Source: a virus (Duplodnaviria > Caudoviricetes). From it: a stretch of DNA of 64,000 bases. Below are positions 1-64,000 of this stretch, piece by piece. A program made the position numbers and the translations under genes. The notes under the pieces are model-generated. The model had not been told where the DNA came from. It searched no databases and worked only from the letters and a program-made list of their open reading frames with translations. Each line of letters starts with the position of its first letter. The first letter of the stretch is position 1. Location: IMG/VR virus record IMGVR_UViG_3300042542_005523; one strand, written 5' to 3'.

Positions 1-2
1 TC

Positions 3-1364
3 CCCGGTATCAATACGATATTAACATACGATAGAGAGGATGCGAAAGAGGATGCCCAGGATGAGATAAATTCTAGAGGCATTGGAGCTTTAACCTTTAA
101 TGACCTATATAGCTATCTTGTAAAAACTCTAAATGACGATAGAAAGGATAGATTGGATCAAGCGGTAAGAGCAAACACGGGATCGGACAGTGGAACTCAG
201 GCAGTTAGAAACGATATAGACAATATATTTCTAAGTCTTTATTCTACAGAACTTCAGAAATGGATAGAGATAATAACCCCTTATATTTCTAAGAGTTTGG
301 CAAATGCATCAGATGAGACATTTTCTGACTCAGCCAAGACAACCCCTTCTTCTCTAGGAATATCATCGGACGGTGAAAATTTTATATCTATAATAGAAGA
401 GAATTCTATTTTTCCTACTGTTAGCTCCCGATCTGTGACTACAGTAGGTGATTTTCAGAAGGAGGTCCAATTTAAAATTGCAATAAAAGCGGGAAGCGAT
501 GTTTCTGTATTACGGGACGTTACCCTTAATAACATACAATATGGCCTTGCTGGTACACCGGTAATTGACATAAGGTTTACATTAAATGGATCTGAGGATT
601 TAAGCGTAGTGGTAACTGATTTATCTACTAGATCTCAGGAAAGATTCACTATAAATAAAGTTTTTGGACAGAATGGTTACCCAGCCGGAAGTCAAAACGA
701 GACATATAGATTTCCTCCTGGCGGGCCAATTTATCCGTCCGCTGCTGTACAGGAGCAGGATGCTGTAAAAAGCGCAAAAGATTCAATTAATGGTGTACTA
801 GGGTCTCTGTCCGCTGACTTCCAACAAAAGTTGATAAATTTCGGATTGGATGCTAAGATAGCTGATCTTATGTCTAAGAGCGATCCTTATCTAGTTATGT
901 CATCTAGTGTAGTCCTATATTGGACTATATTGGGATTGGTTCCTACTTGCTTTGCAGCCAATCCGCCGGTACTTCCTGCTAGCATACCAGCTCCTGGACT
1001 TTTTACTATAATTTTTCCAGGTCTTCCGTTTACGCTTGCTAATAAATTGAGACTGTCTTTTAATGCAGGATTGAATCCCGTCTTTAATCCTGAATTAGAT
1101 CCAAATGGGCTTGTAGAAAAAGCAGCTTCGCTTTCCAATTCTATCGAATCTGAAGAATTTAAAGCTCTTCTTTCCCTTATAGAATCACAGAAGGCCTTGC
1201 TAGAAGCAACAAAGAGCCAAAATCTAGTTTCTAAAGCGGTTTCAACTAAACTCGCAGTTTCTTTTGCATTACATTTGCTTTCTCTGAAGTTTCTATATAC
1301 TGGATCAACTCAGGCAGGACCTGCAACTGTTCCGACCCCTGGATTTGTTTTGCTCGTATTTTAA
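3..1364 (+). CDS. Probable virion/baseplate-associated protein, 5'-truncated, containing an Hsp70 substrate-binding (SBD-beta)-like domain
   Basis: The frame is open from position 3, so the track's TTG at 153 is not the true start. Segment 339-653 aligns by eye with the DnaK SBD at 54360-54683. Pro-rich C-terminal part; sits at the head of the morphogenesis cluster. Confidence 0.6.
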   Translation, partial: PGINTILTYDREDAKEDAQDEINSRGIGALTFNDLYSYLVKTLNDDRKDRLDQAVRANTGSDSGTQAVRNDIDNIFLSLYSTELQKWIEIITPYISKSLANASDETFSDSAKTTPSSLGISSDGENFISIIEENSIFPTVSSRSVTTVGDFQKEVQFKIAIKAGSDVSVLRDVTLNNIQYGLAGTPVIDIRFTLNGSEDLSVVVTDLSTRSQERFTINKVFGQNGYPAGSQNETYRFPPGGPIYPSAAVQEQDAVKSAKDSINGVLGSLSADFQQKLINFGLDAKIADLMSKSDPYLVMSSSVVLYWTILGLVPTCFAANPPVLPASIPAPGLFTIIFPGLPFTLANKLRLSFNAGLNPVFNPELDPNGLVEKAASLSNSIESEEFKALLSLIESQKALLEATKSQNLVSKAVSTKLAVSFALHLLSLKFLYTGSTQAGPATVPTPGFVLLVF

Positions 1365-1377
1365 ACTTTTGCTATCT

Positions 1378-1385
1378 GATATATA
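1378..1385 (+). promoter_or_regulatory. Putative phage late promoter box GATATATA
   Basis: Exact motif that recurs in many intergenic gaps; 38 nt upstream of ATG 1424. Confidence 0.6.
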
Positions 1386-1423
1386 CATAAGAAACTAATA
1401 TTAACCATTTAAAACTAAAATTG

Positions 1424-2593
1424 ATGTATCAAGAATTCGAAAATGAAGAATTCAGTTGGGAAAATTCAAACGGATTTAAGCCTAACAAAAAAATTAAGAA
1501 TAATCACGGGATGACTATTTATTGTCATGCTGATTATGCTGAAGAACTTGCTGCGGCATACGCTAAGCATTCTGAAGGACTAGATTGGAATGATCTAGCT
1601 AAGGATCTAGTTGATGGCAGAATGTACCCTTGTAAAATTGTTGCTTTAACTGAAGAAGAGGCTTTTGCCCAGACTGACTCAGGTCAAACAATTTATATTG
1701 ACCTGAAGAAGGAAAGAAGGGATGCTGAAAAATTAAATATCGAGGGTATTGATTTTACAGTAGGTACTAGAATAGAAGCTCACGTTAGAAGAACTCCTAA
1801 GGGATATCTTGGATCTGTTGTTGAGCATTATATAAAGACGCTGAAGTCTGAACTTTTTGATCAAATCAAAAAAGAAACTACAGCTTATAAAGTAAAGGTT
1901 GAGAGCATAAATAAAGGTGGATATATTGTCGATCTTTGTGGTATTAAGTGTTTCATGCCTGGATCCTTGGCTGCAGCTAATAAGATCAAGGATTTCGAAT
2001 CCTATATTGGAAAGGATATACACGTAATGATGGAAGGCTATATAGAGGCAAAAGATACCTTCATTGTTTCTTACAAGAAGTATATTTCCAAGATTATGGA
2101 GCAGAAGATTCAAGAGCTTGACCTAACCAGGAAATATAAAGGCTCCATCACTGGAACAAGCCCATTTGGAGTTTTTGTTGAGTGGGAGGAGATCTATACT
2201 GGCTTGATCCATAAGAGCGAGTTCGAGAGTGACGATGAATTGTCCAAACTTTGTTCAGGTGACGAGATAGAATTCTATGTGAAGGAGATTAAAGAGAACA
2301 ATAAATTGACTCTAACGCTAGATAGACCCTTAGAAAGAAACGTAATTCTTTATGATATTGAGACTCGTGTCGAGGAAGGCACAATAGAGCCAATGCAAGC
2401 TCTCATCAAGCACAAAAGAAAAAATGGAGTGCTTATAGAGATAAGCGATATTGGTCTAATGGCATTTATAAGTTCCGAGCATTTGGGTAAAGGCGATAGA
2501 AATGCTAAGACTGGTGATCCTATTGAAATATTAATATGGAAGATAGACGTTCACACAGGAAAAATATTTGCTAAATCCATAAATGAAGGATAA
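1424..2593 (+). CDS. rpsA: Ribosomal protein S1 (bS1)-like protein with 3-4 S1 RNA-binding domains
   Basis: S1 repeats: KVKVESINKGGYIVDLCGIKCFMPGS, YKGSITGTSPFGVFVEWEEIYTGLIHKSE, GVLIEISDIGLMAFISSEHL. ATG at 1424 follows the track's TTG at 1421. Confidence 0.8.
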   Translation: MYQEFENEEFSWENSNGFKPNKKIKNNHGMTIYCHADYAEELAAAYAKHSEGLDWNDLAKDLVDGRMYPCKIVALTEEEAFAQTDSGQTIYIDLKKERRDAEKLNIEGIDFTVGTRIEAHVRRTPKGYLGSVVEHYIKTLKSELFDQIKKETTAYKVKVESINKGGYIVDLCGIKCFMPGSLAAANKIKDFESYIGKDIHVMMEGYIEAKDTFIVSYKKYISKIMEQKIQELDLTRKYKGSITGTSPFGVFVEWEEIYTGLIHKSEFESDDELSKLCSGDEIEFYVKEIKENNKLTLTLDRPLERNVILYDIETRVEEGTIEPMQALIKHKRKNGVLIEISDIGLMAFISSEHLGKGDRNAKTGDPIEILIWKIDVHTGKIFAKSINEG

Positions 2594-3989
2594 TAGAAAC
2601 CATTTTGAAAAAGCTCAGGCTCTTTCTTTGTCTGATGTTGGGTTTGAATTCGAATTCTTTTCCAATGTTACCAAAGGAAGAGCTGCTGATGCTCTTTCGA
2701 AACTTCTCGGTAAAAAAGTAGATGTATCTAATAAATACCACTCGGATATACCGGTTAACAGGGAGAGATTCAAGTTAGAGCCGGATTACTCGGGGGGTAT
2801 AAGTATGTTAGAACTTGTTACTGGTCCAATGAGTTATAACGAGGCTATACCTGTTATGATCAAGATCCTAAAATGGATAGACGAGAATGGATGGACAAGC
2901 GATAAATGCGCTTTCCAATTCTCAGTTAGTTTTAACCCGGAGAGAGCCAATCTTAAAAATGCGATACAAACGATGGATCATTTAAAGTTCATCCTTGGTA
3001 TTGACGAGAATTTCATTTATTCTAAGTTTGGTAACAGAACAAAGAATGTCTATGCTAAATCTATAAAAAGGGTTTTACCCAGAAGTAGATACATGATATT
3101 GGAGAATATTAGCACTATAGACCCAATGATGTTTAAGACACCTAGTGACAAGTACTATGGTGTGAATTTCACAAAGGCTCCTGATGGATATTTAGAGTTC
3201 AGGTATTTAGGTGGTAAGGATTATCAGAAAAAGATAGAGCCAATCAGAGAGGTTGTTGAATATATCATTCTGTATCTCTATGATATAGTTAGCAAAAGAA
3301 TGGGAGGCTATAGTAAGGAGGACCTAGATAAGCTAAAATCAATGATGAAGGATTATGCTAATGTTGTAAAATGCTTCTCTAAACCTGAGCTTTTCCTTAG
3401 ATATTATCCCGACTTCAAGATATTTATAGATCTTAAAGGATTTGACGGTAATCTAAGAACATATTTCCCTGCAATCAGGGATAAGGTATTTGATCTTGTT
3501 ATAGAAGGCGGTATAACAGATTGCTTTTTTAATTATGACACATCCACAGGGAGATGCCAACTTAAAGGTGCAAGGTCTAGAAATTCTTTTGAGATCTACG
3601 ATTTTGACGTGATTGATTGCGATATAAAGGGTTCTTATTTAAAGAAGTGCAACATATACGATTCTAAGATTAACAAATCAAATCTAGATGAATGCTACCT
3701 AGTAAGAGGTACAGATGTTCTTAATTCTAGAATAGAAGCATGCTCTGTTGAACCTACTAATAAGCTTAAGGACTGCTACATAAACTGTGAACAGAAATCT
3801 ATCAATTGCGAGATTGATGGCGGAGTGCTAAGAGCAGGTATACTTGGTGAATATGCTGAATTAAGTAAGGACACTAAAAAAGTCAAGGGATGGAACGAGG
3901 TTAGAAATGAAAGATTCATAACTGATAAAAGACTTCAGGACCTAAACGATAAATATAAAGGAGCCAAATTTGGCGATATGAATTATTAA
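2583..3989 (+). CDS. Putative amidoligase (COOH-NH2 ligase-like) with C-terminal beta-solenoid repeats
   Basis: Motif order GFEFEF...LEPDYS...ELVT...CAFQFSVS...KYYGVN...LEFR matches the phage amidoligase family. The C-terminus has Cys/Ile/Asn periodic repeats. Confidence 0.6.
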   Translation: MKDNRNHFEKAQALSLSDVGFEFEFFSNVTKGRAADALSKLLGKKVDVSNKYHSDIPVNRERFKLEPDYSGGISMLELVTGPMSYNEAIPVMIKILKWIDENGWTSDKCAFQFSVSFNPERANLKNAIQTMDHLKFILGIDENFIYSKFGNRTKNVYAKSIKRVLPRSRYMILENISTIDPMMFKTPSDKYYGVNFTKAPDGYLEFRYLGGKDYQKKIEPIREVVEYIILYLYDIVSKRMGGYSKEDLDKLKSMMKDYANVVKCFSKPELFLRYYPDFKIFIDLKGFDGNLRTYFPAIRDKVFDLVIEGGITDCFFNYDTSTGRCQLKGARSRNSFEIYDFDVIDCDIKGSYLKKCNIYDSKINKSNLDECYLVRGTDVLNSRIEACSVEPTNKLKDCYINCEQKSINCEIDGGVLRAGILGEYAELSKDTKKVKGWNEVRNERFITDKRLQDLNDKYKGAKFGDMNY

Positions 3990-3997
3990 ACTTCACC

Positions 3998-4804
3998 ATG
4001 ACTGAAACAGAATTAATCCAAGAAATTACAGACGCGCTTAATTTCAGCTGCGGTCTTCCTTATTCCCTTAATGAACAAGAGGTTAGAAGGATTATAAAGA
4101 GAGCCAAGGATTGGTTCTATGATAACTATCAATATTCTGTTGAGGATAGAATGTTCATAATCGGTAAAGCTGTTTTTGCACATCCTGAATGGAGGGCAAC
4201 TAGACAACTGACACTCCCTGATTCGATTGTATCAGTATATGAAGTTAGAGACGTGGGTGGAGCGGGTGTTAGTGGTAATCCAGATAAGGATTTTGGTGAT
4301 TCTAAACTCCTTGGTTCCGAACTGCTGCTATCTCCTTTTATTGGTGATAATCTTGTTTATAGAACAGTTATGTACTCCTATTTTGATTTGGCTAAGGCTT
4401 ATCTATTAGCTACCTATGCTTTCAAATGGAATAAGAACTCAAAGAGACTTACCATTCAAGGACGTGATCCAAATAGATCAGGAGTAGGGGGTTCAAATAG
4501 TAATTCTAATTCACAGTTAGCTCAAGGATTTTCGAGCGGGAATGGCGGATACGATCTATATGTGAGATGTTTTGTTAAAATAGGTGACGAGTATCTTTTC
4601 GATGACGAATTGTTTGTTAGATATTGTATCGCTAAGTCCAAGATAGCTTTAGGAAGAATGCTCGGGACATTTAACTATAATCTACCTGGTGGAGTTCAAG
4701 TAAATGCAACGGATGTCATTAGCGCCGGAACCGAAGAGTTACAGGAGGTCATGGATATGATCAATGGTGAGAACACTCCTAGTTATTTCTTACAGTGGAA
4801 TTAA
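3998..4804 (+). CDS. Neck/head-tail adaptor protein (T4 gp13-like)
   Basis: C-terminal YCIAKSKIALGRMLGTFNYNLPGGVQVN resembles the gp13 LPGGV motif; size and context fit. Confidence 0.7.
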   Translation: MTETELIQEITDALNFSCGLPYSLNEQEVRRIIKRAKDWFYDNYQYSVEDRMFIIGKAVFAHPEWRATRQLTLPDSIVSVYEVRDVGGAGVSGNPDKDFGDSKLLGSELLLSPFIGDNLVYRTVMYSYFDLAKAYLLATYAFKWNKNSKRLTIQGRDPNRSGVGGSNSNSNSQLAQGFSSGNGGYDLYVRCFVKIGDEYLFDDELFVRYCIAKSKIALGRMLGTFNYNLPGGVQVNATDVISAGTEELQEVMDMINGENTPSYFLQWN

Positions 4805-4857
4805 AAAATACACAGTGAGTTTATTGTAGATAGCATTTAGCTCCCTTTATTTTGATC

Positions 4858-4865
4858 GATATATA
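4858..4865 (+). promoter_or_regulatory. Putative phage late promoter box GATATATA
   Basis: Exact motif 13 nt upstream of ATG 4879. Confidence 0.6.
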
Positions 4866-4878
4866 AACAAAAATAGGG

Positions 4879-5250
4879 ATGAGAGACATTTACAACAGAG
4901 ATCCACAAGATCCTAATTACGTACCTTACATCTTAGAGGTCACAGATCCAATAGAGATCTGTGTTGGCCAGCTTAAAATGATGCTCTTGACAGACAAGGG
5001 TGAAGTTTTAGGTGATCCTAAATTTGGGCTTGCCTTGGAATCTTTAATTTTCGAATTAAATCTATCTCAGGACTCTATAAGAAAAGAGCTAGATCTTCAT
5101 CTGTCAACATATTGCCCGCTTTTTAGAGTACTCGGTGGAACATATGATTTGAAGTTTTATTTGGGTACGAATAGGGATATAGCATTTCTAGATTTTCTTT
5201 TGCCATACCAAGGCGATCAAAGTCCAGTTGTTAGTTTAAAGTTAAGTTAA
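4879..5250 (+). CDS. Baseplate wedge subunit (gp25-like)
   Basis: QLKMMLLTDKGEVLGDPKFGLALESLIFE is the gp25/GPW-type signature; lies directly before the gp6-like gene. Confidence 0.75.
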   Translation: MRDIYNRDPQDPNYVPYILEVTDPIEICVGQLKMMLLTDKGEVLGDPKFGLALESLIFELNLSQDSIRKELDLHLSTYCPLFRVLGGTYDLKFYLGTNRDIAFLDFLLPYQGDQSPVVSLKLS

Positions 5251-5255
5251 AAAGC

Positions 5256-7001
5256 ATGAACATATATCAAAAGAATAGAATTCTAATCAGCGGTCTCTTA
5301 TCGGACACTTATGTTTTTCTACAGAGAACATACAATCAGTCTAGAAACGTATTTACCGCTGCTTCAGCTTGGGGACAAATACTTTTTGTATTACAGAACC
5401 TATCGCAGATGATCCTTTATTTCATAGAGGACTCAATTACCGAATTGAACATTTATCAAGCAACACGGGACTACTCAGTGAAGAGCATAGCTAGACTATC
5501 TGGGTATGATCCAGGTAGAGCATCTACAGCTCAGGGCGAGATCTCAATACAATGGAATCTTAATACTGCTCCAGTTGGTGGGGGATCAGTTATAATAGCG
5601 AACAACACACAGGTTCAATGTATACAGAACGGTAAGTACTATTCTATGATGTTACCCTCTCCGACGGTTACCTTCAATCTTGTGCCCAATAACACTCTAA
5701 GGGTTAAGATAGCACAGGGAACAGTTCAAAATGCGACTGTTACGGGGACTGGACTTGCACTTCAATCTTTTAACATACCTTCTAAATCGGGAGCTTTTAT
5801 TGATCAATATTATGTGAACGTTTATGTGAATGAGGAGAAGTGGAAAAGATATGATTCTTTTTATGATATGCCTTTGCAGGGATCTACTTTCATAGTAAGA
5901 ACCGGTATTTCACAGGGAATTGATGTCTATTTTGGTAATGGTAATTTTGGCAAGGTTCCACCTCCTGGATCTATAATAAGAATAGAGTACATACAGACAC
6001 TAGGAGGACAAGGAAATCTTAGATCAACAGCAGATAAGCCAATTACTTATAGATTCACAACTTTAGGGACCGATCTATTTGGACAGCAGCTTAATCTTAA
6101 TGATTGTGTTAATATCAGAAATGAGGTTGATCCTTTGTTTGGTAGCGATCCCGAGAGTACTGAACTTATAAGATTGGTTGCACCCTATACTAGTAGAGCG
6201 TTCGTTCTGGCAAATCCACAATCGTATGAAATATATTTGACAAGATTAAATATTTTCTCGCAAATACATGCTTACTCTACTTTTGAAGATGAATATTTGG
6301 ACGATGATAATATAGTTTACATTTATCTAGTTCCAGATATAACTCTCAACCTAGAATCAAACCAGGATTACTTTGATATACCCACAGCGGAGTTTATACT
6401 TTCACCTGAAATGAAATTAGCTATAATAAATCTTCTGGAGGATTCAGGACAAATGATAGCTACTACCGTGTTAAAGATAATTGATCCAGCTATAACTAGG
6501 ATAGTTGGTAACGCTTCTGTTACGATATTTGAAGGCAACGATCCAACTACCATAAAGAACACTATCCGTAGATCCATAGCAAGCTATATGCTCAATCTAA
6601 AGAGAAGAGACAGAATACCAAGATCTGATATTATCGCTATATTAGAATCTATACCAGGTGTTGACTCAGCTAACTTCTTTTTTACAAGCCAGAAGAATGA
6701 AGCAAATCAGTTAACAATGCAGGGTGCTACTAATTTAAACGCTGCAACACTTAACACTCAGGTTGGAATAGATTCTTTCGGTGACATCCTCATAGGAAGA
6801 AATGAGTTAGTAATAATGAGAGGAGGATGGACAGACCGTTACGGCGTGACCTATAAAGAAGGTATCGTTGATGGCGCACCTTGTTCTTTGAATATTGATA
6901 TACCTTATGTGGTTCCTAATACATTTAACACAGAATCCGCTAAGAACCAGAAGTCTGTTATTATTGATTCTAACAGCCAGACCGTACCAAGAACAATGTA
7001 A
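5256..7001 (+). CDS. Baseplate wedge protein (gp6/baseplate J-like)
   Basis: ATRDYSVKSIARLSGYDP..ASTA, VYFGNGNFGKVPP.GS.IRIEY..T.G..GN, DPESTELIR.VAP. Confidence 0.8.
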   Translation: MNIYQKNRILISGLLSDTYVFLQRTYNQSRNVFTAASAWGQILFVLQNLSQMILYFIEDSITELNIYQATRDYSVKSIARLSGYDPGRASTAQGEISIQWNLNTAPVGGGSVIIANNTQVQCIQNGKYYSMMLPSPTVTFNLVPNNTLRVKIAQGTVQNATVTGTGLALQSFNIPSKSGAFIDQYYVNVYVNEEKWKRYDSFYDMPLQGSTFIVRTGISQGIDVYFGNGNFGKVPPPGSIIRIEYIQTLGGQGNLRSTADKPITYRFTTLGTDLFGQQLNLNDCVNIRNEVDPLFGSDPESTELIRLVAPYTSRAFVLANPQSYEIYLTRLNIFSQIHAYSTFEDEYLDDDNIVYIYLVPDITLNLESNQDYFDIPTAEFILSPEMKLAIINLLEDSGQMIATTVLKIIDPAITRIVGNASVTIFEGNDPTTIKNTIRRSIASYMLNLKRRDRIPRSDIIAILESIPGVDSANFFFTSQKNEANQLTMQGATNLNAATLNTQVGIDSFGDILIGRNELVIMRGGWTDRYGVTYKEGIVDGAPCSLNIDIPYVVPNTFNTESAKNQKSVIIDSNSQTVPRTM

Positions 7002-7003
7002 TT

Positions 7004-7543
7004 ATGGCGTCAAATAATAGATTTCTACCGCAATTCCAGGACCCTGAAGGAGGAGTAAATTTTACTGTTGTAAGAAAGGTTCCGCCTACTACAAACAGTA
7101 CATATTACCAGCCCAATGACGTGTATGCAACCACGCAGTTAGCAGAGGAAAGATCATATAATATAGGATGCACCGGTTACAGAAACGTAACGGTTAATGC
7201 AACAGGAACCGTTAAATATGCTCCGTGTGCAGCTTCTGCTACTTATGTTATCCTCATGCAGGGTATGCCTAAGATTAATCAGGAGAGGATCTATTATGCA
7301 TTCGATCCAACTGATAATATAGATGATGTTAAAAATAGCATTAATGACAACATCTATACAGGTTTTGAGTATAAAGAAAAGATTTTTGAGAAATCTATGT
7401 CTAAAGTCATACTAAGAGATCCAGTAAAAGCTTCTATACTTCAATACTTCCAGAGGGTAGTTTTTGGATTAATAGAATCGACAAAACAGATAAGTAACTT
7501 CGTTAACTATACAGTGAAGAAAAATAACAGGAGAGTATTCTAA
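7004..7543 (+). CDS. Hypothetical baseplate-region protein
   Basis: ORF tightly packed between the gp6-like and gp7-like genes; its stop overlaps the next start (TAATG). Confidence 0.55.
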   Translation: MASNNRFLPQFQDPEGGVNFTVVRKVPPTTNSTYYQPNDVYATTQLAEERSYNIGCTGYRNVTVNATGTVKYAPCAASATYVILMQGMPKINQERIYYAFDPTDNIDDVKNSINDNIYTGFEYKEKIFEKSMSKVILRDPVKASILQYFQRVVFGLIESTKQISNFVNYTVKKNNRRVF

Positions 7544-10500
7544 TGGCAGACAGTAAGTTAAAGTTTTTTAATAAATCGGGCAATCCGCTCAACTTTGCTT
7601 ACGTTGGGCCAACTGGACCAACCCCTCTTGATTTCAAGCTACTATATGTTAGCTCATCCACATCGAATTCTAGGGGGCAGCTGGACGTAAGCAATCTAGA
7701 CAACACCTCTACTTTGGTATTTAACATACAGGATACTAACGGATTTAATATCACAGGATGGGCCAATGAATTAAGTTACTTTCTAGACAGAGGTGCGGAG
7801 GTTGATATAACCCTTGACATCCTACCAGAAAATCAATTCAGAGGTAGGGTTTCTAGCGTAACAGTGGGGGGCAGTTCCATTACCGTTGTCTTTTCTCAAG
7901 TAAATGGACTTGTTATAATTTCAACCGGAAAAAATATAAAGGTTACAACTAACTACGCATATAGACCTGGTGGTTATTTTACTGGTAACATATATTTCGA
8001 TCAAGTTTCAGCCGGCCTTTACGAAAACCAGCAGATATTTGTGGTAGAAGAAGGATATGGACTTTCAACGGAAGCGGAAACGTGGAGCAGCGTTTCTAGC
8101 GGATCCAGCTTAAATTCTTACATTAGATCAGTGTTTACAGGTAGCGAAACTGTTCTTGTGGCTGGTAGAGCTGGCGGTTCTGGACTTTTTAGATATTCAA
8201 CCGATGGCGGGCAGAGCTTCACCCCAATATCAATATCAAGCCAAATTGTATATGGATTAGGTTGGAATGGGTTATCCGGGTCCTCCTCTGTGTTCTTGCT
8301 AAGTACATTGAGCTCGGCTAATAGAATATTTAGAGGTACAGGATCAAGTGTTTCGCCTACTGTTTCTGCAGCCAGTTCCATGCCCGCTATACCAGGAGGA
8401 CAGAAGAACGATATGAGAGGCGTAGCCTTTACCAATCAATCTGGAGGTGGCGTAGCTATATCTGTCGGACGTCTTTATAGTAATTTGGATCCTACTGGAG
8501 GTGGAACATCACTAGCTAGTGTTATCTGGAGGTCGACTGACAGCGGTGACAACTGGACCGATATATCACCGGCTTCAACTTCCGGTCTGTGGGACGTTGT
8601 TTTCCAGAGCGGAAATGGATTTATAGTAGGTGAAGATTCTATATTGCTATTTTCTAGCGACTCTGGAGCTAGCTGGACAGCTACTACCAGTCCTGCATCA
8701 TCTGATTTCAGGAGAGGTTTTTTGCTTCCTAATGGCAAGGGATTTGCTGTTGGAACAGGTGGAGTCCTAATAACAACCGGGGATTTTGGACAATCGTGGT
8801 CCGCTCTAGATACTGGTGTATCCGTAGATCTGTTCGATGTCTATTTCTGGGACAGCATGAACGGATTCATAGTTGGTGATGGCGGAATTATACTTAGAAC
8901 CAAAAATGGGGGGTTTTCTTGGTTACAACAAGCCTCACCCATTTCTTCAGATCTGCTCACGGTATATGCAGATCCATCCTCATCTAACTATGGATTTGCG
9001 GGCGGCTCAAGTGAGACCGTTATATCTGCTAATATAGACATAGAGCTTCAGTATCTTTATCCTAGAGCGGGATCTACAGGAGCTGCCGGTCCTTCACTAT
9101 GGAGGACTAGGTGGGAGAGCGATAACTACGGCGACGTGGACGTTTCAGAGGTTATATTCACATATAAAATAGTAGAAGGAGTTGGGGGAACGGGGGGTGA
9201 GCAATATCCTCTTATCGTTTCTTATCCTAATATAGCAATACCTGTAGACTATAGCGTAGACGATTATTATTCAAATGGATATCTGATAAGTGGGTCTAGT
9301 GGACCTGCCCATTCAGAGGCTCTTCCCATAAACGTTGCTTTAAATGCAACCGATCTCTATGCTGACGTTTATCAGAGAAAATTGATAGTAGAGGATCTTT
9401 CATCTGGAACACCAGAGAAAGTTTTGGTTGTTGATTTTTACGGAGAGGTTGTTGGCGAGGACGAGAGATTCAATGTAATGCTTCAGAATTTAGGCAGAAC
9501 TTTCTATGCGCAGGATGCTAATATTTTAAGGGATAGCGATCCAAAAGAACCCCTACCTAACTTTTTAGAAATTAATGAGAAAAGAAAGGAACTTTTATTT
9601 GCCGGCGATCAAATATACAATTATATAGGTGCCTATAAGGGATTGATCAACGCATTGAAATTCTTTGGTTATCAGGATTTAAGGATCAAGGAATATTGGC
9701 TTAATCTTGCATACAACTCGGTTGAAAAGGCATCTCCCCTTTTACAGAATAATGCTTTCCTAGCACAGTATCAATATCAAAATGGTGGAGCCTATAGTCA
9801 GAGTGTTCTGATTAGCGACGTTTTAGATAATGCTAATAAAGGAAAGTATAGATTAGAGCAGACATATGGGCCAGGCCCGGATGGAACTTACGTTCTTGAT
9901 GTCTCTTCTGAGTCTACTTTAGTTCCTAGTAGAACCTACAAAAAGACTTCGTTATTTGGTCTTTATTATGATCTTAACAAGCAAACAACGGATGTTGATG
10001 TTTATGGATATCCTGTTGTTGTTGACTCGTTCACCTTCACACAGGAAGAGGTTTTGATTAAACTTTTTGCTCTTAAAGAAAGACTTAAAGCAACATATCT
10101 CCCTTTGAATGCAAGAATAGTTGATATCTGTGGTGAAGGTATTTACTTTACAGTTTACAACACTAAAGCTTGGACTGATTCCATGGTTAGATCCGATATA
10201 CAATCCGGATTTTATCTTGATATAGTAGCCAATCCCGATTTTGGATTTATCGAGGATCTAAGAGCTTTTTCAACCAGACCTTATTCAACATCACTACAAA
10301 CACCTGAAAATTACGGGGATCTGGTTAGTGTTAACGTTGAATTGTACGGTGCTACGGGTTCATCCGGTGGTGCTCTATATTTTGAAGGAATCCCAGCTAC
10401 AGGCGGAAATCAGACTTTACAGGTTTATGCAGGCAAGCAATATAATTTCAATCTTACTGCTAATATACAGTCTGTACAGGTTGGTGATTATGATTTTTAT

Positions 10501-12705
10501 TTAAGCACCACACCATATCCGACTCAAACTGATCCACTGGGTGTTACTGGGAATGGTACGACAGGGGCTACACCTCTGGAGTGGTATGTAAACCCGCAAG
10601 AGGTTACTACTGTGTATTATTACTCCACTGTTAACCCCGCTTTTATAAATGGCACCATCTCAGTTTTACCTTCACCTGTTTCTGATTTTGGAAACATTTC
10701 AGATCCGCTTTATTATCTGCAAACTAGATCTGCCGCAGAGAATGCTACTATGGTTCAGGCCATCTCTAATTGGTATCAGCAAAAGGAGAACGGGAATCTA
10801 AAAAAGCTTGGTGATGGTATACAGGACCCGAATCCTCTAGTTGACCCAATAAGCGGACAACCGTATCAGAACCCTCTGGGCATGCCAGTTGTTCTTGAAT
10901 TGCTAACTGATACATGGCTTTGGAGTGAAATGAGCATGAGTTGGAGCTCCCTGACACTTCCCCTATTTAATGTGGGTGACTATGCATTGGTTAGGCAATA
11001 TCAGGATTTCGTTACATTTGGTTTAACCGGTGGATATTACGGAACTGTAACATCAATTAACTATGCAGCTGGCGAATATACCTTGCTGAAGGATGTAGGT
11101 GGATCTGTAACGGTAGGTGGTGAGCTTTTAGTTTCACCAATACAGGAATATCTGATGTTAACATGGGCTAATGTAGATTTCTCTAACATGTTTGAAATCG
11201 AGTGGATCATACAGAAGATACCAACAGAACCAGGTTTACCCTATTATTATGAATTTAGAGGGAATATCCTAAGTTATTATAAATTTTCACACTTTATTCC
11301 TTACACTGGAAAGTATAAGGTAATCTGTAATGTCTATGACGGATTTAATGCAAAAACAAATGTAATCAAGAATAACCTGATTGAGGTTGCTCCTTCTACG
11401 ATTGATATTGATGCATGGACGAGATATAGAGAAGTGGAGTATTATGACTGGGAGCAAGTATACAAGCCATGGGAGCTTTACCAGTCAATATGGGAATACC
11501 CCGCTGAGGGAATGACTTATCAAGAGCTGAATAAAGAAATGCCAGCTCAGATGCTTGCTTATGCAACTTATGGTAATAATGTCGAGGAGGGTCAGAGCTT
11601 ATATGTAGGAGCATATTCAGATCCTATAGGAGCAACCGGATATTTAGAACTATCACAATCGATATTAACTCCAACCTCCATAGCTTCTCCGGATTCGCCA
11701 TCTTATCCAGGAACATTCGGATTCGCTGAAATTACAACCTCTGCTGCTCATGGACTTTTGCTTGGAGACTATGTTTGGATATGTAACTCAGATACACCGG
11801 AGGTTAATGGAAACTGGCAGGTGCAGGAGATATTCAGTACTACAGTTTTTTCCATATCGCTTACTCTAGATACGTCTATGTCTGGTGTGGTTTATTCATC
11901 GAGCGAGAACTCGGTTACTTTAAATGGCAACGAAACAATTGCTACGCCTGGATCGATTAAAGTCTATATTGACAATAGACTAATTGGTGAAACAACAAAT
12001 GGCGATAATCTTTATAAGACTACAAACAGCTTAGTTGCCTCTGTAAATCAGCTGGTTACGTATCCGGATTACTATGCTTCGTCTCCAGATCCAATTGGTG
12101 CTACAAATATAGTTACGATACAGGCTCCTGATATAACGGGTGCTCAGTTTAACGGGTCCGTTTTAACAACGGTTGTTACTGGATCTATATCTGTTCCTAG
12201 TTCTTCTGCATCACTCAGCGGAGGAACCGGATCTTATTATGGTTATACATATTGGAATGAAACTTCTGAGACGTACCCTAATGCTAATCTAAAATATTGG
12301 GGTGTTAAAAATCTAGATTGGCAGATATTCGAGGAGAGTCAATGGGTTGATGCCTATGCACACTCTTGGGAAGATTTCGCCTATAATGGTGAATGGCTAG
12401 GTGGATTCGAGATACACACCGCAACCGATGGCGATCACCTAAAGTTAAGCACTGCAACTGAGCTTTATCCGGCTCCCGTTGGTGTAACATTTACAGCTTC
12501 TTCACCTAGCACATTAACACTTCAGGAAGTTGCTGACCAGCTTAATAACTCTAGTGATGACTATATTACTGACTTCTACTATACAGTTATGCCTCCTGGG
12601 ATAGACTCGTCCACATTAGCTAACACATCGGATCTTGCTAACACATCAGAAAATATTTTTGCTGTGTCTGCATCAACCGGTACAACCCCACCGTACAGAA
12701 GTTGA
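7543..12705 (+). CDS. Large baseplate wedge protein (gp7-like) with an inserted YCF48/BNR beta-propeller and a cupredoxin-like module
   Basis: YNYIGAYKGLINALKFFGY..LRIKEYW is gp7/wedge-like. Repeats STDGGQSF, STDSGDNW, SSDSGASW, TGDFGQSW, TKNGGFSW lie at about 8080-9030. TLQVYAGKQYNF...TVYYYS at about 10410-10665. Confidence 0.6.
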   Translation: MADSKLKFFNKSGNPLNFAYVGPTGPTPLDFKLLYVSSSTSNSRGQLDVSNLDNTSTLVFNIQDTNGFNITGWANELSYFLDRGAEVDITLDILPENQFRGRVSSVTVGGSSITVVFSQVNGLVIISTGKNIKVTTNYAYRPGGYFTGNIYFDQVSAGLYENQQIFVVEEGYGLSTEAETWSSVSSGSSLNSYIRSVFTGSETVLVAGRAGGSGLFRYSTDGGQSFTPISISSQIVYGLGWNGLSGSSSVFLLSTLSSANRIFRGTGSSVSPTVSAASSMPAIPGGQKNDMRGVAFTNQSGGGVAISVGRLYSNLDPTGGGTSLASVIWRSTDSGDNWTDISPASTSGLWDVVFQSGNGFIVGEDSILLFSSDSGASWTATTSPASSDFRRGFLLPNGKGFAVGTGGVLITTGDFGQSWSALDTGVSVDLFDVYFWDSMNGFIVGDGGIILRTKNGGFSWLQQASPISSDLLTVYADPSSSNYGFAGGSSETVISANIDIELQYLYPRAGSTGAAGPSLWRTRWESDNYGDVDVSEVIFTYKIVEGVGGTGGEQYPLIVSYPNIAIPVDYSVDDYYSNGYLISGSSGPAHSEALPINVALNATDLYADVYQRKLIVEDLSSGTPEKVLVVDFYGEVVGEDERFNVMLQNLGRTFYAQDANILRDSDPKEPLPNFLEINEKRKELLFAGDQIYNYIGAYKGLINALKFFGYQDLRIKEYWLNLAYNSVEKASPLLQNNAFLAQYQYQNGGAYSQSVLISDVLDNANKGKYRLEQTYGPGPDGTYVLDVSSESTLVPSRTYKKTSLFGLYYDLNKQTTDVDVYGYPVVVDSFTFTQEEVLIKLFALKERLKATYLPLNARIVDICGEGIYFTVYNTKAWTDSMVRSDIQSGFYLDIVANPDFGFIEDLRAFSTRPYSTSLQTPENYGDLVSVNVELYGATGSSGGALYFEGIPATGGNQTLQVYAGKQYNFNLTANIQSVQVGDYDFYLSTTPYPTQTDPLGVTGNGTTGATPLEWYVNPQEVTTVYYYSTVNPAFINGTISVLPSPVSDFGNISDPLYYLQTRSAAENATMVQAISNWYQQKENGNLKKLGDGIQDPNPLVDPISGQPYQNPLGMPVVLELLTDTWLWSEMSMSWSSLTLPLFNVGDYALVRQYQDFVTFGLTGGYYGTVTSINYAAGEYTLLKDVGGSVTVGGELLVSPIQEYLMLTWANVDFSNMFEIEWIIQKIPTEPGLPYYYEFRGNILSYYKFSHFIPYTGKYKVICNVYDGFNAKTNVIKNNLIEVAPSTIDIDAWTRYREVEYYDWEQVYKPWELYQSIWEYPAEGMTYQELNKEMPAQMLAYATYGNNVEEGQSLYVGAYSDPIGATGYLELSQSILTPTSIASPDSPSYPGTFGFAEITTSAAHGLLLGDYVWICNSDTPEVNGNWQVQEIFSTTVFSISLTLDTSMSGVVYSSSENSVTLNGNETIATPGSIKVYIDNRLIGETTNGDNLYKTTNSLVASVNQLVTYPDYYASSPDPIGATNIVTIQAPDITGAQFNGSVLTTVVTGSISVPSSSASLSGGTGSYYGYTYWNETSETYPNANLKYWGVKNLDWQIFEESQWVDAYAHSWEDFAYNGEWLGGFEIHTATDGDHLKLSTATELYPAPVGVTFTASSPSTLTLQEVADQLNNSSDDYITDFYYTVMPPGIDSSTLANTSDLANTSENIFAVSASTGTTPPYRS

Positions 12706-12723
12706 TCCCTTATTTTTTAATGC

Positions 12724-12731
12724 AATATATA
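12724..12731 (+). promoter_or_regulatory. Late promoter-like box AATATATA (variant)
   Basis: Ends 5 nt before ATG 12737. Confidence 0.45.
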
Positions 12732-12736
12732 ATTGA

Positions 12737-15700
12737 ATGCCATACTCAGGATTATACACACTAGGATTCGATATAGATTCGAACGATAAAATTTGGGCGG
12801 TAGGTCAAGATCTAAGAATGTTCAATGGAGCAACTTGGACCTACTATAATTACCAAAATTCAGCAGTGCCTTCGGTGGCACCTTACTATCTGGACACAAG
12901 GACGGTATCGATTTCTCCAGATGGGACTAAATGGGTTGGCTGTGCGGAGATAGCATCTCTAGACGACCCCGCTATTTTCTATATAGCACCGGATGATGTT
13001 AATACTGGAAAGTCCTGGTCATTCAATGACATAGATACTTTTAATTCCCCGATGGAGGTTTCTAAAATATATGCTTGTCCATATGGCAATGATGTTTTAG
13101 CTTTCTTAACATTAGGCGGAACCGGATCTGCTGGCTTAACAGGTGGATTTCTCTATAGATATGACATACCAAATGACTCTTGGAAAAGAGTTGCAGACGG
13201 GTACATCTGGCCTCATATTTATGACATTAAAGCTAGAGGGTTTGGAGGGGACGACTATAGATATTATCTAGGCACAAGCCAGGGTATAATAGAAATTCCA
13301 GGTGAAGAACTTGGTGTTTCTTACTTAGAAGGTAATATACCATATATTCCTTCTGCTAACTTTTATAATTCTTCGAATTTTTCAAACCTAAGCGATAACA
13401 TATACTCACTTGGATTAGATGAGAACTTCAACCTATGGTCAGGTTCTGACTCCGGAAAACTACAATTCTGGGATTTCCAAACCTGGCAGACCTTTGATAC
13501 ACCAGGTGCTACTGCTAGTGTTACTAGTTTAGCGATAAGAGACAACGGTCACGTATTCTGGGGTAATTATGATATTGGTCCTGGACTATATCACTTTAAT
13601 GGGGTTACCGGCTCTCTAATTGGTCTTAGCGGAAGTAATCAGATACTTTCACTGGGCATACAAAATAGAAACAGAAACCAGGACGGTGTTTTGACTTACG
13701 AAAACGATCTTTGGATACTAGCTCAAAATCAGCTAGATAGACTTTCATATGAGGTTCCTTATGTGAAAGCTTCTAGTTTACAGCAGGGTGCAACAGGATG
13801 GAATTTCACTTACTACACGCAGGCAACTGGAAGTACTAGACCTTTTGCTAACTCCATACCTGGTGTTAATAAGTACACCTGGGAATACCCTTACTGGCAG
13901 ACATATCAAACGGATTATCTTCAGTACAAGTTCCCTGGTCTAGATCCAAGAAATCTTTTTCTAACAACGGAGCTTTCCGCTATAGCTTCAGGAGAAGCTG
14001 GCAAGCAGCCTTATTGGAATAATCCACCAATACCCTCTGTGGAGGATATGGATTTAGTAGATAGCGTGCAAGAAGCTAAATGGGCACAGATAGTTTCAAA
14101 TCTATTAGTTGCAAATGTCACTGATTTCTTTATTTATACCAATTGTATAATTGATACAGAAGCTTATAAGAGATATGTTATAGGTGGGACTATAAAAGGC
14201 AGATACGAGCCTTTCTCTAATGGGGTGGAGGTCTCTCCAGCATCCAGTGGTATTCTTTTGGGGAAAGATATAAACGGTGACGATGCTTATCTTTTTGCCA
14301 GCAATCCTTCCTTAGCGGGGTCACTCAATATACGGGGAGGTCAGACTTATAATGCATCGGCTCCTCCTGCTTCTTCAACGGAATCGTATACCGGATTCAT
14401 AGCTAGTTATGACGAGGATGGAAGAGTAATTGATTCGATGGTGATCCCGGGTAAAAGCACAAAGGTTCTAAGAATAATACCATCAGAGGACGGAAATTCG
14501 ATATACGTTGGTGGGTCATTCAATGGACTAATAGAGGTCGGAGACTATATCTGGTCTTCGGTAGCCCCTACCGTAGGTCCTACTGGTGCACCTATCGGGT
14601 TAACCAATTCCGATGTTCCAGGACTTGATACCGATTATAGCTGGATTTATACACCAGGTGGAACAGGTGCATATTCTCCTAATGTGGGAATACAGTGGAC
14701 TTACAGAAATCCATCCAGTACAAGTACATCAAATTCCAATTTTAGATTATACGGGGAGGATGGTGTAACACAGGTTTCTGGCGATCTATCAAGTTCAACT
14801 GCAATCAAGTACATTTCCCTTGGGTCTTCTCCGGCATCAGGATCTTTTTCACTGTCAAGCTCTAATTTGTACACAGGAATGGTAGTACAAATAGGAGGTG
14901 CTTATTATAGGATTGATACAATAACATTTAATCTACCGGATAGTAATTTTAGTTCTATTGTTCGTTGTATAGGTGTTACGTGGGTATCCGGGACACAAAG
15001 TTTAACATCAGGAAGTAATTATAATTTTGATTTCTGGTACTGGAATCAGCTATCATTCCCGTTGATTAGAAATGGCGCTACTAGTACAAGCTCAATAGAG
15101 GCAGGATCTGGTATTTTTATAATGGAATTAACTAACAATATTGGAAACACGACTTCTCTAAGGGACGTTAACTCCGAGACCGATTGGAAATACCAGGTTA
15201 AGAACTTTAGACACTTCCCTTCTGATGTTAATGCGGTAAACCCGAATACTGTTGAACAGCTGATGATGGATTCATCCCTGGATAAATTGGCTTTCTCTTT
15301 CCAGACTGATTATACTACACCCACTTACAAAATATCAACACTAAAGAATGCATGGAATAGAACTACTGATAATATTTACGTACCCGACCAATTAGGGAAC
15401 ACCGGTACTTCATCAGATGTTAATGGCGTCATTATTATGAATTCATTAGATTTCAGCTTAAGAGCAGCGGCACAGATTAATAATGACGGAATGGATAGCG
15501 TAACTGCTGTTTCTGTAGCTTCGCTATCCGGAACGGAGACCTTAGCGGTCAATGGCTCTACTAATGTTAGCATCAATATAACCGGGGTTACACTTACCAA
15601 TCCTACTGTTTATAGCGGCTATAAACCTTTCTATTTTATCATGGATTATTCAGACCCCGGTAACATAGGTATCACTGGAAGTTTCTTTAGCTCTTTTGGT

Positions 15701-16837
15701 ACTAGTACTGCGAGGCCATTTGAAAGTAATGCTGGATACCTGAGTAAGTATAATGGTTATTATACGGTGACTAATCAGCACTATGGAGCTACATCTGGTA
15801 CATATCTCGGTAAAGATATAGAACTTGGCCTACCCAGTCAGTATTTAGTAACCGGTTTTGTAAACCCATCAAATTCCACGGAGAAAGTAGTATTTGGTCC
15901 TTTGCCTAATATACAAATAATCACACAAACCACATCGGGATATCCAATATCAACAGATCTTGATATTTGGAATTCTAGACCTATTGCTACAGAAACTGGT
16001 AATCTGGTTGGTATTTTCGCAGGTGCAACATCCGATTCATACTCGACTAGTTTACAGAATATTTACGTCTTCAAGCAGGATTTAAATACTGGAATAGTGA
16101 GCACATTAAGTTTAGAAAATGTTAAAACAATAGGTGGTAATATATTCTCTTCTGATTCAATAGGGAACATATTCTTTACTGGTCAGAATGCTTCCACCTA
16201 TGGCGGATCAACAGGACCTGCTTGGTTGGATTATGTTACGACTAATAGTAACGCTAATGTGTATTCTTTCCTTTCTGAGCAATACATTCCTCAACTTGGT
16301 GTCAATATGGGACAGATTATATCTAGACCAGGGTCGAACCCGTGGACGTGGTGTGACGTACACCAATCTGATAAGGGACTGACACTTCCGCAGCTTTGCA
16401 CTGTTTTCTTCTCCAATTATAATTCTGCTATCTACGGAAAGCAAAATAACGTATGGATACTAAGCGATGCGAAAACCGGCACAGAGATATTGAATGTTAA
16501 GAACACTCCTTATTTTATTTACACATTCGCTCAGGAGGGCTATTACTCCATTTACAATTCAGTGGAGGATGCATTCGGAAATGTATATGAAGTATCTAAT
16601 CCTGCTTTTGTTACCGTAGTGAATTACACAGATAAAAACCCTAATGATAAAAATCCTTTCGCTGTTAATTCATCAGATTACGGATGGCCAATACCACCAA
16701 AAAACACTGATCAGAAGCTACAAGCTTTAGAGAAAACAATGGCTCAGGATCAAATTGAAAATGCTAAAAATAATAAATTACCTTTCGTTTCGAACCTAGT
16801 TATTAAGGATAATCCTGACGCCACTTTTAATCAGTAA
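12737..16837 (+). CDS. Large beta-propeller-rich virion structural protein
   Basis: Propeller-type repeats (FDIDSNDKIW, ISPDGTKWVG, LGLDENFNLW, IRDNGHVFWG); PKD-like C-terminus (YTFAQEGYYSIYNSVEDAFGN). Confidence 0.6.
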   Translation: MPYSGLYTLGFDIDSNDKIWAVGQDLRMFNGATWTYYNYQNSAVPSVAPYYLDTRTVSISPDGTKWVGCAEIASLDDPAIFYIAPDDVNTGKSWSFNDIDTFNSPMEVSKIYACPYGNDVLAFLTLGGTGSAGLTGGFLYRYDIPNDSWKRVADGYIWPHIYDIKARGFGGDDYRYYLGTSQGIIEIPGEELGVSYLEGNIPYIPSANFYNSSNFSNLSDNIYSLGLDENFNLWSGSDSGKLQFWDFQTWQTFDTPGATASVTSLAIRDNGHVFWGNYDIGPGLYHFNGVTGSLIGLSGSNQILSLGIQNRNRNQDGVLTYENDLWILAQNQLDRLSYEVPYVKASSLQQGATGWNFTYYTQATGSTRPFANSIPGVNKYTWEYPYWQTYQTDYLQYKFPGLDPRNLFLTTELSAIASGEAGKQPYWNNPPIPSVEDMDLVDSVQEAKWAQIVSNLLVANVTDFFIYTNCIIDTEAYKRYVIGGTIKGRYEPFSNGVEVSPASSGILLGKDINGDDAYLFASNPSLAGSLNIRGGQTYNASAPPASSTESYTGFIASYDEDGRVIDSMVIPGKSTKVLRIIPSEDGNSIYVGGSFNGLIEVGDYIWSSVAPTVGPTGAPIGLTNSDVPGLDTDYSWIYTPGGTGAYSPNVGIQWTYRNPSSTSTSNSNFRLYGEDGVTQVSGDLSSSTAIKYISLGSSPASGSFSLSSSNLYTGMVVQIGGAYYRIDTITFNLPDSNFSSIVRCIGVTWVSGTQSLTSGSNYNFDFWYWNQLSFPLIRNGATSTSSIEAGSGIFIMELTNNIGNTTSLRDVNSETDWKYQVKNFRHFPSDVNAVNPNTVEQLMMDSSLDKLAFSFQTDYTTPTYKISTLKNAWNRTTDNIYVPDQLGNTGTSSDVNGVIIMNSLDFSLRAAAQINNDGMDSVTAVSVASLSGTETLAVNGSTNVSINITGVTLTNPTVYSGYKPFYFIMDYSDPGNIGITGSFFSSFGTSTARPFESNAGYLSKYNGYYTVTNQHYGATSGTYLGKDIELGLPSQYLVTGFVNPSNSTEKVVFGPLPNIQIITQTTSGYPISTDLDIWNSRPIATETGNLVGIFAGATSDSYSTSLQNIYVFKQDLNTGIVSTLSLENVKTIGGNIFSSDSIGNIFFTGQNASTYGGSTGPAWLDYVTTNSNANVYSFLSEQYIPQLGVNMGQIISRPGSNPWTWCDVHQSDKGLTLPQLCTVFFSNYNSAIYGKQNNVWILSDAKTGTEILNVKNTPYFIYTFAQEGYYSIYNSVEDAFGNVYEVSNPAFVTVVNYTDKNPNDKNPFAVNSSDYGWPIPPKNTDQKLQALEKTMAQDQIENAKNNKLPFVSNLVIKDNPDATFNQ

Positions 16838-16890
16838 AAATAAGTGGATAAATCGAATCCTTTTTGTTTATAAGTAATATAATATCTAAT

Positions 16891-17571
16891 ATGGAAAAAC
16901 TATCAAAAATCCCAAATTCGGAAAAAAGAAAACCTAAAAATCCGATAAGATTTAAAATTGAATTAAACGAGGAACAAAAAATAGCAAAATCACTGATTTA
17001 CGATAATCCTGTTGTCTTGATAAAAGGTCAAGCAGGATCTGGTAAGACTTTAGTTGCTTGCCAGGTTGCTATGGACATGTTTTTCAAAAGGGAAATAGAA
17101 AAGATCATAATAACCAGACCGACTGTAGCAAAAGAGGATATAGGTTTTTTGCCCGGAGATCTTAAGGAAAAAATGGATCCGTGGTTGGCTCCCATCTATT
17201 CAAATCTCCATCTTTTATACGATAGAGAGAAAGTTGATAAGATGCTAGCTGAGAATCAAATAGAGATAGTGCCTTTTGCCTTCATGAGAGGTAGAACATT
17301 CCCTAATTCCTTCGTTGTCGTTGACGAGTGTCAAAACATCACACACAGTCAAACCGAGATGATGCTAGGCCGCTTAGGTAAAGGTGGTAAAATGGTTTTC
17401 TGCGGGGACATAACACAATCGGATCTTAAGAATAAGAAAGAAAGCGGAATAAGCTTTTTTGCTAGATTAGAGGAGAATGTTAAGGGTGTTAAAGTGATCT
17501 CGCTTAAAACTAATCATAGACACGAAATAGTGGAACCGATCCTTAGAGTTTACGGTGACTTTAGAGATTAG
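16891..17571 (+). CDS. phoH: PhoH-like ATPase
   Basis: GQAGSGKT Walker A, ITRPTV, IGFLPGDLKEKMDPW, MRGRTF, VDECQN, GDITQSD, NHRH. ATG 16891 is preferred over the track's TTG. Confidence 0.95.
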   Translation: MEKLSKIPNSEKRKPKNPIRFKIELNEEQKIAKSLIYDNPVVLIKGQAGSGKTLVACQVAMDMFFKREIEKIIITRPTVAKEDIGFLPGDLKEKMDPWLAPIYSNLHLLYDREKVDKMLAENQIEIVPFAFMRGRTFPNSFVVVDECQNITHSQTEMMLGRLGKGGKMVFCGDITQSDLKNKKESGISFFARLEENVKGVKVISLKTNHRHEIVEPILRVYGDFRD

Positions 17572-17595
17572 TGTTTATTGATATAATTTCTCTTC

Positions 17596-17603
17596 GATAT
17601 ATA
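17596..17603 (+). promoter_or_regulatory. Putative phage late promoter box GATATATA
   Basis: Exact motif 32 nt upstream of ATG 17636. Confidence 0.6.
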
Positions 17604-17635
17604 ACTCTGAAAAAAGGATAAAAAAATAATAAAAA

Positions 17636-18559
17636 ATGGCATCTGTAAGTATTACTGAAATTTTAGGTTCTGATTCGATATCGGGATCTAGAATTACCAT
17701 AAATTCCAACTTTCTAATTCTTCAGAATTGGGTAAATGGATTTGAAAATGTATTTGGAATAGACACCTCTACTGGTGTAATGGATCTAACTGGAGCTTCA
17801 ACGGGTAGGGTTTCTGCTTTGACTATTAGAGCAAACACTTTCTCCACCCCTGCGTCAGGCACTGCACTAGCAGCAATAGCAAGTAACGGTGCTGCTTCTT
17901 TTGTTTCGACGTCAACACAGACACTAGCAGTATCTGGAGCATCCACATTTAGTGGGGCATTGGGTATAGCTGGTAATCTAACTCAAGCAGCTGGTGTAAC
18001 AGCTAGCTTTGCTGGTAACGTTGGTTATACTGGAAGATCGACTTACGGGGCTTATTCTAACGAGGTCCATGCAAACAACTGGAGCACTAATGGATCATTA
18101 GCTGGTGGAGCACCTGGATTAACTTCTGCATTTCCTGTTAGTACAACTGGTGTAGGCGGCGGTGGTATATCTACTAATGTTAACAATCCTTACATCTTCA
18201 CTGGAACTGAAGATGTTATCTATGCAAACTGCGGTCCAACCGGATTTTACATGCAGGTTGTTGGGGGAAGCGGAGGCACAGCATCTAACTTGCCTTCTGG
18301 ATACAGAGTTACTATCGTTAACACTGCAAGAGCAACCACACCTTTTATTGCAACTGGAGTTACTGGTGTAACACAAACTTACTATACTGGGTTTAATACT
18401 ACCAGCACATATGGCTCGTATACTGGTATCACTTTCGCAGCTAATACTCCATACAGAAGTTCTGTTACACTACAATGGGAATCTAGAATTGCAGGTGACC
18501 AAACAGAACAAAAAGGTTCATGGGTTATTCTAGGTGGACAGAACGTTACAGCTGGATAA
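17636..18559 (+). CDS. Virion fibre-like structural protein
   Basis: G/S/T/A-rich. N-terminal ILGSDSISGSRITINSNF resembles the N-termini of the fibres at 29952, 31702 and 33393. Confidence 0.55.
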   Translation: MASVSITEILGSDSISGSRITINSNFLILQNWVNGFENVFGIDTSTGVMDLTGASTGRVSALTIRANTFSTPASGTALAAIASNGAASFVSTSTQTLAVSGASTFSGALGIAGNLTQAAGVTASFAGNVGYTGRSTYGAYSNEVHANNWSTNGSLAGGAPGLTSAFPVSTTGVGGGGISTNVNNPYIFTGTEDVIYANCGPTGFYMQVVGGSGGTASNLPSGYRVTIVNTARATTPFIATGVTGVTQTYYTGFNTTSTYGSYTGITFAANTPYRSSVTLQWESRIAGDQTEQKGSWVILGGQNVTAG

Positions 18560-18580
18560 AAAAACAAAGGATAGAAGAAG

Positions 18581-20782
18581 ATGGCAAAAACCCCTTTTAT
18601 TAGGCCCCTGCAAGTTCAGGGTGGAACTTTTTATACATTTAGTTCAGCGGCAGAGGACCTTGCTTTTACATTTAATAATTCGGTCAATAAATTCAGGTTT
18701 TCCAAATTTGCACTATTGAATATTCCTGATATTAGCACCACTGCTTCTCAGGATAATACGGTTAAATTAAACGCTCCGGATAGCGCATTTATAGATTGGA
18801 GTACTGGTACATATAATCTCGTGCCTAGTGATGCTAATATTGCATTCTCTCAAAGCTTTCAATCGTACTGTTTAAATTTAGAAACGACTATAACCAGCAG
18901 CGATGAATACGACCCATCGTTAAAACAGAATGTCTCGGAGAGGGTTTTCTGGAAATGGATGAGAGAGATTGGAGCTTTGAGATTTAAAGCGGCGTCTTCT
19001 GAACAGGTGTCACCGTCTTTAGATCAAAATAGCGTTACGTTCGATTCTAATGGATTGCCAGTAACACAGAAGAGATACGTTGAGGGAGATGAGCCTACTG
19101 GGCAAACCGGAGGTTATGGATTAACAGGTCCTTATAGTAAAGTGGTTCAGTATATTGGTGGTCTTGATATTGTTAACTCTGTTAGGAATCAAGATAATGC
19201 TTATTCCGAGGTTTATGTATACGTGCCAACCTCTGACGGTAGCACTCCTACTGTTCTATTTAAGAACGTTGTTGATACCAATTACTACCCAGATTTTACT
19301 TGGACCAACAATCCTTCGGATCCTTTAGATGCCGAATATCTAACTGGAAGATCTTATTTGGATGTAAATCCTTCTGGATTGAGTACTTTAGCTATCTTTG
19401 ACGAGGAAGCTTCAGGCGTACCAACTGTTTCTTATAGTGATACTTTTGATGGATCAACTTACACAGGGAACTGGTATGCACCCCTAGATACACCAAACAG
19501 TTATTTTTCTGACGATTCTTTCGTTAATCCATATAATAAGATTCTAAGCAAAACTTATGGATCGATAACAAATTGGGAATTCGTTAGATCAAACCTTGAT
19601 TCAATAGGATTGGATTTCGATCCAAATTCATACAAACAAATTATCGATAATCCTAGCATTTCTACCATTGAGGAATTTAATTCCACCTCGGATGCTAACG
19701 ATTTTGATTTTAATGCTGTTCTGATTTATTATGATGTATACGATCCTGCTAATGAAGCTGACGTTGCGACTAACTTGTATGGTGTTCTTTTTCTAGACGA
19801 CGTTAATTCGGAATCTGGCGATTCTTTCATTCCTAGATTTAGTAAATATAGACCAAATCCAGTTACTAAACTAAACGGTAACTCTTACGGATTTAAGATC
19901 AATCTTAAATTCGATACCGATGTAGATCAGACAGGAGTAGAGCAGGCTATAAATGACTATTCGTCATTCTCGCTGTCTATGTTTATGGATGCTATGAATG
20001 TATTGCAAGATGCCTCTGGTACTATAAATGACACGGCTTCACAGTTTATCTTCTTAGAGCAGAGAGTTACTGCTATGGAGGATTTGCTTCTATCTAGCAC
20101 AACCACAGCTACACTTGAAGCTAGAATAGCACAACTTGAATCTTCCTATGCTGCTAACCAATCGTTATTCACGAACACGAACGCAGTTATGCAGCTCATA
20201 GATCAAAACTATGAGATTTTGAGGTCCATTATAAATGGGCAATCCTCTATAACAGTTTCATATGATCTTGATTTAGTAAAGCAAGGGATGGGTATTAATG
20301 TCGACAGAACGATACCAAATGAGCTTTATATAAATAACGCTAACCAGGATTTCAATATAGGATCAAATTATGGTGTTGGTACTCTGACACAAACTGGTTC
20401 TAATGTGATACCGTTAGTTGAGTTTTCCAACTACTTCAAGCACGTAAACAACGGAATACCAATAACTTTAACGCAGGATCTAAACATCAGACTACAGGAT
20501 ACTACCGTTAGATGGAAAACAGGGCAAAGATTCAGAATAACCTTTGGTGATAGAGTCTATCCCTCTGCATTCTTTGTTAATATCTTGACTAATGCAACAG
20601 GTGAATATCCAGTTTCAAATCCAAGCGGGACTCCTTATTCAACCCTAATTATTTCATTAGATTCCGATTTCTTCTCTGGGTACGATTATATGCCAGTTCT
20701 AGAAATCGTGTGCATCGATCAAAATAACTTGATATTCCAGGTTGATGCTATAGGAAAAAGTTTAACAAATAATAATATCTAA
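18581..20782 (+). CDS. Hypothetical virion structural protein (733 aa)
   Basis: Long, acidic, S/T/N-rich ORF with a short coiled coil (LEQRVTAME...LEARIAQLE) inside the structural operon. Confidence 0.55.
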   Translation: MAKTPFIRPLQVQGGTFYTFSSAAEDLAFTFNNSVNKFRFSKFALLNIPDISTTASQDNTVKLNAPDSAFIDWSTGTYNLVPSDANIAFSQSFQSYCLNLETTITSSDEYDPSLKQNVSERVFWKWMREIGALRFKAASSEQVSPSLDQNSVTFDSNGLPVTQKRYVEGDEPTGQTGGYGLTGPYSKVVQYIGGLDIVNSVRNQDNAYSEVYVYVPTSDGSTPTVLFKNVVDTNYYPDFTWTNNPSDPLDAEYLTGRSYLDVNPSGLSTLAIFDEEASGVPTVSYSDTFDGSTYTGNWYAPLDTPNSYFSDDSFVNPYNKILSKTYGSITNWEFVRSNLDSIGLDFDPNSYKQIIDNPSISTIEEFNSTSDANDFDFNAVLIYYDVYDPANEADVATNLYGVLFLDDVNSESGDSFIPRFSKYRPNPVTKLNGNSYGFKINLKFDTDVDQTGVEQAINDYSSFSLSMFMDAMNVLQDASGTINDTASQFIFLEQRVTAMEDLLLSSTTTATLEARIAQLESSYAANQSLFTNTNAVMQLIDQNYEILRSIINGQSSITVSYDLDLVKQGMGINVDRTIPNELYINNANQDFNIGSNYGVGTLTQTGSNVIPLVEFSNYFKHVNNGIPITLTQDLNIRLQDTTVRWKTGQRFRITFGDRVYPSAFFVNILTNATGEYPVSNPSGTPYSTLIISLDSDFFSGYDYMPVLEIVCIDQNNLIFQVDAIGKSLTNNNI

Positions 20783-20787
20783 TCAAA

Positions 20788-23700
20788 ATGGCAGGCACCC
20801 AAAATTCGATAAGTTCTTTAGTGGCTCAATTTCTGAGGCTTCAAAAGAATGCCTTAGAAATTATTAATGGCTTAAATGAGGTAGCGACGTCTACAAATGA
20901 AACCGTTTCTATCGAGGTATTAGATGACAATGGGAATCCCACAACAGCGAGCATTCCTTCGTATGGATACATGAGAGCCCAAATCGAGAGGATTGATAAT
21001 AATATTAAATCTTTAGCTGGAATATCTAACGGATCAACTGTTAGAAATCCCGACGGAACATATTCGCAGGTCTTCAAAGCAGAGCCTTTAAAGAATCCTG
21101 CACCGATGAGCAATCTTCCCGTACCTGGAACATTCCAGACCAAGGACAATTGGTTCTTTGAAAGCTTTCTGAGTCCACTTTTATATGTGAGTATAGATGT
21201 AACAGGAAAGATCTCTGAAAATGCTGATAGAATACTTGTTAAAAGAATTATTGCTAACACAACAACTCAGGCTCAAAAGGATTTCTTTGATAATTCTTTA
21301 AAGGGTAGAAATGACGTTTCTTATGATACCTTCGTATCCGAATTAACTGCTGCGGGAATTCAATACTTCACTGACGAAAGTCTAGAGCAATTACCTCTGA
21401 GAAAACTTAGATATACTGGATCTTTTAGTGTTACCTCTTTTTACGATAGCGTTGTTTCTACAACAAGCCAAAATGGACAACTAGTTCAAACAACTGTTCG
21501 TAATTATAAACTAACAAGTTTAAAGTACACAGATACAACAACAGGGGTAAAGAATAGCAGGACACTCAATAACGGGAATAGACTAGCAACCGCAGACGGA
21601 ACGATCTATTTAATCACCTCTGTTAACCTAGACGAATCCTCAGTTCAATTACAGAGGGTATCCGGTTATCAGCAGGTTTTCTTAGGAGCTGATACACTTA
21701 GCTATTTCTCAAATGACCTTGGCGACAGATTCGTTGATGTTAACATCGGAAATGATGAAAGACAAGGAGTTTTCTTTAAGACAATCGATGATAATTTCAA
21801 TATAGTTTCATCTGAGTGGTCCACAGGTATCACATTCTGGAGCAGTGAATTAACCACGCTGGATTCAGCTGGTAATCTTGTTTCACTGGAACAGTTTTAT
21901 TTGACACAGGTAGCGGATATCGGTAAGGTATTTCTCGATATGGCAAAGGAAAAAACAGTTCCTGCTATTCAAGGATTAACACCTAACGTGCCTACTGTTG
22001 CTGAGACAAACTTTAAAGTGGTTCAAATTAACAAGCAGGTTACTGACTCTGTTTCTGCTAAAACAGCTACAGATAAGGTTGCTGCTAAAAGTTCACTTAA
22101 GACCGAAATAGATGCATTGGATGCTTCGATTAATCAAACTAAAGTTCAGCTAAACCAAGCTAAATCACTGGGCACAACTAAAGCTTCCTCCGGAGCAGTT
22201 AGTACGATACAAGCGAAATTAGATTCCCTTATAAACGAGAAATCAAAGAAGAGTCAGCTTTACTCTTCTGTTGTAAAGGACATCCAAACAACTACGTCGG
22301 ATCTTTCACAGATTGATACGCAGCCTAAATATAGGGTAAGAGGATTCTGGGCAATACCCGATCCTGTTTTCGATCCTTTAACCGGTTCTCAGCAGGTAAT
22401 AGCTTTCAAGGTAAGATACAGATATCTTTCCGATAGTGGTGCAACACAGCCAACTGAGCAAATTAAATTCGTTGATAATAACGGACAACAAAAGACCGGA
22501 GCTTTCTCCAACTGGGTAGAATATACAACTCCAATCAGAAAGAAAGTCTATGATGAGAATAGAGGAGTTTATGTTTGGGCTCCTGAGAATGTTGATAATG
22601 CTGATGCTCAAAATATAAATCAAATTGATATTCCCATTCAAAAGGGTGAAAAAGTAGAAATACAAATCGCATCTGTGTCTGAAGCGGGATGGCCTAATAA
22701 TCCTCACGTATCGATATATTCCGATCCTGTTTCTATTTCCTTCCCTAGCGACTTAGCTGTAAATGGTATAACTGATCTATTGAAGAAAAATAGCGAGGAT
22801 TCAGCAGTGGTAACGGTTCAGGAGAATCTTAATGCACAGGGACTTCCGCAGCATCTTTCCGAGCAGTTTACTGAGAATGTAGTTACATATTTCCACCAGG
22901 CCTCGAGTATAGCATCTGGCTTTTTCAATTCAGCGGGTGGAACCATAAGCATATTTGATAAATTAGCGGAACTTCAACAACAGATTGCCACACTACAATC
23001 TCTTGTCTCTGTTACTGTTGGTGTTCTTGAAGTTTATTTATTAGACGGTATTAGTTCACTTCAAGTTTCAGCTGGACAGGTAATTTCATTAAATGCGGGA
23101 TACTATAATGATCTATTTGACCTAACTGTTCCTGCAAATGTAGGTAAGATATACACTAAGACCTATCTTATATCCCTTACTAACTCTCAGGCAACCCCTG
23201 TAGAACTTCAGTCTATAGTTCCTGGTGGATTTACCACTCAAGCTCCTATTTCGACTTATCCACAGATAGATGGCTACGGAACTAACCTTAGATATGGTGC
23301 GGTTCCTTTATCGGTAACAACATACGCATCTTCAGACGTAATTTCAAATACCGACATTTATCAGGCTGCTCCTTTTGCATGTGCTCAAACATATGGACAG
23401 TACATGTATTCAAGGTACAAGAACATCGGATTGAATCAGGACCTATATCTAACAAGTTCACAGATACCGGCTTTCAATCCTTTATATGACTATTCAGGTA
23501 CTACACCTAGCACTTCCTTCTTTGGTGTAACTGGTGGAATTATGCCTCTCAATGGATCTTGTTTGATACCATATGATCCGCAAAATACGCCAGTCACAGC
23601 TTCCGGCGGTACAGCTGCAGGTATCTGGTCTGGTTTATGGTCAGGAACAACACCACAGGGAGGAGGGTACGTTTCAGAATTCTGTATATCTACAACCCAT

Positions 23701-24351
23701 CCTGCTCTGAATACTGGTGCTACAGGTGATTATGTTACCTACGTTAAGCCTAATTTCGATAATACCGTAACTGGGTCTATTTTGTATCCTGCATTCAGAC
23801 ATGCAATCGGATTCTACGCTGATACAACTCTACCTGAGTATTATTCACAAACTCAATATAGAACTCCAACAGCAGCGGCAGGAGCAACTGCTGCCTCTGT
23901 TGACATATACGATTCGCAGTGGCAGGATAGAGTTGGATTTGATGCAAACGATCAGTACCTCATTGGTAAATATTCCTGTGGTGCTTATCTTTTCTTAGGT
24001 ATACCACAAACAACTTATTTAGCTGTAGATGGATTTACGTCTCAGTCATCTAAGAGGATCTATCAAGGACAGAATAACTCTGTCAATATTCCGATTATAT
24101 TCCAATTTAGAGCACAGGATGTTGGCGGATATATCGGAGGATATAGAAAAGCTGGTACTTTGAGTAATGTAACTTATACTAAGAAGATTGGTATAGACTT
24201 ACAACAGAGAGCGATTAGTGTATTTTCTTTTGATATAGAAGTTACCGGTTCGTATAGAAACCAGACCCTTATAGCTCCTAACTTTGGCTCTCAAGTAACT
24301 CCACCAGCAAATTCTACGGTTAATATTATAAATAACGTACTACGTGGTTAA
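20788..24351 (+). CDS. Hypothetical virion structural protein with central coiled coil (1187 aa)
   Basis: Coiled coil KSSLKTEIDALDASINQTKVQL...; beta-sandwich-like segments; structural context. Confidence 0.55.
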   Translation: MAGTQNSISSLVAQFLRLQKNALEIINGLNEVATSTNETVSIEVLDDNGNPTTASIPSYGYMRAQIERIDNNIKSLAGISNGSTVRNPDGTYSQVFKAEPLKNPAPMSNLPVPGTFQTKDNWFFESFLSPLLYVSIDVTGKISENADRILVKRIIANTTTQAQKDFFDNSLKGRNDVSYDTFVSELTAAGIQYFTDESLEQLPLRKLRYTGSFSVTSFYDSVVSTTSQNGQLVQTTVRNYKLTSLKYTDTTTGVKNSRTLNNGNRLATADGTIYLITSVNLDESSVQLQRVSGYQQVFLGADTLSYFSNDLGDRFVDVNIGNDERQGVFFKTIDDNFNIVSSEWSTGITFWSSELTTLDSAGNLVSLEQFYLTQVADIGKVFLDMAKEKTVPAIQGLTPNVPTVAETNFKVVQINKQVTDSVSAKTATDKVAAKSSLKTEIDALDASINQTKVQLNQAKSLGTTKASSGAVSTIQAKLDSLINEKSKKSQLYSSVVKDIQTTTSDLSQIDTQPKYRVRGFWAIPDPVFDPLTGSQQVIAFKVRYRYLSDSGATQPTEQIKFVDNNGQQKTGAFSNWVEYTTPIRKKVYDENRGVYVWAPENVDNADAQNINQIDIPIQKGEKVEIQIASVSEAGWPNNPHVSIYSDPVSISFPSDLAVNGITDLLKKNSEDSAVVTVQENLNAQGLPQHLSEQFTENVVTYFHQASSIASGFFNSAGGTISIFDKLAELQQQIATLQSLVSVTVGVLEVYLLDGISSLQVSAGQVISLNAGYYNDLFDLTVPANVGKIYTKTYLISLTNSQATPVELQSIVPGGFTTQAPISTYPQIDGYGTNLRYGAVPLSVTTYASSDVISNTDIYQAAPFACAQTYGQYMYSRYKNIGLNQDLYLTSSQIPAFNPLYDYSGTTPSTSFFGVTGGIMPLNGSCLIPYDPQNTPVTASGGTAAGIWSGLWSGTTPQGGGYVSEFCISTTHPALNTGATGDYVTYVKPNFDNTVTGSILYPAFRHAIGFYADTTLPEYYSQTQYRTPTAAAGATAASVDIYDSQWQDRVGFDANDQYLIGKYSCGAYLFLGIPQTTYLAVDGFTSQSSKRIYQGQNNSVNIPIIFQFRAQDVGGYIGGYRKAGTLSNVTYTKKIGIDLQQRAISVFSFDIEVTGSYRNQTLIAPNFGSQVTPPANSTVNIINNVLRG

Positions 24352-24406
24352 AATGGTAATTCTATTTTGGATTGAACAAATGGAATTGACAGCCTTTTTA
24401 ATCGAT

Positions 24407-24414
24407 GATAAATA
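24407..24414 (+). promoter_or_regulatory. Putative phage late promoter box GATAAATA
   Basis: 30 nt upstream of ATG 24445. Confidence 0.55.
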
Positions 24415-24444
24415 CTAATAACAGATTCTAATAATTATTAGTAA

Positions 24445-27400
24445 ATGGCATTTCAAAAGTTATACGACTACAACACCTCATTCTCTTTAATGAGAACAAA
24501 TCCCGTTTTATCGGGAAATGTAAAAATCACTGTTGATTCAGATGGAGGGGTTTGGCTGAATTCGATTAATGCGGATACCTCTTTAAGTACTGATACTTTT
24601 AAAAAGTATAATGTTACCGGAGAAAAAACATACGCACAGGATCTTTTTCAATTCTTTAACCCTAGCCTAATATCTAGAAGCATTGTTTTTAAGGTTGGTC
24701 AATTGACAAACGGTGAGAATCAATCCACTAATAACTATGCAGGGCAATATGATTTTTTATATTCTGCTGGTTCTCAAACACTTATAGATAAAAATTATCC
24801 GGAAGACTTCTCTTATTTTGCACCACTTTGGGTAAAGAGTGAGATACCTGATTTCTTTGTTATATTCAAAGTACCTGGACCTCTTTCCTATACATATTCA
24901 CAGAATCAGACTGTTATCAATTCTGGTGTGAAGTATAAGGTGGTTAAGAATTACGATCAGGATAATTTTGTGGTCAGATACGGAGTAGACGGAAGTGGAA
25001 ATCCAGTTTATTATCAAAGTGGAGATTTTTTCACTGGTCTAAACTCTCTAACATCGTATAGCATTTTTTCAGGAAGCGGATCTGTTGTTATATTCGATGA
25101 ACTCTATAACATTAATAATGTAGATGATGTACAGACTTATTTTACCGATAAAATATTACCAAATTCCGGCGTAATAAAAACTTTCGATCTTAGGTCTGGT
25201 ACAAGAATAGGTAACTATATCAGAGGTATATTTTCGGACATTGGGGAATCGTATTCACCAGTGAACATTAATCTAGGGGATGGCGGATTTACCTACTTCA
25301 ATGGTATATCTGTAAATTCTGGAGTTTACACACAAGCGGGTGAATTGACCTGGGATTATTTCACAAGCTCTGATTCAACTGTACAAATCGACTTGGAAAG
25401 ATTTATCACGGAAGGATTTTCTAGAAATGGGATAATTTGTCCTAGCCTTTTAAATCTTGAATTCCTTTTTGATGATCCTGAAGCAGTTGACTACGATATC
25501 AATAGATATTACGGAGCCTATGTTTCTAGAAACGACACTGGTGAATTTATACTAAATGGTGAATTTCTTTATCAATTTAGAAATTCAGAGGGTAATCAAA
25601 ATTACCCGATACCTAGCAGAAACGCATTCGGTTACTATTACGATAACACATCGTACCCTGTAGCTGCTACAGCAGGTGTTAGATTATATTATGAGGGAGC
25701 AAGTGGATTCCTTCCTGGATCAAATGACACTAATTCGATTAGCTCTTTGAAGTTATTCTATGTAACCGATAAGAATGACAACTTCTACTCACTTAAGAGA
25801 ATTGATAACTGGGATAATTCAGTAACTGCAAGTTCTCCTTATGGTTACGGCCCTTATGATCCTTCTACAGAATTCTTTAGTGCTACTGGATCTACCGGAT
25901 GCACTGCAGGAACTTTTGTTTTACAGAACACATCAGTGGATCTTTTAAACTTCACAGGTATAGAGAATCAAGCTGTGAGTGCCAATGGATTTATAGCCGG
26001 TAAAAACGGAAACCCTTATTTCAACATAGAATTCCTACAACCTTGGAATATCCCAAGCAAAGATATTGTGATCAAGGTATATTGGCCACAGGGATCTAGA
26101 TCGGAGGGAGCGGAGAGATTTGATATAATTAGAAGTGGTGATTTTTCTGCTACGATAGTTTGGGTAGCTGGTAGCACATATAGTAGCGGGAACGACTATT
26201 ATTTTAACGCATCTGCAGGTACTACCGGTGACATAGCTAATTCTTTTTCAACTTCAGTTTATGAAGTTTCCGAATTGGTGTGGGATTCTGGTACAGTTGA
26301 ATCTAGCTCTATAATTAGAGTTAAAAATGCTAACGATATAGGCAATTCCACCTATTACATATCGGTCTTCGATGACTATGACTATTTTGAATCAAAATAT
26401 CAATGGATGTGGTCACCGTCTAGCGCATATTCTATTGGTGACATTGTAAGATATGGCAGCCAATATTACCAGGCACTTTCAAACGTTACCGCTTCCCCTT
26501 CCTCATCCAATCAAAATCCTGATGATTTAGAGGGAACTACTTGGGAAAAATATTATTCATTTTCTAATAGCGGATACCTTAATATTAAAGACGAAGACGC
26601 AGCCTTAGTTTCCGGAGTTAAGTATTTTCAAGGTGGTACAGATAAGCCGCTAGTTAGGGTATCCTTTGACGATGATATTTTAAATATTGTCAGAATAGGT
26701 AACTTCATACAAACCAAGCAGGGATTCTCCAGAATACAGGAGGTTGGTAGATATGTTGACGATCCGATATATGATACAAACACCAAACTTGTTACTGGAT
26801 TTAATGACTATAGTCTATTTAGAACTGCTGTTATTGCTGACCCGTATGAACAAATAGTTCTAGGCTCTGATTCGAAGTTCAATGTATTTGAACCCTATAT
26901 TTTAAAAACTGGCGTATTTACATTTTTTGATTTCAAGGATTTTGATTTCGATTTTTGGTCATCTGTATATGGTATAAATCCAAATTACGAGACGTTCCGA
27001 TATTTCCAACTTTTACCCGATACGGAAGGAGAAATAGTAGCTGATATACCTTATTATGTAAAGAACGGATCCGTCTATTATAACGGCATTCTTTATAATG
27101 GAACTAACACCTTCACCGGTGTTAGCGGTGCTTCTAGTTTTACAAATAATAATACATCAACGATAATTCCTGTTGTTTATCCTCTTGAGTTTTCCAATGC
27201 TTTATATGAGACATATAGTACAGATACTGGATATGAAAAAAATCTAAACAGCTTCCAGGGGTTCATTGGTATCAGATCGATAGAGCAAACTAATTTACAG
27301 CCAAATAATGCAACAAAAGAGCAGCAATTTAATTACGGATTGCTTGCTAGCGAGTACTCTTATTTACAGGAGAATTACACGATTGAAAGAGCTAATTTAT

Positions 27401-29946
27401 CTAGAATAGTTCCTTTCATAAATAAATGGGGATATAAAAACGGTACTGATTCTAGAGGTCACCAATATAGATTAAATCTTAGTCCTTCTTTTTCTCCAAG
27501 TAACTTTTCACCTACGTTCCAGAATTTCTATCCTGACCCTAAGTATTTGACTCACGAATGGTTCCTTCTGGAAAATGTACCAAGGGAATTTCCTGTAGAA
27601 TTTATGAAGGATCAACAAAGTTATATGGCTGGACCTATAGATCTTGGTTCAGCTGTAGATACAACACCTAATTCTTCTGATTATTTGCCGTCTTACTTTA
27701 CAGTAACACCTGAGGATTATCCATCTGAATATCAAGATTTGACAGATCAGACAAAGGAGCTATTTACAGAGTTTACCTACAACGAGGGTAACGGTTATTA
27801 TGAAACTATCTTTAGAGGAGCAAAAGTTGTATTAAAGAAAAGATCTGATTTCAAAGCTGATATCCAAGGAAACGATGTTAATCTTTATGTCGATGGATAT
27901 AGAGGATATGAGGGATATAGATATGCTTCTCTGCTAAGAGTAATCCCGGAGAATTCCACTACAATACAAACTCCCGTATCATACAGATTCATAGAAAACA
28001 ACACCCAGAAGTTTATAATTATGCTGATTGATGTTGTGATGAATGACTATAAGCTACAACCATTGGGATATACCGGGGGAACTGGCGGATCACCTATAGC
28101 TGACTATACCCTCCTTTATACTCTGAGCGACAAGAACGAGCTTGCTTCATCTTTTGTTAACGGACAGCCTTTATATACTATTGCGGATACAAAACTAAGT
28201 GCAGCTTTAAATCTATCTAATGCATCAGGCAGTGTTGTTAATACTTCAACAAATCCCGGAAGGATAGTGATAACACCAAATCCCAGCTACGATACAGATT
28301 TAAGAGAGGAGGTTAATCTAACGTACCCAAATAGCGCTTCAGCTTCGGGATTGAGTTATCAAGGACCAGGAAGTTTCTCCGTACCTGATATAGGAACTCA
28401 GTACCCTTGGGCAACTGGAGTTGGCGAGAGATTTTTAGAATTTGGACCAGTGGGACAAAATGGCAATTATTATTTTACCATACCTTTCTCATTTTCAAGT
28501 CCTGTTACCGTTCCTGTCGGTACTAGCAGTATCTATAGAAACAAGCCTGTTTTTCAAGTGGAAGGTGGACAAAATTATTTTGATTTCATAGCAAAAAGAA
28601 CTTCTTTTTCTTATGTTGCTGATAAAGTAAATGCTCTTAATTCCTATGTTACCTACGAATCCTACTTTTATAACGATTCCACATCAGCATCCTCTGTAAA
28701 ACCGGATGATTTTTCTATCTACTTCGAGGATCCAGCTGAACTGTATAAAATTGCAGAATCCAGACCTGTTAAAGTTTATTCGTCTACTGCTGCTAGCTTT
28801 AGACCCGGATTGATACCAGGAAGAGGTCCACAGACTGAATCTGTGAGACAAGCTAATTCTTACGATATACAGGTTTTACCAGCAGGTGTTCCGTCTCAAC
28901 TTCTTAGGCATTCTGGAAAATACGAGCCCATGTTTAGGAAGACGATATTCTTCCAGTCTGATAAGGACGATACCATACCTAACACGGGAATAAATTTATC
29001 ATTTAGAAACTGTACATTTTCTCCTCAAACACTCGATTTTGGATTAATAAGAAATCTGAATTACACAAAGGTATCTGAAAACAATATTCTACAGGCTAGC
29101 GAGAAATTGCCAGCAGGTCCAAGATACCCACTCGTTGGTCAAACACCTATTGCTAGAAAAGATTTTAACGTTTTCCAGTCCTCGTGGGATGCTGGATATT
29201 ACAACAAGTACACTTCGGCTACTGTGGAAACACCAGTTGCTGGTACTAGGTCCATGATTGAGCAAAAAAGCTTTCTTGGAAGTAAGATGATGAAGACCCC
29301 AAAGAATATCATTATAGACAATCAGATAGTTCTTCAGCTGAGTAATACCGCCGGGACTAGCGACGTTAGCACTATAAACACAGATGCTTTCAATTCATTA
29401 ATCACCATACAGAATATAACGACTTCTAATTCGGCATCAGGTATAGGTGTACTTCTACCCTATAATACATCTATTCCTATTCAGTCACTGAATGTTAATA
29501 TATTTCCTAATGTTGAGATATTCTGGCAAAAACCAAACGCCACAACTATAACAGGTGTAATTAGATTGGATAGAATGCTAAGAAGATATCTAATGAATGA
29601 TGGCGTAGGAAACGTTTTCTTGGATAACATTATATCTGAATTTGGGGTAGGTGATCCTGCTTCTATACAGGATGATATACTGTCTTATCTTGAATTGAAT
29701 ATAGCACCTGTATATGAAGGATCTGTATTACTTGTCTATGCTAAAAAGACAGCAACGGGTACGCAGGATCCAAAATACCAGGTTAGAGGTGATATAGCTG
29801 CATCAGAAAGATTAAGAAATGGATATTTGCCAGATAAGAACTTAATTCTAACGAAGGTTAATAATTTAGTTTATAATTTCACATATAAACTGGAGCCCAA
29901 TTTTAATTACCAGATTATATTCAGATTTAATATAGATAAAATTTAA
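24445..29946 (+). CDS. Very large virion structural protein (1833 aa) with a CBM5/12-like module
   Basis: WSPSSAYSIGDIVRYGSQYYQAL...TTWEK at about 26410-26550 matches the small chitin/carbohydrate-binding type-3 module pattern. Confidence 0.55.
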   Translation: MAFQKLYDYNTSFSLMRTNPVLSGNVKITVDSDGGVWLNSINADTSLSTDTFKKYNVTGEKTYAQDLFQFFNPSLISRSIVFKVGQLTNGENQSTNNYAGQYDFLYSAGSQTLIDKNYPEDFSYFAPLWVKSEIPDFFVIFKVPGPLSYTYSQNQTVINSGVKYKVVKNYDQDNFVVRYGVDGSGNPVYYQSGDFFTGLNSLTSYSIFSGSGSVVIFDELYNINNVDDVQTYFTDKILPNSGVIKTFDLRSGTRIGNYIRGIFSDIGESYSPVNINLGDGGFTYFNGISVNSGVYTQAGELTWDYFTSSDSTVQIDLERFITEGFSRNGIICPSLLNLEFLFDDPEAVDYDINRYYGAYVSRNDTGEFILNGEFLYQFRNSEGNQNYPIPSRNAFGYYYDNTSYPVAATAGVRLYYEGASGFLPGSNDTNSISSLKLFYVTDKNDNFYSLKRIDNWDNSVTASSPYGYGPYDPSTEFFSATGSTGCTAGTFVLQNTSVDLLNFTGIENQAVSANGFIAGKNGNPYFNIEFLQPWNIPSKDIVIKVYWPQGSRSEGAERFDIIRSGDFSATIVWVAGSTYSSGNDYYFNASAGTTGDIANSFSTSVYEVSELVWDSGTVESSSIIRVKNANDIGNSTYYISVFDDYDYFESKYQWMWSPSSAYSIGDIVRYGSQYYQALSNVTASPSSSNQNPDDLEGTTWEKYYSFSNSGYLNIKDEDAALVSGVKYFQGGTDKPLVRVSFDDDILNIVRIGNFIQTKQGFSRIQEVGRYVDDPIYDTNTKLVTGFNDYSLFRTAVIADPYEQIVLGSDSKFNVFEPYILKTGVFTFFDFKDFDFDFWSSVYGINPNYETFRYFQLLPDTEGEIVADIPYYVKNGSVYYNGILYNGTNTFTGVSGASSFTNNNTSTIIPVVYPLEFSNALYETYSTDTGYEKNLNSFQGFIGIRSIEQTNLQPNNATKEQQFNYGLLASEYSYLQENYTIERANLSRIVPFINKWGYKNGTDSRGHQYRLNLSPSFSPSNFSPTFQNFYPDPKYLTHEWFLLENVPREFPVEFMKDQQSYMAGPIDLGSAVDTTPNSSDYLPSYFTVTPEDYPSEYQDLTDQTKELFTEFTYNEGNGYYETIFRGAKVVLKKRSDFKADIQGNDVNLYVDGYRGYEGYRYASLLRVIPENSTTIQTPVSYRFIENNTQKFIIMLIDVVMNDYKLQPLGYTGGTGGSPIADYTLLYTLSDKNELASSFVNGQPLYTIADTKLSAALNLSNASGSVVNTSTNPGRIVITPNPSYDTDLREEVNLTYPNSASASGLSYQGPGSFSVPDIGTQYPWATGVGERFLEFGPVGQNGNYYFTIPFSFSSPVTVPVGTSSIYRNKPVFQVEGGQNYFDFIAKRTSFSYVADKVNALNSYVTYESYFYNDSTSASSVKPDDFSIYFEDPAELYKIAESRPVKVYSSTAASFRPGLIPGRGPQTESVRQANSYDIQVLPAGVPSQLLRHSGKYEPMFRKTIFFQSDKDDTIPNTGINLSFRNCTFSPQTLDFGLIRNLNYTKVSENNILQASEKLPAGPRYPLVGQTPIARKDFNVFQSSWDAGYYNKYTSATVETPVAGTRSMIEQKSFLGSKMMKTPKNIIIDNQIVLQLSNTAGTSDVSTINTDAFNSLITIQNITTSNSASGIGVLLPYNTSIPIQSLNVNIFPNVEIFWQKPNATTITGVIRLDRMLRRYLMNDGVGNVFLDNIISEFGVGDPASIQDDILSYLELNIAPVYEGSVLLVYAKKTATGTQDPKYQVRGDIAASERLRNGYLPDKNLILTKVNNLVYNFTYKLEPNFNYQIIFRFNIDKI

Positions 29947-29951
29947 TAGGA

Positions 29952-31142
29952 ATGTCTAGACTAAATTTACAAACTTTCTATCCCGCGGACCCACAGGCTG
30001 ATTTGGTCAATAAGCTGAATCAGAATTTTAATCAGATGTCTAATGCCATGGGAGGCACTCTAGGTGATCAAGGACCTACGGGGGAAAGAGGAACTATAGG
30101 ACATGCTGGACCGGCTGGTTCAACAGGAGAAACCGGAAGAAGAGGAAGCAGATGGTTCGTACAGGTCTCTGGCCCAACCGGGCTAGATGTGAACACTGGA
30201 GATTTTTGGATGGATGCAAACGCAGATTGTTATATCTACGGAGCTACTGGATGGAATTACATCGCCAGTCTAGAAAGAGATCAGGACTTATTTAAGAATA
30301 TAACTGGTGTTGTTGGACCTAGTGGTCAAAGCTATGGTATAGCTGTGGCTTTAAATCAGGGGGATCTACAGGATTTTGCATTTGTTGTTGCAGATGATAA
30401 TCCGGAGCAAGCCGGTAACTTAAATCCACAGGGTGCTAAATTCGTTGTGTCCACTAACACTGATATAGATTCCGACTACCTCCTGGAATTCAGCAGGGCT
30501 GATCTAGATACAGCTGGATCAACTGGTGCAACGTCAGACTTCGTTAAGCATCCATTTTTCTCGTGGGGTGATAGTCTGAATTTAGATTCAATCGTTCCTT
30601 ATGGGCCATATAAGATTGATTTTGGAGGTGGTGCTACAGGATACATGAGCATAAATGCTTCCAATCAGATTAAGTTTGAATCCCTGGCTAGCTCAATAAC
30701 TCTAGCAAATCAAAATATGACGGCGGGCGGAAACGTTATACTCAATGCACCAGCGGGTAATTTATTATCTGCAGGAACTACTAATATTCTGATCACCCCA
30801 TCATACGCTGACTTTGGAAACGACCTTTCGGGAGGGATAAAATTTAATTTTAATTTTTATCCAAGCGTAGCAACGAACAATGGATATTTCAACATCACTA
30901 AAAATGCCGGAGATTCTATCTCTACGCAACCTTATACACAGATACCTTTCCGTGTTACTAGGCTTTTTAACTACGATACCTCCCTGAATGCAACAGTTGG
31001 AGTTAATTTAGCTAAGTTTTCTTCTGGGCAATCCGGTACCGTTTTGGAAATTAGAGCAAATGGTAAAGTTTATACGAAAAAAACTTCGGAAAAGTACTAT
31101 AATAATACTAACAGTCCAGTCTTTACTTGGACTACCCCTTAA
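29952..31142 (+). CDS. Tail-fibre-like protein, paralog 1 (short collagen-like Gly-X-Y run)
   Basis: DLVNKLNQNFNQM, GDQGPTGERGTIGHAGPAGSTGETGRRGSRWF, GDFWMD. Confidence 0.65.
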   Translation: MSRLNLQTFYPADPQADLVNKLNQNFNQMSNAMGGTLGDQGPTGERGTIGHAGPAGSTGETGRRGSRWFVQVSGPTGLDVNTGDFWMDANADCYIYGATGWNYIASLERDQDLFKNITGVVGPSGQSYGIAVALNQGDLQDFAFVVADDNPEQAGNLNPQGAKFVVSTNTDIDSDYLLEFSRADLDTAGSTGATSDFVKHPFFSWGDSLNLDSIVPYGPYKIDFGGGATGYMSINASNQIKFESLASSITLANQNMTAGGNVILNAPAGNLLSAGTTNILITPSYADFGNDLSGGIKFNFNFYPSVATNNGYFNITKNAGDSISTQPYTQIPFRVTRLFNYDTSLNATVGVNLAKFSSGQSGTVLEIRANGKVYTKKTSEKYYNNTNSPVFTWTTP

Positions 31143-31158
31143 ATATTTGATTTAGAAT

Positions 31159-31683
31159 ATGCCAGTTACACCTCAGTTAGAAAATAAAATAAATTGGTAC
31201 GAAATACCATATTTTGATTTAATAGATTCTAGAACTATCTTTATAGATCCATCTTATGGTGCTGTTGGAACAGACAGCACTGCTACAGCTGAGGCTAATG
31301 GGGCTTATCTGGGCATTGGATTTAATTTGGATAATTATATTTCAATAGACGCTATACCAAAGAGCGAGGCTGTTAAGCTGAGAATAATATGTGATAGACC
31401 TATACCCAGTTCTTCCACGCCTTCACTTAGTGGTTTTTCTTTTATAGGATTTTGGAGCGGTGCAACTAGACCCCAGACACTAAACTCTGATTATTTTATA
31501 TTTGGTGCTACCACTTCTAATCTTAACGTATGCTCCCAGATAGAGGTTACTGTTTTCGGATCAAATACAACTACAACAGCAAGCACACAGCCAGGAGCAA
31601 CTGCTTACCCTTGGGTTTTCTGGGAGGCTTATAGTTATAACGGAAAGGGCGGATGGAGTGGAAATTTTGTGCTAGCCCCTTAA
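31159..31683 (+). CDS. Hypothetical protein (possible fibre-tip or fibre-associated protein)
   Basis: ORF between fibre paralogs; its composition resembles the C-terminal domains of paralogs 2 and 3. Confidence 0.5.
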   Translation: MPVTPQLENKINWYEIPYFDLIDSRTIFIDPSYGAVGTDSTATAEANGAYLGIGFNLDNYISIDAIPKSEAVKLRIICDRPIPSSSTPSLSGFSFIGFWSGATRPQTLNSDYFIFGATTSNLNVCSQIEVTVFGSNTTTTASTQPGATAYPWVFWEAYSYNGKGGWSGNFVLAP

Positions 31684-31688
31684 TGAGC

Positions 31689-31696
31689 AATATATA
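31689..31696 (+). promoter_or_regulatory. Late promoter-like box AATATATA (variant)
   Basis: Ends 5 nt before ATG 31702. Confidence 0.45.
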
Positions 31697-31701
31697 GATA
31701 G

Positions 31702-33384
31702 ATGATAGATTTAAGGCTTTTAAACATACAGGAAGGAGATTCTCAAGCAGACATTGCCAATAAGCTGAATTATAATTTTAATCAGATTATAAATGCTGGG
31801 GACGGAGCGTACGGGTCAGTTGGAATACCAGGAGCAGTTGGATCTTATGGTGCAACTGGTATCACAGGTCCTGCTGGATTCCAGGGACAAAGGGGTAATT
31901 TTTGGTTTGTTCAGGAAACTGGACCAACTGCTGGTGTAACCGGAGGTGATTATTGGGTTGATTTAGCTAGTGACTGCGAGGTTTTTGAATGGATAGAATC
32001 GGATGGCACATATAGCTGGGTCAGTCAGGGATTTTTACTGTCCCAGAGCGGTGTTTTTGAAATCGCAGCTTCTACTACAGGCCTTACATCAGGTTATCCC
32101 ACACAGGCCTATGTGATAGCTTTACCGTCGCCATTTGAAAAAACATTAGTTCTTTCAGGAGCTTCTGGTCCTAATGTTAAAAATCCACAGCTTTCTAAGG
32201 TAATGCTAGAAACAGGTGGAACAAGTGGATTTCCTCTTCTGGAGTTTTCCAAATATGATTACCAAAGCAATTCCCCTTTTAATTCTCTAACACCTAAAAT
32301 AAAGTGGTACACTACAAATACAGGTAGCTCCGATGCATATGGATTGAATTTTGAGGCAAGAGGTGGACTTGGATTTAATGTTGCAAACTTTAATGGCGTC
32401 GCATATAACGATGTCAGATTCACTGATGGAAGTATAGTATCTGGAATAACCGGAGCATTCTCTAGTGATCTTAACTATTATGCAGCAACTGGCGATTTTA
32501 GAATTGGCACCACGCTATCCATAAAGTCGGTAAATGCTGTGTGGAATAATGTTGGATTTACCGGACCCGTTTCTTTTTCAGCGACAACTGGGGTTGATAG
32601 AATAAATTCTGGTAGAAACACTCTAATGGTTCAGAATGGAATAACTTATAATAGGACTACCTCTTATACCACTGGTCAAAATCTATTAAGTGTCAAATAC
32701 ACTGGATCGTCTTCGTATTCTGAATATGGACCTTATCTAGCAAGTCCAAATAATTTTTATCTGGCTGATTCGGACGGTAACAATAAATTTGCTAAAAAAA
32801 CTAGTGGCTATTTCCCAAATCCTAAAACTGCATCCGGTAGTAATAATACGAGTTTCTATGTCTGGAATGGAAAAATTACAGGATCACAGGACGTTTACAC
32901 AGTGGGAGCAGCAATAAGTACAACAACAAATTCTGATTTAATGCGTCACCAGATTGGTGAATTTTTTCATCCTGATATATCCGGAGCTTCAGTGGGGAAC
33001 CAAGCACTTGCCATATTTGTACCAAATCAAACCAGTAATAAAACTGGATATGGATATCTAGTTGACAATAACCAATCTATGACATTTAGAGTTAATACAA
33101 CATCTAGTGGGTATGGATTTAACACTGTTATATTGGACTCAGCATCCAATAATCCCGCAGCATTTTTCAACTTCACTGCTTATTCTAACGTGAAAAATGC
33201 CGTTTTACTGGGCGATCTTGTAACAGGCGGGGATGAAAACACATACGCGGACCAATTTGAATTTAGTATAGTTAAAATGGGGACCGAACTAAAAGTATAC
33301 TTCAAAGCTTGGGGAGGGAATTTAAAAAATTACACTACCAACGACAGCGCTATTGTTTGCGGGTGTGTGTCCACAACTTCATAA
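31702..33384 (+). CDS. Tail-fibre-like protein, paralog 2
   Basis: DIANKLNYNFNQI, GIPGAVGSYGATGITGPAGFQGQRGNFWF, GDYWVD. Confidence 0.65.
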   Translation: MIDLRLLNIQEGDSQADIANKLNYNFNQIINAGDGAYGSVGIPGAVGSYGATGITGPAGFQGQRGNFWFVQETGPTAGVTGGDYWVDLASDCEVFEWIESDGTYSWVSQGFLLSQSGVFEIAASTTGLTSGYPTQAYVIALPSPFEKTLVLSGASGPNVKNPQLSKVMLETGGTSGFPLLEFSKYDYQSNSPFNSLTPKIKWYTTNTGSSDAYGLNFEARGGLGFNVANFNGVAYNDVRFTDGSIVSGITGAFSSDLNYYAATGDFRIGTTLSIKSVNAVWNNVGFTGPVSFSATTGVDRINSGRNTLMVQNGITYNRTTSYTTGQNLLSVKYTGSSSYSEYGPYLASPNNFYLADSDGNNKFAKKTSGYFPNPKTASGSNNTSFYVWNGKITGSQDVYTVGAAISTTTNSDLMRHQIGEFFHPDISGASVGNQALAIFVPNQTSNKTGYGYLVDNNQSMTFRVNTTSSGYGFNTVILDSASNNPAAFFNFTAYSNVKNAVLLGDLVTGGDENTYADQFEFSIVKMGTELKVYFKAWGGNLKNYTTNDSAIVCGCVSTTS

Positions 33385-33392
33385 AAAATAAA

Positions 33393-35117
33393 ATGAGATT
33401 TAGTAATAAGCAAATATTCACAGGAGACACTAAGGATCTCATAGTAGACAAGATAAACGAGAACTTTTCTCAGATTATTTCCTTTTCTACAGGACCACAA
33501 GGAAGATCTGGCTTAATAGGTCCAACCGGATATCCGGGTGGAGCTGGTCAACTTGGTGCTACCGGTGTAAGTGGACAGAGAGCATCCGATTGGACTCTTA
33601 GTGTTATGCCACCTTCTAATCCTAATGAATATGACCAATGGATAGATCAGGGTGTAACCGGTAATGGTGACATCTATCAATATGATGGATCTAACTGGCA
33701 AAGTACAGGAATATCCTTAATAGAATCACAGTTCTTTAAAGTTAAAAATGATATCCCTACTTTTTCAGCCCCAACCGAATATTCGGCGATCTATTTTACA
33801 GATCCTGATCAGAATACAAAGTCTTTGGTTATTTCGGACGGCGAGAACTCATCTAGCTACATAAATCCTAACTATTCAAAGCTTTTGGTGAGTACGAATG
33901 ATCAGGTAGCTACTCCTATTTTTTCTTTCCGCAAATCCAACAGCTCATCTACTTCACAGCCATCTTTTTACTGGGCTCAAACTGGGAATAATCCTAGGGT
34001 AAATTTCAATAGTAATTATGATTTAAATATATTGTCTAATAGCGGATCTCTACTAATCTATCCGCAGTATTCAGGATACGCTAACATGTCTGCTCAGCGA
34101 GCATATTTTAATGCTTATAATGATATTACGATGTCATCTGTTACTTTCTCTTCTACCGGAAGTCTACAAATACAGACCAATAATTATCAGCTCACAAGCA
34201 GCCAATTAAATGCATCAATGGAAACGTATGTGTACGGAGCTGTAAACATAGAGCCTGCAGCTTCTGTAGCGAGCAGAAAAGAGGGTGTAGTTATAAGCAG
34301 GGGAGCGACTTCTAGTAATGCGATATCTAGCTTCTATACAACACAATCTCAATCGGAGATTCAGAATCCGCCTTCTTCAGTATGGAGACAGGTTTTCAGT
34401 ATTGAACAATCAACTGCTATACTGGATGAGGTCGATCCGATAACAGATGTTACATACAGGGATGTTAGATCCAGAGCAGTATTTGGAGCCACTGGTGATG
34501 GCTACACCTCTTATAATATATGGACATCCGGTGTTCCAACAGGACCTACAGGACCTTTCTCCTATCATGTTGTAGGTAACACCTCGATTGCAGCTCAGTC
34601 TGGAATTTTTTATATCTCGTCTAAAATAATACCAGCAAATTTAAGATATTTCGCTGACGTTTCTTCCGTTTCTAATTTCTATACTGATACCATAACTTTC
34701 ACTTTACCTACTTCGTGGCTAGGTGGAAATTCGGTTTATGTAAAAATACCAAGGACTGTAACAAATCCGCAGCAGACTGAGGGATATCCCCTATACGGTG
34801 CATCCTATGTTAACGAATTCAGAATATTCCTTGACTATGGCAGTTTTACAAACGTTAACCGAAAGATAGTCGGTGTAGTATGGGATCAATTAACAAACAT
34901 ATCTGGAACGACACAGGCTACATATCAGCAGCAATTTGTTACTTTTGGAACACCCTGCTATTACTTTGATATAATGTATCATTATAACAATAACAATCAG
35001 GTTATGGCTTACGTGAAAACCTGCTCCGGACAAAGTTATCCTTTAAGAATAACAAACTACACATCAAAAGTTACGATTCTTTCTGGTGAACCAGCAGCTC
35101 TATTAAGCTTCCCTTAA
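33393..35117 (+). CDS. Tail-fibre-like protein, paralog 3
   Basis: LIVDKINENFSQI, GPQGRSGLIGPTGYPGGAGQLGATGVSGQRASDW. ATG 33393 is chosen by homology to the paralog starts. Confidence 0.65.
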   Translation: MRFSNKQIFTGDTKDLIVDKINENFSQIISFSTGPQGRSGLIGPTGYPGGAGQLGATGVSGQRASDWTLSVMPPSNPNEYDQWIDQGVTGNGDIYQYDGSNWQSTGISLIESQFFKVKNDIPTFSAPTEYSAIYFTDPDQNTKSLVISDGENSSSYINPNYSKLLVSTNDQVATPIFSFRKSNSSSTSQPSFYWAQTGNNPRVNFNSNYDLNILSNSGSLLIYPQYSGYANMSAQRAYFNAYNDITMSSVTFSSTGSLQIQTNNYQLTSSQLNASMETYVYGAVNIEPAASVASRKEGVVISRGATSSNAISSFYTTQSQSEIQNPPSSVWRQVFSIEQSTAILDEVDPITDVTYRDVRSRAVFGATGDGYTSYNIWTSGVPTGPTGPFSYHVVGNTSIAAQSGIFYISSKIIPANLRYFADVSSVSNFYTDTITFTLPTSWLGGNSVYVKIPRTVTNPQQTEGYPLYGASYVNEFRIFLDYGSFTNVNRKIVGVVWDQLTNISGTTQATYQQQFVTFGTPCYYFDIMYHYNNNNQVMAYVKTCSGQSYPLRITNYTSKVTILSGEPAALLSFP

Positions 35118-35151
35118 TATAAAATGTGATACTTTTAAACTGTAGATAAAT

Positions 35152-35430
35152 ATGATTGATTTAACAAAAGATGAAAGAGATTATGTGCTTGATCTATCTA
35201 GAACCTATAAGAAATTGCATTCCGAAATAGGAGAGATAGAGAAAATGATGAAGGATTTCTCAGAAAAAACTGAGATACTTATTAGGGATTTAGAGGGAAA
35301 AAGATCAGAGGAATTAAATTTTCTGGATCAGCTTTCTGAAAAATACGGGAAGGGACAAATTGACATTTTCACTTTGAAATGGAAAAAAATAGAAGAAAAT
35401 GAAAAATCTGAAGCAAGTTATCAGGGATAA
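35152..35430 (+). CDS. Small coiled-coil hypothetical protein
   Basis: Heptad-rich 92-aa ORF overlapping the next gene. Confidence 0.55.
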   Translation: MIDLTKDERDYVLDLSRTYKKLHSEIGEIEKMMKDFSEKTEILIRDLEGKRSEELNFLDQLSEKYGKGQIDIFTLKWKKIEENEKSEASYQG

Positions 35431-36262
35431 CGAAGAAACCGTAAAGGTAAAGTCTTATTCGTTTCTTAAAAGAAATGGTTTTGTTATAGCAGCTGTTATT
35501 TTAGCTTTGTTACTACTTAGACAATGTAACGTAAGCGATAGAATGGAAGCTGAGGTAAAAAGAGAACATAATAATTTATTGGCTTCTCAGGATTCAGTGA
35601 GATTCGTCTCCAATAAGAATGGAAATCTGGTTAATGAGAAATCTGCTTATGAACTAAAGATGTCTGAATTATCCGAGGATAACAAGGATCTAATAGAGAA
35701 GCTAGATTTATCTAAGAAAAAAACACCAGAGGTTGTAATACAGACCGTTGTTAAATATATTGATGTTTTTAGAGACGTACCAACTAAGGTACATAAAGAC
35801 CAGACCGGACAGGAGTATGTAACCTTTACTCACAACCCAACACTACCTGGTCAGAATTCATTGAAGATTTCTGGTAAGATCCCATATGAAATTAAGATAA
35901 ATCAAAATGAGGCCGACCCCAAGATTGTAAGCGCTAATTTAATTACCAATCCCGCGGAGATTAACATGGAACAGCAAATATCTATTGTTTCTGGACTTTA
36001 CAGAGATCCTAAAACTAAAAGGCTAATGACGAGAGTATCCACGGACTATCCTGGTATAACCTTTAGCGACATTAACTCATTTCAAATAAAAGATACACCA
36101 GAGAATAGAAAAACTTTAATGCAGGAAAGAAAGAGATTCGGTCTTGGATTAAATATGGGATTTGGTTATGTTGTAGGTGCAGGTGGCATTTCACCTGGTG
36201 TTTATATTGGTGCGGGATTTCACTTCTCTCCAAAGTTTTTGCAAACAGACGGTTTTAAATAA
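35399..36262 (+). CDS. Membrane-anchored coiled-coil protein, possible spanin-like lysis protein
   Basis: N-terminal TM segment GFVIAAVILALLLLRQC, coiled coil, C-terminal amphipathic beta-hairpin KRFGLGLNMGFGY...GVYIGAGFHFSPKF. Confidence 0.45.
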   Translation: MKNLKQVIRDNEETVKVKSYSFLKRNGFVIAAVILALLLLRQCNVSDRMEAEVKREHNNLLASQDSVRFVSNKNGNLVNEKSAYELKMSELSEDNKDLIEKLDLSKKKTPEVVIQTVVKYIDVFRDVPTKVHKDQTGQEYVTFTHNPTLPGQNSLKISGKIPYEIKINQNEADPKIVSANLITNPAEINMEQQISIVSGLYRDPKTKRLMTRVSTDYPGITFSDINSFQIKDTPENRKTLMQERKRFGLGLNMGFGYVVGAGGISPGVYIGAGFHFSPKFLQTDGFK

Positions 36263-36265
36263 TAA

Positions 36266-38050
36266 TTGATTAAAGTGGCTTATAGTACAACATCTAAATT
36301 CGTTCAGCTTACACCATATCTACTAATGGAGTGGATGTATGCGGATCAACCAAATCCTGAGACGTATCCGGTAAACACAGGCACTGTAACGGTGGGATAT
36401 AACAAGATGGTGAATGGATACATTACAGCCATTGTAAATAACTCGTCTATAGTTCCAACTAACCAGATCTATAATCTGGATTCTAATTATCCAGTGACAC
36501 ACAACACTGGTGAGAATAGCGTTGTGCAGATCTCGACCAACTCCTTTGTTACATTAGATCCCGGATTGATCATACCATTCAACGATTTCTCCGATGAGTT
36601 AACTCCAACTAACGAATTGGAAATTACGTTTCCTGGTAACATAGAGGTTGTCTACGATTCTATAAGATACCATATAGTTGCCGGCTATAACCTATCTAAT
36701 ATAGATGGTGTTATCTTAAGTGTAAAATATCAGGATGTCAATCAAACATTTGTGACATTCTCACAAGCACTTATACAGAAGGGGACTCAGCAATCTTATA
36801 CTCTTAACCCTAGTCCACTTAAGATAGGGGCTAATATCTATGATAGATATCTCGAGGTGAAAGTTCCTAGTTTGGTTGATATGAACAATAAATATCAGGC
36901 GGCTGCTTCCTCTTTCAAAAGCCAAACACTTGCAGCTCTAACCAGTCAAAGTGGAAGGGGATACGTATACGCTTCTCCCATTAGGATAGAGGTTTGGAGT
37001 GTAGTTAGCAAATCTGATTATCTAGGATACGAGAGATACGATTCTGAATTAATTTCCGCTCTCTCACTAGAGAGTGAGGATCCTTTTTCTAATATAGGAG
37101 CTGTTATTAAGGAATCTACTTCGGGACAATTTTTTGAATATTTTGCAACAGACAATGAGGGATTTGTAGAGGATTTTATACTTTTCCAAAATTCAATAGG
37201 AAATAATTACTACATCAATCACCAAATAGAAACACTAGAACAAATTGGTGTTGCGATTATTACTACAAATACTTTCCAGACAATACAGACAACGGGGTAT
37301 GACGTTCCTAATTTCTATCGACCTATAGTTAGAAATTCTGCGGTGGCTGCAAGCTTCACCCTCAGATACACAATGTCTCTCGTAAACACTGTTGATAATT
37401 CACGTGTGGTTAGAATTGGAACATATACGTCGAATAATCCGGGTCAATGGGGTCCAAATATTTCCCCAATACAGCTAAATACTTTTCCGCAGGTTATGAA
37501 GATCTATAACAAGGTCTATAATCAAGCGGCACTTAATATTCCTGGACAATCAAATCCAACTCCAACAGAGGTAGTTAGAACGAATAATCTTTTTATTAAC
37601 TACAGCAACATATCAACTACAAACATCCCTCTTATTATCCGTGATGGATCTATACAGAACGATACGTCTGCTGCACCAAACATTGCGCAGCCTTCTGGTA
37701 GATTGGTTGTAGATGTAACACCATTTGACAACTACTATAAGTTCAAGATGTATAAGAGCGGATCCGATGGTGCTCCTGTTGAGATAGATCTAGGTGACAC
37801 TAGTAATTATAAGATGGTGTTTATAGATAACACCGGAAAGAAACTGTACGTTGCTTCTTTACAGGACAAAAATCTAGCTAACCCATCTAAGGGTGAGGTA
37901 GCTTTCAGAATGGACGATTCTATATCTGGAACCATACTTCAGCTGAGGGATCGAAGATTCTTCATAACTCAAGGTGGTGATCGGGTTAGTAGTGTAACCA
38001 GCGTACAGTCAAATCCTAATGTGAACGTTACAGTTACTAGAAATACATAA
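36266..38050 (+). CDS. Hypothetical virion structural protein (594 aa, TTG start)
   Basis: Long ORF in the structural operon, beta-rich composition. Confidence 0.55.
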   Translation: MIKVAYSTTSKFVQLTPYLLMEWMYADQPNPETYPVNTGTVTVGYNKMVNGYITAIVNNSSIVPTNQIYNLDSNYPVTHNTGENSVVQISTNSFVTLDPGLIIPFNDFSDELTPTNELEITFPGNIEVVYDSIRYHIVAGYNLSNIDGVILSVKYQDVNQTFVTFSQALIQKGTQQSYTLNPSPLKIGANIYDRYLEVKVPSLVDMNNKYQAAASSFKSQTLAALTSQSGRGYVYASPIRIEVWSVVSKSDYLGYERYDSELISALSLESEDPFSNIGAVIKESTSGQFFEYFATDNEGFVEDFILFQNSIGNNYYINHQIETLEQIGVAIITTNTFQTIQTTGYDVPNFYRPIVRNSAVAASFTLRYTMSLVNTVDNSRVVRIGTYTSNNPGQWGPNISPIQLNTFPQVMKIYNKVYNQAALNIPGQSNPTPTEVVRTNNLFINYSNISTTNIPLIIRDGSIQNDTSAAPNIAQPSGRLVVDVTPFDNYYKFKMYKSGSDGAPVEIDLGDTSNYKMVFIDNTGKKLYVASLQDKNLANPSKGEVAFRMDDSISGTILQLRDRRFFITQGGDRVSSVTSVQSNPNVNVTVTRNT

Positions 38051-38061
38051 TAAATTTAGAA

Positions 38062-38670
38062 ATGGCATCATCAAGAAATCAGAACGGAATCCCCGCTAGA
38101 AGACAATCTCAGTATTCTGTTGTTGGCGGAAGGTCAACTCCACAGGTGGTTTCTACACGTCCTGATGCTTCTAGCAATCTGCCAATATCCGTTGTGTATT
38201 GGGGTTACTGGAAGCCAACAGGAACAACTTATACTATTCCCGGTTCTGCTATCGTAAGTGAATCGACACAGATCGGAGTGACAGCAGCAACAGGACCTGC
38301 AGCAGCACAGAGGGAAACCACTGTGTCTAGTCCTCAGGAATTACTACAGCAAGCAACTTCAGCGGGATCGTTCCTTTATAGCATAGGACCGCAAGCTGGC
38401 TTAACCGGCACAAGTGAAAATAACCTCACGAAGACACAAACAAAAACAGCAGCAGCTGCTTTCACAAACGCTGAGCTTGTTCAAGGTGTATCAGGTATAG
38501 TTAGCGCTTTTAAGTCCACTGGATGGACTGATGCTGCTATAATAACATATTTTCTAACCCCCGGGAATCTTGGGTATAAGCAATTCCCAGGATTGACCAC
38601 TGCTTTGTTTATTCAGGCTGCGGGGACTATAATTAATGTTAGTTCTCTTTTAACTCAAAAAAATAAATAA
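38062..38670 (+). CDS. Hypothetical protein
   Basis: ATG with AU-rich leader; low-complexity S/T/A/Q content. Confidence 0.55.
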   Translation: MASSRNQNGIPARRQSQYSVVGGRSTPQVVSTRPDASSNLPISVVYWGYWKPTGTTYTIPGSAIVSESTQIGVTAATGPAAAQRETTVSSPQELLQQATSAGSFLYSIGPQAGLTGTSENNLTKTQTKTAAAAFTNAELVQGVSGIVSAFKSTGWTDAAIITYFLTPGNLGYKQFPGLTTALFIQAAGTIINVSSLLTQKNK

Positions 38671-38676
38671 GGATAG

Positions 38677-39234
38677 ATGATTCTTAATTCCAAAGGTAGT
38701 AATTTTTACTTCGTCTTTCCGAAAGGATTTTTTCCGGAGAGTGTAACTAATAAATACCTTCCTTATTTAAGGAAGCAACCCATTCCGTATGATACTATTG
38801 CACAAATGATGAATAGTACGATACAATCTATAACCTTTCCGGAGCTACAGTCTGGTACCGTGGAGCAGACAAGATATCTTGGTAAGAAGCAAAGATATAA
38901 GGGATCCGTTCCAATACAGGATTTATTTACACAGGATTTCACTGTTTCGTTCAAACTCCTCGATGGCTATATTAACTATTTAGTTATGATGGACACATTG
39001 CTTTGGTTTCTTGATTTTAAAAATCCAATACAGTATGACTATGATCTGAGTATCAGATTGATGGATAATAGTGGTAATATAATATCTACCGTGGGTTTCA
39101 AGAATACTATTCTTACAGCCATCTCTAACCTCACATTAGGCTATACACAAAACTCTCCGGAGGTCCAAACTTTTACACTTAACTTCTCCTGTAACTTCAT
39201 TGAGATACATCTGGAAGCCAAAGAGGGAGTTTGA
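38677..39234 (+). CDS. Tail tube terminator / tail-tube-fold protein (T4 gp3-like)
   Basis: QSITFP...FTVSFKLLDGYINY...LSIRLMDNSGN...LTAISNL...FTLNF pattern of the gp3/gp19 fold. Confidence 0.6.
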   Translation: MILNSKGSNFYFVFPKGFFPESVTNKYLPYLRKQPIPYDTIAQMMNSTIQSITFPELQSGTVEQTRYLGKKQRYKGSVPIQDLFTQDFTVSFKLLDGYINYLVMMDTLLWFLDFKNPIQYDYDLSIRLMDNSGNIISTVGFKNTILTAISNLTLGYTQNSPEVQTFTLNFSCNFIEIHLEAKEGV

Positions 39235-39240
39235 TATATA
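39233..39240 (+). promoter_or_regulatory. Putative phage late promoter box GATATATA
   Basis: 20 nt upstream of ATG 39261. Confidence 0.6.
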
Positions 39241-39260
39241 CATAAAGAAATTTAAACAAG

Positions 39261-39503
39261 ATGAAGAAATTTTCAACAGTTAAGGAATTAAACGAAATGG
39301 AGTTTGCACAACCCCTTATAAACTCCAAAGAAAACATGATGGATCTGCTTGTAGCAGCTTCTGGAAATGATCAAAGAGTTTTGATTGACATTGTAAATTG
39401 TCTAACAGAGGATCAAATGAAGAAGTGCTACAATAAGCTCATTAAGGTTTATGGATACACTGGCGCAGCTGGACAAAGAGTTGAGTTGAAGTCAAGAGCC
39501 TAA
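39261..39503 (+). CDS. Small hypothetical protein with a weak capsid-targeting-like N-terminus
   Basis: MKKFSTVKELNE; preceded by a GATATATA box. Confidence 0.55.
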   Translation: MKKFSTVKELNEMEFAQPLINSKENMMDLLVAASGNDQRVLIDIVNCLTEDQMKKCYNKLIKVYGYTGAAGQRVELKSRA

Positions 39504-39506
39504 TTT

Positions 39507-40229
39507 ATGATTCTAGTAGGAATAGACTTTTCCTTAAACTCACCTGCTTTTTGTGTGTTAGCCGATGGTAAGTACCATTGGGGATCAATCACTAGGTCTG
39601 ACAGAGACCGTGATTCCCTTTTGAAGAACGCAAAGAAGCCTTATGCTGTTCTATCAGCTAGTTCCGATTTCAGAATAGAGTTCCTAGATAGAAAACCTAT
39701 TCCTGATGAATATTCGGAAAGGGAAAGAATAAAGATCGACTATTTCCTGGATGTTGTTCTGACTTTATGGAATGGCATCTGTGACATAATAGACAATAAA
39801 GGGGAAGAGGTTAAGATAGCTATGGAGGGACTTAGTTTTTCCTCTAATGGTAATGCATTGATCGATATATCAATGGCTACAGCGCTATTAAGAGAAAGAA
39901 TATGCAGCCACATAGGAAGCGATAATTTCTACGTTTTCTCTCCTACGTCTATAAAAAAATTCGCTTTAAAGGGTAATGCTAAGAAGGACGAATTATATGA
40001 GGCTTTGAGTACTAGAGAAAAAGACGGAACAAACTTGGATAATTTTTGTAGAATACTAGCAGATAACAAATCTGAATGGGTTACAGGAGCGAAAGCTGTG
40101 AATAAGCCGGTTGATGATTTAGTAGATGCAACTTGGATTTTATTATACTTAAGAGAAATATTAGAAGGTAAAAATGAGAAAAATTTGGAGAAAACTAAGA
40201 GCAAAAAAAAGAAACTGGCTAAAGCCTGA
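39507..40229 (+). CDS. RuvC-like Holliday junction resolvase
   Basis: LVGIDFSLNSPA, AMEG, SPTSIKKFA..GNAKK, DDLVDA acidic catalytic pattern. Confidence 0.8.
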   Translation: MILVGIDFSLNSPAFCVLADGKYHWGSITRSDRDRDSLLKNAKKPYAVLSASSDFRIEFLDRKPIPDEYSERERIKIDYFLDVVLTLWNGICDIIDNKGEEVKIAMEGLSFSSNGNALIDISMATALLRERICSHIGSDNFYVFSPTSIKKFALKGNAKKDELYEALSTREKDGTNLDNFCRILADNKSEWVTGAKAVNKPVDDLVDATWILLYLREILEGKNEKNLEKTKSKKKKLAKA

Positions 40230-40283
40230 TCAGCAGCGTTCTGCAGCTGTATCTAAAATCAATAGCGACTTATTAAATTTGGG

Positions 40284-40291
40284 AAACTCAT
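40284..40291 (+). promoter_or_regulatory. Bacteroidota sigma70-type -7 element TAnnTTTG (TAAATTTG)
   Basis: Matches the Bacteroidota housekeeping consensus, in the gap before the SSB gene. No -33 element confirmed. Confidence 0.35.
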
Positions 40292-40332
40292 CTAGAATGG
40301 GCCAAATTATTACTGTCCTTTGCAAAAGCCAC

Positions 40333-40345
40333 GAAACAAAAGTAA
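40333..40345 (+). repeat. 13-bp intergenic repeat GAAACAAAAGTAA, copy 1
   Basis: Identical to 46932-46944. Confidence 0.6.
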
Positions 40346-40382
40346 GTAATTAAACTTAAATAAAAAAAAACAATTAAAAATT

Positions 40383-41375
40383 ATGAGTAACTTGAATGAC
40401 ATTTTCAATCTTGATGGCGACATGTTCGTAACCAAGACAAAATCTGGAGAATCTAAGGATTTGGAATTTTACAAGCCGTACCCCGAGGATGGTAAGGACG
40501 GTGTGTATAAAGCACTTATTCGCTTCGTACCAAATCCTGCAGATCCTAAGAAATCTAAGGTCCATAAATACTATGTGTATTTGAACGACCCACAAAGCGG
40601 AGACGGCTTTTCTGTAGACTGCCCATCTACAGTTGGTAAGAAGTCTATTTTAAAAGACATCTTCTGGAAGCTTAAGAACTCTCACTCTGCTGCAGATCAG
40701 GAGTTGGCTAAGAAATTCTCTAGAAAGGAAGACTATTATTCCTTAGTACAAGTAGTACAGGATAAGAATAGACCTGAATTAGAGGGTAAAATAATGATCT
40801 GGAAATTCGGTAAGAAGATCAATGATATGGTCGAGGCACAATTAAAACCAGAGTATGGTGACCCATGCAACCCATATGACCTATTCGACGGTAAACTTTT
40901 CGGAGTTAGCGTTAGAAAAGTTGGAGAATGGAACAACTACGATCTTTGTCAATTTGTAGGCGAGAGAGGACCAATCACCATCGATGGTAACAAGATGGAG
41001 AAAACACAAGAGGGAATGAACAGTGTTCTTGAGTATTTGAAAACCGGTCCTCAGAATCTTGGATCTTTTGAATATAAGGAGTGGGACGATAATTTAACCG
41101 AAAAAGTAATGGGCATCATCAGAAGCACAGTACCAGACGGAAGACTTATCAATGAAATCGTTAGCGGTGTATCCAATGCATCTTCTAATGCTTCATCAGG
41201 ACCAGCTAAAGCACCTTTTAAAGAGGACAAAGCTACTAGCGAATCTTCCGACTTCTATGCTGAGGTAACAACAAACTCAGCTTCTATGAAGCCAAATTCA
41301 GATTTCTTAAAATCTGAGACACCTAAGAGTTCAGGTGGATCTTCTTCACTAGAAGATTTATACGCAGATCTATAA
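40383..41375 (+). CDS. Single-stranded DNA-binding protein (T4 gp32-like)
   Basis: ALIRFVP, YYSLVQVVQD..PELEGKIMIWKFGKKI, NPYDL..G, NYD; acidic Ser-rich tail ending LEDLYADL. Confidence 0.85.
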   Translation: MSNLNDIFNLDGDMFVTKTKSGESKDLEFYKPYPEDGKDGVYKALIRFVPNPADPKKSKVHKYYVYLNDPQSGDGFSVDCPSTVGKKSILKDIFWKLKNSHSAADQELAKKFSRKEDYYSLVQVVQDKNRPELEGKIMIWKFGKKINDMVEAQLKPEYGDPCNPYDLFDGKLFGVSVRKVGEWNNYDLCQFVGERGPITIDGNKMEKTQEGMNSVLEYLKTGPQNLGSFEYKEWDDNLTEKVMGIIRSTVPDGRLINEIVSGVSNASSNASSGPAKAPFKEDKATSESSDFYAEVTTNSASMKPNSDFLKSETPKSSGGSSSLEDLYADL

Positions 41376-41389
41376 GATTTAAAATAATA

Positions 41390-41424
41390 GCAACCGGGGA
41401 GCTTGAGTTCTCCGGTTGTTTTTT
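41390..41424 (+). terminator. Rho-independent terminator after the SSB gene
   Basis: 13-bp stem GCAACCGGGGAGC/GTTCTCCGGTTGT (with G-U pairs), TTGA loop, T-run. Confidence 0.8.
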
Positions 41425-41429
41425 GTCCA

Positions 41430-42494
41430 ATGGAACCTAGTAAAATAGAATCACTCGTCAGGGAAGTCCTCAGTAGGGAATTCCCAGGATCCCCTAGTAA
41501 ACAGAGGATATACCCTTCGGGAAACCGTCTTAATTTCTCGTGCCCATATTGCGGAGACTCTAATGACGCCAGAAAGAAGAGGGGTAACTTCTATATGGAC
41601 ACTCAGGCCTATAAATGCTATAATGGAGGATGTGGAGTTTTTAAATCCTCCTTATCCTTCTTTAATGAATTCGGGGTTTATGGAAAATTATCCAGAGAAG
41701 AGATTTCCGAGATCAAGAAGATACTGGATGAAAATAGAGATAAGAGAAGACCGATAATAGGCTCTACTGATATCTCCATGTTCTTCGAAGATGACATCAA
41801 CAAGTTCATTATACCCAGATCACAATTTATGGAAAGCCTGGGTTTAAAGGATGTAGCTGGTCAACCTATAGAAAGATACCTAAGGAAGAGATACCAGTCT
41901 GTAGACAATAGATTTGCATGGGATCCTAAGAAGGAGAAGCTATTCCTTTTCAATCTTAACAAGGAAGACAAGATAATTGGGCTTCAGCTGAGAAATATGA
42001 ATTCAATAAAGGGGTCGTCCAAGTATCTGACTTATAAGCTAAGTGGAATATGGGAAAAACTTCTATTCTGTAAGGACAGTGAATTCTTGGATGGCTGTCG
42101 AAAAATAGATCCTATCTCATCTGTTTTTAATGTCGCTACAATTGACTTCGGAGATGATATAACAATATTCGAAGGACCGATGGATTCCTGGCTTTGGAAA
42201 AATTCAGTGGGACTTTGCTCGGTTGAAAATAGATTCCCGTTTGATGTCGAAAATATTAGATTCTGGTACGATTGGGATAAGGCTGGACTTAACAAATCCA
42301 TAGAGTTGCTCACGTCTGGATTTAAGGTGTTTAACTGGGGAAAATTTTTGGAAGATCACACTATAACAAAGAATAGAAAATGGGATTTGAATGATCTTGT
42401 CATCCATCTGAGAAAGACTGGTAAGAAGATCAGAAGATTCGAAAATTACTTTACTGACGATGTATTGGACTTGGGATACTTTATCGATGGATGA
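41430..42494 (+). CDS. DNA primase (T4 gp61-like)
   Basis: Zn finger CPYCGDS...CYNGGC; TOPRIM IFEGPMDS and YDWD; KWDLND. ATG 41430 lies just after the terminator. Confidence 0.85.
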   Translation: MEPSKIESLVREVLSREFPGSPSKQRIYPSGNRLNFSCPYCGDSNDARKKRGNFYMDTQAYKCYNGGCGVFKSSLSFFNEFGVYGKLSREEISEIKKILDENRDKRRPIIGSTDISMFFEDDINKFIIPRSQFMESLGLKDVAGQPIERYLRKRYQSVDNRFAWDPKKEKLFLFNLNKEDKIIGLQLRNMNSIKGSSKYLTYKLSGIWEKLLFCKDSEFLDGCRKIDPISSVFNVATIDFGDDITIFEGPMDSWLWKNSVGLCSVENRFPFDVENIRFWYDWDKAGLNKSIELLTSGFKVFNWGKFLEDHTITKNRKWDLNDLVIHLRKTGKKIRRFENYFTDDVLDLGYFIDG

Positions 42495-42717
42495 TCCAAA
42501 CGAGATCCGCGATAAAATGGAAGAATGGGAAAATAGAATTGACGATGACTCGCATCCCAAATTTAAATTCCCCTTGGAAATTAAGGATTCTGACCTTGAT
42601 GTGTTAAACACCGATATGAAAGAGCCTGACGTGAAAAAACCTCAGGATAAAAAGAAAACAGTGGTTATTAAAACCATAGAAAATAAAAATAAGAAAAACA
42701 AAAAAAGTTTATTCTAA
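42487..42717 (+). CDS. Small hypothetical protein
   Basis: ATG 42487 overlaps the primase 3' end; its stop overlaps the next ATG. Confidence 0.5.
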   Translation: MDDPNEIRDKMEEWENRIDDDSHPKFKFPLEIKDSDLDVLNTDMKEPDVKKPQDKKKTVVIKTIENKNKKNKKSLF

Positions 42718-43166
42718 TGGAAAAAGAGGAAAAGCAAGAAGACTATAAGCAAATGTTTGATAGGGAAAGAGAAGAGTGGAGAGAAAAAATACAGTCTGTA
42801 GCACTTAATCTAAAAGACATAAGAACGGTTGCAAAAGCACAGGTCGATCTTTTTGGATACAGACAAATGCTTCTTGAATACAGCTTTAAATTAGCCGGTA
42901 TAGTATCTAAGCTTAATGCTAAGTACAGGGAGAGTAAATCTGCTAAGCTAAAAGAATACTCTGAGAAGACCGATGTTAGATACGGGTCTAACGAGAAGAC
43001 TGTTCTAATTGAGGGTGATTTAACAGCTTTGGTTGAAAAAATAGAACTCGTAGAGGGACATAGAAAATTCATGGACCAGACGGTTCAAACCGTGGATCAT
43101 ATGTTATATGGAATCCGCCAAAGGATAGCTCTCGAGGAATATCTGAGAGGGAGTACGGTAAAATAA
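42717..43166 (+). CDS. uvsY: Recombination mediator UvsY-like
   Basis: All-helical 149 aa, EKTVLIEGDL..LVEKIELV...FMDQTV..V..M.YGIRQRI; positioned near UvsW as in T4-like phages. Confidence 0.6.
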   Translation: MEKEEKQEDYKQMFDREREEWREKIQSVALNLKDIRTVAKAQVDLFGYRQMLLEYSFKLAGIVSKLNAKYRESKSAKLKEYSEKTDVRYGSNEKTVLIEGDLTALVEKIELVEGHRKFMDQTVQTVDHMLYGIRQRIALEEYLRGSTVK

Positions 43167-43201
43167 TCTCTATTTTATTCCATAGAGGAGATACATATGA
43201 C

Positions 43202-43894
43202 ATGGATTATTATGTTTATGTCTATCTAGATCCCAGAAGTCCTGGGTTTTACCAATATGGAGAATATAATTTTGATTATGAGCCTTTCTATATAGGAAAG
43301 GGAAGAAATTGGAGGTTTAGAAATCATTTATTAAAAGTTAAAAGAGGTAAATATCAGAATTTGCCAAAATTTCATACGATAAAACAAATATTGGAAGCTG
43401 GGATGGAACCGATAATTATTAAATATATTGAAAATTTAAACGAATCAGAATCTTTTACCATAGAGGAGGATATGATTCAAAAAATTGGCAGGAGAGATCT
43501 AAAAAGGGGTCCTTTAAGAAATCTCAGTAATGGAGGAGAAGGTAACGGTAACAGAAAATTTACCGAGGAACATAGAAAAAATTTAAGTGCTTCTAAAAAA
43601 GGCGTAGTTACCGAAAATTTAAAAAGCCATCTTGCTAACCTCCATAAAAAATTAAAGGGAAATAAACATACGCTGGGGCTTAAATTTTCCCAGGATACTA
43701 AAAATAAAATGATAGCATCTAGGATAAAACCTATCCTTAAGATTTCCTTGGATGGGACAATTTTGGAGGAGTTTTCTTCCATAAAAGAAGCAATAGAAAA
43801 AACTAACATAAATCCAAAGACAGTTCTGAGAGGGATTGGAAAAACCGCGGGAGGATTTATCTGGGCCTATAAAGATAAAAAAAATAATGCTTAA
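43202..43894 (+). mobile_element. Free-standing GIY-YIG homing endonuclease with NUMOD3/NUMOD1-type DNA-binding repeats
   Basis: YYVYVY...PFYIGKG..R..H; LRNLSNGGEG; KFTEEHRKNLS and KFSQDTKNKM (NUMOD3-like); ILEEFSSIKEA...TAGGFIW (NUMOD1-like). Inserted between uvsY and uvsW. Confidence 0.85.
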
Positions 43895-45410
43895 ATTTAT
43901 AGTATCTGACGATCACCAATGGCTTGTCCTAACCCAGTCTCCTGACGAGGTTGAGAAGAAGCAAATTGAGATATCGATGACTAAGAAAATACACAACCAC
44001 TTTTTCCATCCTTTGGTCAAGAAAAAAATATGGGACGGTAATGTCTGTTTCATAGAAAAGAAAGGACCATTCTGGAGAGTTCCTATAGGCTTGTGGAGAG
44101 AATTGATGCAGATAGGTGAAGAGTATAAAATAGAGATAGAGATAGACGGGCTAGCAAATATCATCAACCAGAAATTGACATTAGAAGAATTTACGGAGTG
44201 GTCTAATGAATTTTTTGATGATGCAGATAAAAAGCCCAGAGATTACCAGATAGAAACTGCATGGAAGATTATCAAATATAGATATTCTGTTTCAGAGGTA
44301 GCTACTTCCTCCGGGAAGACACTTATATCCTTTATGATATTCGCTTATTTGAAAAGCCAGGGCCTCATTAGGAAGTATATGATGATAGCACCTAATACTA
44401 ACCTTGTCATACAGGCAAGTGAGGATTTTGATGACTATGGCCTACAGAAACTGGGGGTTAAAATACAACAGATCGGAGCAGGTAATAAACTAAGACCAGG
44501 ATGTGATCTAATAATAGGTACATTCCAGTCCCTAGTGAAACAGGAGGCTGAATTTTTCGAAGAAGTTGATGCTGTATTCGTGGACGAAGCACACCATACT
44601 AATTCAATGTCCATCAAGAAGATAGTAGCAAAATGCATGCATTCCCAATGGAGATATGGACTTACCGGTACTTTAACAAAAAGAGGAACAGCGGACTATT
44701 TAACCATACAGCAGTTTCTTGGTCCATTGGTTGTTGAGATACCACCTAGCTTCCTTTTTGAAAATAATTATGCAACCCCGATATCAATAAAGGTTGTCAT
44801 TCTAGATTGGCTCGAGCAGGAATATAAGGACAAGCTATCCGAATTGAAGCTAAATCACGGTAATATAGAGGGAACAGAGATTTATAACGTTGAGAGGAGG
44901 ATGGTTGTTGAATCCAAGAAGAGGATCAACTATATTGTTGACTTTATATCGAAAATCTCCAAAAATTCACTGGTCCTATTTCAGTCTGTGAAGGACGAAT
45001 ATGGCAAACAAATATTCAATCTAATAAGAGATAAGAATAACGATAAGGAAGTTTTTTATGTTGATGGTGACACCGACGAGAATTTAAGGGAGGAGTATAA
45101 ATCAAGAATGGGTTTCGGAGAGAATAGAATCTTGATAGCAACATACGGAACATTTGCGACAGGGATTTCTATTAACAATCTTCACAATATCTTTCTTGTT
45201 GAATCATACAAGAGCGAGGTCTTAATCAAGCAAAGCTTGGGAAGAGGAATGAGAAAAATGGAAGGAAAGGAGAAAGTTAACGTGATAGACTTTGTTGATG
45301 ATTTCAGTAGTCCCAAATATCAGAATTATCTAATGAAGCACAGCCTTGTTAGAATCGAGATCTATAAAAGAGAAGGATTTTCTTATAAAGTATTCAAGGT
45401 TAAGCTTTAG
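43887..45410 (+). CDS. uvsW: SF2 DNA helicase UvsW-like
   Basis: PRDYQ, ATSSGKT, FVDEAHH, GLTGT, ATYGTFATGISI..LH, QSLGRGMR. Start 43887 overlaps the endonuclease stop. Confidence 0.92.
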   Translation: MLKFIVSDDHQWLVLTQSPDEVEKKQIEISMTKKIHNHFFHPLVKKKIWDGNVCFIEKKGPFWRVPIGLWRELMQIGEEYKIEIEIDGLANIINQKLTLEEFTEWSNEFFDDADKKPRDYQIETAWKIIKYRYSVSEVATSSGKTLISFMIFAYLKSQGLIRKYMMIAPNTNLVIQASEDFDDYGLQKLGVKIQQIGAGNKLRPGCDLIIGTFQSLVKQEAEFFEEVDAVFVDEAHHTNSMSIKKIVAKCMHSQWRYGLTGTLTKRGTADYLTIQQFLGPLVVEIPPSFLFENNYATPISIKVVILDWLEQEYKDKLSELKLNHGNIEGTEIYNVERRMVVESKKRINYIVDFISKISKNSLVLFQSVKDEYGKQIFNLIRDKNNDKEVFYVDGDTDENLREEYKSRMGFGENRILIATYGTFATGISINNLHNIFLVESYKSEVLIKQSLGRGMRKMEGKEKVNVIDFVDDFSSPKYQNYLMKHSLVRIEIYKREGFSYKVFKVKL

Positions 45411-45421
45411 CGCTAATTTTT

Positions 45422-45429
45422 GATATATA
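45422..45429 (+). promoter_or_regulatory. Putative phage late promoter box GATATATA
   Basis: 15 nt upstream of ATG 45445. Confidence 0.6.
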
Positions 45430-45444
45430 GAATAAAAATTTCTT

Positions 45445-45999
45445 ATGAAAATCAAGAATTTTGACCGATTCATATCGGAGAATAGAAGATATTATAGTTC
45501 AGATCAGAGATACGGTCCTTTAAAGGGGAAGCTTTCCATTTTCAAGGACAGAGAAAGATCTAGCGATATAGGAAACTGGTTAGAGGATATAAAGGGAAGG
45601 GTTAAGAGTGAGATGGTAGCCAGAGCGGATAGACCAGGAAAGACTAAAAATCTAGGAGATCCTTTGGGAGTTTTAGGTTCGATATCTGGTTTTCTTCTTA
45701 ATCTAGGAGCTGGAGTTAGCGATGCCCTTTTCGGAGACGCTAAAAAAGGAGAAGACTATAAAAAGAGAAGCAAAGAGGATTTAGACAGATGGGAAAGAAA
45801 AACATTTAGCGGGGATCAGAAAAAAGTTACAGATAAGGATGCTGCTAGTTTTTACATGAATGGTGTGGAAAGAGGCAAGAAAATTTTCGGTAAAGACTTC
45901 GATCCAGACAAACCAAAGACTGAGGAAGAGAAAAGATATGCTGAGGATCTATACGATGCAACATCGAGATATTACGGTAGAATAAATCAAAAGAGATAA
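45445..45999 (+). CDS. Hypothetical, probable capsid-packaged internal protein
   Basis: N-terminus MKIKNFDRFISE (capsid-targeting-like); highly charged, with a Gly-rich amphipathic core. Confidence 0.55.
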   Translation: MKIKNFDRFISENRRYYSSDQRYGPLKGKLSIFKDRERSSDIGNWLEDIKGRVKSEMVARADRPGKTKNLGDPLGVLGSISGFLLNLGAGVSDALFGDAKKGEDYKKRSKEDLDRWERKTFSGDQKKVTDKDAASFYMNGVERGKKIFGKDFDPDKPKTEEEKRYAEDLYDATSRYYGRINQKR

Positions 46000-46006
46000 A
46001 GAGATA

Positions 46007-46933
46007 ATGAGATTAAAAAATTTCGTTGAGTTTAAGAATGTATCTGAAGGCGGGAAGGCTATTAAAAGCGCTAGACCAATCAGACAGGACGAAGCTATGA
46101 AAACTATAGAAAATATAAAGGAGGTTTTATTACCTCTTTTAGATCTTGATTCCTATAAAGAGGGAAAGGATTATATTTTTATAGGCTCAACTGGAAAAAA
46201 GAAAAATCCAGAGGACACGTCCGGTGATATAGATCTTGGATTTAACGGAAATTATTTTGCTACCAAGCATGGCATATCATTTAAAGAGTGCTCAAAGACT
46301 CTCATGGATATGCTAAGTCCCGAACTACCTAAAGTTCTTGGATTTGAGCCTGAAATGAATAATCTATCTGGACTGAATATACTTAGTGTAGCTTGGCCAA
46401 TAGCTGGTGATGCAAATAACGGGTTTGTTCAATTGGATCTTATGCCTCTTCAAAATATGGAATGGGCGAAGTTTATCTATTATTCACCTGATTATAGAAC
46501 GGACGAAAGCCAGTGGAAATCTGCTCATAGGAATTGGCTTTTGAGTGCAGCTCTTGTTGCAAGGAGGGAGATATTGGCTAATGATGAGCAAGGTGAGGTT
46601 TTAGATTACAGAACACCTGCTTTGATCCTGCCTAGTGGTTTATACCTTCAAACCAAAAGCTTTAGAGGTAAATTAAAGCCAAGATTAAAAAATGCCCAGA
46701 AGATTCCAGGAACGGAGGAATTCATAACAGACGATCCTCAGGAATTTATAAATTATGCTCTTGGACCAGGGTACAGCGAGAATGATGTTAAAACATTCGA
46801 AAAAGTTTTATCTATAATGACTTCTCCGAATTTCAAATATAAAGAATTTCTTCCCCAGATAAAGGAGAAGTTTATACAATTACTAAATAGAACAGATTTA
46901 CCAGTTCCACCTGAGACAGAAAAATTAGGTTGA
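46007..46933 (+). CDS. Pol-beta-superfamily nucleotidyltransferase with a capsid-targeting-like N-terminus
   Basis: IGSTGKK...SGDIDL (GS...DxD) plus a third Asp in VQLDLM; begins MRLKNFVEFKNVSE. Confidence 0.7.
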   Translation: MRLKNFVEFKNVSEGGKAIKSARPIRQDEAMKTIENIKEVLLPLLDLDSYKEGKDYIFIGSTGKKKNPEDTSGDIDLGFNGNYFATKHGISFKECSKTLMDMLSPELPKVLGFEPEMNNLSGLNILSVAWPIAGDANNGFVQLDLMPLQNMEWAKFIYYSPDYRTDESQWKSAHRNWLLSAALVARREILANDEQGEVLDYRTPALILPSGLYLQTKSFRGKLKPRLKNAQKIPGTEEFITDDPQEFINYALGPGYSENDVKTFEKVLSIMTSPNFKYKEFLPQIKEKFIQLLNRTDLPVPPETEKLG

Positions 46934-46944
46934 AACAAAAGTAA
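46932..46944 (+). repeat. 13-bp intergenic repeat GAAACAAAAGTAA, copy 2
   Basis: Identical to 40333-40345. Confidence 0.6.
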
Positions 46945-46973
46945 ATTTTAAGTTAAAATTAAAAAGCGAATTT

Positions 46974-48914
46974 ATGTCGAGTATTTCCCATCTACAGGAT
47001 CTTTACCACAAAAAAGGGAACGAGTTTATCAACAATCTCTTTAGCTCCTTCGTGACAGTGAACGAAAAGATGGACGGTTCTGCGTTCACATTTGAACGCG
47101 ATATCGATAATGGTAAGTTTAAGTTTTATAAAAGGGATCAAAGAAATCCCATCACGATGGTTGACCGAACCATTATGAAGTACTACGAGAAACCCATACA
47201 GTACATAGAGTCACTTCCGCCCCACATAATACAATTGATACCAAGAGGATGGAGATTTGGATTGGAATATTTCTCTTCACCCCAGCCACTTGAGATTGCT
47301 TACGATAGAGTGCCGAATAACAATCTCATTCTTTCATACGTCCATAAATTGGATAACGGTAGAGCAAAGTCAACTATACAGAGTAAAGAGGATCTAGATA
47401 AATGGGCTGATTTACTGGGAGTGGAAAAACCTCCTATTATTTTTCAGGGGAAATTAACAGATGGCCAAAAAAGAAGTATCCTTGAGTTTATAAACACACC
47501 ATTCTCTGATCTAATAGAGGAATTTAGAACAAAGAGCTTTGTAGCTTACATAGTTGGTGTTTTAAATCCTAAATTGGAAAAGACAGCATTGAATAATGAT
47601 CTAGAAAAGGCAATCGAAGGTATAGTATTTAGATTTGGCTCTGATGAGGAAGGTGAAGAACCTGTTTTAGCAAAAATGGTAGATCCGCTTTTCACCGAGC
47701 TGGCAAAGAGTAAATATGTCCAGAAGAAAGAAACAAAGCCTAGCGATTTCCTAGTTATAACTGTTCTAGATGTTATGAACTTCATACTAGAAAAGGGAGT
47801 TGGTAGTTTTGATTTTAAGGGGAAGACCGAAGACGAAAGATATCTTTCTTTCATTTCCGATGTGTTTGTTAACTTCTTAGATGAGTATAAGGAGAAGTAC
47901 AGCGAAACTGATTTCGAGGAACCTGAATATTTAAAGAAGGACGAGTTTAGAGTCAATAAGAAAATGGTTCCAAATAGAGCTGCTCTTGCCTATATAGAAG
48001 AAGATGATGCTTTCGAATCCCTATATAAATTGATTGTTAACCAGTTTAGAAAAATAAAAAAGAGAGCTGGTGGAATAATAAATCAGGATTTCATAGATCA
48101 GTTCAATTCAGTCGTGAAAGAGATAGAGGAAGCTATTTCTGAAAAAGAGGCTAAGAAAATAAACGAATCAGAGATACCTTCTTTTAATGATTTCAAATCT
48201 AAATTTAGAAAGAAAGTGGAGTATGTCACCGAGGAATCAGATAACGAGTCTGAAGAACCCCAACCATACGGCGAAACTTTCTCGCAATTCATATCAGATC
48301 TTGAGCATATAGACACAAAGGAAGTTAAAAATGTAGCTCCGCTAGAAGAGGATTCTAATAAAGATGAATTAAAGCCAATTAATATTATCGTTGGCAGATT
48401 CCAACCTTTCCATAAAGGTCACTTAGCAATGGCGAAAGAGCTAAAAGAGGAAAATGATTTACCATCTATAGCTATTGTAGTCTACCCTGGCCACAATAAA
48501 TCTGGCAAATCCCCATTCGACGAGAATGTTATAAAGACTTACATGGAGTCTGTTGTTAGAGAATACCCGGATTTGCTGAGTGGATTTCTAATTGTCAATA
48601 AAGGTCTTTTAGGTATTATAGCTGGAGAGGTTAGAAACATAGGCTATAGAATAGAGTTAATAGGAGCGGGTGAAGATAGAGTTGATGATTATAACAAGCA
48701 AGTAGATTACCTGGTTAAAGCGGGCAAGGAATTTCCAACCACTACAAAGATCTTTAAAACTAAAAGAATAGCTAGCTCAAGTGAGGTAAGAGATAAACTC
48801 AAGAATGAGGATTTCACAGCATTTAAGAAGTTAGTACCACCTTGCGTCGCTTCATTATACGCAACCCTTGTTTCTGGGGTACATAACGGATTAAAACAAA
48901 GTTCTAAAAAGTAA
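46974..48914 (+). CDS. Fusion of an ATP-dependent RNA-ligase-like adenylation domain and an HxGH (cytidylyltransferase/NMNAT-like) nucleotidyltransferase
   Basis: Ligase motifs I (EKMDG), III (GLEY), IV (EGIVFR) and V (LAKMVD); C-terminal IVGRFQPFHKGH, GAGEDRV, ASSSEVR. Confidence 0.7.
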   Translation: MSSISHLQDLYHKKGNEFINNLFSSFVTVNEKMDGSAFTFERDIDNGKFKFYKRDQRNPITMVDRTIMKYYEKPIQYIESLPPHIIQLIPRGWRFGLEYFSSPQPLEIAYDRVPNNNLILSYVHKLDNGRAKSTIQSKEDLDKWADLLGVEKPPIIFQGKLTDGQKRSILEFINTPFSDLIEEFRTKSFVAYIVGVLNPKLEKTALNNDLEKAIEGIVFRFGSDEEGEEPVLAKMVDPLFTELAKSKYVQKKETKPSDFLVITVLDVMNFILEKGVGSFDFKGKTEDERYLSFISDVFVNFLDEYKEKYSETDFEEPEYLKKDEFRVNKKMVPNRAALAYIEEDDAFESLYKLIVNQFRKIKKRAGGIINQDFIDQFNSVVKEIEEAISEKEAKKINESEIPSFNDFKSKFRKKVEYVTEESDNESEEPQPYGETFSQFISDLEHIDTKEVKNVAPLEEDSNKDELKPINIIVGRFQPFHKGHLAMAKELKEENDLPSIAIVVYPGHNKSGKSPFDENVIKTYMESVVREYPDLLSGFLIVNKGLLGIIAGEVRNIGYRIELIGAGEDRVDDYNKQVDYLVKAGKEFPTTTKIFKTKRIASSSEVRDKLKNEDFTAFKKLVPPCVASLYATLVSGVHNGLKQSSKK

Positions 48915-48918
48915 CTGA

Positions 48919-50004
48919 ATGCAGGTTTCAAAAGGAAAACCTAAAAAATCAGAAACGCCGGAGGATATAGTTGCTTTAGAAATAGAGCAATGTAAATCTA
49001 TTCTTGGTTCCATGTCCGATAGATTGGAGAAATTTGATTTATCCGGTGTAGACGAAGCCGGGCTCAGAAAGCTGAAAAAACTAATAAAGAATATAAAAAG
49101 CTCTTCCTCTCTTGTAGATATTATACACGATAATAATAAGAGATCTAGCCAGATTATAGAAACACTATATAAAGTATTCTTTAGCAGGTCTAACGAGGAT
49201 TCGCGTATTATGTTCAGAAAGGGATACGTTGAGGATTTCTACATTAATCTAGATCCTGCTACCTTAGATACCATAGAGAAAAGATTCATTAAAAAACAGC
49301 CAATCAAGGGGTCTATAAGTTTCTCCGATGCTGTAAAGAACGGTACAACTGATATAGGATGGATTGATAGTTTTAATGGAATCTCTAGAAAAGACCTGAA
49401 GGAGATTTATACTATAGATGCCTACTTTCCAAGCGGTAAAAGAAGAAGAGGTAAGGGTGAAACTCTTTCTTGTCTTTCTTTTGGTGGCTTTATCAACAAT
49501 GAGAGGGGAGCGGATGTTTTTATAGACGGCAATCGTGTTGAAGTAAAGTCTACTATAAGCGCATCTATTACCAGCGAGGATAATCTGGTATCCCCTAAGA
49601 TTAAGCAGTTTATAGATCTGTCATATAGGATAAGTGGCAAATCAAAAAAGAAGGAGAAAACATACGGTAAGAGATCCCTGAATCTTCTCATAGCTAAGAT
49701 AAAATCTAGTCAAGTAAAGGCAAACGAGTTCTGGAAGAGATTTCACCAGATAGTTGGATTTAGGACCGACCGTGATCCGGATAAGATAGTTCCAATATTA
49801 ATATGTCATCAGATAGAGCATTACTCTAAGCCAGAGAACTTTAACACGATGATAATCTATAGTGAGAATACAGGGGGATTTCCAGATGCCCTTTCCGTTC
49901 TAGTGAAGAATGAATCATTTGTAAACGATCGAAACATAGAGATACTTAACGACTTGAATATATACTTCAGGGTTTATCCCAATAAGGTAGAAATATTTTT
50001 ATAA
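48919..50004 (+). CDS. Putative PD-(D/E)xK nuclease
   Basis: GKGE...GADVFIDGNRVEVKS catalytic-type pattern. Confidence 0.5.
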   Translation: MQVSKGKPKKSETPEDIVALEIEQCKSILGSMSDRLEKFDLSGVDEAGLRKLKKLIKNIKSSSSLVDIIHDNNKRSSQIIETLYKVFFSRSNEDSRIMFRKGYVEDFYINLDPATLDTIEKRFIKKQPIKGSISFSDAVKNGTTDIGWIDSFNGISRKDLKEIYTIDAYFPSGKRRRGKGETLSCLSFGGFINNERGADVFIDGNRVEVKSTISASITSEDNLVSPKIKQFIDLSYRISGKSKKKEKTYGKRSLNLLIAKIKSSQVKANEFWKRFHQIVGFRTDRDPDKIVPILICHQIEHYSKPENFNTMIIYSENTGGFPDALSVLVKNESFVNDRNIEILNDLNIYFRVYPNKVEIFL

Positions 50005-50005
50005 A

Positions 50006-50548
50006 ATGGCTTCAATTAAAAAATTTAATGAATTCTTAGAATCTGTTTTCGAGTCCGATGGATTTGGAACAAAACCCTTTCTTTTAAGGAAAGAAAAGGA
50101 CATCTTTAACTATCTCTTCTACATAGACACAGGAGAGGAAGGAAAACAAGATGCCTTTAGACTTATGATTGGTAAATACTCAAGCCATCAGGTTATAGAT
50201 CAGCCTAAGAACTCATATTGCGTGCTTAGCGTTAATAAGCTATCATCCGAACAACTAGAGGATATATCGGTAACCAAAGCTGATTTGCCACCTACGACAT
50301 CCTCAGAGTTTAAAATGTCGGAAAGCGAGGTATCTAGACTATTCGAAACCATTTCTAAATGTATTTTGGATTATCTGGAGTATAATGCTAAAGTATCTAA
50401 GATTTACGACGAGATACAGGATAATCTAGTTTTCTCCGGTGAAGGCACCTATATGGAATTTATGAAATCTATAATTATTTCATATTTAGGCGAAGATTGG
50501 AGTGTACAGGAGGGAGTTGATAAAAATTCAATTTTAATCTCCAGATAA
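50006..50548 (+). CDS. Hypothetical, probable capsid-packaged internal protein
   Basis: N-terminus MASIKKFNEFLES. Confidence 0.55.
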   Translation: MASIKKFNEFLESVFESDGFGTKPFLLRKEKDIFNYLFYIDTGEEGKQDAFRLMIGKYSSHQVIDQPKNSYCVLSVNKLSSEQLEDISVTKADLPPTTSSEFKMSESEVSRLFETISKCILDYLEYNAKVSKIYDEIQDNLVFSGEGTYMEFMKSIIISYLGEDWSVQEGVDKNSILISR

Positions 50549-50600
50549 TTGAAACTTTTTTAAGTAATTTTCATATAAACTAATAAATAAATTAAAAACA

Positions 50601-50777
50601 ATGGAAAAATTCGAACAAATCAAAGCTCTTCTTGAAGGAGTACAAGGCGACATTGAAAAATTCTACAGCAAGGGGAATTCAAGCGCAGGAACAAGAGTTA
50701 GACAAGCCATGCAAGAGCTTAAGAAATTAGCTCAGGATTTGAGAGTGGATGTTCAAGATAAAAAGAACGCTGCTTAA
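50601..50777 (+). CDS. Hc1-like (histone H1-like) small protein, absent from the ORF track
   Basis: Hand translation, 58 aa: MEKFEQIKALLEGVQGDIEKFYSKGNSSAGTRVRQAMQELKKLAQDLRVDVQDKKNAA. KFY.KGN..AG.R.R...QE.KK.AQ..R..V is the Hc1 family core; A-rich leader and a following terminator. Confidence 0.85.
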   Translation: MEKFEQIKALLEGVQGDIEKFYSKGNSSAGTRVRQAMQELKKLAQDLRVDVQDKKNAA

Positions 50778-50795
50778 TCTCTAGGACAAATTATT

Positions 50796-50824
50796 AAAAA
50801 TGGGATCTTTAGGGTCCCATTTTT
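50796..50824 (+). terminator. Rho-independent terminator after the Hc1-like gene
   Basis: AAAAATGGGATC-TTTAG-GGTCCCATTTTT inverted repeat. Confidence 0.8.
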
Positions 50825-50863
50825 ATTTAAAGTGAATATATAAACTATCTAAAACAAATTAAA

Positions 50864-51070
50864 ATGAGTTACTACTTAGCAAAAGTAAATTTTGAAACCG
50901 GTGAAGTTAGCAGAAAGGGTGAGCCGGTTGTTAGAAAATCTGAATTTTTAGTAGCAGCAGAATCCGTTATTGAAGCGGAGACTAAAGTTGCTGAATATAT
51001 GAAAGGCACTATGATGTCTTTTGAGACTGTGCAGATCGCAAAGACAAGGATCGAAGCAGTCGTAAATTAA
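50864..51070 (+). CDS. DUF4494-like small protein
   Basis: YYLAKVNFE...KSEFLVAAESVIEAETKVAEYM...FETVQI resembles the Bacteroidota/phage DUF4494 family. Confidence 0.6.
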   Translation: MSYYLAKVNFETGEVSRKGEPVVRKSEFLVAAESVIEAETKVAEYMKGTMMSFETVQIAKTRIEAVVN

Positions 51071-51092
51071 AAAGAAGAATTGATTTAATTAA

Positions 51093-51320
51093 ATGGCTGA
51101 AACATCTTTTTATGCACCCCCGCAATCACCTATTGCAATACAACCTGGTGACAAGGGATTCGAGACTGTTGGAAAGGGATACAATAGATTCCTCTGGACT
51201 TTTTCAGATTGGAAAAAGAAAAAGAAGAAGATAATAAATCCGGATACAAACTGGACCTTGTCTTCTAAACCAATCACTCAGAAGGAGTGGGAAAAGAAAA
51301 AGAAGGACTTATATTTATAA
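51093..51320 (+). CDS. Small basic hypothetical protein
   Basis: ORF with an AU-rich leader; internal LWTFSDWKK and QKEWEKKKK. Confidence 0.5.
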   Translation: MAETSFYAPPQSPIAIQPGDKGFETVGKGYNRFLWTFSDWKKKKKKIINPDTNWTLSSKPITQKEWEKKKKDLYL

Positions 51321-51333
51321 GCCTTTCCTTTTT

Positions 51334-51341
51334 GATATATA
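51334..51341 (+). promoter_or_regulatory. Putative phage late promoter box GATATATA
   Basis: 28 nt upstream of ATG 51370. Confidence 0.6.
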
Positions 51342-51369
51342 GTCTACATCAAAGAAAAAATATTTAATT

Positions 51370-51780
51370 ATGCCTTCACAAAGTTCAGCACAACAGAGGC
51401 TTTTCGGACAAGCCTATGGTATCAAGACAGGAGAGCTTAAGCCATCAGATCTAAATCCAAAGTACAAATCTGAAATTCTAGCACTATCTAAAAAGATGAC
51501 CAAGAAACAGTTGGACGATTTCGCATCTACCAAGACCAAGAAGCTTCCTCATTATGTAAAAGAGGACGAAGTTAACGAGAAAGGTGGATTAGCAGTTGGT
51601 GGTAAAACAACTGTTGTTCCTCTTGTTAATGTTACAGGTGCGGAAGAATATTCGCCAAGTGGTCCTGGTCCAATAGTTCCTTTTCTAAATACAGACGTTC
51701 AGAAGAAAAAGAAAGGTAAAAAGAATTTACAGAATCTAAAAGATTATAGAGACTGGGTAAATGAAAATAAGGATCTATAA
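51370..51780 (+). CDS. DUF3008-like protein with a C-terminal extension
   Basis: MPSQSSAQQR...MTKKQLDDFASTK.K.LP..V matches the DUF3008 pattern. Confidence 0.65.
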   Translation: MPSQSSAQQRLFGQAYGIKTGELKPSDLNPKYKSEILALSKKMTKKQLDDFASTKTKKLPHYVKEDEVNEKGGLAVGGKTTVVPLVNVTGAEEYSPSGPGPIVPFLNTDVQKKKKGKKNLQNLKDYRDWVNENKDL

Positions 51781-51809
51781 ACACATAAAGGAAAATAACA
51801 ATAAACAAA

Positions 51810-52223
51810 GTGAAAAACGTACTTTCTTTTTCAGATTACGATCCAGCGGATGAATACAAATCCGAATTAAGGAGGGAGCTAAACCTTAATTCTGCTAGAA
51901 GAAGCCCTGCTTACAAGGAGCTTCTTCGTATGGGATTTGAGGAGGTAACATCAGATCAACAGGAACTTAATAACACCTTGAAGTTTATTAGAACCAGAAG
52001 ACATGCTAAGGACAAGGGTCACGATTTTCCTTTCTATACTATACATCCATCTGGGACTGTTAGAAGATACAATCCTCCGAAGTCAGCTGAGCAACCAGAG
52101 GGAAGCGGAAACGACATTAAAAATTTCCCAAAGCCTTTCATAAGAGGAAGAGATTATATAAAAGCTATTAAGTATCTAATAGGCTATCTAGAGAGAAAAG
52201 AAGAGAAAGGTGATTATAAATAA
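51810..52223 (+). CDS. Hypothetical protein (GTG start)
   Basis: MKNVLSFSDY N-terminus; ORF from the track. Confidence 0.55.
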   Translation: MKNVLSFSDYDPADEYKSELRRELNLNSARRSPAYKELLRMGFEEVTSDQQELNNTLKFIRTRRHAKDKGHDFPFYTIHPSGTVRRYNPPKSAEQPEGSGNDIKNFPKPFIRGRDYIKAIKYLIGYLERKEEKGDYK

Positions 52224-52301
52224 ATAGAGCGCAGCTGAACATCTTCCAAAATAATATGTTTGGTGGTTCTCAAGTGAGAATGATAAAGATAAAGAATAAT
52301 T

Positions 52302-52529
52302 ATGTGCGATTGCGGTGCTCCGGATACTAACTACAGGGACTATAGAATAGGCCCAAAGAAGGAAAGCAAGATTCTAAATAAATGGATTCTGGATAATCAC
52401 GGGAGAAAGCTTCTAATAAACTCACCAATCTACGATACATATAATGATATCATAGGATATGTTACCAAGGACGAAACGGGAAACATAATAAGGATATTCA
52501 AAGGAAATATAAAAAACATACTAAATTAA
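52302..52529 (+). CDS. Small hypothetical protein
   Basis: ORF from the track with an AU-rich leader; TATAAATA at 52215-52222 upstream. Confidence 0.45.
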   Translation: MCDCGAPDTNYRDYRIGPKKESKILNKWILDNHGRKLLINSPIYDTYNDIIGYVTKDETGNIIRIFKGNIKNILN

Positions 52530-52530
52530 A

Positions 52531-52977
52531 ATGTACTATCCAACAGGTAAAACAACAGAAGGCAGAGAATTGATCTGCATGAAAAAGAACGCTGATCTTG
52601 TTAATGAAAAATTAGGATCTTGCGATGAAGCTTGCATTATGGAATGCACAGACAATTGGCTGAATGAAAGCAACTCATGCGTTGCCTGTAATCAATTGAA
52701 CGAATATCTAAACGAGTGTGGTTACTCTATGCAAGTAAACGAGGATGGTGGAATGGCAGCTCCTCTAGCATCTTTAGGTGCTACCCCAGGCATGGGAAAT
52801 CCTGCTACACCGCAGAACGGTGGAACTAATGCTGGATTCTATAATCCTAGCTTATCTGGATCTGGTGATAAGTTTGACAGCCTAACTGTTGGAACACCTG
52901 CTGCCAATAAAAGAAAGAAGAGCCTAGTTAAGAAGTTTAGAGAATTTGTCAAACTTAAAGAGTCTAATAAGAGATAA
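52531..52977 (+). CDS. Hypothetical protein with several (L/V)NE sites
   Basis: LVNE, WLNE, QLNE, YLNE, QVNE; C-terminal VKKFREFVKLKES. Confidence 0.5.
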   Translation: MYYPTGKTTEGRELICMKKNADLVNEKLGSCDEACIMECTDNWLNESNSCVACNQLNEYLNECGYSMQVNEDGGMAAPLASLGATPGMGNPATPQNGGTNAGFYNPSLSGSGDKFDSLTVGTPAANKRKKSLVKKFREFVKLKESNKR

Positions 52978-53006
52978 TTTGTAATTTTTGACATATAAAT
53001 AAAACG

Positions 53007-53033
53007 AAAAGGAGACATTATGTCTCCTTTTTT
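53007..53033 (+). terminator. Rho-independent terminator upstream of dnaK
   Basis: AAAAGGAGACA-TTA-TGTCTCCTTTT plus T-run. Confidence 0.75.
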
Positions 53034-53201
53034 CTTGCGGCAATCTTTTTGAAACATGGTTCTAAAAATTACAAAAATGAAAGATTTTAAACCTATATCA
53101 TTAAAGATTGAAAAAACAAGGGTGAAACATCCTCAGAGATCCGGCTCTATAAATCCGGAACTAAAAATAAAAGTTTTAAAAATAAAAAAGTAAAAAAAAC
53201 T

Positions 53202-55085
53202 ATGGGAAAAGTAATTGGAATTGACTTGGGAACAACAAACTCTTGTGTTTCGGTCATAGAAGCAGATCAGCCAGTTGTTATTGTTAATGCCGAGGGAAAG
53301 AGAACAACTCCAAGCGTTATCGGATTCAACGATGGTGAAATTAAAATCGGGGATCCAGCTAGGAGACAAGCTGTGACAAACCCTACGAACACATTGTACT
53401 CTGTTAAGAGATTCATTGGATCTAACTTTGACGATGTGAAGAAAGAGGCTAAGAAAATGCCTTATGTGGTTAAAAAGGGCAGCGATAATAGAGTTATCGT
53501 GGAAGCTAATGGAAGAGATTATATCCCACAGGAGATCGCAGCTATGGTTCTTCAGAATCTTAAAAGAGTTGCAGAGGATTACCTCGGAAGCGAAGTAACA
53601 GAAGCGGTTATCACTGTGCCTGCTTATTTTAATGACGCACAGAGGCAAGCAACAAAAGAGGCAGGTGAGATTGCTGGTCTTAATGTATTGAGAATTATCA
53701 ACGAGCCAACGGCTGCAGCACTAGCTTATGGACTTGATAAAATGGACAAAGATCAAAAGGTAGCGGTATATGACCTCGGCGGTGGTACATTTGACGTATC
53801 CATCTTGGAAATAGGATCTGGCGTATTTGAAGTTCTTTCAACTAACGGTGACACACATCTTGGTGGTGACAACTTCGATGAGAAGATCATTGATTGGATT
53901 GTGGAAGAGTTCAAGTCGCAAACTGGAATAGATGCCTCTAAGGACCCAATGGCTTATCAACGTATTAGAGAAGCTGCTGAGAAGGCTAAAATCGAATTAT
54001 CAAATTCATCAGAAACAGAAATTAACCTACCTTATCTAAGCGCTCTTTCAGATGGGCCTAAGCACTTTGTAGGTAAACTTTCGAGAGCTAAATTTGAGCA
54101 AATGATTGATGATTTAATTCAGAAGACACTTGCTCCCTGTAGAAAAGCTATCAAAGATTCCAAACTTAAAGTTTCTGAAATAGATGAGATTCTATTGGTT
54201 GGTGGATCAACAAGAATTCCTAAGGTTCAAGAGGAAGTAGAAAAGCTATTTGGTAAAAAGCCAAATAAGAGCGTAAATCCCGATGAGGTTGTTGCTATTG
54301 GAGCGGCAGTTCAGGGAGCAGTTTTAAAAGGAGACATCACGGACGTTCTTTTGCTTGATGTTACACCGCTTTCTTTAGGTATTGAAACAATGGGAGGTGT
54401 ATTCACCAAATTGATTGAAGCTAACTCAACTATCCCTATTAGAAAAAGCGAGTCATTCTCTACTGCCGTTGATAACCAGGCAAATGTGGAAATCCATGTT
54501 TTACAGGGTGAAAGACCAATGGCTTCAGATAACAAGACTCTGGGAAGATTCATGCTAACTGATGTTCCGCCTGCTCCAAGAGGGATTCCTCAGATTGAAG
54601 TTACCTTTGATATTGATGCTAACGGTATCATTAGCGTTTCTGCTAAGGATAAAGGAACAGGTAAAGAGCAGAACATCAAGATTGAATCTGGTAACAAGCT
54701 GTCAGATGATGAAATCAAGAAGATGAAGGATGACGCTTTATCTAATGAGAAAGCAGACAAGGAAAGACTTAAGTTATCCCAGGCTAAAAATGAGTTGGAT
54801 GGCTTAATTTTCCAAGCTGAAAAAATGATTAAAGATTTTGAAGAAAAGACATCTGAGGAGGAAAGAGCTAAGATTAATTCTATGATCGAGTCCGCTAAGG
54901 AGACCGTAAAAGGTGAGGATGCTGAAAAGATGGAATCTAGCACCAAGGATCTAGTCGAGGCACTCCAAGAAATCTCCACTAAAGTTTATGCTCAAGAGCA
55001 AGCTAACTCCGGCGAAGCTGGTGAAACAACTAGCTCAACAAGCACAGAAGCTGAAGAGGTTGAATTTGAGGAGGTTAAGGGATAA
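53202..55085 (+). CDS. dnaK: Chaperone DnaK (Hsp70)
   Basis: [50 protein letters not shown], full SBD and lid. Confidence 0.98.
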
Positions 55086-55101
55086 CCCAATATTATCCTA
55101 G

Positions 55102-55127
55102 AAAAAGCCGGGTAACCGGCTTTTTTT
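55102..55127 (+). terminator. Rho-independent terminator after dnaK
   Basis: AAAAAGCCGG-GTAA-CCGGCTTTTT(TT). Confidence 0.85.
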
Positions 55128-55143
55128 GTGCGGATATGTTTTT

Positions 55144-55151
55144 TATATTTG
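55144..55151 (+). promoter_or_regulatory. Bacteroidota sigma70-type -7 element TATATTTG
   Basis: TAnnTTTG consensus 4 nt upstream of ATG 55156. Confidence 0.45.
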
Positions 55152-55155
55152 TCAC

Positions 55156-55545
55156 ATGGCTAGAGAAATATTAATACAGGAAGAGTATCTGGACAATCCG
55201 TGGAGAATGATGGTCTGCTGTATATGTCTAAACCAAACAAACAATAAACAGGTTAGACCGATATTAGAATCCCTATTTTCCATAATACCTGATCAGGTAT
55301 CTGCTATTTCCTGTGAGAAGGAAAGAATTTCAGAATGTCTAAAGTCTACTGGATTCCAAAACGTAAAAGCGGATAGAATAAAAAAGATGAGTCAAAAGTG
55401 GATAGAAGGGTTCGAGAATCCTTCAGAGTTACCAGGGATAGGTAAATACGGTCAGGACTCCTGGGATATCTTCATAAATGGAAATACGGAAAGAGAAACC
55501 TCTGATAAAAAATTAATAACCTATCTGTCCTTTTTTAGAAGATAA
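55156..55545 (+). CDS. MBD4-like HhH DNA glycosylase (catalytic domain only)
   Basis: LIQEEYLDNPWRMMVCCICLNQT...ELPGIGKYGQDSWDIF parallels the MBD4 pattern LIQE...DPWKLLIATIFLNRT...ELHGIGKYGNDSYRIF, recalled from memory. Confidence 0.75.
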   Translation: MAREILIQEEYLDNPWRMMVCCICLNQTNNKQVRPILESLFSIIPDQVSAISCEKERISECLKSTGFQNVKADRIKKMSQKWIEGFENPSELPGIGKYGQDSWDIFINGNTERETSDKKLITYLSFFRR

Positions 55546-56364
55546 AGCCAGAGCCAATCTGTTTAAAAGACCATCCATTCTCTCAAAAAATTCTCCCTCG
55601 TATTGCATTTCTAGATTTGCTTCGTAATAGGGAATTCCTTTGTTTATATAGAAAGCTTCTACAAGTTCATCTGGGCAATTTATGCCAGAGTATCTACATT
55701 GGTAGACTAGTGGCATGATTGAATTTATCGGATCCCAGTTTGAATCACCTATCTCTATAGGGTCACTTGAGTAATCGTTTGCTCCATCGTCCCCGTGAAT
55801 GTAAAAAGCTGCGGTTTTTCCTTCTAGGTGATTCTTGAGGAGATTATCATATTCTCCTGATAATTCAGTCGGTCCGGTGATCTCAGAATTTTTAATATTA
55901 CCCTCGCCCATTATTTCTATGGCTTCTTCCCTGGTTAGCGTTAGATTAGCGCAAACCAATCTATCAAACATTGCTTTAACCTGGGTAGAAACCGAATACC
56001 AGTTTATAGGACTAACCACAAGGAAAGCGTCACACTCTTCCAGTTTATCGTAAATCTCCGCTTCATACATCAAGTCCTTTTTTTCCATGTCTTTTCCATA
56101 ACATGTACATTTCCAATGACAATGAAATCCACCCGAAGTAGAAACGCATCCTTTACATGGACTTATCGTTACATCCCCGATTGATAGGTCTATTACCTCT
56201 ATATCGTAAACACTAGACCAGTACTCAAATATGTAGTTGATCAATTTTTTAGATTTAGGTGTTTGGTTTGAGCAGGACTTTAGTTTTCTTGGCGAGCCCT
56301 GAAACACCAGAAGTTTAGGTTTGCTATATGTTCTAAATTCTTGAAATTCCCTTAGATTTTCCAT
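55513..56364 (-). CDS. NAD(P)H-dependent FMN reductase / iron-sulfur flavoprotein-like
   Basis: LLVFQGSPRK, ISPCKGC...CHWKCTC...KDLM, DAFLVVSPINWYSV..QVKAMFDRL, GKTAAF. Confidence 0.8.
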   Translation of the reverse strand: MENLREFQEFRTYSKPKLLVFQGSPRKLKSCSNQTPKSKKLINYIFEYWSSVYDIEVIDLSIGDVTISPCKGCVSTSGGFHCHWKCTCYGKDMEKKDLMYEAEIYDKLEECDAFLVVSPINWYSVSTQVKAMFDRLVCANLTLTREEAIEIMGEGNIKNSEITGPTELSGEYDNLLKNHLEGKTAAFYIHGDDGANDYSSDPIEIGDSNWDPINSIMPLVYQCRYSGINCPDELVEAFYINKGIPYYEANLEMQYEGEFFERMDGLLNRLALALSSKKGQIGY

Positions 56365-56401
56365 ATTCTTTTTGTCGATCTATCGAAGCTGTATAAATTA
56401 C

Positions 56402-56701
56402 TTACTTCTTCTTAGCTGAATTGCTAAGAAATTCTTCTTTTAAATAATTAGTGATCTCTGTTGGTGATTTTCTCTTCTCTTTCACAATGCTAGTGAAATT
56501 TTCCGATTTGCCACACTCATCTAGAAAATCACAGAAATAAGATCCCTCGTACATTGGGTCTAGTACCTGGGGAAGAGGCTGGTGGGCTGATTGGTAATTT
56601 CTAGAATTAACCCGCGTAACGTATGCATCACCCGGAACCTGAACCGTTCCCGGATCAAAATCTTCGTTTAGAAAATCGGTAAGGGACTTTATATTTTTCA
56701 T
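56402..56701 (-). CDS. Hypothetical, probable capsid-packaged internal protein
   Basis: N-terminus MKNIKSLTDFLNE; a minus-strand GATATATA box lies upstream. Confidence 0.55.
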   Translation of the reverse strand: MKNIKSLTDFLNEDFDPGTVQVPGDAYVTRVNSRNYQSAHQPLPQVLDPMYEGSYFCDFLDECGKSENFTSIVKEKRKSPTEITNYLKEEFLSNSAKKK

Positions 56702-56724
56702 TACGATGTAAGTTTTGTTGGATT

Positions 56725-56732
56725 TATATATC
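56725..56732 (-). promoter_or_regulatory. Putative phage late promoter box GATATATA (minus strand)
   Basis: + strand TATATATC; the motif flips strand together with the only minus-strand operon. Confidence 0.65.
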
Positions 56733-56815
56733 TGTGGAAAATTAAATAAAAAAGAAAGGGAATATTGGAAATAAATCGCATAACTTCAATACAATACTAA
56801 CAAATCCAATAAAGC

Positions 56816-58234
56816 ATGATAGTAGATATAGAAAATAAAGGAACGTATCTGAACGTTTCTCATTTCAGTGACGAGGGCGATCTAGTTTTTTTGCACATTC
56901 CCGTTCCTGAGGAGGAGAGATTTGTTTGGTCAAAGTGCTATCCTAATGACAGAAAAAAAGACCCAGAATGGAAAGACTGGACGGGTGCACCAGTTAAAAA
57001 GGATCCTTCTGAGAGATACGATAAGTATAGAATGGCTCAAATGCTGGAAGAGTCAGATCGCAGCATAACAGCACCACTTTGGGAGTATCAGACACCAAAG
57101 AAATACTTTCTCGATATCGAGGTTGAGATCACGGATGAGATGGCAGATGCGTTAGATACGGAGAACACAAAGAATAGAGTTTTATCAATCGGTATCGCAA
57201 CAGACAAATGCAAGCTTATTGTTTTAGGTCTAGATCCTCTAACTCAAGAGCAACAGGTTTCCATTCATAATAAGCTGAATAGCTACTTCGAAAAAACCGG
57301 TGACGAGTGGAGCTTTAAATACAAGCAATTTGAAAGCGAGTATGATATGATGTATACTTTCTTTAAGGACATAGGATCGAAGATGCCATTCATTACAGGA
57401 TGGAACTGGCTAGGGTATGACTGGCCGTATTTGATAAACCGTGCAAAGAAGCTGGGAATAGATCCCAAGATGATATCACCGTCACGTACTCTAATAGGAA
57501 AGAATCAGCTACCACAACACATACTAATGGTCGATTACTTGGATATCTATAAAAAATGGGACCGTGTTATAAAGATCAAGGAAAGTAATAGGTTGGATTA
57601 TGTTGCTGAAAAAGCTATAGGACTCAAGAAGATCTCATATAACGGAACTCTCCGTGATCTATATCAATCTAATTTTGAAGACTTTATCTACTATAACGCA
57701 GTCGATTGTGCTCTTGTTCATTATATAGATCAGAAGCTAAAGACCTTACAGACTTTCTTTAAGATAGCATTGGTAACAGGCGTAGAAATTAATAGAGCAC
57801 TTTCCCCAGTTTGGTCAACAGAGAGCATGATGCTCAGAAAGTTCCTAGAAAGAAAACAGGTATTTGTTAACGAGAGGAAAGAAGAGCAGGCAGTTAAATT
57901 TGCAGGTGGATATGTTAAGGAGCCAATAGCGGGATTGCACGAATGGATAGCTTGTTATGACTTTGCCTCCCTGTACCCAAATACAATTGTTCAATGGGGT
58001 ATATCCCCTGAAGTCTATAAAGGGAAGAGCATATTAACTCCAAAGGAAAGTTGGGTTAAAACATCATCTGGTGCGTACTTCGGAGGAGAAGACGAAGAGC
58101 CTATACTAAGAGGCATAGTTAGCGATCTTTATGCAAAAAGAAGAGCTACAAAGAACAAAATGTTAGCTTTACAGATCGAAATCGATAGACTTGAAAAATT
58201 ACTAAAAAAAGAATCAGAAAATTCCCCTAAATAG
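56816..58234 (+). CDS. Family B DNA polymerase, N-terminal half (exonuclease plus first palm region), gp43A-like split gene
   Basis: Exo I LDIE, Exo II GWN..GYD..Y, Exo III YNAVD, GGYV, DFASLYP. Ends after KRRATKNKM; KxxxNSxYG and YGDTDS are absent. Confidence 0.88.
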   Translation: MIVDIENKGTYLNVSHFSDEGDLVFLHIPVPEEERFVWSKCYPNDRKKDPEWKDWTGAPVKKDPSERYDKYRMAQMLEESDRSITAPLWEYQTPKKYFLDIEVEITDEMADALDTENTKNRVLSIGIATDKCKLIVLGLDPLTQEQQVSIHNKLNSYFEKTGDEWSFKYKQFESEYDMMYTFFKDIGSKMPFITGWNWLGYDWPYLINRAKKLGIDPKMISPSRTLIGKNQLPQHILMVDYLDIYKKWDRVIKIKESNRLDYVAEKAIGLKKISYNGTLRDLYQSNFEDFIYYNAVDCALVHYIDQKLKTLQTFFKIALVTGVEINRALSPVWSTESMMLRKFLERKQVFVNERKEEQAVKFAGGYVKEPIAGLHEWIACYDFASLYPNTIVQWGISPEVYKGKSILTPKESWVKTSSGAYFGGEDEEPILRGIVSDLYAKRRATKNKMLALQIEIDRLEKLLKKESENSPK

Positions 58235-58256
58235 GGGGACCAAGACTAGCCAGGGT

Positions 58257-58264
58257 GATATATA
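58257..58264 (+). promoter_or_regulatory. Putative phage promoter box GATATATA
   Basis: 52 nt upstream of ATG 58317. Confidence 0.5.
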
Positions 58265-58316
58265 AAAAACCCCGGTGGGAGTCAAACCTTAATTTAAACT
58301 ATTAAAAACGAAGAAA

Positions 58317-58781
58317 ATGGCTAACACAGACAACAAATGTGCTGATCTAGAAGTTCAGGACTATTACAAAGGAACAGAGGACACACTGGGACTAATCTAC
58401 AACAAACAGAAGGAGCTTCAAGCTAGATATGGGTTCGATTTTACGGATTGGACACTAAAGCAAATTGCTGACTTTTGGATGGTAAACAAACACGCCCTAG
58501 CCGACGAACTTAATGAGATGTTCGATGCACTCGGCGGTGTTAATGATGGTATAGGCTCTGCCGCATGGAAGTATTGGAAAAAAGACAATGCTAAAGCCGC
58601 AGACATGAAAATTTCAGACCTATCAGAATCTGATAAGTTGGAGCTTTATTACGAGTGGATCGACGGTCTCCACTTTTTTATGAATTTTGGTATTTCCATG
58701 GGAATGACAAGCGAGGATATCGTGAATCTCTATATGGCAAAGCAAAAAGAAAATCACGACCGTCAAGATAGAGGTTACTAA
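58317..58781 (+). CDS. dut: Dimeric all-alpha dUTPase (dCTPase gp56-like superfamily)
   Basis: DELNEM...AWKYWK...EWIDGLHF...Y.AK..EN..RQ..GY. Confidence 0.8.
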
Positions 58782-58795
58782 AAAAAATTAATTTA

Positions 58796-59785
58796 ATGGA
58801 AAATTCAATATATTCCTATGGGGAAAAGATCCTCCAGGAGAACCCGAATAGGTTCGTTATATTCCCTATAGAGCATCCGGATTTATGGGATCTTTATAAA
58901 AAGCAGCAGGCTTGCATATGGACTGCGGAAGAGATAGATCTATCCCAGGATTTAAACGACTGGAGGAATGTTCTTAATGACGATGAGAAATATTTTGTTA
59001 AGAATATCTTAGCTTTCTTCGCTGCCTCAGATGGAATAGTGAATGAAAATCTAGCGGAGAACTTCGTTAAGGAGGTTCAGTACTCCGAAGCCAAGTTCTT
59101 CTATGGGTTTCAGATCATGATGGAGAATATCCACAGCGAGACTTACTCCTTGCTGATTGATACCTATATACAGGAACAGGAAGAAAAAAATATGCTTTTT
59201 AAAGCTATTGATACAATCCCAGCTGTTAAGAAAAAAGCAGAATGGGCTCTAAAGTGGATTCAGTCCCCTCATTTCCAAGAGAGACTTATCGCTTTTGCAG
59301 CTGTAGAAGGAATCTTCTTCTCCGGTTCTTTTTGCTCTATTTTCTGGTTAAAGAAAAGAGGGTTAATGCCAGGTCTTTCATTCTCTAATGAGTTAATCTC
59401 AAGAGATGAGGGAATGCATTGCGATTTTGCTGTACATTTGCACAACAATCACATTATCAATAAAGTTTCTCCAGATAGAATAAAAGAGATTCTCACCAGC
59501 GCTTTGGAAATTGAGAAGGAATTCATAACGGAGTCACTTCCAGTTAGACTAATTGGTATGAACTCCGAATTGATGATCCAGTATCTTGAATTTGTGACTG
59601 ATAGATTATTAGTAGACCTCGGCTGCTCGAGAGTTTATAATTCTGAAAATCCATTCGATTTTATGGCTAATATAGCATTACAGGGAAAGACTAACTTTTT
59701 TGAAAAGAGGGTGGGCGAATATCAGAAAGCGGGTATTATGAATAAAAATGAAGACGACCCATTTGGGTTCGATACAGATTTCTAA
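58796..59785 (+). CDS. nrdB: Ribonucleotide reductase class Ia beta subunit
   Basis: [61 protein letters not shown]. Confidence 0.97.
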
Positions 59786-59803
59786 AAATAAGTTAAATAA
59801 AAT

Positions 59804-62320
59804 ATGCAAGTAATTAAGAGAGACGGTTCTAAAGAACCAGTGAGATTTGAGAAAGTTTCTAATAGAATTAGGAAGATGACCTATGGTCTAAATCAAGACC
59901 TAGTTGATCCTGTGGGTATTTCACAGAAGGTAATTGCGGGGATTTATGATGGTATATCCACTCAAGAGTTGGATACGCTAGCCGCTGAGACAGCTGCCTC
60001 TATGATACCGAAACACCCTGACCATTCCATTCTAGCTTCTAGAATTGCAGTTTCCAGACTGCATAAAACAACAAAGAAGAAATTCTCAGATACCATAGAT
60101 ACTCTTTATAATTACATAGATCCTGTTACTAACAAGCCAGCTGGAATGATTAGTGAAAAGACCTATCAGGTTGTAATGCAGAATAAAAACAAGCTGGATA
60201 GCGCAATACTACACGAGAGAGATTTCGATTTTGAGTATTTTGGATTTAAGACTCTTGAGAGAAGCTACCTATTAAAAACAAATGGCGAGGTAGCAGAAAC
60301 ACCGCAGCACATGTATATGCGTGTTGCCGCTGGTATATGGGGAGATGATATGAAGAACGTTATTAAAACTTACGAACTTCTTTCGAATCATATGATGACC
60401 CACGCAACGCCCACCCTATTCAACTCTGGAACTAGAAAGCCTCAACTTTCATCCTGTTTCCTTCTAATGATGGACGATGATTCAATTCCTGGTATCTATA
60501 AGACATTATCAGATGTTGCTGTTATCTCACAGAACGCAGGAGGTATTGGATTGGCTATTCATAACGTCAGAAGCACAGGTTCTTATATTAAAGGCACAAA
60601 TGGTAATTCCAATGGTATTATACCAATGCTAAGAGTTTTCAACGAGACTGCAAGATATGTTGATCAAGGAGGCGGAAGACGTAAAGGATCCTTCGCAATC
60701 TATATCGAGCCTTGGCATGCTGACATCGAGGATTTCTTAGATCTTAGAAAGAATACAGGTAAGGAAGAAAGAAGAGCTCGTGATCTTTTCTTGGCTCTTT
60801 GGACACCGGATATCTTCATGAAGAGAGTGAAAGAAAATGGCGAATGGTCACTATTCTCGCCATCTGACGTGGAAGGTATTTGGGAACTATATGGAGATGC
60901 ATTTGATCAAGCTTATATTGCTGCTGAAGAAGCTGGAAAGGCTAGAAAAACAGTCAAAGCAAGAGATCTCTGGGCGAAAATAATCGAGTCACAAATAGAG
61001 ACAGGAACACCCTATATTCTATACAAGGACCATGCTAATAAGAAATCCAATCAGAAGAATATCGGCACAATTAAAAGCTCTAACCTATGTACCGAGATCA
61101 TGGAGGTTACTTCTAAAGAGGAACAAGCCGTTTGTAACCTTGCATCCATTCCGGTTAACAAGTTCTTAAAGTCTACCGACGCTAGAACAACTAAGTTAAT
61201 AAGAGGCAAGTGCGACGTTGATCACGATGAGCTCTATAAGGTGTCTTATCAGACAACACTTAATCTAAATCAGGTTATTGATGTCAACTATTATCCAACA
61301 GAGGAGACTAAGAGATCCAATATGAAGCACAGACCAATCGGAATAGGCATTCAGGGATTGGCCGATCTATATGCCATCATGGGTATCGGATTCACATCGG
61401 AAGAAGCCAGAAAGATAAACTCTGATATTTTTGAGACAATATATTTTGCATCATGCACAGCTTCTAAAGATCTAGCAAAAGCCAATGGTGCATATGAATC
61501 ATTCGAGGGCTCCCCGATTAGCAAAGGAGAATTCCAGTTTAATATGTGGGGATTCAATGACGACGATCTTTCAGGAAGATGGGACTGGGGAAAATTGAGA
61601 AAGGATGTTATGAAACATGGTGTTAGAAACTCACTGCTATTAGCACCAATGCCTACAGCTTCTACAGCTCAGATCATGGGTAACAATGAGGCATTTGAGC
61701 CTTTCACATCTAATATCTACACCAGAAGAACACTATCAGGAGAATTTGTAGTTGTTAATAAGCATCTCGTGAAAGATCTCATCAATCTTGACCTTTGGGG
61801 AGAGGATATGAAGAATATGATCATAATCAATAAGGGATCTATACAGAACATTCCTAGCATACCGGATGATATCAAGGAGGTCTATAAAACGGTGTGGGAG
61901 ATTAAGCAAAAAGATCTATTGGATATGTCAGCAGACAGAGGAAGATTTATTTGCCAATCTCAGTCTATGAACTTGTTCATCGAGGGTGTGAATGCTGCTA
62001 AATTGACAGCTGCTCACTTCCATAGTTGGGAGATAGGCTTAAAGACTGGTATGTACTATTTAAGAACTAAATCAGCAGCTGATGCTCTTTCAGGGCTAGG
62101 AGTTGATCTATCTAAATATAAGACACAAAAGACAGAAGAGGCTAAACCAGTTCAAGCTGAGCCGGCTAAACAAATTGAGGTTACTAAAGTGGCAACTTCT
62201 CTGCCTCCGGAGATCACAGCCAATTCACAGGAGTTAGCTGACCTGGCTGCTAAATTAACTTCTGACATAGTCTGTAGTCTTGATAGCGGGCCAGACGAGT
62301 GTATTGCTTGCGGATCTTAA
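59804..62320 (+). CDS. nrdA: Ribonucleotide reductase class Ia alpha subunit with N-terminal ATP cone
   Basis: VIKRDG ATP cone, ATPTLFN, QLSSCF, SNLCTEI, VCNLAS, APMPTAS, KTGMYYLR, C-terminal CxxC-type redox tail. Confidence 0.98.
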   Translation: MQVIKRDGSKEPVRFEKVSNRIRKMTYGLNQDLVDPVGISQKVIAGIYDGISTQELDTLAAETAASMIPKHPDHSILASRIAVSRLHKTTKKKFSDTIDTLYNYIDPVTNKPAGMISEKTYQVVMQNKNKLDSAILHERDFDFEYFGFKTLERSYLLKTNGEVAETPQHMYMRVAAGIWGDDMKNVIKTYELLSNHMMTHATPTLFNSGTRKPQLSSCFLLMMDDDSIPGIYKTLSDVAVISQNAGGIGLAIHNVRSTGSYIKGTNGNSNGIIPMLRVFNETARYVDQGGGRRKGSFAIYIEPWHADIEDFLDLRKNTGKEERRARDLFLALWTPDIFMKRVKENGEWSLFSPSDVEGIWELYGDAFDQAYIAAEEAGKARKTVKARDLWAKIIESQIETGTPYILYKDHANKKSNQKNIGTIKSSNLCTEIMEVTSKEEQAVCNLASIPVNKFLKSTDARTTKLIRGKCDVDHDELYKVSYQTTLNLNQVIDVNYYPTEETKRSNMKHRPIGIGIQGLADLYAIMGIGFTSEEARKINSDIFETIYFASCTASKDLAKANGAYESFEGSPISKGEFQFNMWGFNDDDLSGRWDWGKLRKDVMKHGVRNSLLLAPMPTASTAQIMGNNEAFEPFTSNIYTRRTLSGEFVVVNKHLVKDLINLDLWGEDMKNMIIINKGSIQNIPSIPDDIKEVYKTVWEIKQKDLLDMSADRGRFICQSQSMNLFIEGVNAAKLTAAHFHSWEIGLKTGMYYLRTKSAADALSGLGVDLSKYKTQKTEEAKPVQAEPAKQIEVTKVATSLPPEITANSQELADLAAKLTSDIVCSLDSGPDECIACGS

Positions 62321-62329
62321 TTAAGAATA

Positions 62330-62337
62330 GATAAATA
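62330..62337 (+). promoter_or_regulatory. Putative phage late promoter box GATAAATA
   Basis: Ends 4 nt before the adk ATG at 62342. Confidence 0.55.
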
Positions 62338-62341
62338 GGAT

Positions 62342-62983
62342 ATGAATTCTAGCATTAAAAGATTTTCCGATTTTGTAAACGAAAGGGAGCTTCCTGATAA
62401 GCAGGGAAAAATAATAGTTCTACTTGGCCCTCCTGGATCAGGGAAAGGTACTCTAGCAAAGGGACTAATAAAGGACTATGATTTCCAGCACATCTCAACA
62501 GGTGATCTAATTAGAAACTCAGACGATAAGGAGCTGAAGAAAATCATAGCAAATGGAAAGATGATTCCAGATGATAAGATGCTTGAGATACTAAAGGAAA
62601 AAGTTAAGGAACTTGATTTAGAAAAAAATATAGCATTTGACGGATTCCCTAGGAATATAGAGCAATCTAAGATGCTAGATAAAATGCTAGGTAAGCTAGG
62701 TCTTGGTTTAAATTATGCTATTTTCTTAGACCTTCCAAGAGAAGAAGCAATCGATAGATTAAAGAAAAGAGCTAAAGAAGAGGGAAGGAAGGACGATGCT
62801 AGTTTTGAAACTATTAACAAGAGATTTGACGAGTATCTTGAAAAGACTTTACCTCTGATAGAGCTTTACACTAAAAACAGGAAAGTCAAGAGAATAGACT
62901 CGTCTGAAGGGAAGGATGCGGTTTTGTCTAATGTTGTTGATGCTTTGGGCTTGAAAAAGTCCAAGGAGCAAAATAAAGGATAA
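62342..62983 (+). CDS. adk: Adenylate kinase (short LID) with a capsid-targeting-like N-terminal extension
   Basis: LLGPPGSGKGT, HISTGDLIR, DGFPR..EQ, R.DD; about 22 extra N-terminal residues starting MNSSIKRFSDFVNE. Confidence 0.92.
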   Translation: MNSSIKRFSDFVNERELPDKQGKIIVLLGPPGSGKGTLAKGLIKDYDFQHISTGDLIRNSDDKELKKIIANGKMIPDDKMLEILKEKVKELDLEKNIAFDGFPRNIEQSKMLDKMLGKLGLGLNYAIFLDLPREEAIDRLKKRAKEEGRKDDASFETINKRFDEYLEKTLPLIELYTKNRKVKRIDSSEGKDAVLSNVVDALGLKKSKEQNKG

Positions 62984-63618
62984 TGCGTTCTGAAGCAGTC
63001 GACCAATTCGTAAATTCCTTAAAAAAGAGGATTAAAGAGGAGAAGCTTAAACAGAGTGTCGAAAGGACATTCTTAGAGGAAGCCGTGAATCTTCTGGTCT
63101 CAGTTTTCTCTTCTGGAACTGGATCTTTTGTAAAGGGTGTTAAGAATTATAAATCTAAGGACTTTAGCTCTTATATTGATGTTGAATCCACAGACGAAGG
63201 AAAACTTAAAACCATAATAAAGGAGTCAATTCGGGGCATAGATTCTAAAATGAAATGGCTGGATCTAGGCGATCTAGTTATAATAAGCTGCAATCTCAAA
63301 AGTCTAGAACTCATATCGGGTTCTCTAGAAAATCCTGTACTGGTAGAAGTTTATCCTTCTCCTTCTGGAAAAAATACCAGAATTCGTGTTATGTTAGGTA
63401 ACAGGGACAAACACTGCGGTAAGGTTCTAAGAAAGAACATGAAGTGGGTAACCTGGATCTGGAACGGTAAATTACACAAGATAGTACTAGATAGAGTTGA
63501 TCCATTTGCTACAGAGATAATCTTTTCGGGTGAAATAGATGGGCAAACATACGGGATAGCTACAGAATTAGATTATTCAGGTCTTAATTATGAAATCTTA
63601 TCAGTAAATAAACTATAA
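62983..63618 (+). CDS. Hypothetical protein
   Basis: Start overlaps the adk stop (TAATG). Confidence 0.55.
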   Translation: MRSEAVDQFVNSLKKRIKEEKLKQSVERTFLEEAVNLLVSVFSSGTGSFVKGVKNYKSKDFSSYIDVESTDEGKLKTIIKESIRGIDSKMKWLDLGDLVIISCNLKSLELISGSLENPVLVEVYPSPSGKNTRIRVMLGNRDKHCGKVLRKNMKWVTWIWNGKLHKIVLDRVDPFATEIIFSGEIDGQTYGIATELDYSGLNYEILSVNKL

Positions 63619-63638
63619 CGATAACAAAATTTTTCAAA

Positions 63639-64000
63639 ATGCCAACAAGTAGAAATAAAAAGAAAGGTGGTAATAAATCAAATACACCTAAACAAAATTT
63701 TAAACAGGTGCAACAAAATTCAACAATGAAAGCTGCCCCTATATCAGGGTTACAGGAGATTAAAAAACAAACGTCTACCCTGTGTTTGGTTATGATCGTA
63801 AAAGACGAGGCCGATAACATCAGGGAGTGTTTATCAAAAGTAGCACCTTATATCAATTACTGGGTGATTGTAGACACTGGATCCACTGATAATACCATCG
63901 AGGTAATCAGAGAAACAATGGCAGAGTTTGAGATAGAAGGAGAACTTCACGAGAGACCTTGGGTTAACTTTGAGGTTAACAGAACTGAAAGTCTTGAGTT
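63639..64000 (+). CDS. Glycosyltransferase family 2, 3'-truncated and absent from the ORF track
   Basis: Hand translation from ATG 63639: ...TLCLVMIVKDEADNIRECLSKVAPYINYWVIVDTGSTDNTIEVI...HERPWVNFEVNRTESL; open to the window end. Confidence 0.85.
   Translation, partial: MPTSRNKKKGGNKSNTPKQNFKQVQQNSTMKAAPISGLQEIKKQTSTLCLVMIVKDEADNIRECLSKVAPYINYWVIVDTGSTDNTIEVIRETMAEFEIEGELHERPWVNFEVNRTESLE

Follow-up and report, generated by a model that had tools for sequence, protein, structure and literature searches.

Hsp70 substrate-binding domains (SBDs) are nearly always joined to an ATPase that controls how a peptide is gripped and released. At the 5' end of the window (the whole stretch of 64,000 nucleotides of phage DNA analysed here), an open reading frame encodes what a preliminary description of the letters took for such a domain standing alone. 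This raises the question of whether the gene codes for an ordinary Hsp70 cut by the edge of the window or for an Hsp70 clamp built into an unrelated phage protein, and of what such a clamp might do. The frame (+3) is open from base 3 and ends with a stop codon at 1362–1364, giving 453 residues (P0001); it is still open at the 5' end, i.e. the gene starts upstream of the window. The full length was read from a near-identical viral record, G001 (L001:1501-3426:-, protein P0003), which shares 47% of the window's sampled 31-mers. P0001 and P0003 are 99% identical across all 453 residues, and the gene of P0003 comprises 642 codons; the window thus holds residues 190–642. The features of the locus are collected in Table 1.

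Table 1. Features of the carrier gene, its downstream neighbours and the comparison gene, in window coordinates
Feature	Position	Strand	Basis
C-terminal 453 codons and stop of the 642-aa spike-adjacent protein	3..1364	+	99% identity to the G001 protein
End of the helical N-terminal extension	3..323	+	P0003 190–296; AlphaFold2 secondary structure
Hsp70 substrate-binding β-sandwich (SBD-β)	324..665	+	P0003 297–410 = DnaK 389–503
Linear motif Y-R-F-P-P-[GD]-G-P-[IL]-x-P-S	705..740	+	P0003 424–435, alignment A1
Helices 436–480: what is left of an Hsp70 lid (helix B), or linker helices native to the family	741..875	+	
C half of the core shared by the spike-adjacent family	876..1361	+	Folds with the N-terminal half in a 314-aa relative
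Protein with S1/OB domains, next gene in every related locus	1424..2593	+	Pfam S1 E 2.8e-15; synteny
Amidoligase-like protein	2583..3989	+	Pfam Amidoligase_2 26.9 bits; synteny
gp13-like neck protein	3998..4804	+	PHROG 211; Pfam Phage_T4_gp13 on orthologues
gp6-like baseplate wedge protein	5256..7001	+	PHROG 219 E 1.9e-34
Full-length DnaK of the phage, comparison protein (P0002)	53202..55085	+	Pfam HSP70 852.9 bits, profile positions 1–598

BLASTP paired residues 114–217 of P0001 with residues 388–494 of the phage's own DnaK, the SBD-β of which lies at about 54360–54683. The alignment has 32/107 identities with three gapped positions (E 8e-8), reproducing the hand alignment of the preliminary description (about 32 identities over about 108 columns, with one 3-residue gap). 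Against the Pfam HSP70 profile (PF00012), the carrier protein scored 27.3–27.7 bits (E 1e-6), which is significant at the cut-off (gathering score) of 20.6 bits, and the match is confined to profile positions 389–500, corresponding to the β part of the SBD. In a search of the PDB, a family profile built from 16 sequences retrieved solved Hsp70 SBDs at E values from 3e-16 (HSPA1A) to about 1e-11 (E. coli DnaK). The AlphaFold2 model of P0003 has a mean pLDDT of 54.7 overall; it is poor outside the SBD and reaches 66–80 across it. Foldseek gave Hsp70 SBDs only among the top 50 hits (1dkz, E 3e-9), and VIA-align superimposed model residues 297–408 on DnaK 389–503 with a Z score of 14.1 and an rmsd of 2.1 Å over 109–110 residues (4r5j_B, 4r5k_B). 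Since this overlay covers DnaK 389–503, the entire SBD-β is present at window positions 324–665, a slightly wider span than the 339–653 first proposed. The signature start T-P-x-S-L-G-I is retained as well. Thus, by Pfam, PDB profile and VIA-align, positions 324–665 of the plus strand encode a true Hsp70 SBD-β, an eight-stranded β-sandwich homologous to DnaK 393–502.

The Hsp70 ATPase domain is an actin-like, nucleotide-binding α/β fold of about 380 residues. In P0003, the SBD is preceded by 296 residues, all of them helical in the AlphaFold2 model and without a match to any Pfam or PHROG family. As about 380 α/β residues would be needed, the ATPase domain is absent from P0003; what the preliminary description had said of the visible part of the frame therefore holds for the 189 residues upstream of it too, read from the 99%-identical record. 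Nor was a hydrophobic interdomain linker of the D-V-L-L-L-D type found before the SBD: F-S-D-S-A-K-T precedes T-P-S-S-L-G at the point where the phage DnaK has D-V-L-L-L-D-V. Given a helical N-terminus with neither ATPase domain nor interdomain linker, the carrier protein is not a divergent Hsp70, and the preliminary description withstands the test that it had set itself. Its helical part has marks of its own. The start motif M-A-N-W is invariant in 16 relatives, and the long helix at P0003 253–288, directly before the insert, bears the family-wide L-Y-x-x-E-L and P-Y-I motif, which forms invariant columns of alignment A1 and is common to the SBD-less relative P0026.

A HMMER search of 1.84 billion cluster representatives yielded 86 matches, which fall into full-length relatives, ordinary Hsp70s matching in the SBD only, and phage proteins matching in the C-terminal module. 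The last comprise 45 phage proteins of 78–740 aa that match the module (about residues 480–642) without an SBD, and many of them match the N-terminal 100 residues too. The N-terminal motif region (M-A-N-W...G-P-F...Y-Y) together with the C module was found in alignments A1, A3 and A5. The C half of the core is marked by the motifs D-P-Y, a Pro-rich P-P-V-P-P, H-L-L-S-L-K-F-L-Y and a C-terminal V-F. For a 314-aa SBD-less relative (P0029), a 53-sequence alignment yielded a compact and confident model (pLDDT 88.7, pTM 0.71) in which the two halves are packed together. In this model, an N half of about 100 residues and a C half of about 120–160 residues form one compact domain, the core of the family. 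The insert site lies between the long helix (P0003 253–288) and the D-P-Y helix (P0003 483 onward); these landmarks are spaced by about 45 residues in the 475-aa P0026 versus about 196 in P0003, and across the family the lineage-specific inserted middle varies from 0 to about 500 residues.

The core model has no clear solved relative in the PDB (Foldseek best E 0.63), and a VIA-align comparison with 48,161 chains gave a best Z score of 5.1, within noise, with helical membrane proteins on top. The fold recurs in ESM Atlas viral clusters of 137–188 aa (TM by hit 0.79–0.86, rmsd 2.3–2.5 Å) and matches the BFVD entries A0A6J5MBZ8 and A0A8S5RUZ0 with a Foldseek probability of 0.96–0.97; all of these share the compact N + C fold and have neither the insert nor the SBD. 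No match to P0001, P0003 or P0029 was found by tblastn in 50,697 GenBank phage records. Among the PHROGs, phrog_22485 (unknown function) matched over the SBD only, and nothing matched the core or ten relatives. The family profile found nothing in the whole genomes of T4, PAU and pT24 at E up to 1. T4 gp5.1, the product of the gene after gene 5, scored an hhalign probability of 1.3% against the family in a comparison at the sequence level, with a shared fold being possible, and no similarity to the family was found in PAU gp260 and gp261, the products of the genes after the PAU spike. The spike-adjacent family is an uncharacterised one from uncultured freshwater large phages, and the locus presents a known domain in a new architectural and biological context, within a phage family that has no clear solved relative.

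The genomic surroundings place the carrier protein in the tail cluster. Its gene directly follows a Phage_base_V (gp5/gpV-like) spike gene in G001, L005, L006, L007, L014, L016 and L018; in L003, a 129-aa ORF of no identified family lies upstream of it. In G001, L006 and L016, 2 nt separate the spike stop from the start codon of the carrier gene, and in L018 the two codons share 1 nt. Translational coupling of the carrier gene to the spike gene is probable. In G001 and six lake-metagenome loci, the order is a gp27-like gene (506–521 aa), a gene of 400–1114 aa, the spike (223–503 aa), the carrier family, the S1-domain gene and the amidoligase-like gene, and then the gp13-like, gp25-like and gp6-like genes. 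No terminator-like site was found on the plus strand in window positions 1–5300. The 642-aa carrier of the SBD is a late protein, and the claim that a protein from the cluster for tail morphogenesis harbours an isolated SBD-β, free of a nucleotide-binding domain, is borne out.

The spike resembles P2 gpV, is short and has an invariant H-x-H close to the C-terminal end; its nearest cultured relatives belong to Bacteroidota jumbo phages (Tenacibaculum phages, Lak phages) and Sphingomonas phage PAU. A search with alignment A1 led to two IMG/VR loci only. The phage lineage fits the freshwater 'moraphages', for which Bacteroidota hosts are predicted, DnaK and DnaJ genes are reported and no tape-measure gene has been identified so far (PMC12619734). 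That paper does not mention the SBD fusion (0 occurrences of 'substrate-binding'), and the literature searched gave no account of a phage tail protein with an Hsp70 SBD that lacks the ATPase.

In a maximum-likelihood tree of 381 core columns (the occupancy filter removed those of the SBD), all seven representatives with an SBD group as one clade (SH-aLRT 93), and the SBD-less P0026 is its sister with a support of 96. Because the SBD-bearing proteins form only one clade, a single gain of the domain suffices; it has been kept although the proteins of the clade diverged to 36%–40% identity. SBD-less relatives (297–316 aa, 475 aa) occupy the same genomic slot in L016 and L003, the 312-aa form of L016 lying between a 223-aa spike and the S1 gene. 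This agrees with the earlier suggestion that the domain had been co-opted. As for its source, the SBD is 30% identical to that of the phage's own DnaK versus 31%–36% to assorted divergent Hsp70s; being no closer to the former than to unrelated Hsp70s, it did not arise by a recent duplication of the phage's DnaK gene. Its nearest Hsp70s come from Borrelia, a haloarchaeon and unnamed metagenomic proteins, and the PDB profile scores are 58–62 bits for eukaryotic-type Hsp70s versus about 46 bits for E. coli DnaK. These assorted neighbours and scores point to no single donor.

Could the transplanted domain still bind a peptide? The binding site was compared in the 16 sequences of alignment A1, which reach down to about 36% identity; the P0003 number plus 92 gives the DnaK number, as confirmed by VIA-align with the PDB chain ranges. 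In DnaK, we take I401, F426, V436 and I438 to form the pocket, Q433, S427 and T428 to contact the peptide backbone, and M404 and A429 to form the arch, roles that are reportedly known from the DnaK–peptide structure. In the pocket, the family has Ile at the position of I401 in 16/16 sequences, Val, Ile or Leu for F426, Ala or Val for V436, and Phe or Ile for I438. Gln at the position of Q433 and the pair Thr-Thr at S427 and T428 are likewise found in all 16. The DnaK arch is not kept in these sequences, M404 being replaced by Asp, Asn or Ser and A429 by Ile, Val or Thr. The predicted hydrophobic pocket is thus kept and the arch is remodelled. With Met404 and Ala429 replaced, the cleft differs from that of DnaK, and its specificity, or binding itself, may have changed. 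Arch residues vary among true Hsp70s too; therefore, the loss of the arch touches the claim on specificity and not that on homology. Furthermore, between two lineages 87% identical in protein, the dN/dS of the SBD is 0.154 versus 0.06–0.11 for the other segments of the gene, a ratio indicating that the SBD is under purifying selection.

An α-helical lid is doubtful. The HMM alignment to 4po2_A reaches residue 480, and chains including the lid gain only about 4 bits (62.4 versus 58.1 for SBD-β only); the structural overlay past residue 414 is poor (rmsd 4–10 Å, VIA-align), and the position of lid helix A is occupied by a low-confidence linker in the P0003 model. A lidless Hsp70 SBD grips peptides less tightly. 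The Y-R-F-P-P motif, present in 12 of the 13 proteins of 635–678 aa in A1, lies in a disordered linker (pLDDT <50), 14–25 residues past the last SBD strand, and is a candidate docking motif or cis ligand for the cleft. In members of 769–783 aa, the SBD lies between two linkers, one rich in Gly, Gln and Ser (about 80 residues) and one rich in Gly and Ala (about 45 residues), an arrangement that fits a tethered, independently acting module.

Taken together, we propose a model, to which we assign a probability of about 0.5, in which the SBD would clamp an extended peptide segment of some tail-tip protein, independently of ATP, while the centre of the baseplate is being assembled. The variable insert of one clade gained an Hsp70 SBD once, with neither the ATPase domain nor the interdomain linker, and the domain would still act as a hydrophobic peptide clamp. 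As there is no nucleotide cycle, the SBD would be an ATP-independent holdase or tether. The segment gripped may be hydrophobic or Pro-rich, and the putative client is the spike, a hub protein or the linker motif of the carrier protein itself; the clamp would keep hold of this client during the assembly. Finally, the client would be released, if at all, via its own folding or assembly. The homology, the domain architecture, the lack of an ATPase, the single gain, the purifying selection and the synteny are shown by the results above, whereas peptide binding, the client and the stay of the protein in the virion are what we infer, its putative virion membership being suggested only by the position of its gene next to the spike gene.

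The S1-domain and amidoligase-like genes of the same operon count against the proposed clamp, the stretch being not all obviously structural. The replaced arch residues, the doubtful lid and the low confidence of the P0003 model outside the SBD weigh against it too. A single complex prediction of the spike trimer (alignment A4, three copies) with the SBD-less core (A5) scored 0.00, which is neutral either way. The 804-aa protein encoded upstream of the spike has Pro-rich repeats of 23 residues, to which the SBD may bind; the idea that these repeats co-occur with the SBD as its ligand was rejected, as the SBD-less L016 has the same repeats.

The same carrier might instead work on the host. At the tail tip, or ejected with the spike, the SBD would bind host polypeptides, either as an adhesin for an exposed, extended segment of a surface protein or, after ejection, as a holdase or decoy that competes with the host DnaK for unfolded proteins of the envelope or cytoplasm. 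The coupling of the carrier gene to the spike gene would suit such a virion-borne module, as would the build of the family, in which the core is conserved and a lineage-specific insert ranges from 0 to about 500 residues, like an adapter with its cargo, and the long flexible linkers that carry the SBD in some members. However, the carrier protein has neither a signal peptide nor a receptor-binding fold, and the insert length tracks the family tree rather than being shuffled, which suits a structural or assembly role equally. We know of no precedent for an Hsp70 SBD as an adhesin. On balance, we regard a host-directed module as unlikely, and its full form, a motor-less Hsp70 clamp that is displayed on the tail tip or ejected and acts on host polypeptides as an adhesin or as an injected holdase or decoy, as rather improbable.

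Alternatively, the β-sandwich may be a structural relic that has lost peptide binding and serves as a rigid spacer or a protein–protein interface in the baseplate centre. β-Sandwiches are common building blocks of phage structural proteins, and the loss of the arch Met404, the enlargement of Ala429 and the lack of an ATPase and of a clear lid would all agree with such a fate. Nevertheless, the residues of the peptide pocket and of backbone contact (the equivalents of I401 and Q433, and the T-T pair) are kept, none of which a spacer needs, and flexible linkers on both sides are ill-suited to a rigid building block. We consider this reading fairly improbable.

A third alternative concerns the carrier rather than the clamp: the family might be a tape-measure-like or tube-lumen protein with its ends docking at the hub, the SBD being an accessory domain of the kind that some tape-measure proteins have. 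In the AlphaFold DB, the cluster that best matches the core model has a representative of 160 aa (probability 1.00, TM by hit 0.69) with the automatic name 'tail tape measure C-terminal domain-containing', and this name is the sole link to tape-measure proteins. The conserved ends and a middle of variable length would suit such a protein, and no tape-measure gene has been found in the likely lineage (PMC12619734). However, the N and C halves fold as one compact domain at high confidence, and the minimal members, of 137–188 residues, are far too short for the tail of a jumbo phage. The Pfam family Tape_meas_lam_C (PF09718) had no match in two related phage records (G001 and G002; E up to 10), nor among the 53 family members scanned, the best hit being a sub-threshold one on an N-terminal fragment (P0050; E 0.095; 13.2 bits versus a cut-off of 23). 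The C-terminus of lambda gpH gave a probability of 0.2 against the family profile and no alignment. Two weak local alignments are taken as noise, because their registers disagree. A tape-measure role is therefore very unlikely.

The last alternative, a plain divergent Hsp70 with its ATPase domain upstream of the window, owed its appeal to the cut that hides the N-terminus from view, and it retains next to no credibility, since the retrieved upstream sequence brings just a helical extension to the front of the SBD in a 99%-identical full-length gene, this gene begins 2 nt past the spike stop with a start conserved in 16 relatives, and the sole Pfam match stays within the SBD part of the HSP70 profile.

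In summary, this analysis reveals an Hsp70 clamp that was cut free from its motor and built into a phage tail-cluster protein, and which purifying selection has kept as these abundant, uncultured phages of lakes diversified deeply. It also brings to light a widespread, well-folding and uncharacterised family that accompanies the tail spike in these phages. If the SBD binds peptides, it would represent a natural Hsp70 clamp without nucleotide control and a novel kind of device for phage assembly or infection, and its ligand would give a direct handle on the function of the carrier family. Should the clamp be directed at the host, it would stand for a way of recognising or taking over the host that is not known from any phage.

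The DnaK encoded by the same phage belongs to the domain family of the carrier's SBD, and the lineage is known for its chaperone genes, DnaK and DnaJ having been reported in moraphages (PMC12619734). Compared with the SBDs of Hsp70 and DnaK (PF00012; PDB 1DKX/1DKZ, 4R5J, 4PO2), the whole β-sandwich, the T-P-x-S-L-G-I start, the pocket and Q433 are alike. In contrast, the carrier protein lacks the nucleotide-binding domain, the hydrophobic interdomain linker and a clear α-helical lid, the arch residue Met404 is changed to Asp, Asn or Ser in the family, and the SBD sits inside an unrelated phage protein. Without a nucleotide-binding domain and inserted in an unrelated protein, this SBD cannot run the ATP-driven cycle of binding and release.

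Dedicated chaperones of phage tail and fibre assembly, such as T4 gp38/gp57A, P2/Mu Tfa and lambda gpG/GT, are encoded next to the gene of their client. The carrier gene likewise adjoins a tail structural gene, and the ATP-independent holding of a client proposed here is of the same kind, whereas there is no relation in sequence or fold; to our knowledge, none of these chaperones uses an Hsp70 domain. The proposed role is also reminiscent of HSP70h of plant closteroviruses, an Hsp70 homologue that forms part of their virion tail. HSP70h is a stand-alone protein of a plant RNA virus and keeps its ATPase domain. In both systems, an Hsp70-derived protein is assigned a part in virion assembly or structure; in the phage, it is the SBD-β only, fused into a protein of the tail cluster.

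In the related phage contig G002 from IMG/VR (180,758 bases, including locus L013), the full-length DnaK gene is divided into two open frames, which respectively cover HSP70 profile positions 1-195 and 196-598 and are separated by approximately 410 bases. This split suggests an intron or other insertion, whereas the DnaK gene of the window itself is unbroken. Among the moraphages, one 'DnaK' on a very long branch of the DnaK tree was previously read as an independent acquisition (PMC12619734); such a protein could be an SBD-only one resembling the spike-adjacent protein, caught by an HSP70 profile.

Sequence analysis of the flanking genes revealed an 804-residue protein whose gene immediately precedes the spike gene. 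This protein has a conserved N-terminal domain (about 470 residues) and, after it, 7-15 tandem copies of a Pro-rich 23-residue repeat (V-P-G-x-D-L-G-V-P-D-R-V-Y-P...G-D-x-Y). These repeats are also present in its orthologues at the related loci L006, L018, and L016, but absent from the 400-residue orthologue in L014. On the other side, most related loci conserve the S1/OB and amidoligase-like pair, which separates the spike-adjacent gene from the gp13-like neck gene; the S1 gene is missing in L003. The two folds are odd company for this stretch. The 123-residue open frame preceding the gp6-like gene probably encodes a gp25-like wedge protein, and its 117-residue L014 orthologue gives a weak match to GPW_gp25. 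Further downstream, the PhoH-like ATPase gene is neighbored by very large tail-cluster open frames of 1187-1833 residues, which belong to no named family.

Coordinates and strands of the genes described (G001, viral record encoding a near-identical spike-adjacent protein)
Feature	Location	Strand	Basis or remark
Spike gene (P0004)	L001:3432-4109	-	alignment A4
Split full-length DnaK gene	G002:C1:118167-120358	-	two open frames
PhoH-like ATPase	window 16864-17571	+	PHROG 170, E 1e-67
Four-domain S1/OB protein and amidoligase-like protein	window 1424-3989	+	conserved, most related loci
123-aa ORF, 5' of gp6-like gene	window 4879-5250	+	via L014 orthologue
804-aa repeat protein gene, upstream of spike	L002:4825-7239	-	record G001, outside window

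The spike, of only 219-231 residues, has an OB fold (Phage_base_V) and a short beta-helix-like stretch, without a lysozyme domain. Its conservation, at 72%-99% among the 120 relatives listed, is far above that of the neighboring spike-adjacent family protein. Close to the C-terminus, the spike possesses an invariant H-x-H motif, which resembles the iron-binding apex found on spikes of the P2 gpV type.

Follow-up and report, generated by a model that had tools for sequence, protein, structure and literature searches.

A tag resembling the T4 capsid-targeting sequence at the N-termini of unrelated phage proteins

The window, which is the whole stretch of 64,000 nucleotides of phage DNA that was analysed, encodes a number of unrelated proteins, enzymes among them, that begin with similar residues. 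This raises the question whether the likeness is a genuine signal and, if so, whether it could direct these proteins into the phage head in the manner of the capsid-targeting sequence (CTS) of T4. The original prediction went as far as an injected set of nucleotide- and redox-handling enzymes. The window phage is a large uncultured phage of Bacteroidota; no paper on such tags in its clade was found in the literature.

A shared N-terminus in the window and in relatives

The tag is real and conserved; it is an add-on, it resembles the T4 CTS, and both late-type promoters and a protease motif are associated with it. It is described by a 13-position profile, [IVL]-K-x-[FY]-x-x-F-[LIVM]-N-E-[SA], with the distant relatives G003 and G004 as the only training set and a score of at least 8 as the threshold for a match. 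F/Y, F, [LIVM] and E are its most informative positions. All ten N- and C-termini on which the original prediction was built are found in place, and 6 of the 55 window proteins have its core pattern with a start at residues 4-6, as opposed to 11 occurrences at some 19,700 internal positions. With the profile, 5 of the 55 proteins have an N-terminal match where 0.2 are expected from internal positions, and 500 rounds of shuffling of the first 27 residues give a mean of 0.13 and a maximum of 3. The predicted enrichment at N-termini therefore holds against both internal and shuffled sequence (5 versus 0.1-0.2 expected). It also extends to relatives, as had been envisaged: contig G002, which is near-identical to the window, has 16 N-terminal matches (0.53 expected) and the independent 462-kb phage LR756500.1 has 31 (2.4 expected), while the complete genomes G003 and G004 encode 24 and 18 tagged proteins, respectively. 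Furthermore, window proteins that were described as free of the tag are so; this applies to the gp32-like SSB, the helicase, Hsp70, the PolB fragment, dUTPase, NrdA and NrdB.

It could be imagined that a biased N-terminal composition generates the likeness by chance, K, N, I, F and E being common in AT-rich phages. This reading retains practically no probability and is ruled out by the shuffles and by AT-rich relatives used as specificity controls, none of which has tag enrichment: PTm1 (2 matches versus 0.74 expected), Lak-A1 (26% GC; 2 versus 1.1) and MaF61 (0 versus 0.39).

Carriers of full, partial and doubtful tags

In the window, the full tag is found on adenylate kinase, a putative Pol-beta-fold nucleotidyltransferase and three proteins without assigned function:

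45445..45999, plus strand: basic protein, 184 aa; full tag MKIKNFDRFISE, then N; profile 16.9
46007..46933, plus strand: putative Pol-beta-fold nucleotidyltransferase, 308 aa; lengthened tag MRLKNFVEFKNVSE, then GG
50006..50548, plus strand: acidic protein, 180 aa; variant tag MASIKKFNEFLESVFE, then SDGFG; profile 8.1
56402..56701, minus strand: 99-aa protein; full tag MKNIKSLTDFLNE, then D; profile 19.4
62342..62983, plus strand: adenylate kinase; full tag MNSSIKRFSDFVNE, then RELPDKQGK, before the P-loop; profile 27.1, the highest in the window

The tags at 45445, 56402 (minus strand) and 62342 are strong; at 46007 and 50006, the tag is a variant lengthened by two to three additional residues ahead of the Glu. 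The basic protein has no match in Pfam or PHROG; its orthologues in G003 and G004 retain the tag (scores 22.5 and 26.0) at an overall identity of only 31-33%. The 99-aa protein has an orthologue in G003 that starts with MKNLKNFDNFLFE (profile 20.6), and orthologues of the acidic protein read ...KFSDFSFHMNE and ...TFGQFINNMNE, each followed by SDGFG.

Whether enzymes bear the tag has to be answered for each of the three that were proposed. Judging by its sequence, adenylate kinase is a solid case: the ADK domain (PF00406, E = 1.8e-36) begins only at residue 27, [FY]-x-x-F-[LIV]-x-E is retained in eight orthologous contigs (49-98% identity), and in a search all 15 of 15 other phage adenylate kinase matches start at query residue 23 or later. 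Its gene, directly behind NrdA and NrdB, looks like an ordinary nucleotide-metabolism gene. For the protein at 46007, F6, F9, E14, G15 and G16 as well as G60, S61, D74 and D76 are invariant across 12 orthologues (48-97% identity). In its AF2 model (pLDDT 82), residues 1-16 stand apart from the fold, with a pLDDT below 50. The best Foldseek matches are weak (E >= 9e-3), yet every one of them is a Pol lambda/beta, TdT, CdnD or TUTase. The invariant G-S...D-x-D and these weak fold matches support its identity as a probable nucleotidyltransferase. The third enzyme, a flavoprotein, is listed with the other weak or partial cases:

39261..39503, plus strand: 80-aa protein; possible variant tag MKKFSTVKELNE, then M; profile -3.6
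51370..51780, plus strand: DUF3008 protein; C-terminal copy of the aromatic half, ...NLQNLKDYRDWVNENKDL
51810..52223, plus strand: 137-aa protein, GTG start; aromatic half of the tag only, (M)KNVLSFSDYDP
52531..52977, plus strand: 148-aa protein; Gly/Pro/Ala-rich linker, Lys run and C-terminal copy ...LVKKFREFVKLKESNKR
55513..56364, minus strand: FMN-reductase-like flavoprotein (PF03358, E = 6e-10, from residue 16); MENLREFQEF, unsupported as a tag

The N-termini at 39261, 51810 and 55513 fall below the profile threshold. The first, already regarded as weaker in the original prediction, has an aromatic at residue 4 and L-N-E at 9-11, and this variant is conserved in G003 and G004 as MKK[FY]....[EQ]LNEM. 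At 51810, the aromatic half is present but [LIV]-x-E is absent from the N-terminus; the orthologue in G004 has an ATG start and begins MKNILSFKDY (sequence MKNILSFKDYEP). The flavoprotein is rejected as a carrier: it is devoid of the [LIV]-x-E half, scores -1.3, has no orthologue in G003 or G004, and its only diverged orthologue (40% identical) opens with MDIKDIRNQSEK. As its tag is unsupported, the redox-handling cargo falls together with it.

The predicted C-terminal copies stand in part. The one at 51370 is the best internal match in the window (profile 13.1). Orthologue C-termini, NLQNLKDYRDWINQK and NLQNLKDYRDWIANK for 51370 and NLISYMDFIRNRKK and SLLSYVDFIKKRKK for 52531, keep [FY]-x-x-[FW]-[IV] but not the Glu, and the copies on these two small proteins are apparently uncleavable. 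Across genomes, the enrichment of C-terminal copies is weak only.

Late-type promoters and selection on the peptide

The boxes matching GATA[TA]ATA that concern this region are:

39233..39240, plus strand: late-type promoter box GATATATA, 28 nt upstream of 39261
45422, plus strand: further box, 23 nt upstream of 45445
51334, plus strand: further box, 36 nt upstream of 51370
56732-56725, minus strand: further box, associated with 56402..56701
58257, plus strand: further box
62330, plus strand: further box, only 4 nt from the ATG of 62342

The five boxes of the original prediction (all but 58257) are present, and they share with all other boxes of the window (12 of 12) an intergenic position and the orientation of the following gene. 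Between 39.2 and 64 kb, 5 of 6 lie ahead of tag-bearing genes (Fisher p = 0.005), and tagged genes are enriched behind the box with odds ratios of 5.5-13.6 (p down to 5e-6). In the window and G003, boxes are also found upstream of tail, baseplate and protease genes. The association of the tag with a late-type box that also serves structural genes is thus supported.

The proximity of tag and box leads to another possible explanation, namely that the likeness resides at the nucleic-acid level, as an A-rich start that enhances translation or as a mobile cassette of promoter and leader that recombination has spread, with a functionless peptide. Many tags indeed open with an A-rich MK(N/H)IK, Shine-Dalgarno sequences are absent by eye in these phages, and tags often lie close behind the box. 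However, this is highly improbable: some late genes that follow this box have no tag, and F, F, [LIV] and E persist in orthologues that have diverged to 47-55% protein identity. Moreover, synonymous codons in the tags vary as they do genome-wide, with TTT/TTC and GAA/GAG ratios equal to the genome averages and 10 different I/L/V/M codons in the hydrophobic column; therefore, selection on the tag works at the amino-acid and not at the DNA level. Orthologues of tagged proteins at 47-69% identity retain it, and neighbouring replication genes never carry one. Besides the ADK domain of the window, Pfam domains in tagged proteins of relatives begin behind it (RimK_N at residue 23, CHAP at 62, GDPD at 110 and SLT at 183), which supports an add-on in front of domains.

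Likeness to T4 and a possible route into the head

In T4, the CTS of IPII and IPIII (MKTYQEFIAE) and of IPI is cut off by gp21 (Mullaney and Black 1996; PMC9026906, PMC3012670); amber suppression mapped residues 4 and 7 to targeting and 8 and 10 to processing (PMC9026906). Applied to 1-100 kb of T4, the profile from G003 and G004 places IPIII at the top of 158 ORFs and IPII next, and its four informative positions align with residues 4, 7, 8 and 10, so that the likeness to T4 proposed originally is borne out. It is very unlikely that the tag is a RiPP-like recognition leader for a modifying enzyme. Apart from this selection of an experimentally defined CTS, there is no radical-SAM match in G003, G004 or PAU and no Clp/Hsp100-type AAA_2 ATPase in G003, G004 or LR756500.1, and G003 is tagged yet without DnaK orthologue.

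Evidence on the head module and the protease comes from relatives of the window phage. In G003 and G004, a scaffold-like tail of about 430 aa is joined to a protease of the gp21 type (PF03420, PF20034; phrog_207, E = 1e-38); in G003, this protease has an additional match to S80, a Pfam family of the phiKZ type. This fusion has 8 [LIVM]-N-E sites in G003 versus 0.77 expected (P = 1.6e-6), the highest density among proteins of at least 150 aa, and 7 versus 0.85 in G004. In both genomes, the capsid protein contains H-S-L-N-E-S-A at residues 39-45, ahead of the Gp23 domain. In the head module, four or five tagged proteins are encoded behind the capsid gene. The motif that closes the tag is therefore also the one so dense in the protease-scaffold protein and present in the putative capsid propeptide. 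PTm1 and Lak-A1 have the protease without the tag; in MaF61, there is neither a protease match nor a tag.

The cultured jumbo Sphingomonas phage PAU (NC_019521) has a T4-gp23-type capsid protein, matched in the same search as that of G003, and a sister tag: MK[TSG][IL]..LYE..LNE is common to seven proteins and ends, as here, in L-N-E-[AS], but its L-Y-E-x-K-L-N-E has one aromatic residue and thus a different aromatic pattern. Of the five proteins with the annotation internal capsid protein, three have the sister tag (Fisher p = 9e-5; the record gives no basis for the annotation), and a fourth, as well as the scaffold, has its first half. No enzyme cargo was recognised among the PAU proteins, and neither the GenBank record nor PMC5646251 mentions the sister tag. 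The PAU capsid protein contains A-K-L-N-E-S; its mature form comprises 520 of 585 residues (PMC5646251), a length that fits a cut at L-M-E(62-64) only within one residue and does not fit the K-L-N-E site. The sister tag provides evidence for a link between tag and head.

We consider it probable (about 0.6) that the shared N-terminus is a T4-type capsid-targeting propeptide with the consensus [IVL]-K-x-[FY]-x-x-F-[LIVM]-N-E, then [SA], within the first 10-16 residues. The two aromatic residues would dock the tagged protein on the assembling prohead core, the likely partner in relatives being the scaffold-like tail of the fusion; a gp21-like S77/S80 prohead protease would cleave after the Glu of [LIV]-N-E, and the mature protein would remain in the head alongside the DNA. 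That these proteins are physically packaged, cleaved and ejected into the host is inferred by analogy with T4, and the proposed action before transcription and anti-defence role could be envisaged from T4 precedent only.

Alternatively, though this seems rather unlikely, the tag could be a docking or processing peptide for a hub other than the capsid interior, for example a propeptide that silences late enzymes until a cytoplasmic cut or a signal that sends proteins to a factory for assembly or replication; in that case, a common protease specificity alone would account for the likeness to the CTS. Adenylate kinase and the nucleotidyltransferase sit in a replication/nucleotide-metabolism module, the late box of the former is not kept in distant orthologues, and the mature tagged proteins have no consistent basic pI, unlike T4 internal proteins. 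On the other hand, the two aromatic positions correspond to targeting and not to cleavage residues of T4, tagged proteins cluster right behind the capsid gene, the PAU sister tag is found on annotated internal capsid proteins and the scaffold N-terminus, and T4-type prohead proteases act inside the prohead (PMC5694885).

Capsid targeting as in T4 would be in keeping with an N-terminal add-on of 10-16 residues on unrelated proteins, with aromatics at the equivalents of T4 residues 4 and 7, [LIV] at 8 and Glu at 10, and with the S77 protease encoded by relatives. There are also differences. Roughly 15-30 proteins (5-9% of genes) are tagged instead of three, P2 is strongly Asn instead of the Ala of IPII and IPIII, the tag usually starts at residue 3-6 instead of residue 1, and some proteins carry Glu-less C-terminal copies. 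The CTS of T4 is experimentally defined; the function of the tag is predicted. In the phiKZ-like giants (201phi2-1, phiKZ gp175, SPN3US gp245), a relative of the T4 gp21 protease cleaves numerous head and ejection proteins behind a Glu, and their propeptides presumably direct cargo into the prohead (PMC5694885, PMC10052503). Most of these propeptides exceed 100 residues; their motif is of the S/A/G-x-E type, and they have no short tag in common, in contrast to the short, stereotyped, T4-like tag described here. Precedents for head-loaded enzymes or anti-defence proteins ejected with the DNA are the packaged ADP-ribosyltransferase Alt of T4, which gp21 processes at both ends, and the Dar proteins of P1, which are not T4 CTS proteins; neither is homologous to the tagged cargo.

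Because unrelated proteins carry a tag that closely resembles the head-loading signal of T4, the packaged cargo of the window phage can probably be read from its sequence. The T4 proteins with a CTS are small and basic; the candidates here include adenylate kinase, nucleotidyltransferase, RimK-type ATP-grasp, GDPD, CHAP and SLT proteins. In relatives, CHAP, SLT, PG_binding_1 and OmpA-like domains occur in tagged proteins whose N-termini are hydrophilic, charged and of the tag type, with no signal peptide by inspection, so that such cargo would need to be delivered to the cell wall by the virion from outside.

An N-terminal tag on unrelated proteins

The window comes from a jumbo phage. Tail and baseplate genes of very large size fill its first 39 kb; beyond that point it encodes a gp32-like SSB, a helicase, Hsp70, a PolB fragment, a dUTPase, NrdA, NrdB and an adenylate kinase (Adk). 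A relative, the IMG/VR contig G002 (181 kb, 66% complete), is about 95% identical to it, and orthologues of its proteins in the complete genomes G003 (290 kb) and G004 (271 kb) are 31-85% identical. The IMG/VR contigs stem from freshwater samples. The capsid protein of G003 matches those of uncultured huge phages, Lak phages, the Flavobacterium phage MaF61, Tenacibaculum PTm1, Chryseobacterium phages and the Sphingomonas phage PAU. In gene content the lineage resembles the aquatic, DnaK-encoding 'moraphages', for which Bacteroidota hosts are predicted (PMC12619734).

According to the original prediction, unrelated proteins of the window, including enzymes, begin with a capsid-targeting motif. 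All the termini and GATA[TA]ATA boxes it quoted are found where it placed them. The shared tag can be written as [IVL]-K-x-[FY]-x-x-F-[LIVM]-N-E followed by [SA], and five of the proposed bearers carry it in full, while three others fall below the profile threshold.

Proposed tagged genes of the window, by start coordinate
45445, full tag, no recognisable family
46007, full tag, putative nucleotidyltransferase
50006, full tag, no recognisable family
56402 (-), full tag, no recognisable family
62342, full tag, adenylate kinase
39261, below threshold
51810, below threshold
55513 (-), below threshold, flavoprotein

Because circularity was to be avoided, a profile of 13 columns was trained solely on G003 and G004 N-termini and then used on the other genomes, an N-terminal match being counted at a score of at least 8.

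N-terminal matches to the tag profile, observed and expected
Window, 55 proteins: 5; expected 0.2 from internal positions
Window, shuffled N-termini: expected 0.13; maximum 3 in 500 shuffles
G002: 16; expected 0.53
LR756500.1, an independent huge phage (462 kb, 24% GC), first 400 kb: 31; expected 2.4
PTm1: 2; expected 0.74
Lak-A1, first 400 kb, TAG read as Gln: 2; expected 1.1
MaF61: 0; expected 0.39

The predicted excess over shuffled and internal sequence is thus borne out in the window, as is its recurrence in relatives, in G002 as well as in LR756500.1. PTm1, Lak-A1 and MaF61, which served as specificity controls, lack the tag; since all three are AT-rich and show no enrichment, composition fails to explain the signal. 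The tagged proteins of the window have unrelated folds (ADK, a putative Pol-beta nucleotidyltransferase and proteins without recognisable family), and neighbouring replication genes are never tagged, as had been claimed. The observation of a shared N-terminal tag is therefore confirmed.

The form of the tag varies between genomes. In LR756500.1, where the first 400 kb encode at least 31 such proteins, nearly all matches read MKYIKEYEEF[IL]xE, and arrays of adjoining small genes, for example at 312960-318055 and 11706-15898, all start with MKYI(K/L)EYEEF. Six paralogues of 204-352 aa in G002 (L060, 706-9809) start with M(K/R)HIK.Y..LFE, a form that is one residue shorter and ends in L-F-E; two of the six have weak LRR matches. 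The match of an RlaP protein in G002 (score 8.1) was judged a false positive, because the RlaP domain begins at residue 7. No profile match of 5.4 or more, as might mark an internal targeting cassette, was found in gene 46974-48914.

The codon data exclude a signal at the level of the nucleic acid rather than the peptide: synonymous codons for the conserved Phe and Glu are used in genome-average ratios, and 10 different I/L/V/M codons encode the hydrophobic column. At the protein level, the Adk tag is kept in eight contigs of 49-98% identity while the rest of the protein drifts, F6, F9 and E14 are invariant in 12 orthologues of the putative 46007 nucleotidyltransferase, and members of the 45445 family are only 31-33% identical overall, yet their tags score 17-26. 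The tag is also an addition in front of the domains. AlphaFold models residues 1-16 of the 46007 protein with low confidence and places them apart from its fold; the ADK domain of the kinase begins at residue 27, and none of 15 matches to other phage adenylate kinases begins before query residue 23.

C-terminal copies had also been proposed for 51370 and 52531. There, the aromatic half [FY]-x-x-[FW]-[IV] is indeed conserved in orthologues, but the Glu is not. Both copies follow a Lys-rich linker, and their sequence fits a motif for docking that does not have to be cleaved off. Across whole genomes, C-terminal enrichment is weak, with 3 matches against 0.36 expected in G004 at a higher threshold and values near expectation in the other genomes.

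Likeness to T4 capsid targeting and links to the head

The capsid-targeting mechanism is already established in T4. When the profile, trained without T4, is run on the first 100 kb of that genome, the internal proteins IPIII and IPII (MKTYQEFIAE) rank first and second of 158 ORFs. The two aromatic columns of the profile, F/Y (3.7 bits) and F (3.9 bits), are spaced three residues apart like Y4 and F7 of T4, and the informative columns F/Y, F, [LIVM] and E align with residues 4, 7, 8 and 10 of the T4 capsid targeting sequence (CTS). Amber-suppression work assigns residues 4 and 7 to targeting and residues 8 and 10 to processing (PMC9026906). As for processing, 45445, 46007, 50006, 56402 and 62342 have both determinants (P3 [LIV], P1 Glu), and 39261 has them in the form L-N-E; 51810 and 55513 do not. 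The main difference in sequence from the T4 CTS is the strong Asn at P2, and the scale, the enzyme cargo and the C-terminal copies further set these phages apart. The tagged cargo shows no consistent difference in pI of the basic kind seen in T4 internal proteins.

The third-best match in T4 1-100 kb, behind IPIII and IPII, is gp61.1 (NC_000866, 18966-19130, -), a hypothetical protein of 54 aa that starts with MKTFKEFIKED. By its sequence, gp61.1 may carry a CTS that has gone unrecognised in T4.

A prohead protease like gp21 of T4 (S77) is encoded in G003, G004, LR756500.1 and PAU; the 66%-complete G002 lacks that region. In G003 and G004 the gp21-type protease (PF03420, PF20034, phrog_207) is fused to a long tail.

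Protease-tail fusions
G003 43277-45307 (L033:3277-5304), protease domain and tail of about 430 residues
G004 46011-47960, protease domain and tail of about 430 residues

The fusion has 8 [LIVM]-N-E sites in G003, where it is the densest protein of at least 150 aa for this motif, and 7 in G004, compared with about 0.8 expected; of the eight [LI]-N-E sites of the G003 protein, six lie in the tail, within residues 519-648. Such crowding is as expected of a scaffold degraded by its own protease, for which gp22 and gp21 of T4 are the precedent, and the fusion looks like a protease-scaffold that would destroy itself. The capsid protein of G003 and G004 has L-N-E-S-A ahead of its Gp23 domain, and the capsid gene is followed by four or five tagged proteins of unknown function.

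Tagged genes are enriched downstream of the GATA[TA]ATA box (odds ratios 5.5-13.6), which also precedes tail, baseplate and protease genes. In accordance with the original prediction, five of the six boxes between 39.2 and 64 kb of the window precede tag-bearing genes (p = 0.005). The box upstream of the Adk gene is kept in close relatives only. Orthologous proteins of 876 and 792 aa (G003 24941-27571 and G004 26842-29220) lie behind a GATATATA box. With 7 [LIVM]-N-E sites each, they rank second in site density among large proteins and are candidates for internal head or ejection proteins that are cut several times.

A cultured phage provides a further link. In PAU (NC_019521), seven proteins carry MK[TSG][IL]..LYE..LNE, and the full tag occurs in three of the five that GenBank labels 'internal capsid protein' (Fisher p = 9e-5; the grounds for this label are not given in the record).

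Tagged proteins of PAU
gp142, gp154, gp270, annotated internal capsid proteins, full tag
gp16, gp133, gp143, gp153, unannotated, same MK[TS][IL]..LYE..LNE tag

The first half of the tag occurs in a fourth annotated protein and in the scaffold; what the scaffold (gp152) and gp199 share is only its first ten residues. The four unannotated proteins are predicted, from their tags, to be further internal capsid proteins. The PAU capsid protein contains A-K-L-N-E-S. Its mature form comprises 520 of 585 residues (PMC5646251), a length that fits a cut at L-M-E(62-64) only within one residue.

Capsid targeting is the best-supported mechanism for the tag, with a probability of about 0.6. The one serious rival left is that the tag serves for docking or processing without leading to packaging; the match at the targeting positions, the clustering in the head module and the PAU evidence all argue against it. 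A role as recognition leader for a radical-SAM enzyme does not fit, as G003, G004 and PAU encode no such enzyme. As to other rival partners, G003, G004 and LR756500.1 encode no Clp-type ATPase, and DnaK is no obligatory partner, since G003 is tagged yet has no DnaK.

Proposed cargo and possible roles

The identity of the tagged adenylate kinase is solid: the 62342 protein has an ADK domain (PF00406, E = 1.8e-36, residues 27-179) with the P-loop GPPGSGKG at residues 29-36. In the 46007 protein, G60-S61 and D74-x-D76 are invariant in 12 orthologues, and the top 50 Foldseek hits are all nucleotidyltransferases of the Pol-beta superfamily, though weak (E of at least 9e-3, TM about 0.35); neither Pfam nor a PDB profile search gave a match. 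Tagged proteins of relatives include RimK-type ATP-grasp enzymes, a GDPD phosphodiesterase, CHAP and SLT hydrolases, PG_binding_1 and OmpA-like proteins. The flavoprotein at 55513 (-), an NADPH-dependent FMN reductase with a flavodoxin-like FMN_red domain (PF03358, E = 6e-10, 39 bits where the cut-off is 24), had been counted as cargo and is rejected: its N-terminus has no [LIV]-x-E, G003 and G004 lack an orthologue, and the only, diverged orthologue has a different start.

It may be that the head is a general delivery device with a portable address, in this Bacteroidota jumbo lineage and at least one 462-kb phage. Some 5-9% of all genes would then be loaded by a short tag, either N-terminal and cleavable or C-terminal and uncleaved, and the cargo, including adenylate kinase, nucleotidyltransferase, RimK-type ATP-grasp ligase, phosphodiesterase and cell-wall hydrolases, would be ejected to act in the host ahead of any phage gene expression. 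This wider proposal is tentative; injection with an early or anti-defence action is plausible but less likely than not. If true, the injected 'effectorome' of uncultured phages would be readable from sequence.

Should the tag work as in T4, sequence alone would suffice to list which proteins uncultured jumbo phages package and probably inject, unexpected cargo (a nucleotide kinase, a putative nucleotidyltransferase) would have a testable role in early infection, and there would be a handle for loading foreign proteins into Bacteroidota phages. The predicted cleavage specificity of this protease clade is [LIV]-N-E then [SA]. Cut after the Glu, Adk would begin with RELPDKQGK and the putative nucleotidyltransferase with GGKAIK. 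We found no paper on capsid targeting in huge, Lak or 'moraphage' genomes, and none that describes such tags for the clade of the window.

Several other features of the window deserve mention. A GIY-YIG/NUMOD homing endonuclease (43202-43894, +; PF22945, E = 8e-12) lies between the helicase gene and a conserved 149-aa gene (42717-43166); as G003 and G004 have no counterpart, it was probably inserted recently as a mobile element. The ORF for the family-B DNA polymerase (56816-58234, +) has 472 aa only and covers the exonuclease domain plus the beginning of the polymerase domain; as happens in some T4-related phages, this polymerase appears to be split. In the baseplate region, a late-box gene (1424-2593, +) encodes an S1/OB-fold protein (PF00575, E = 3e-15) whose N-terminus, MYQEFENEEF, gives no profile match. 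An enzyme domain, Amidoligase_2 (PF12224, E = 5e-6), occurs amid the tail and baseplate genes in a protein of 468 aa (2583-3989, +).
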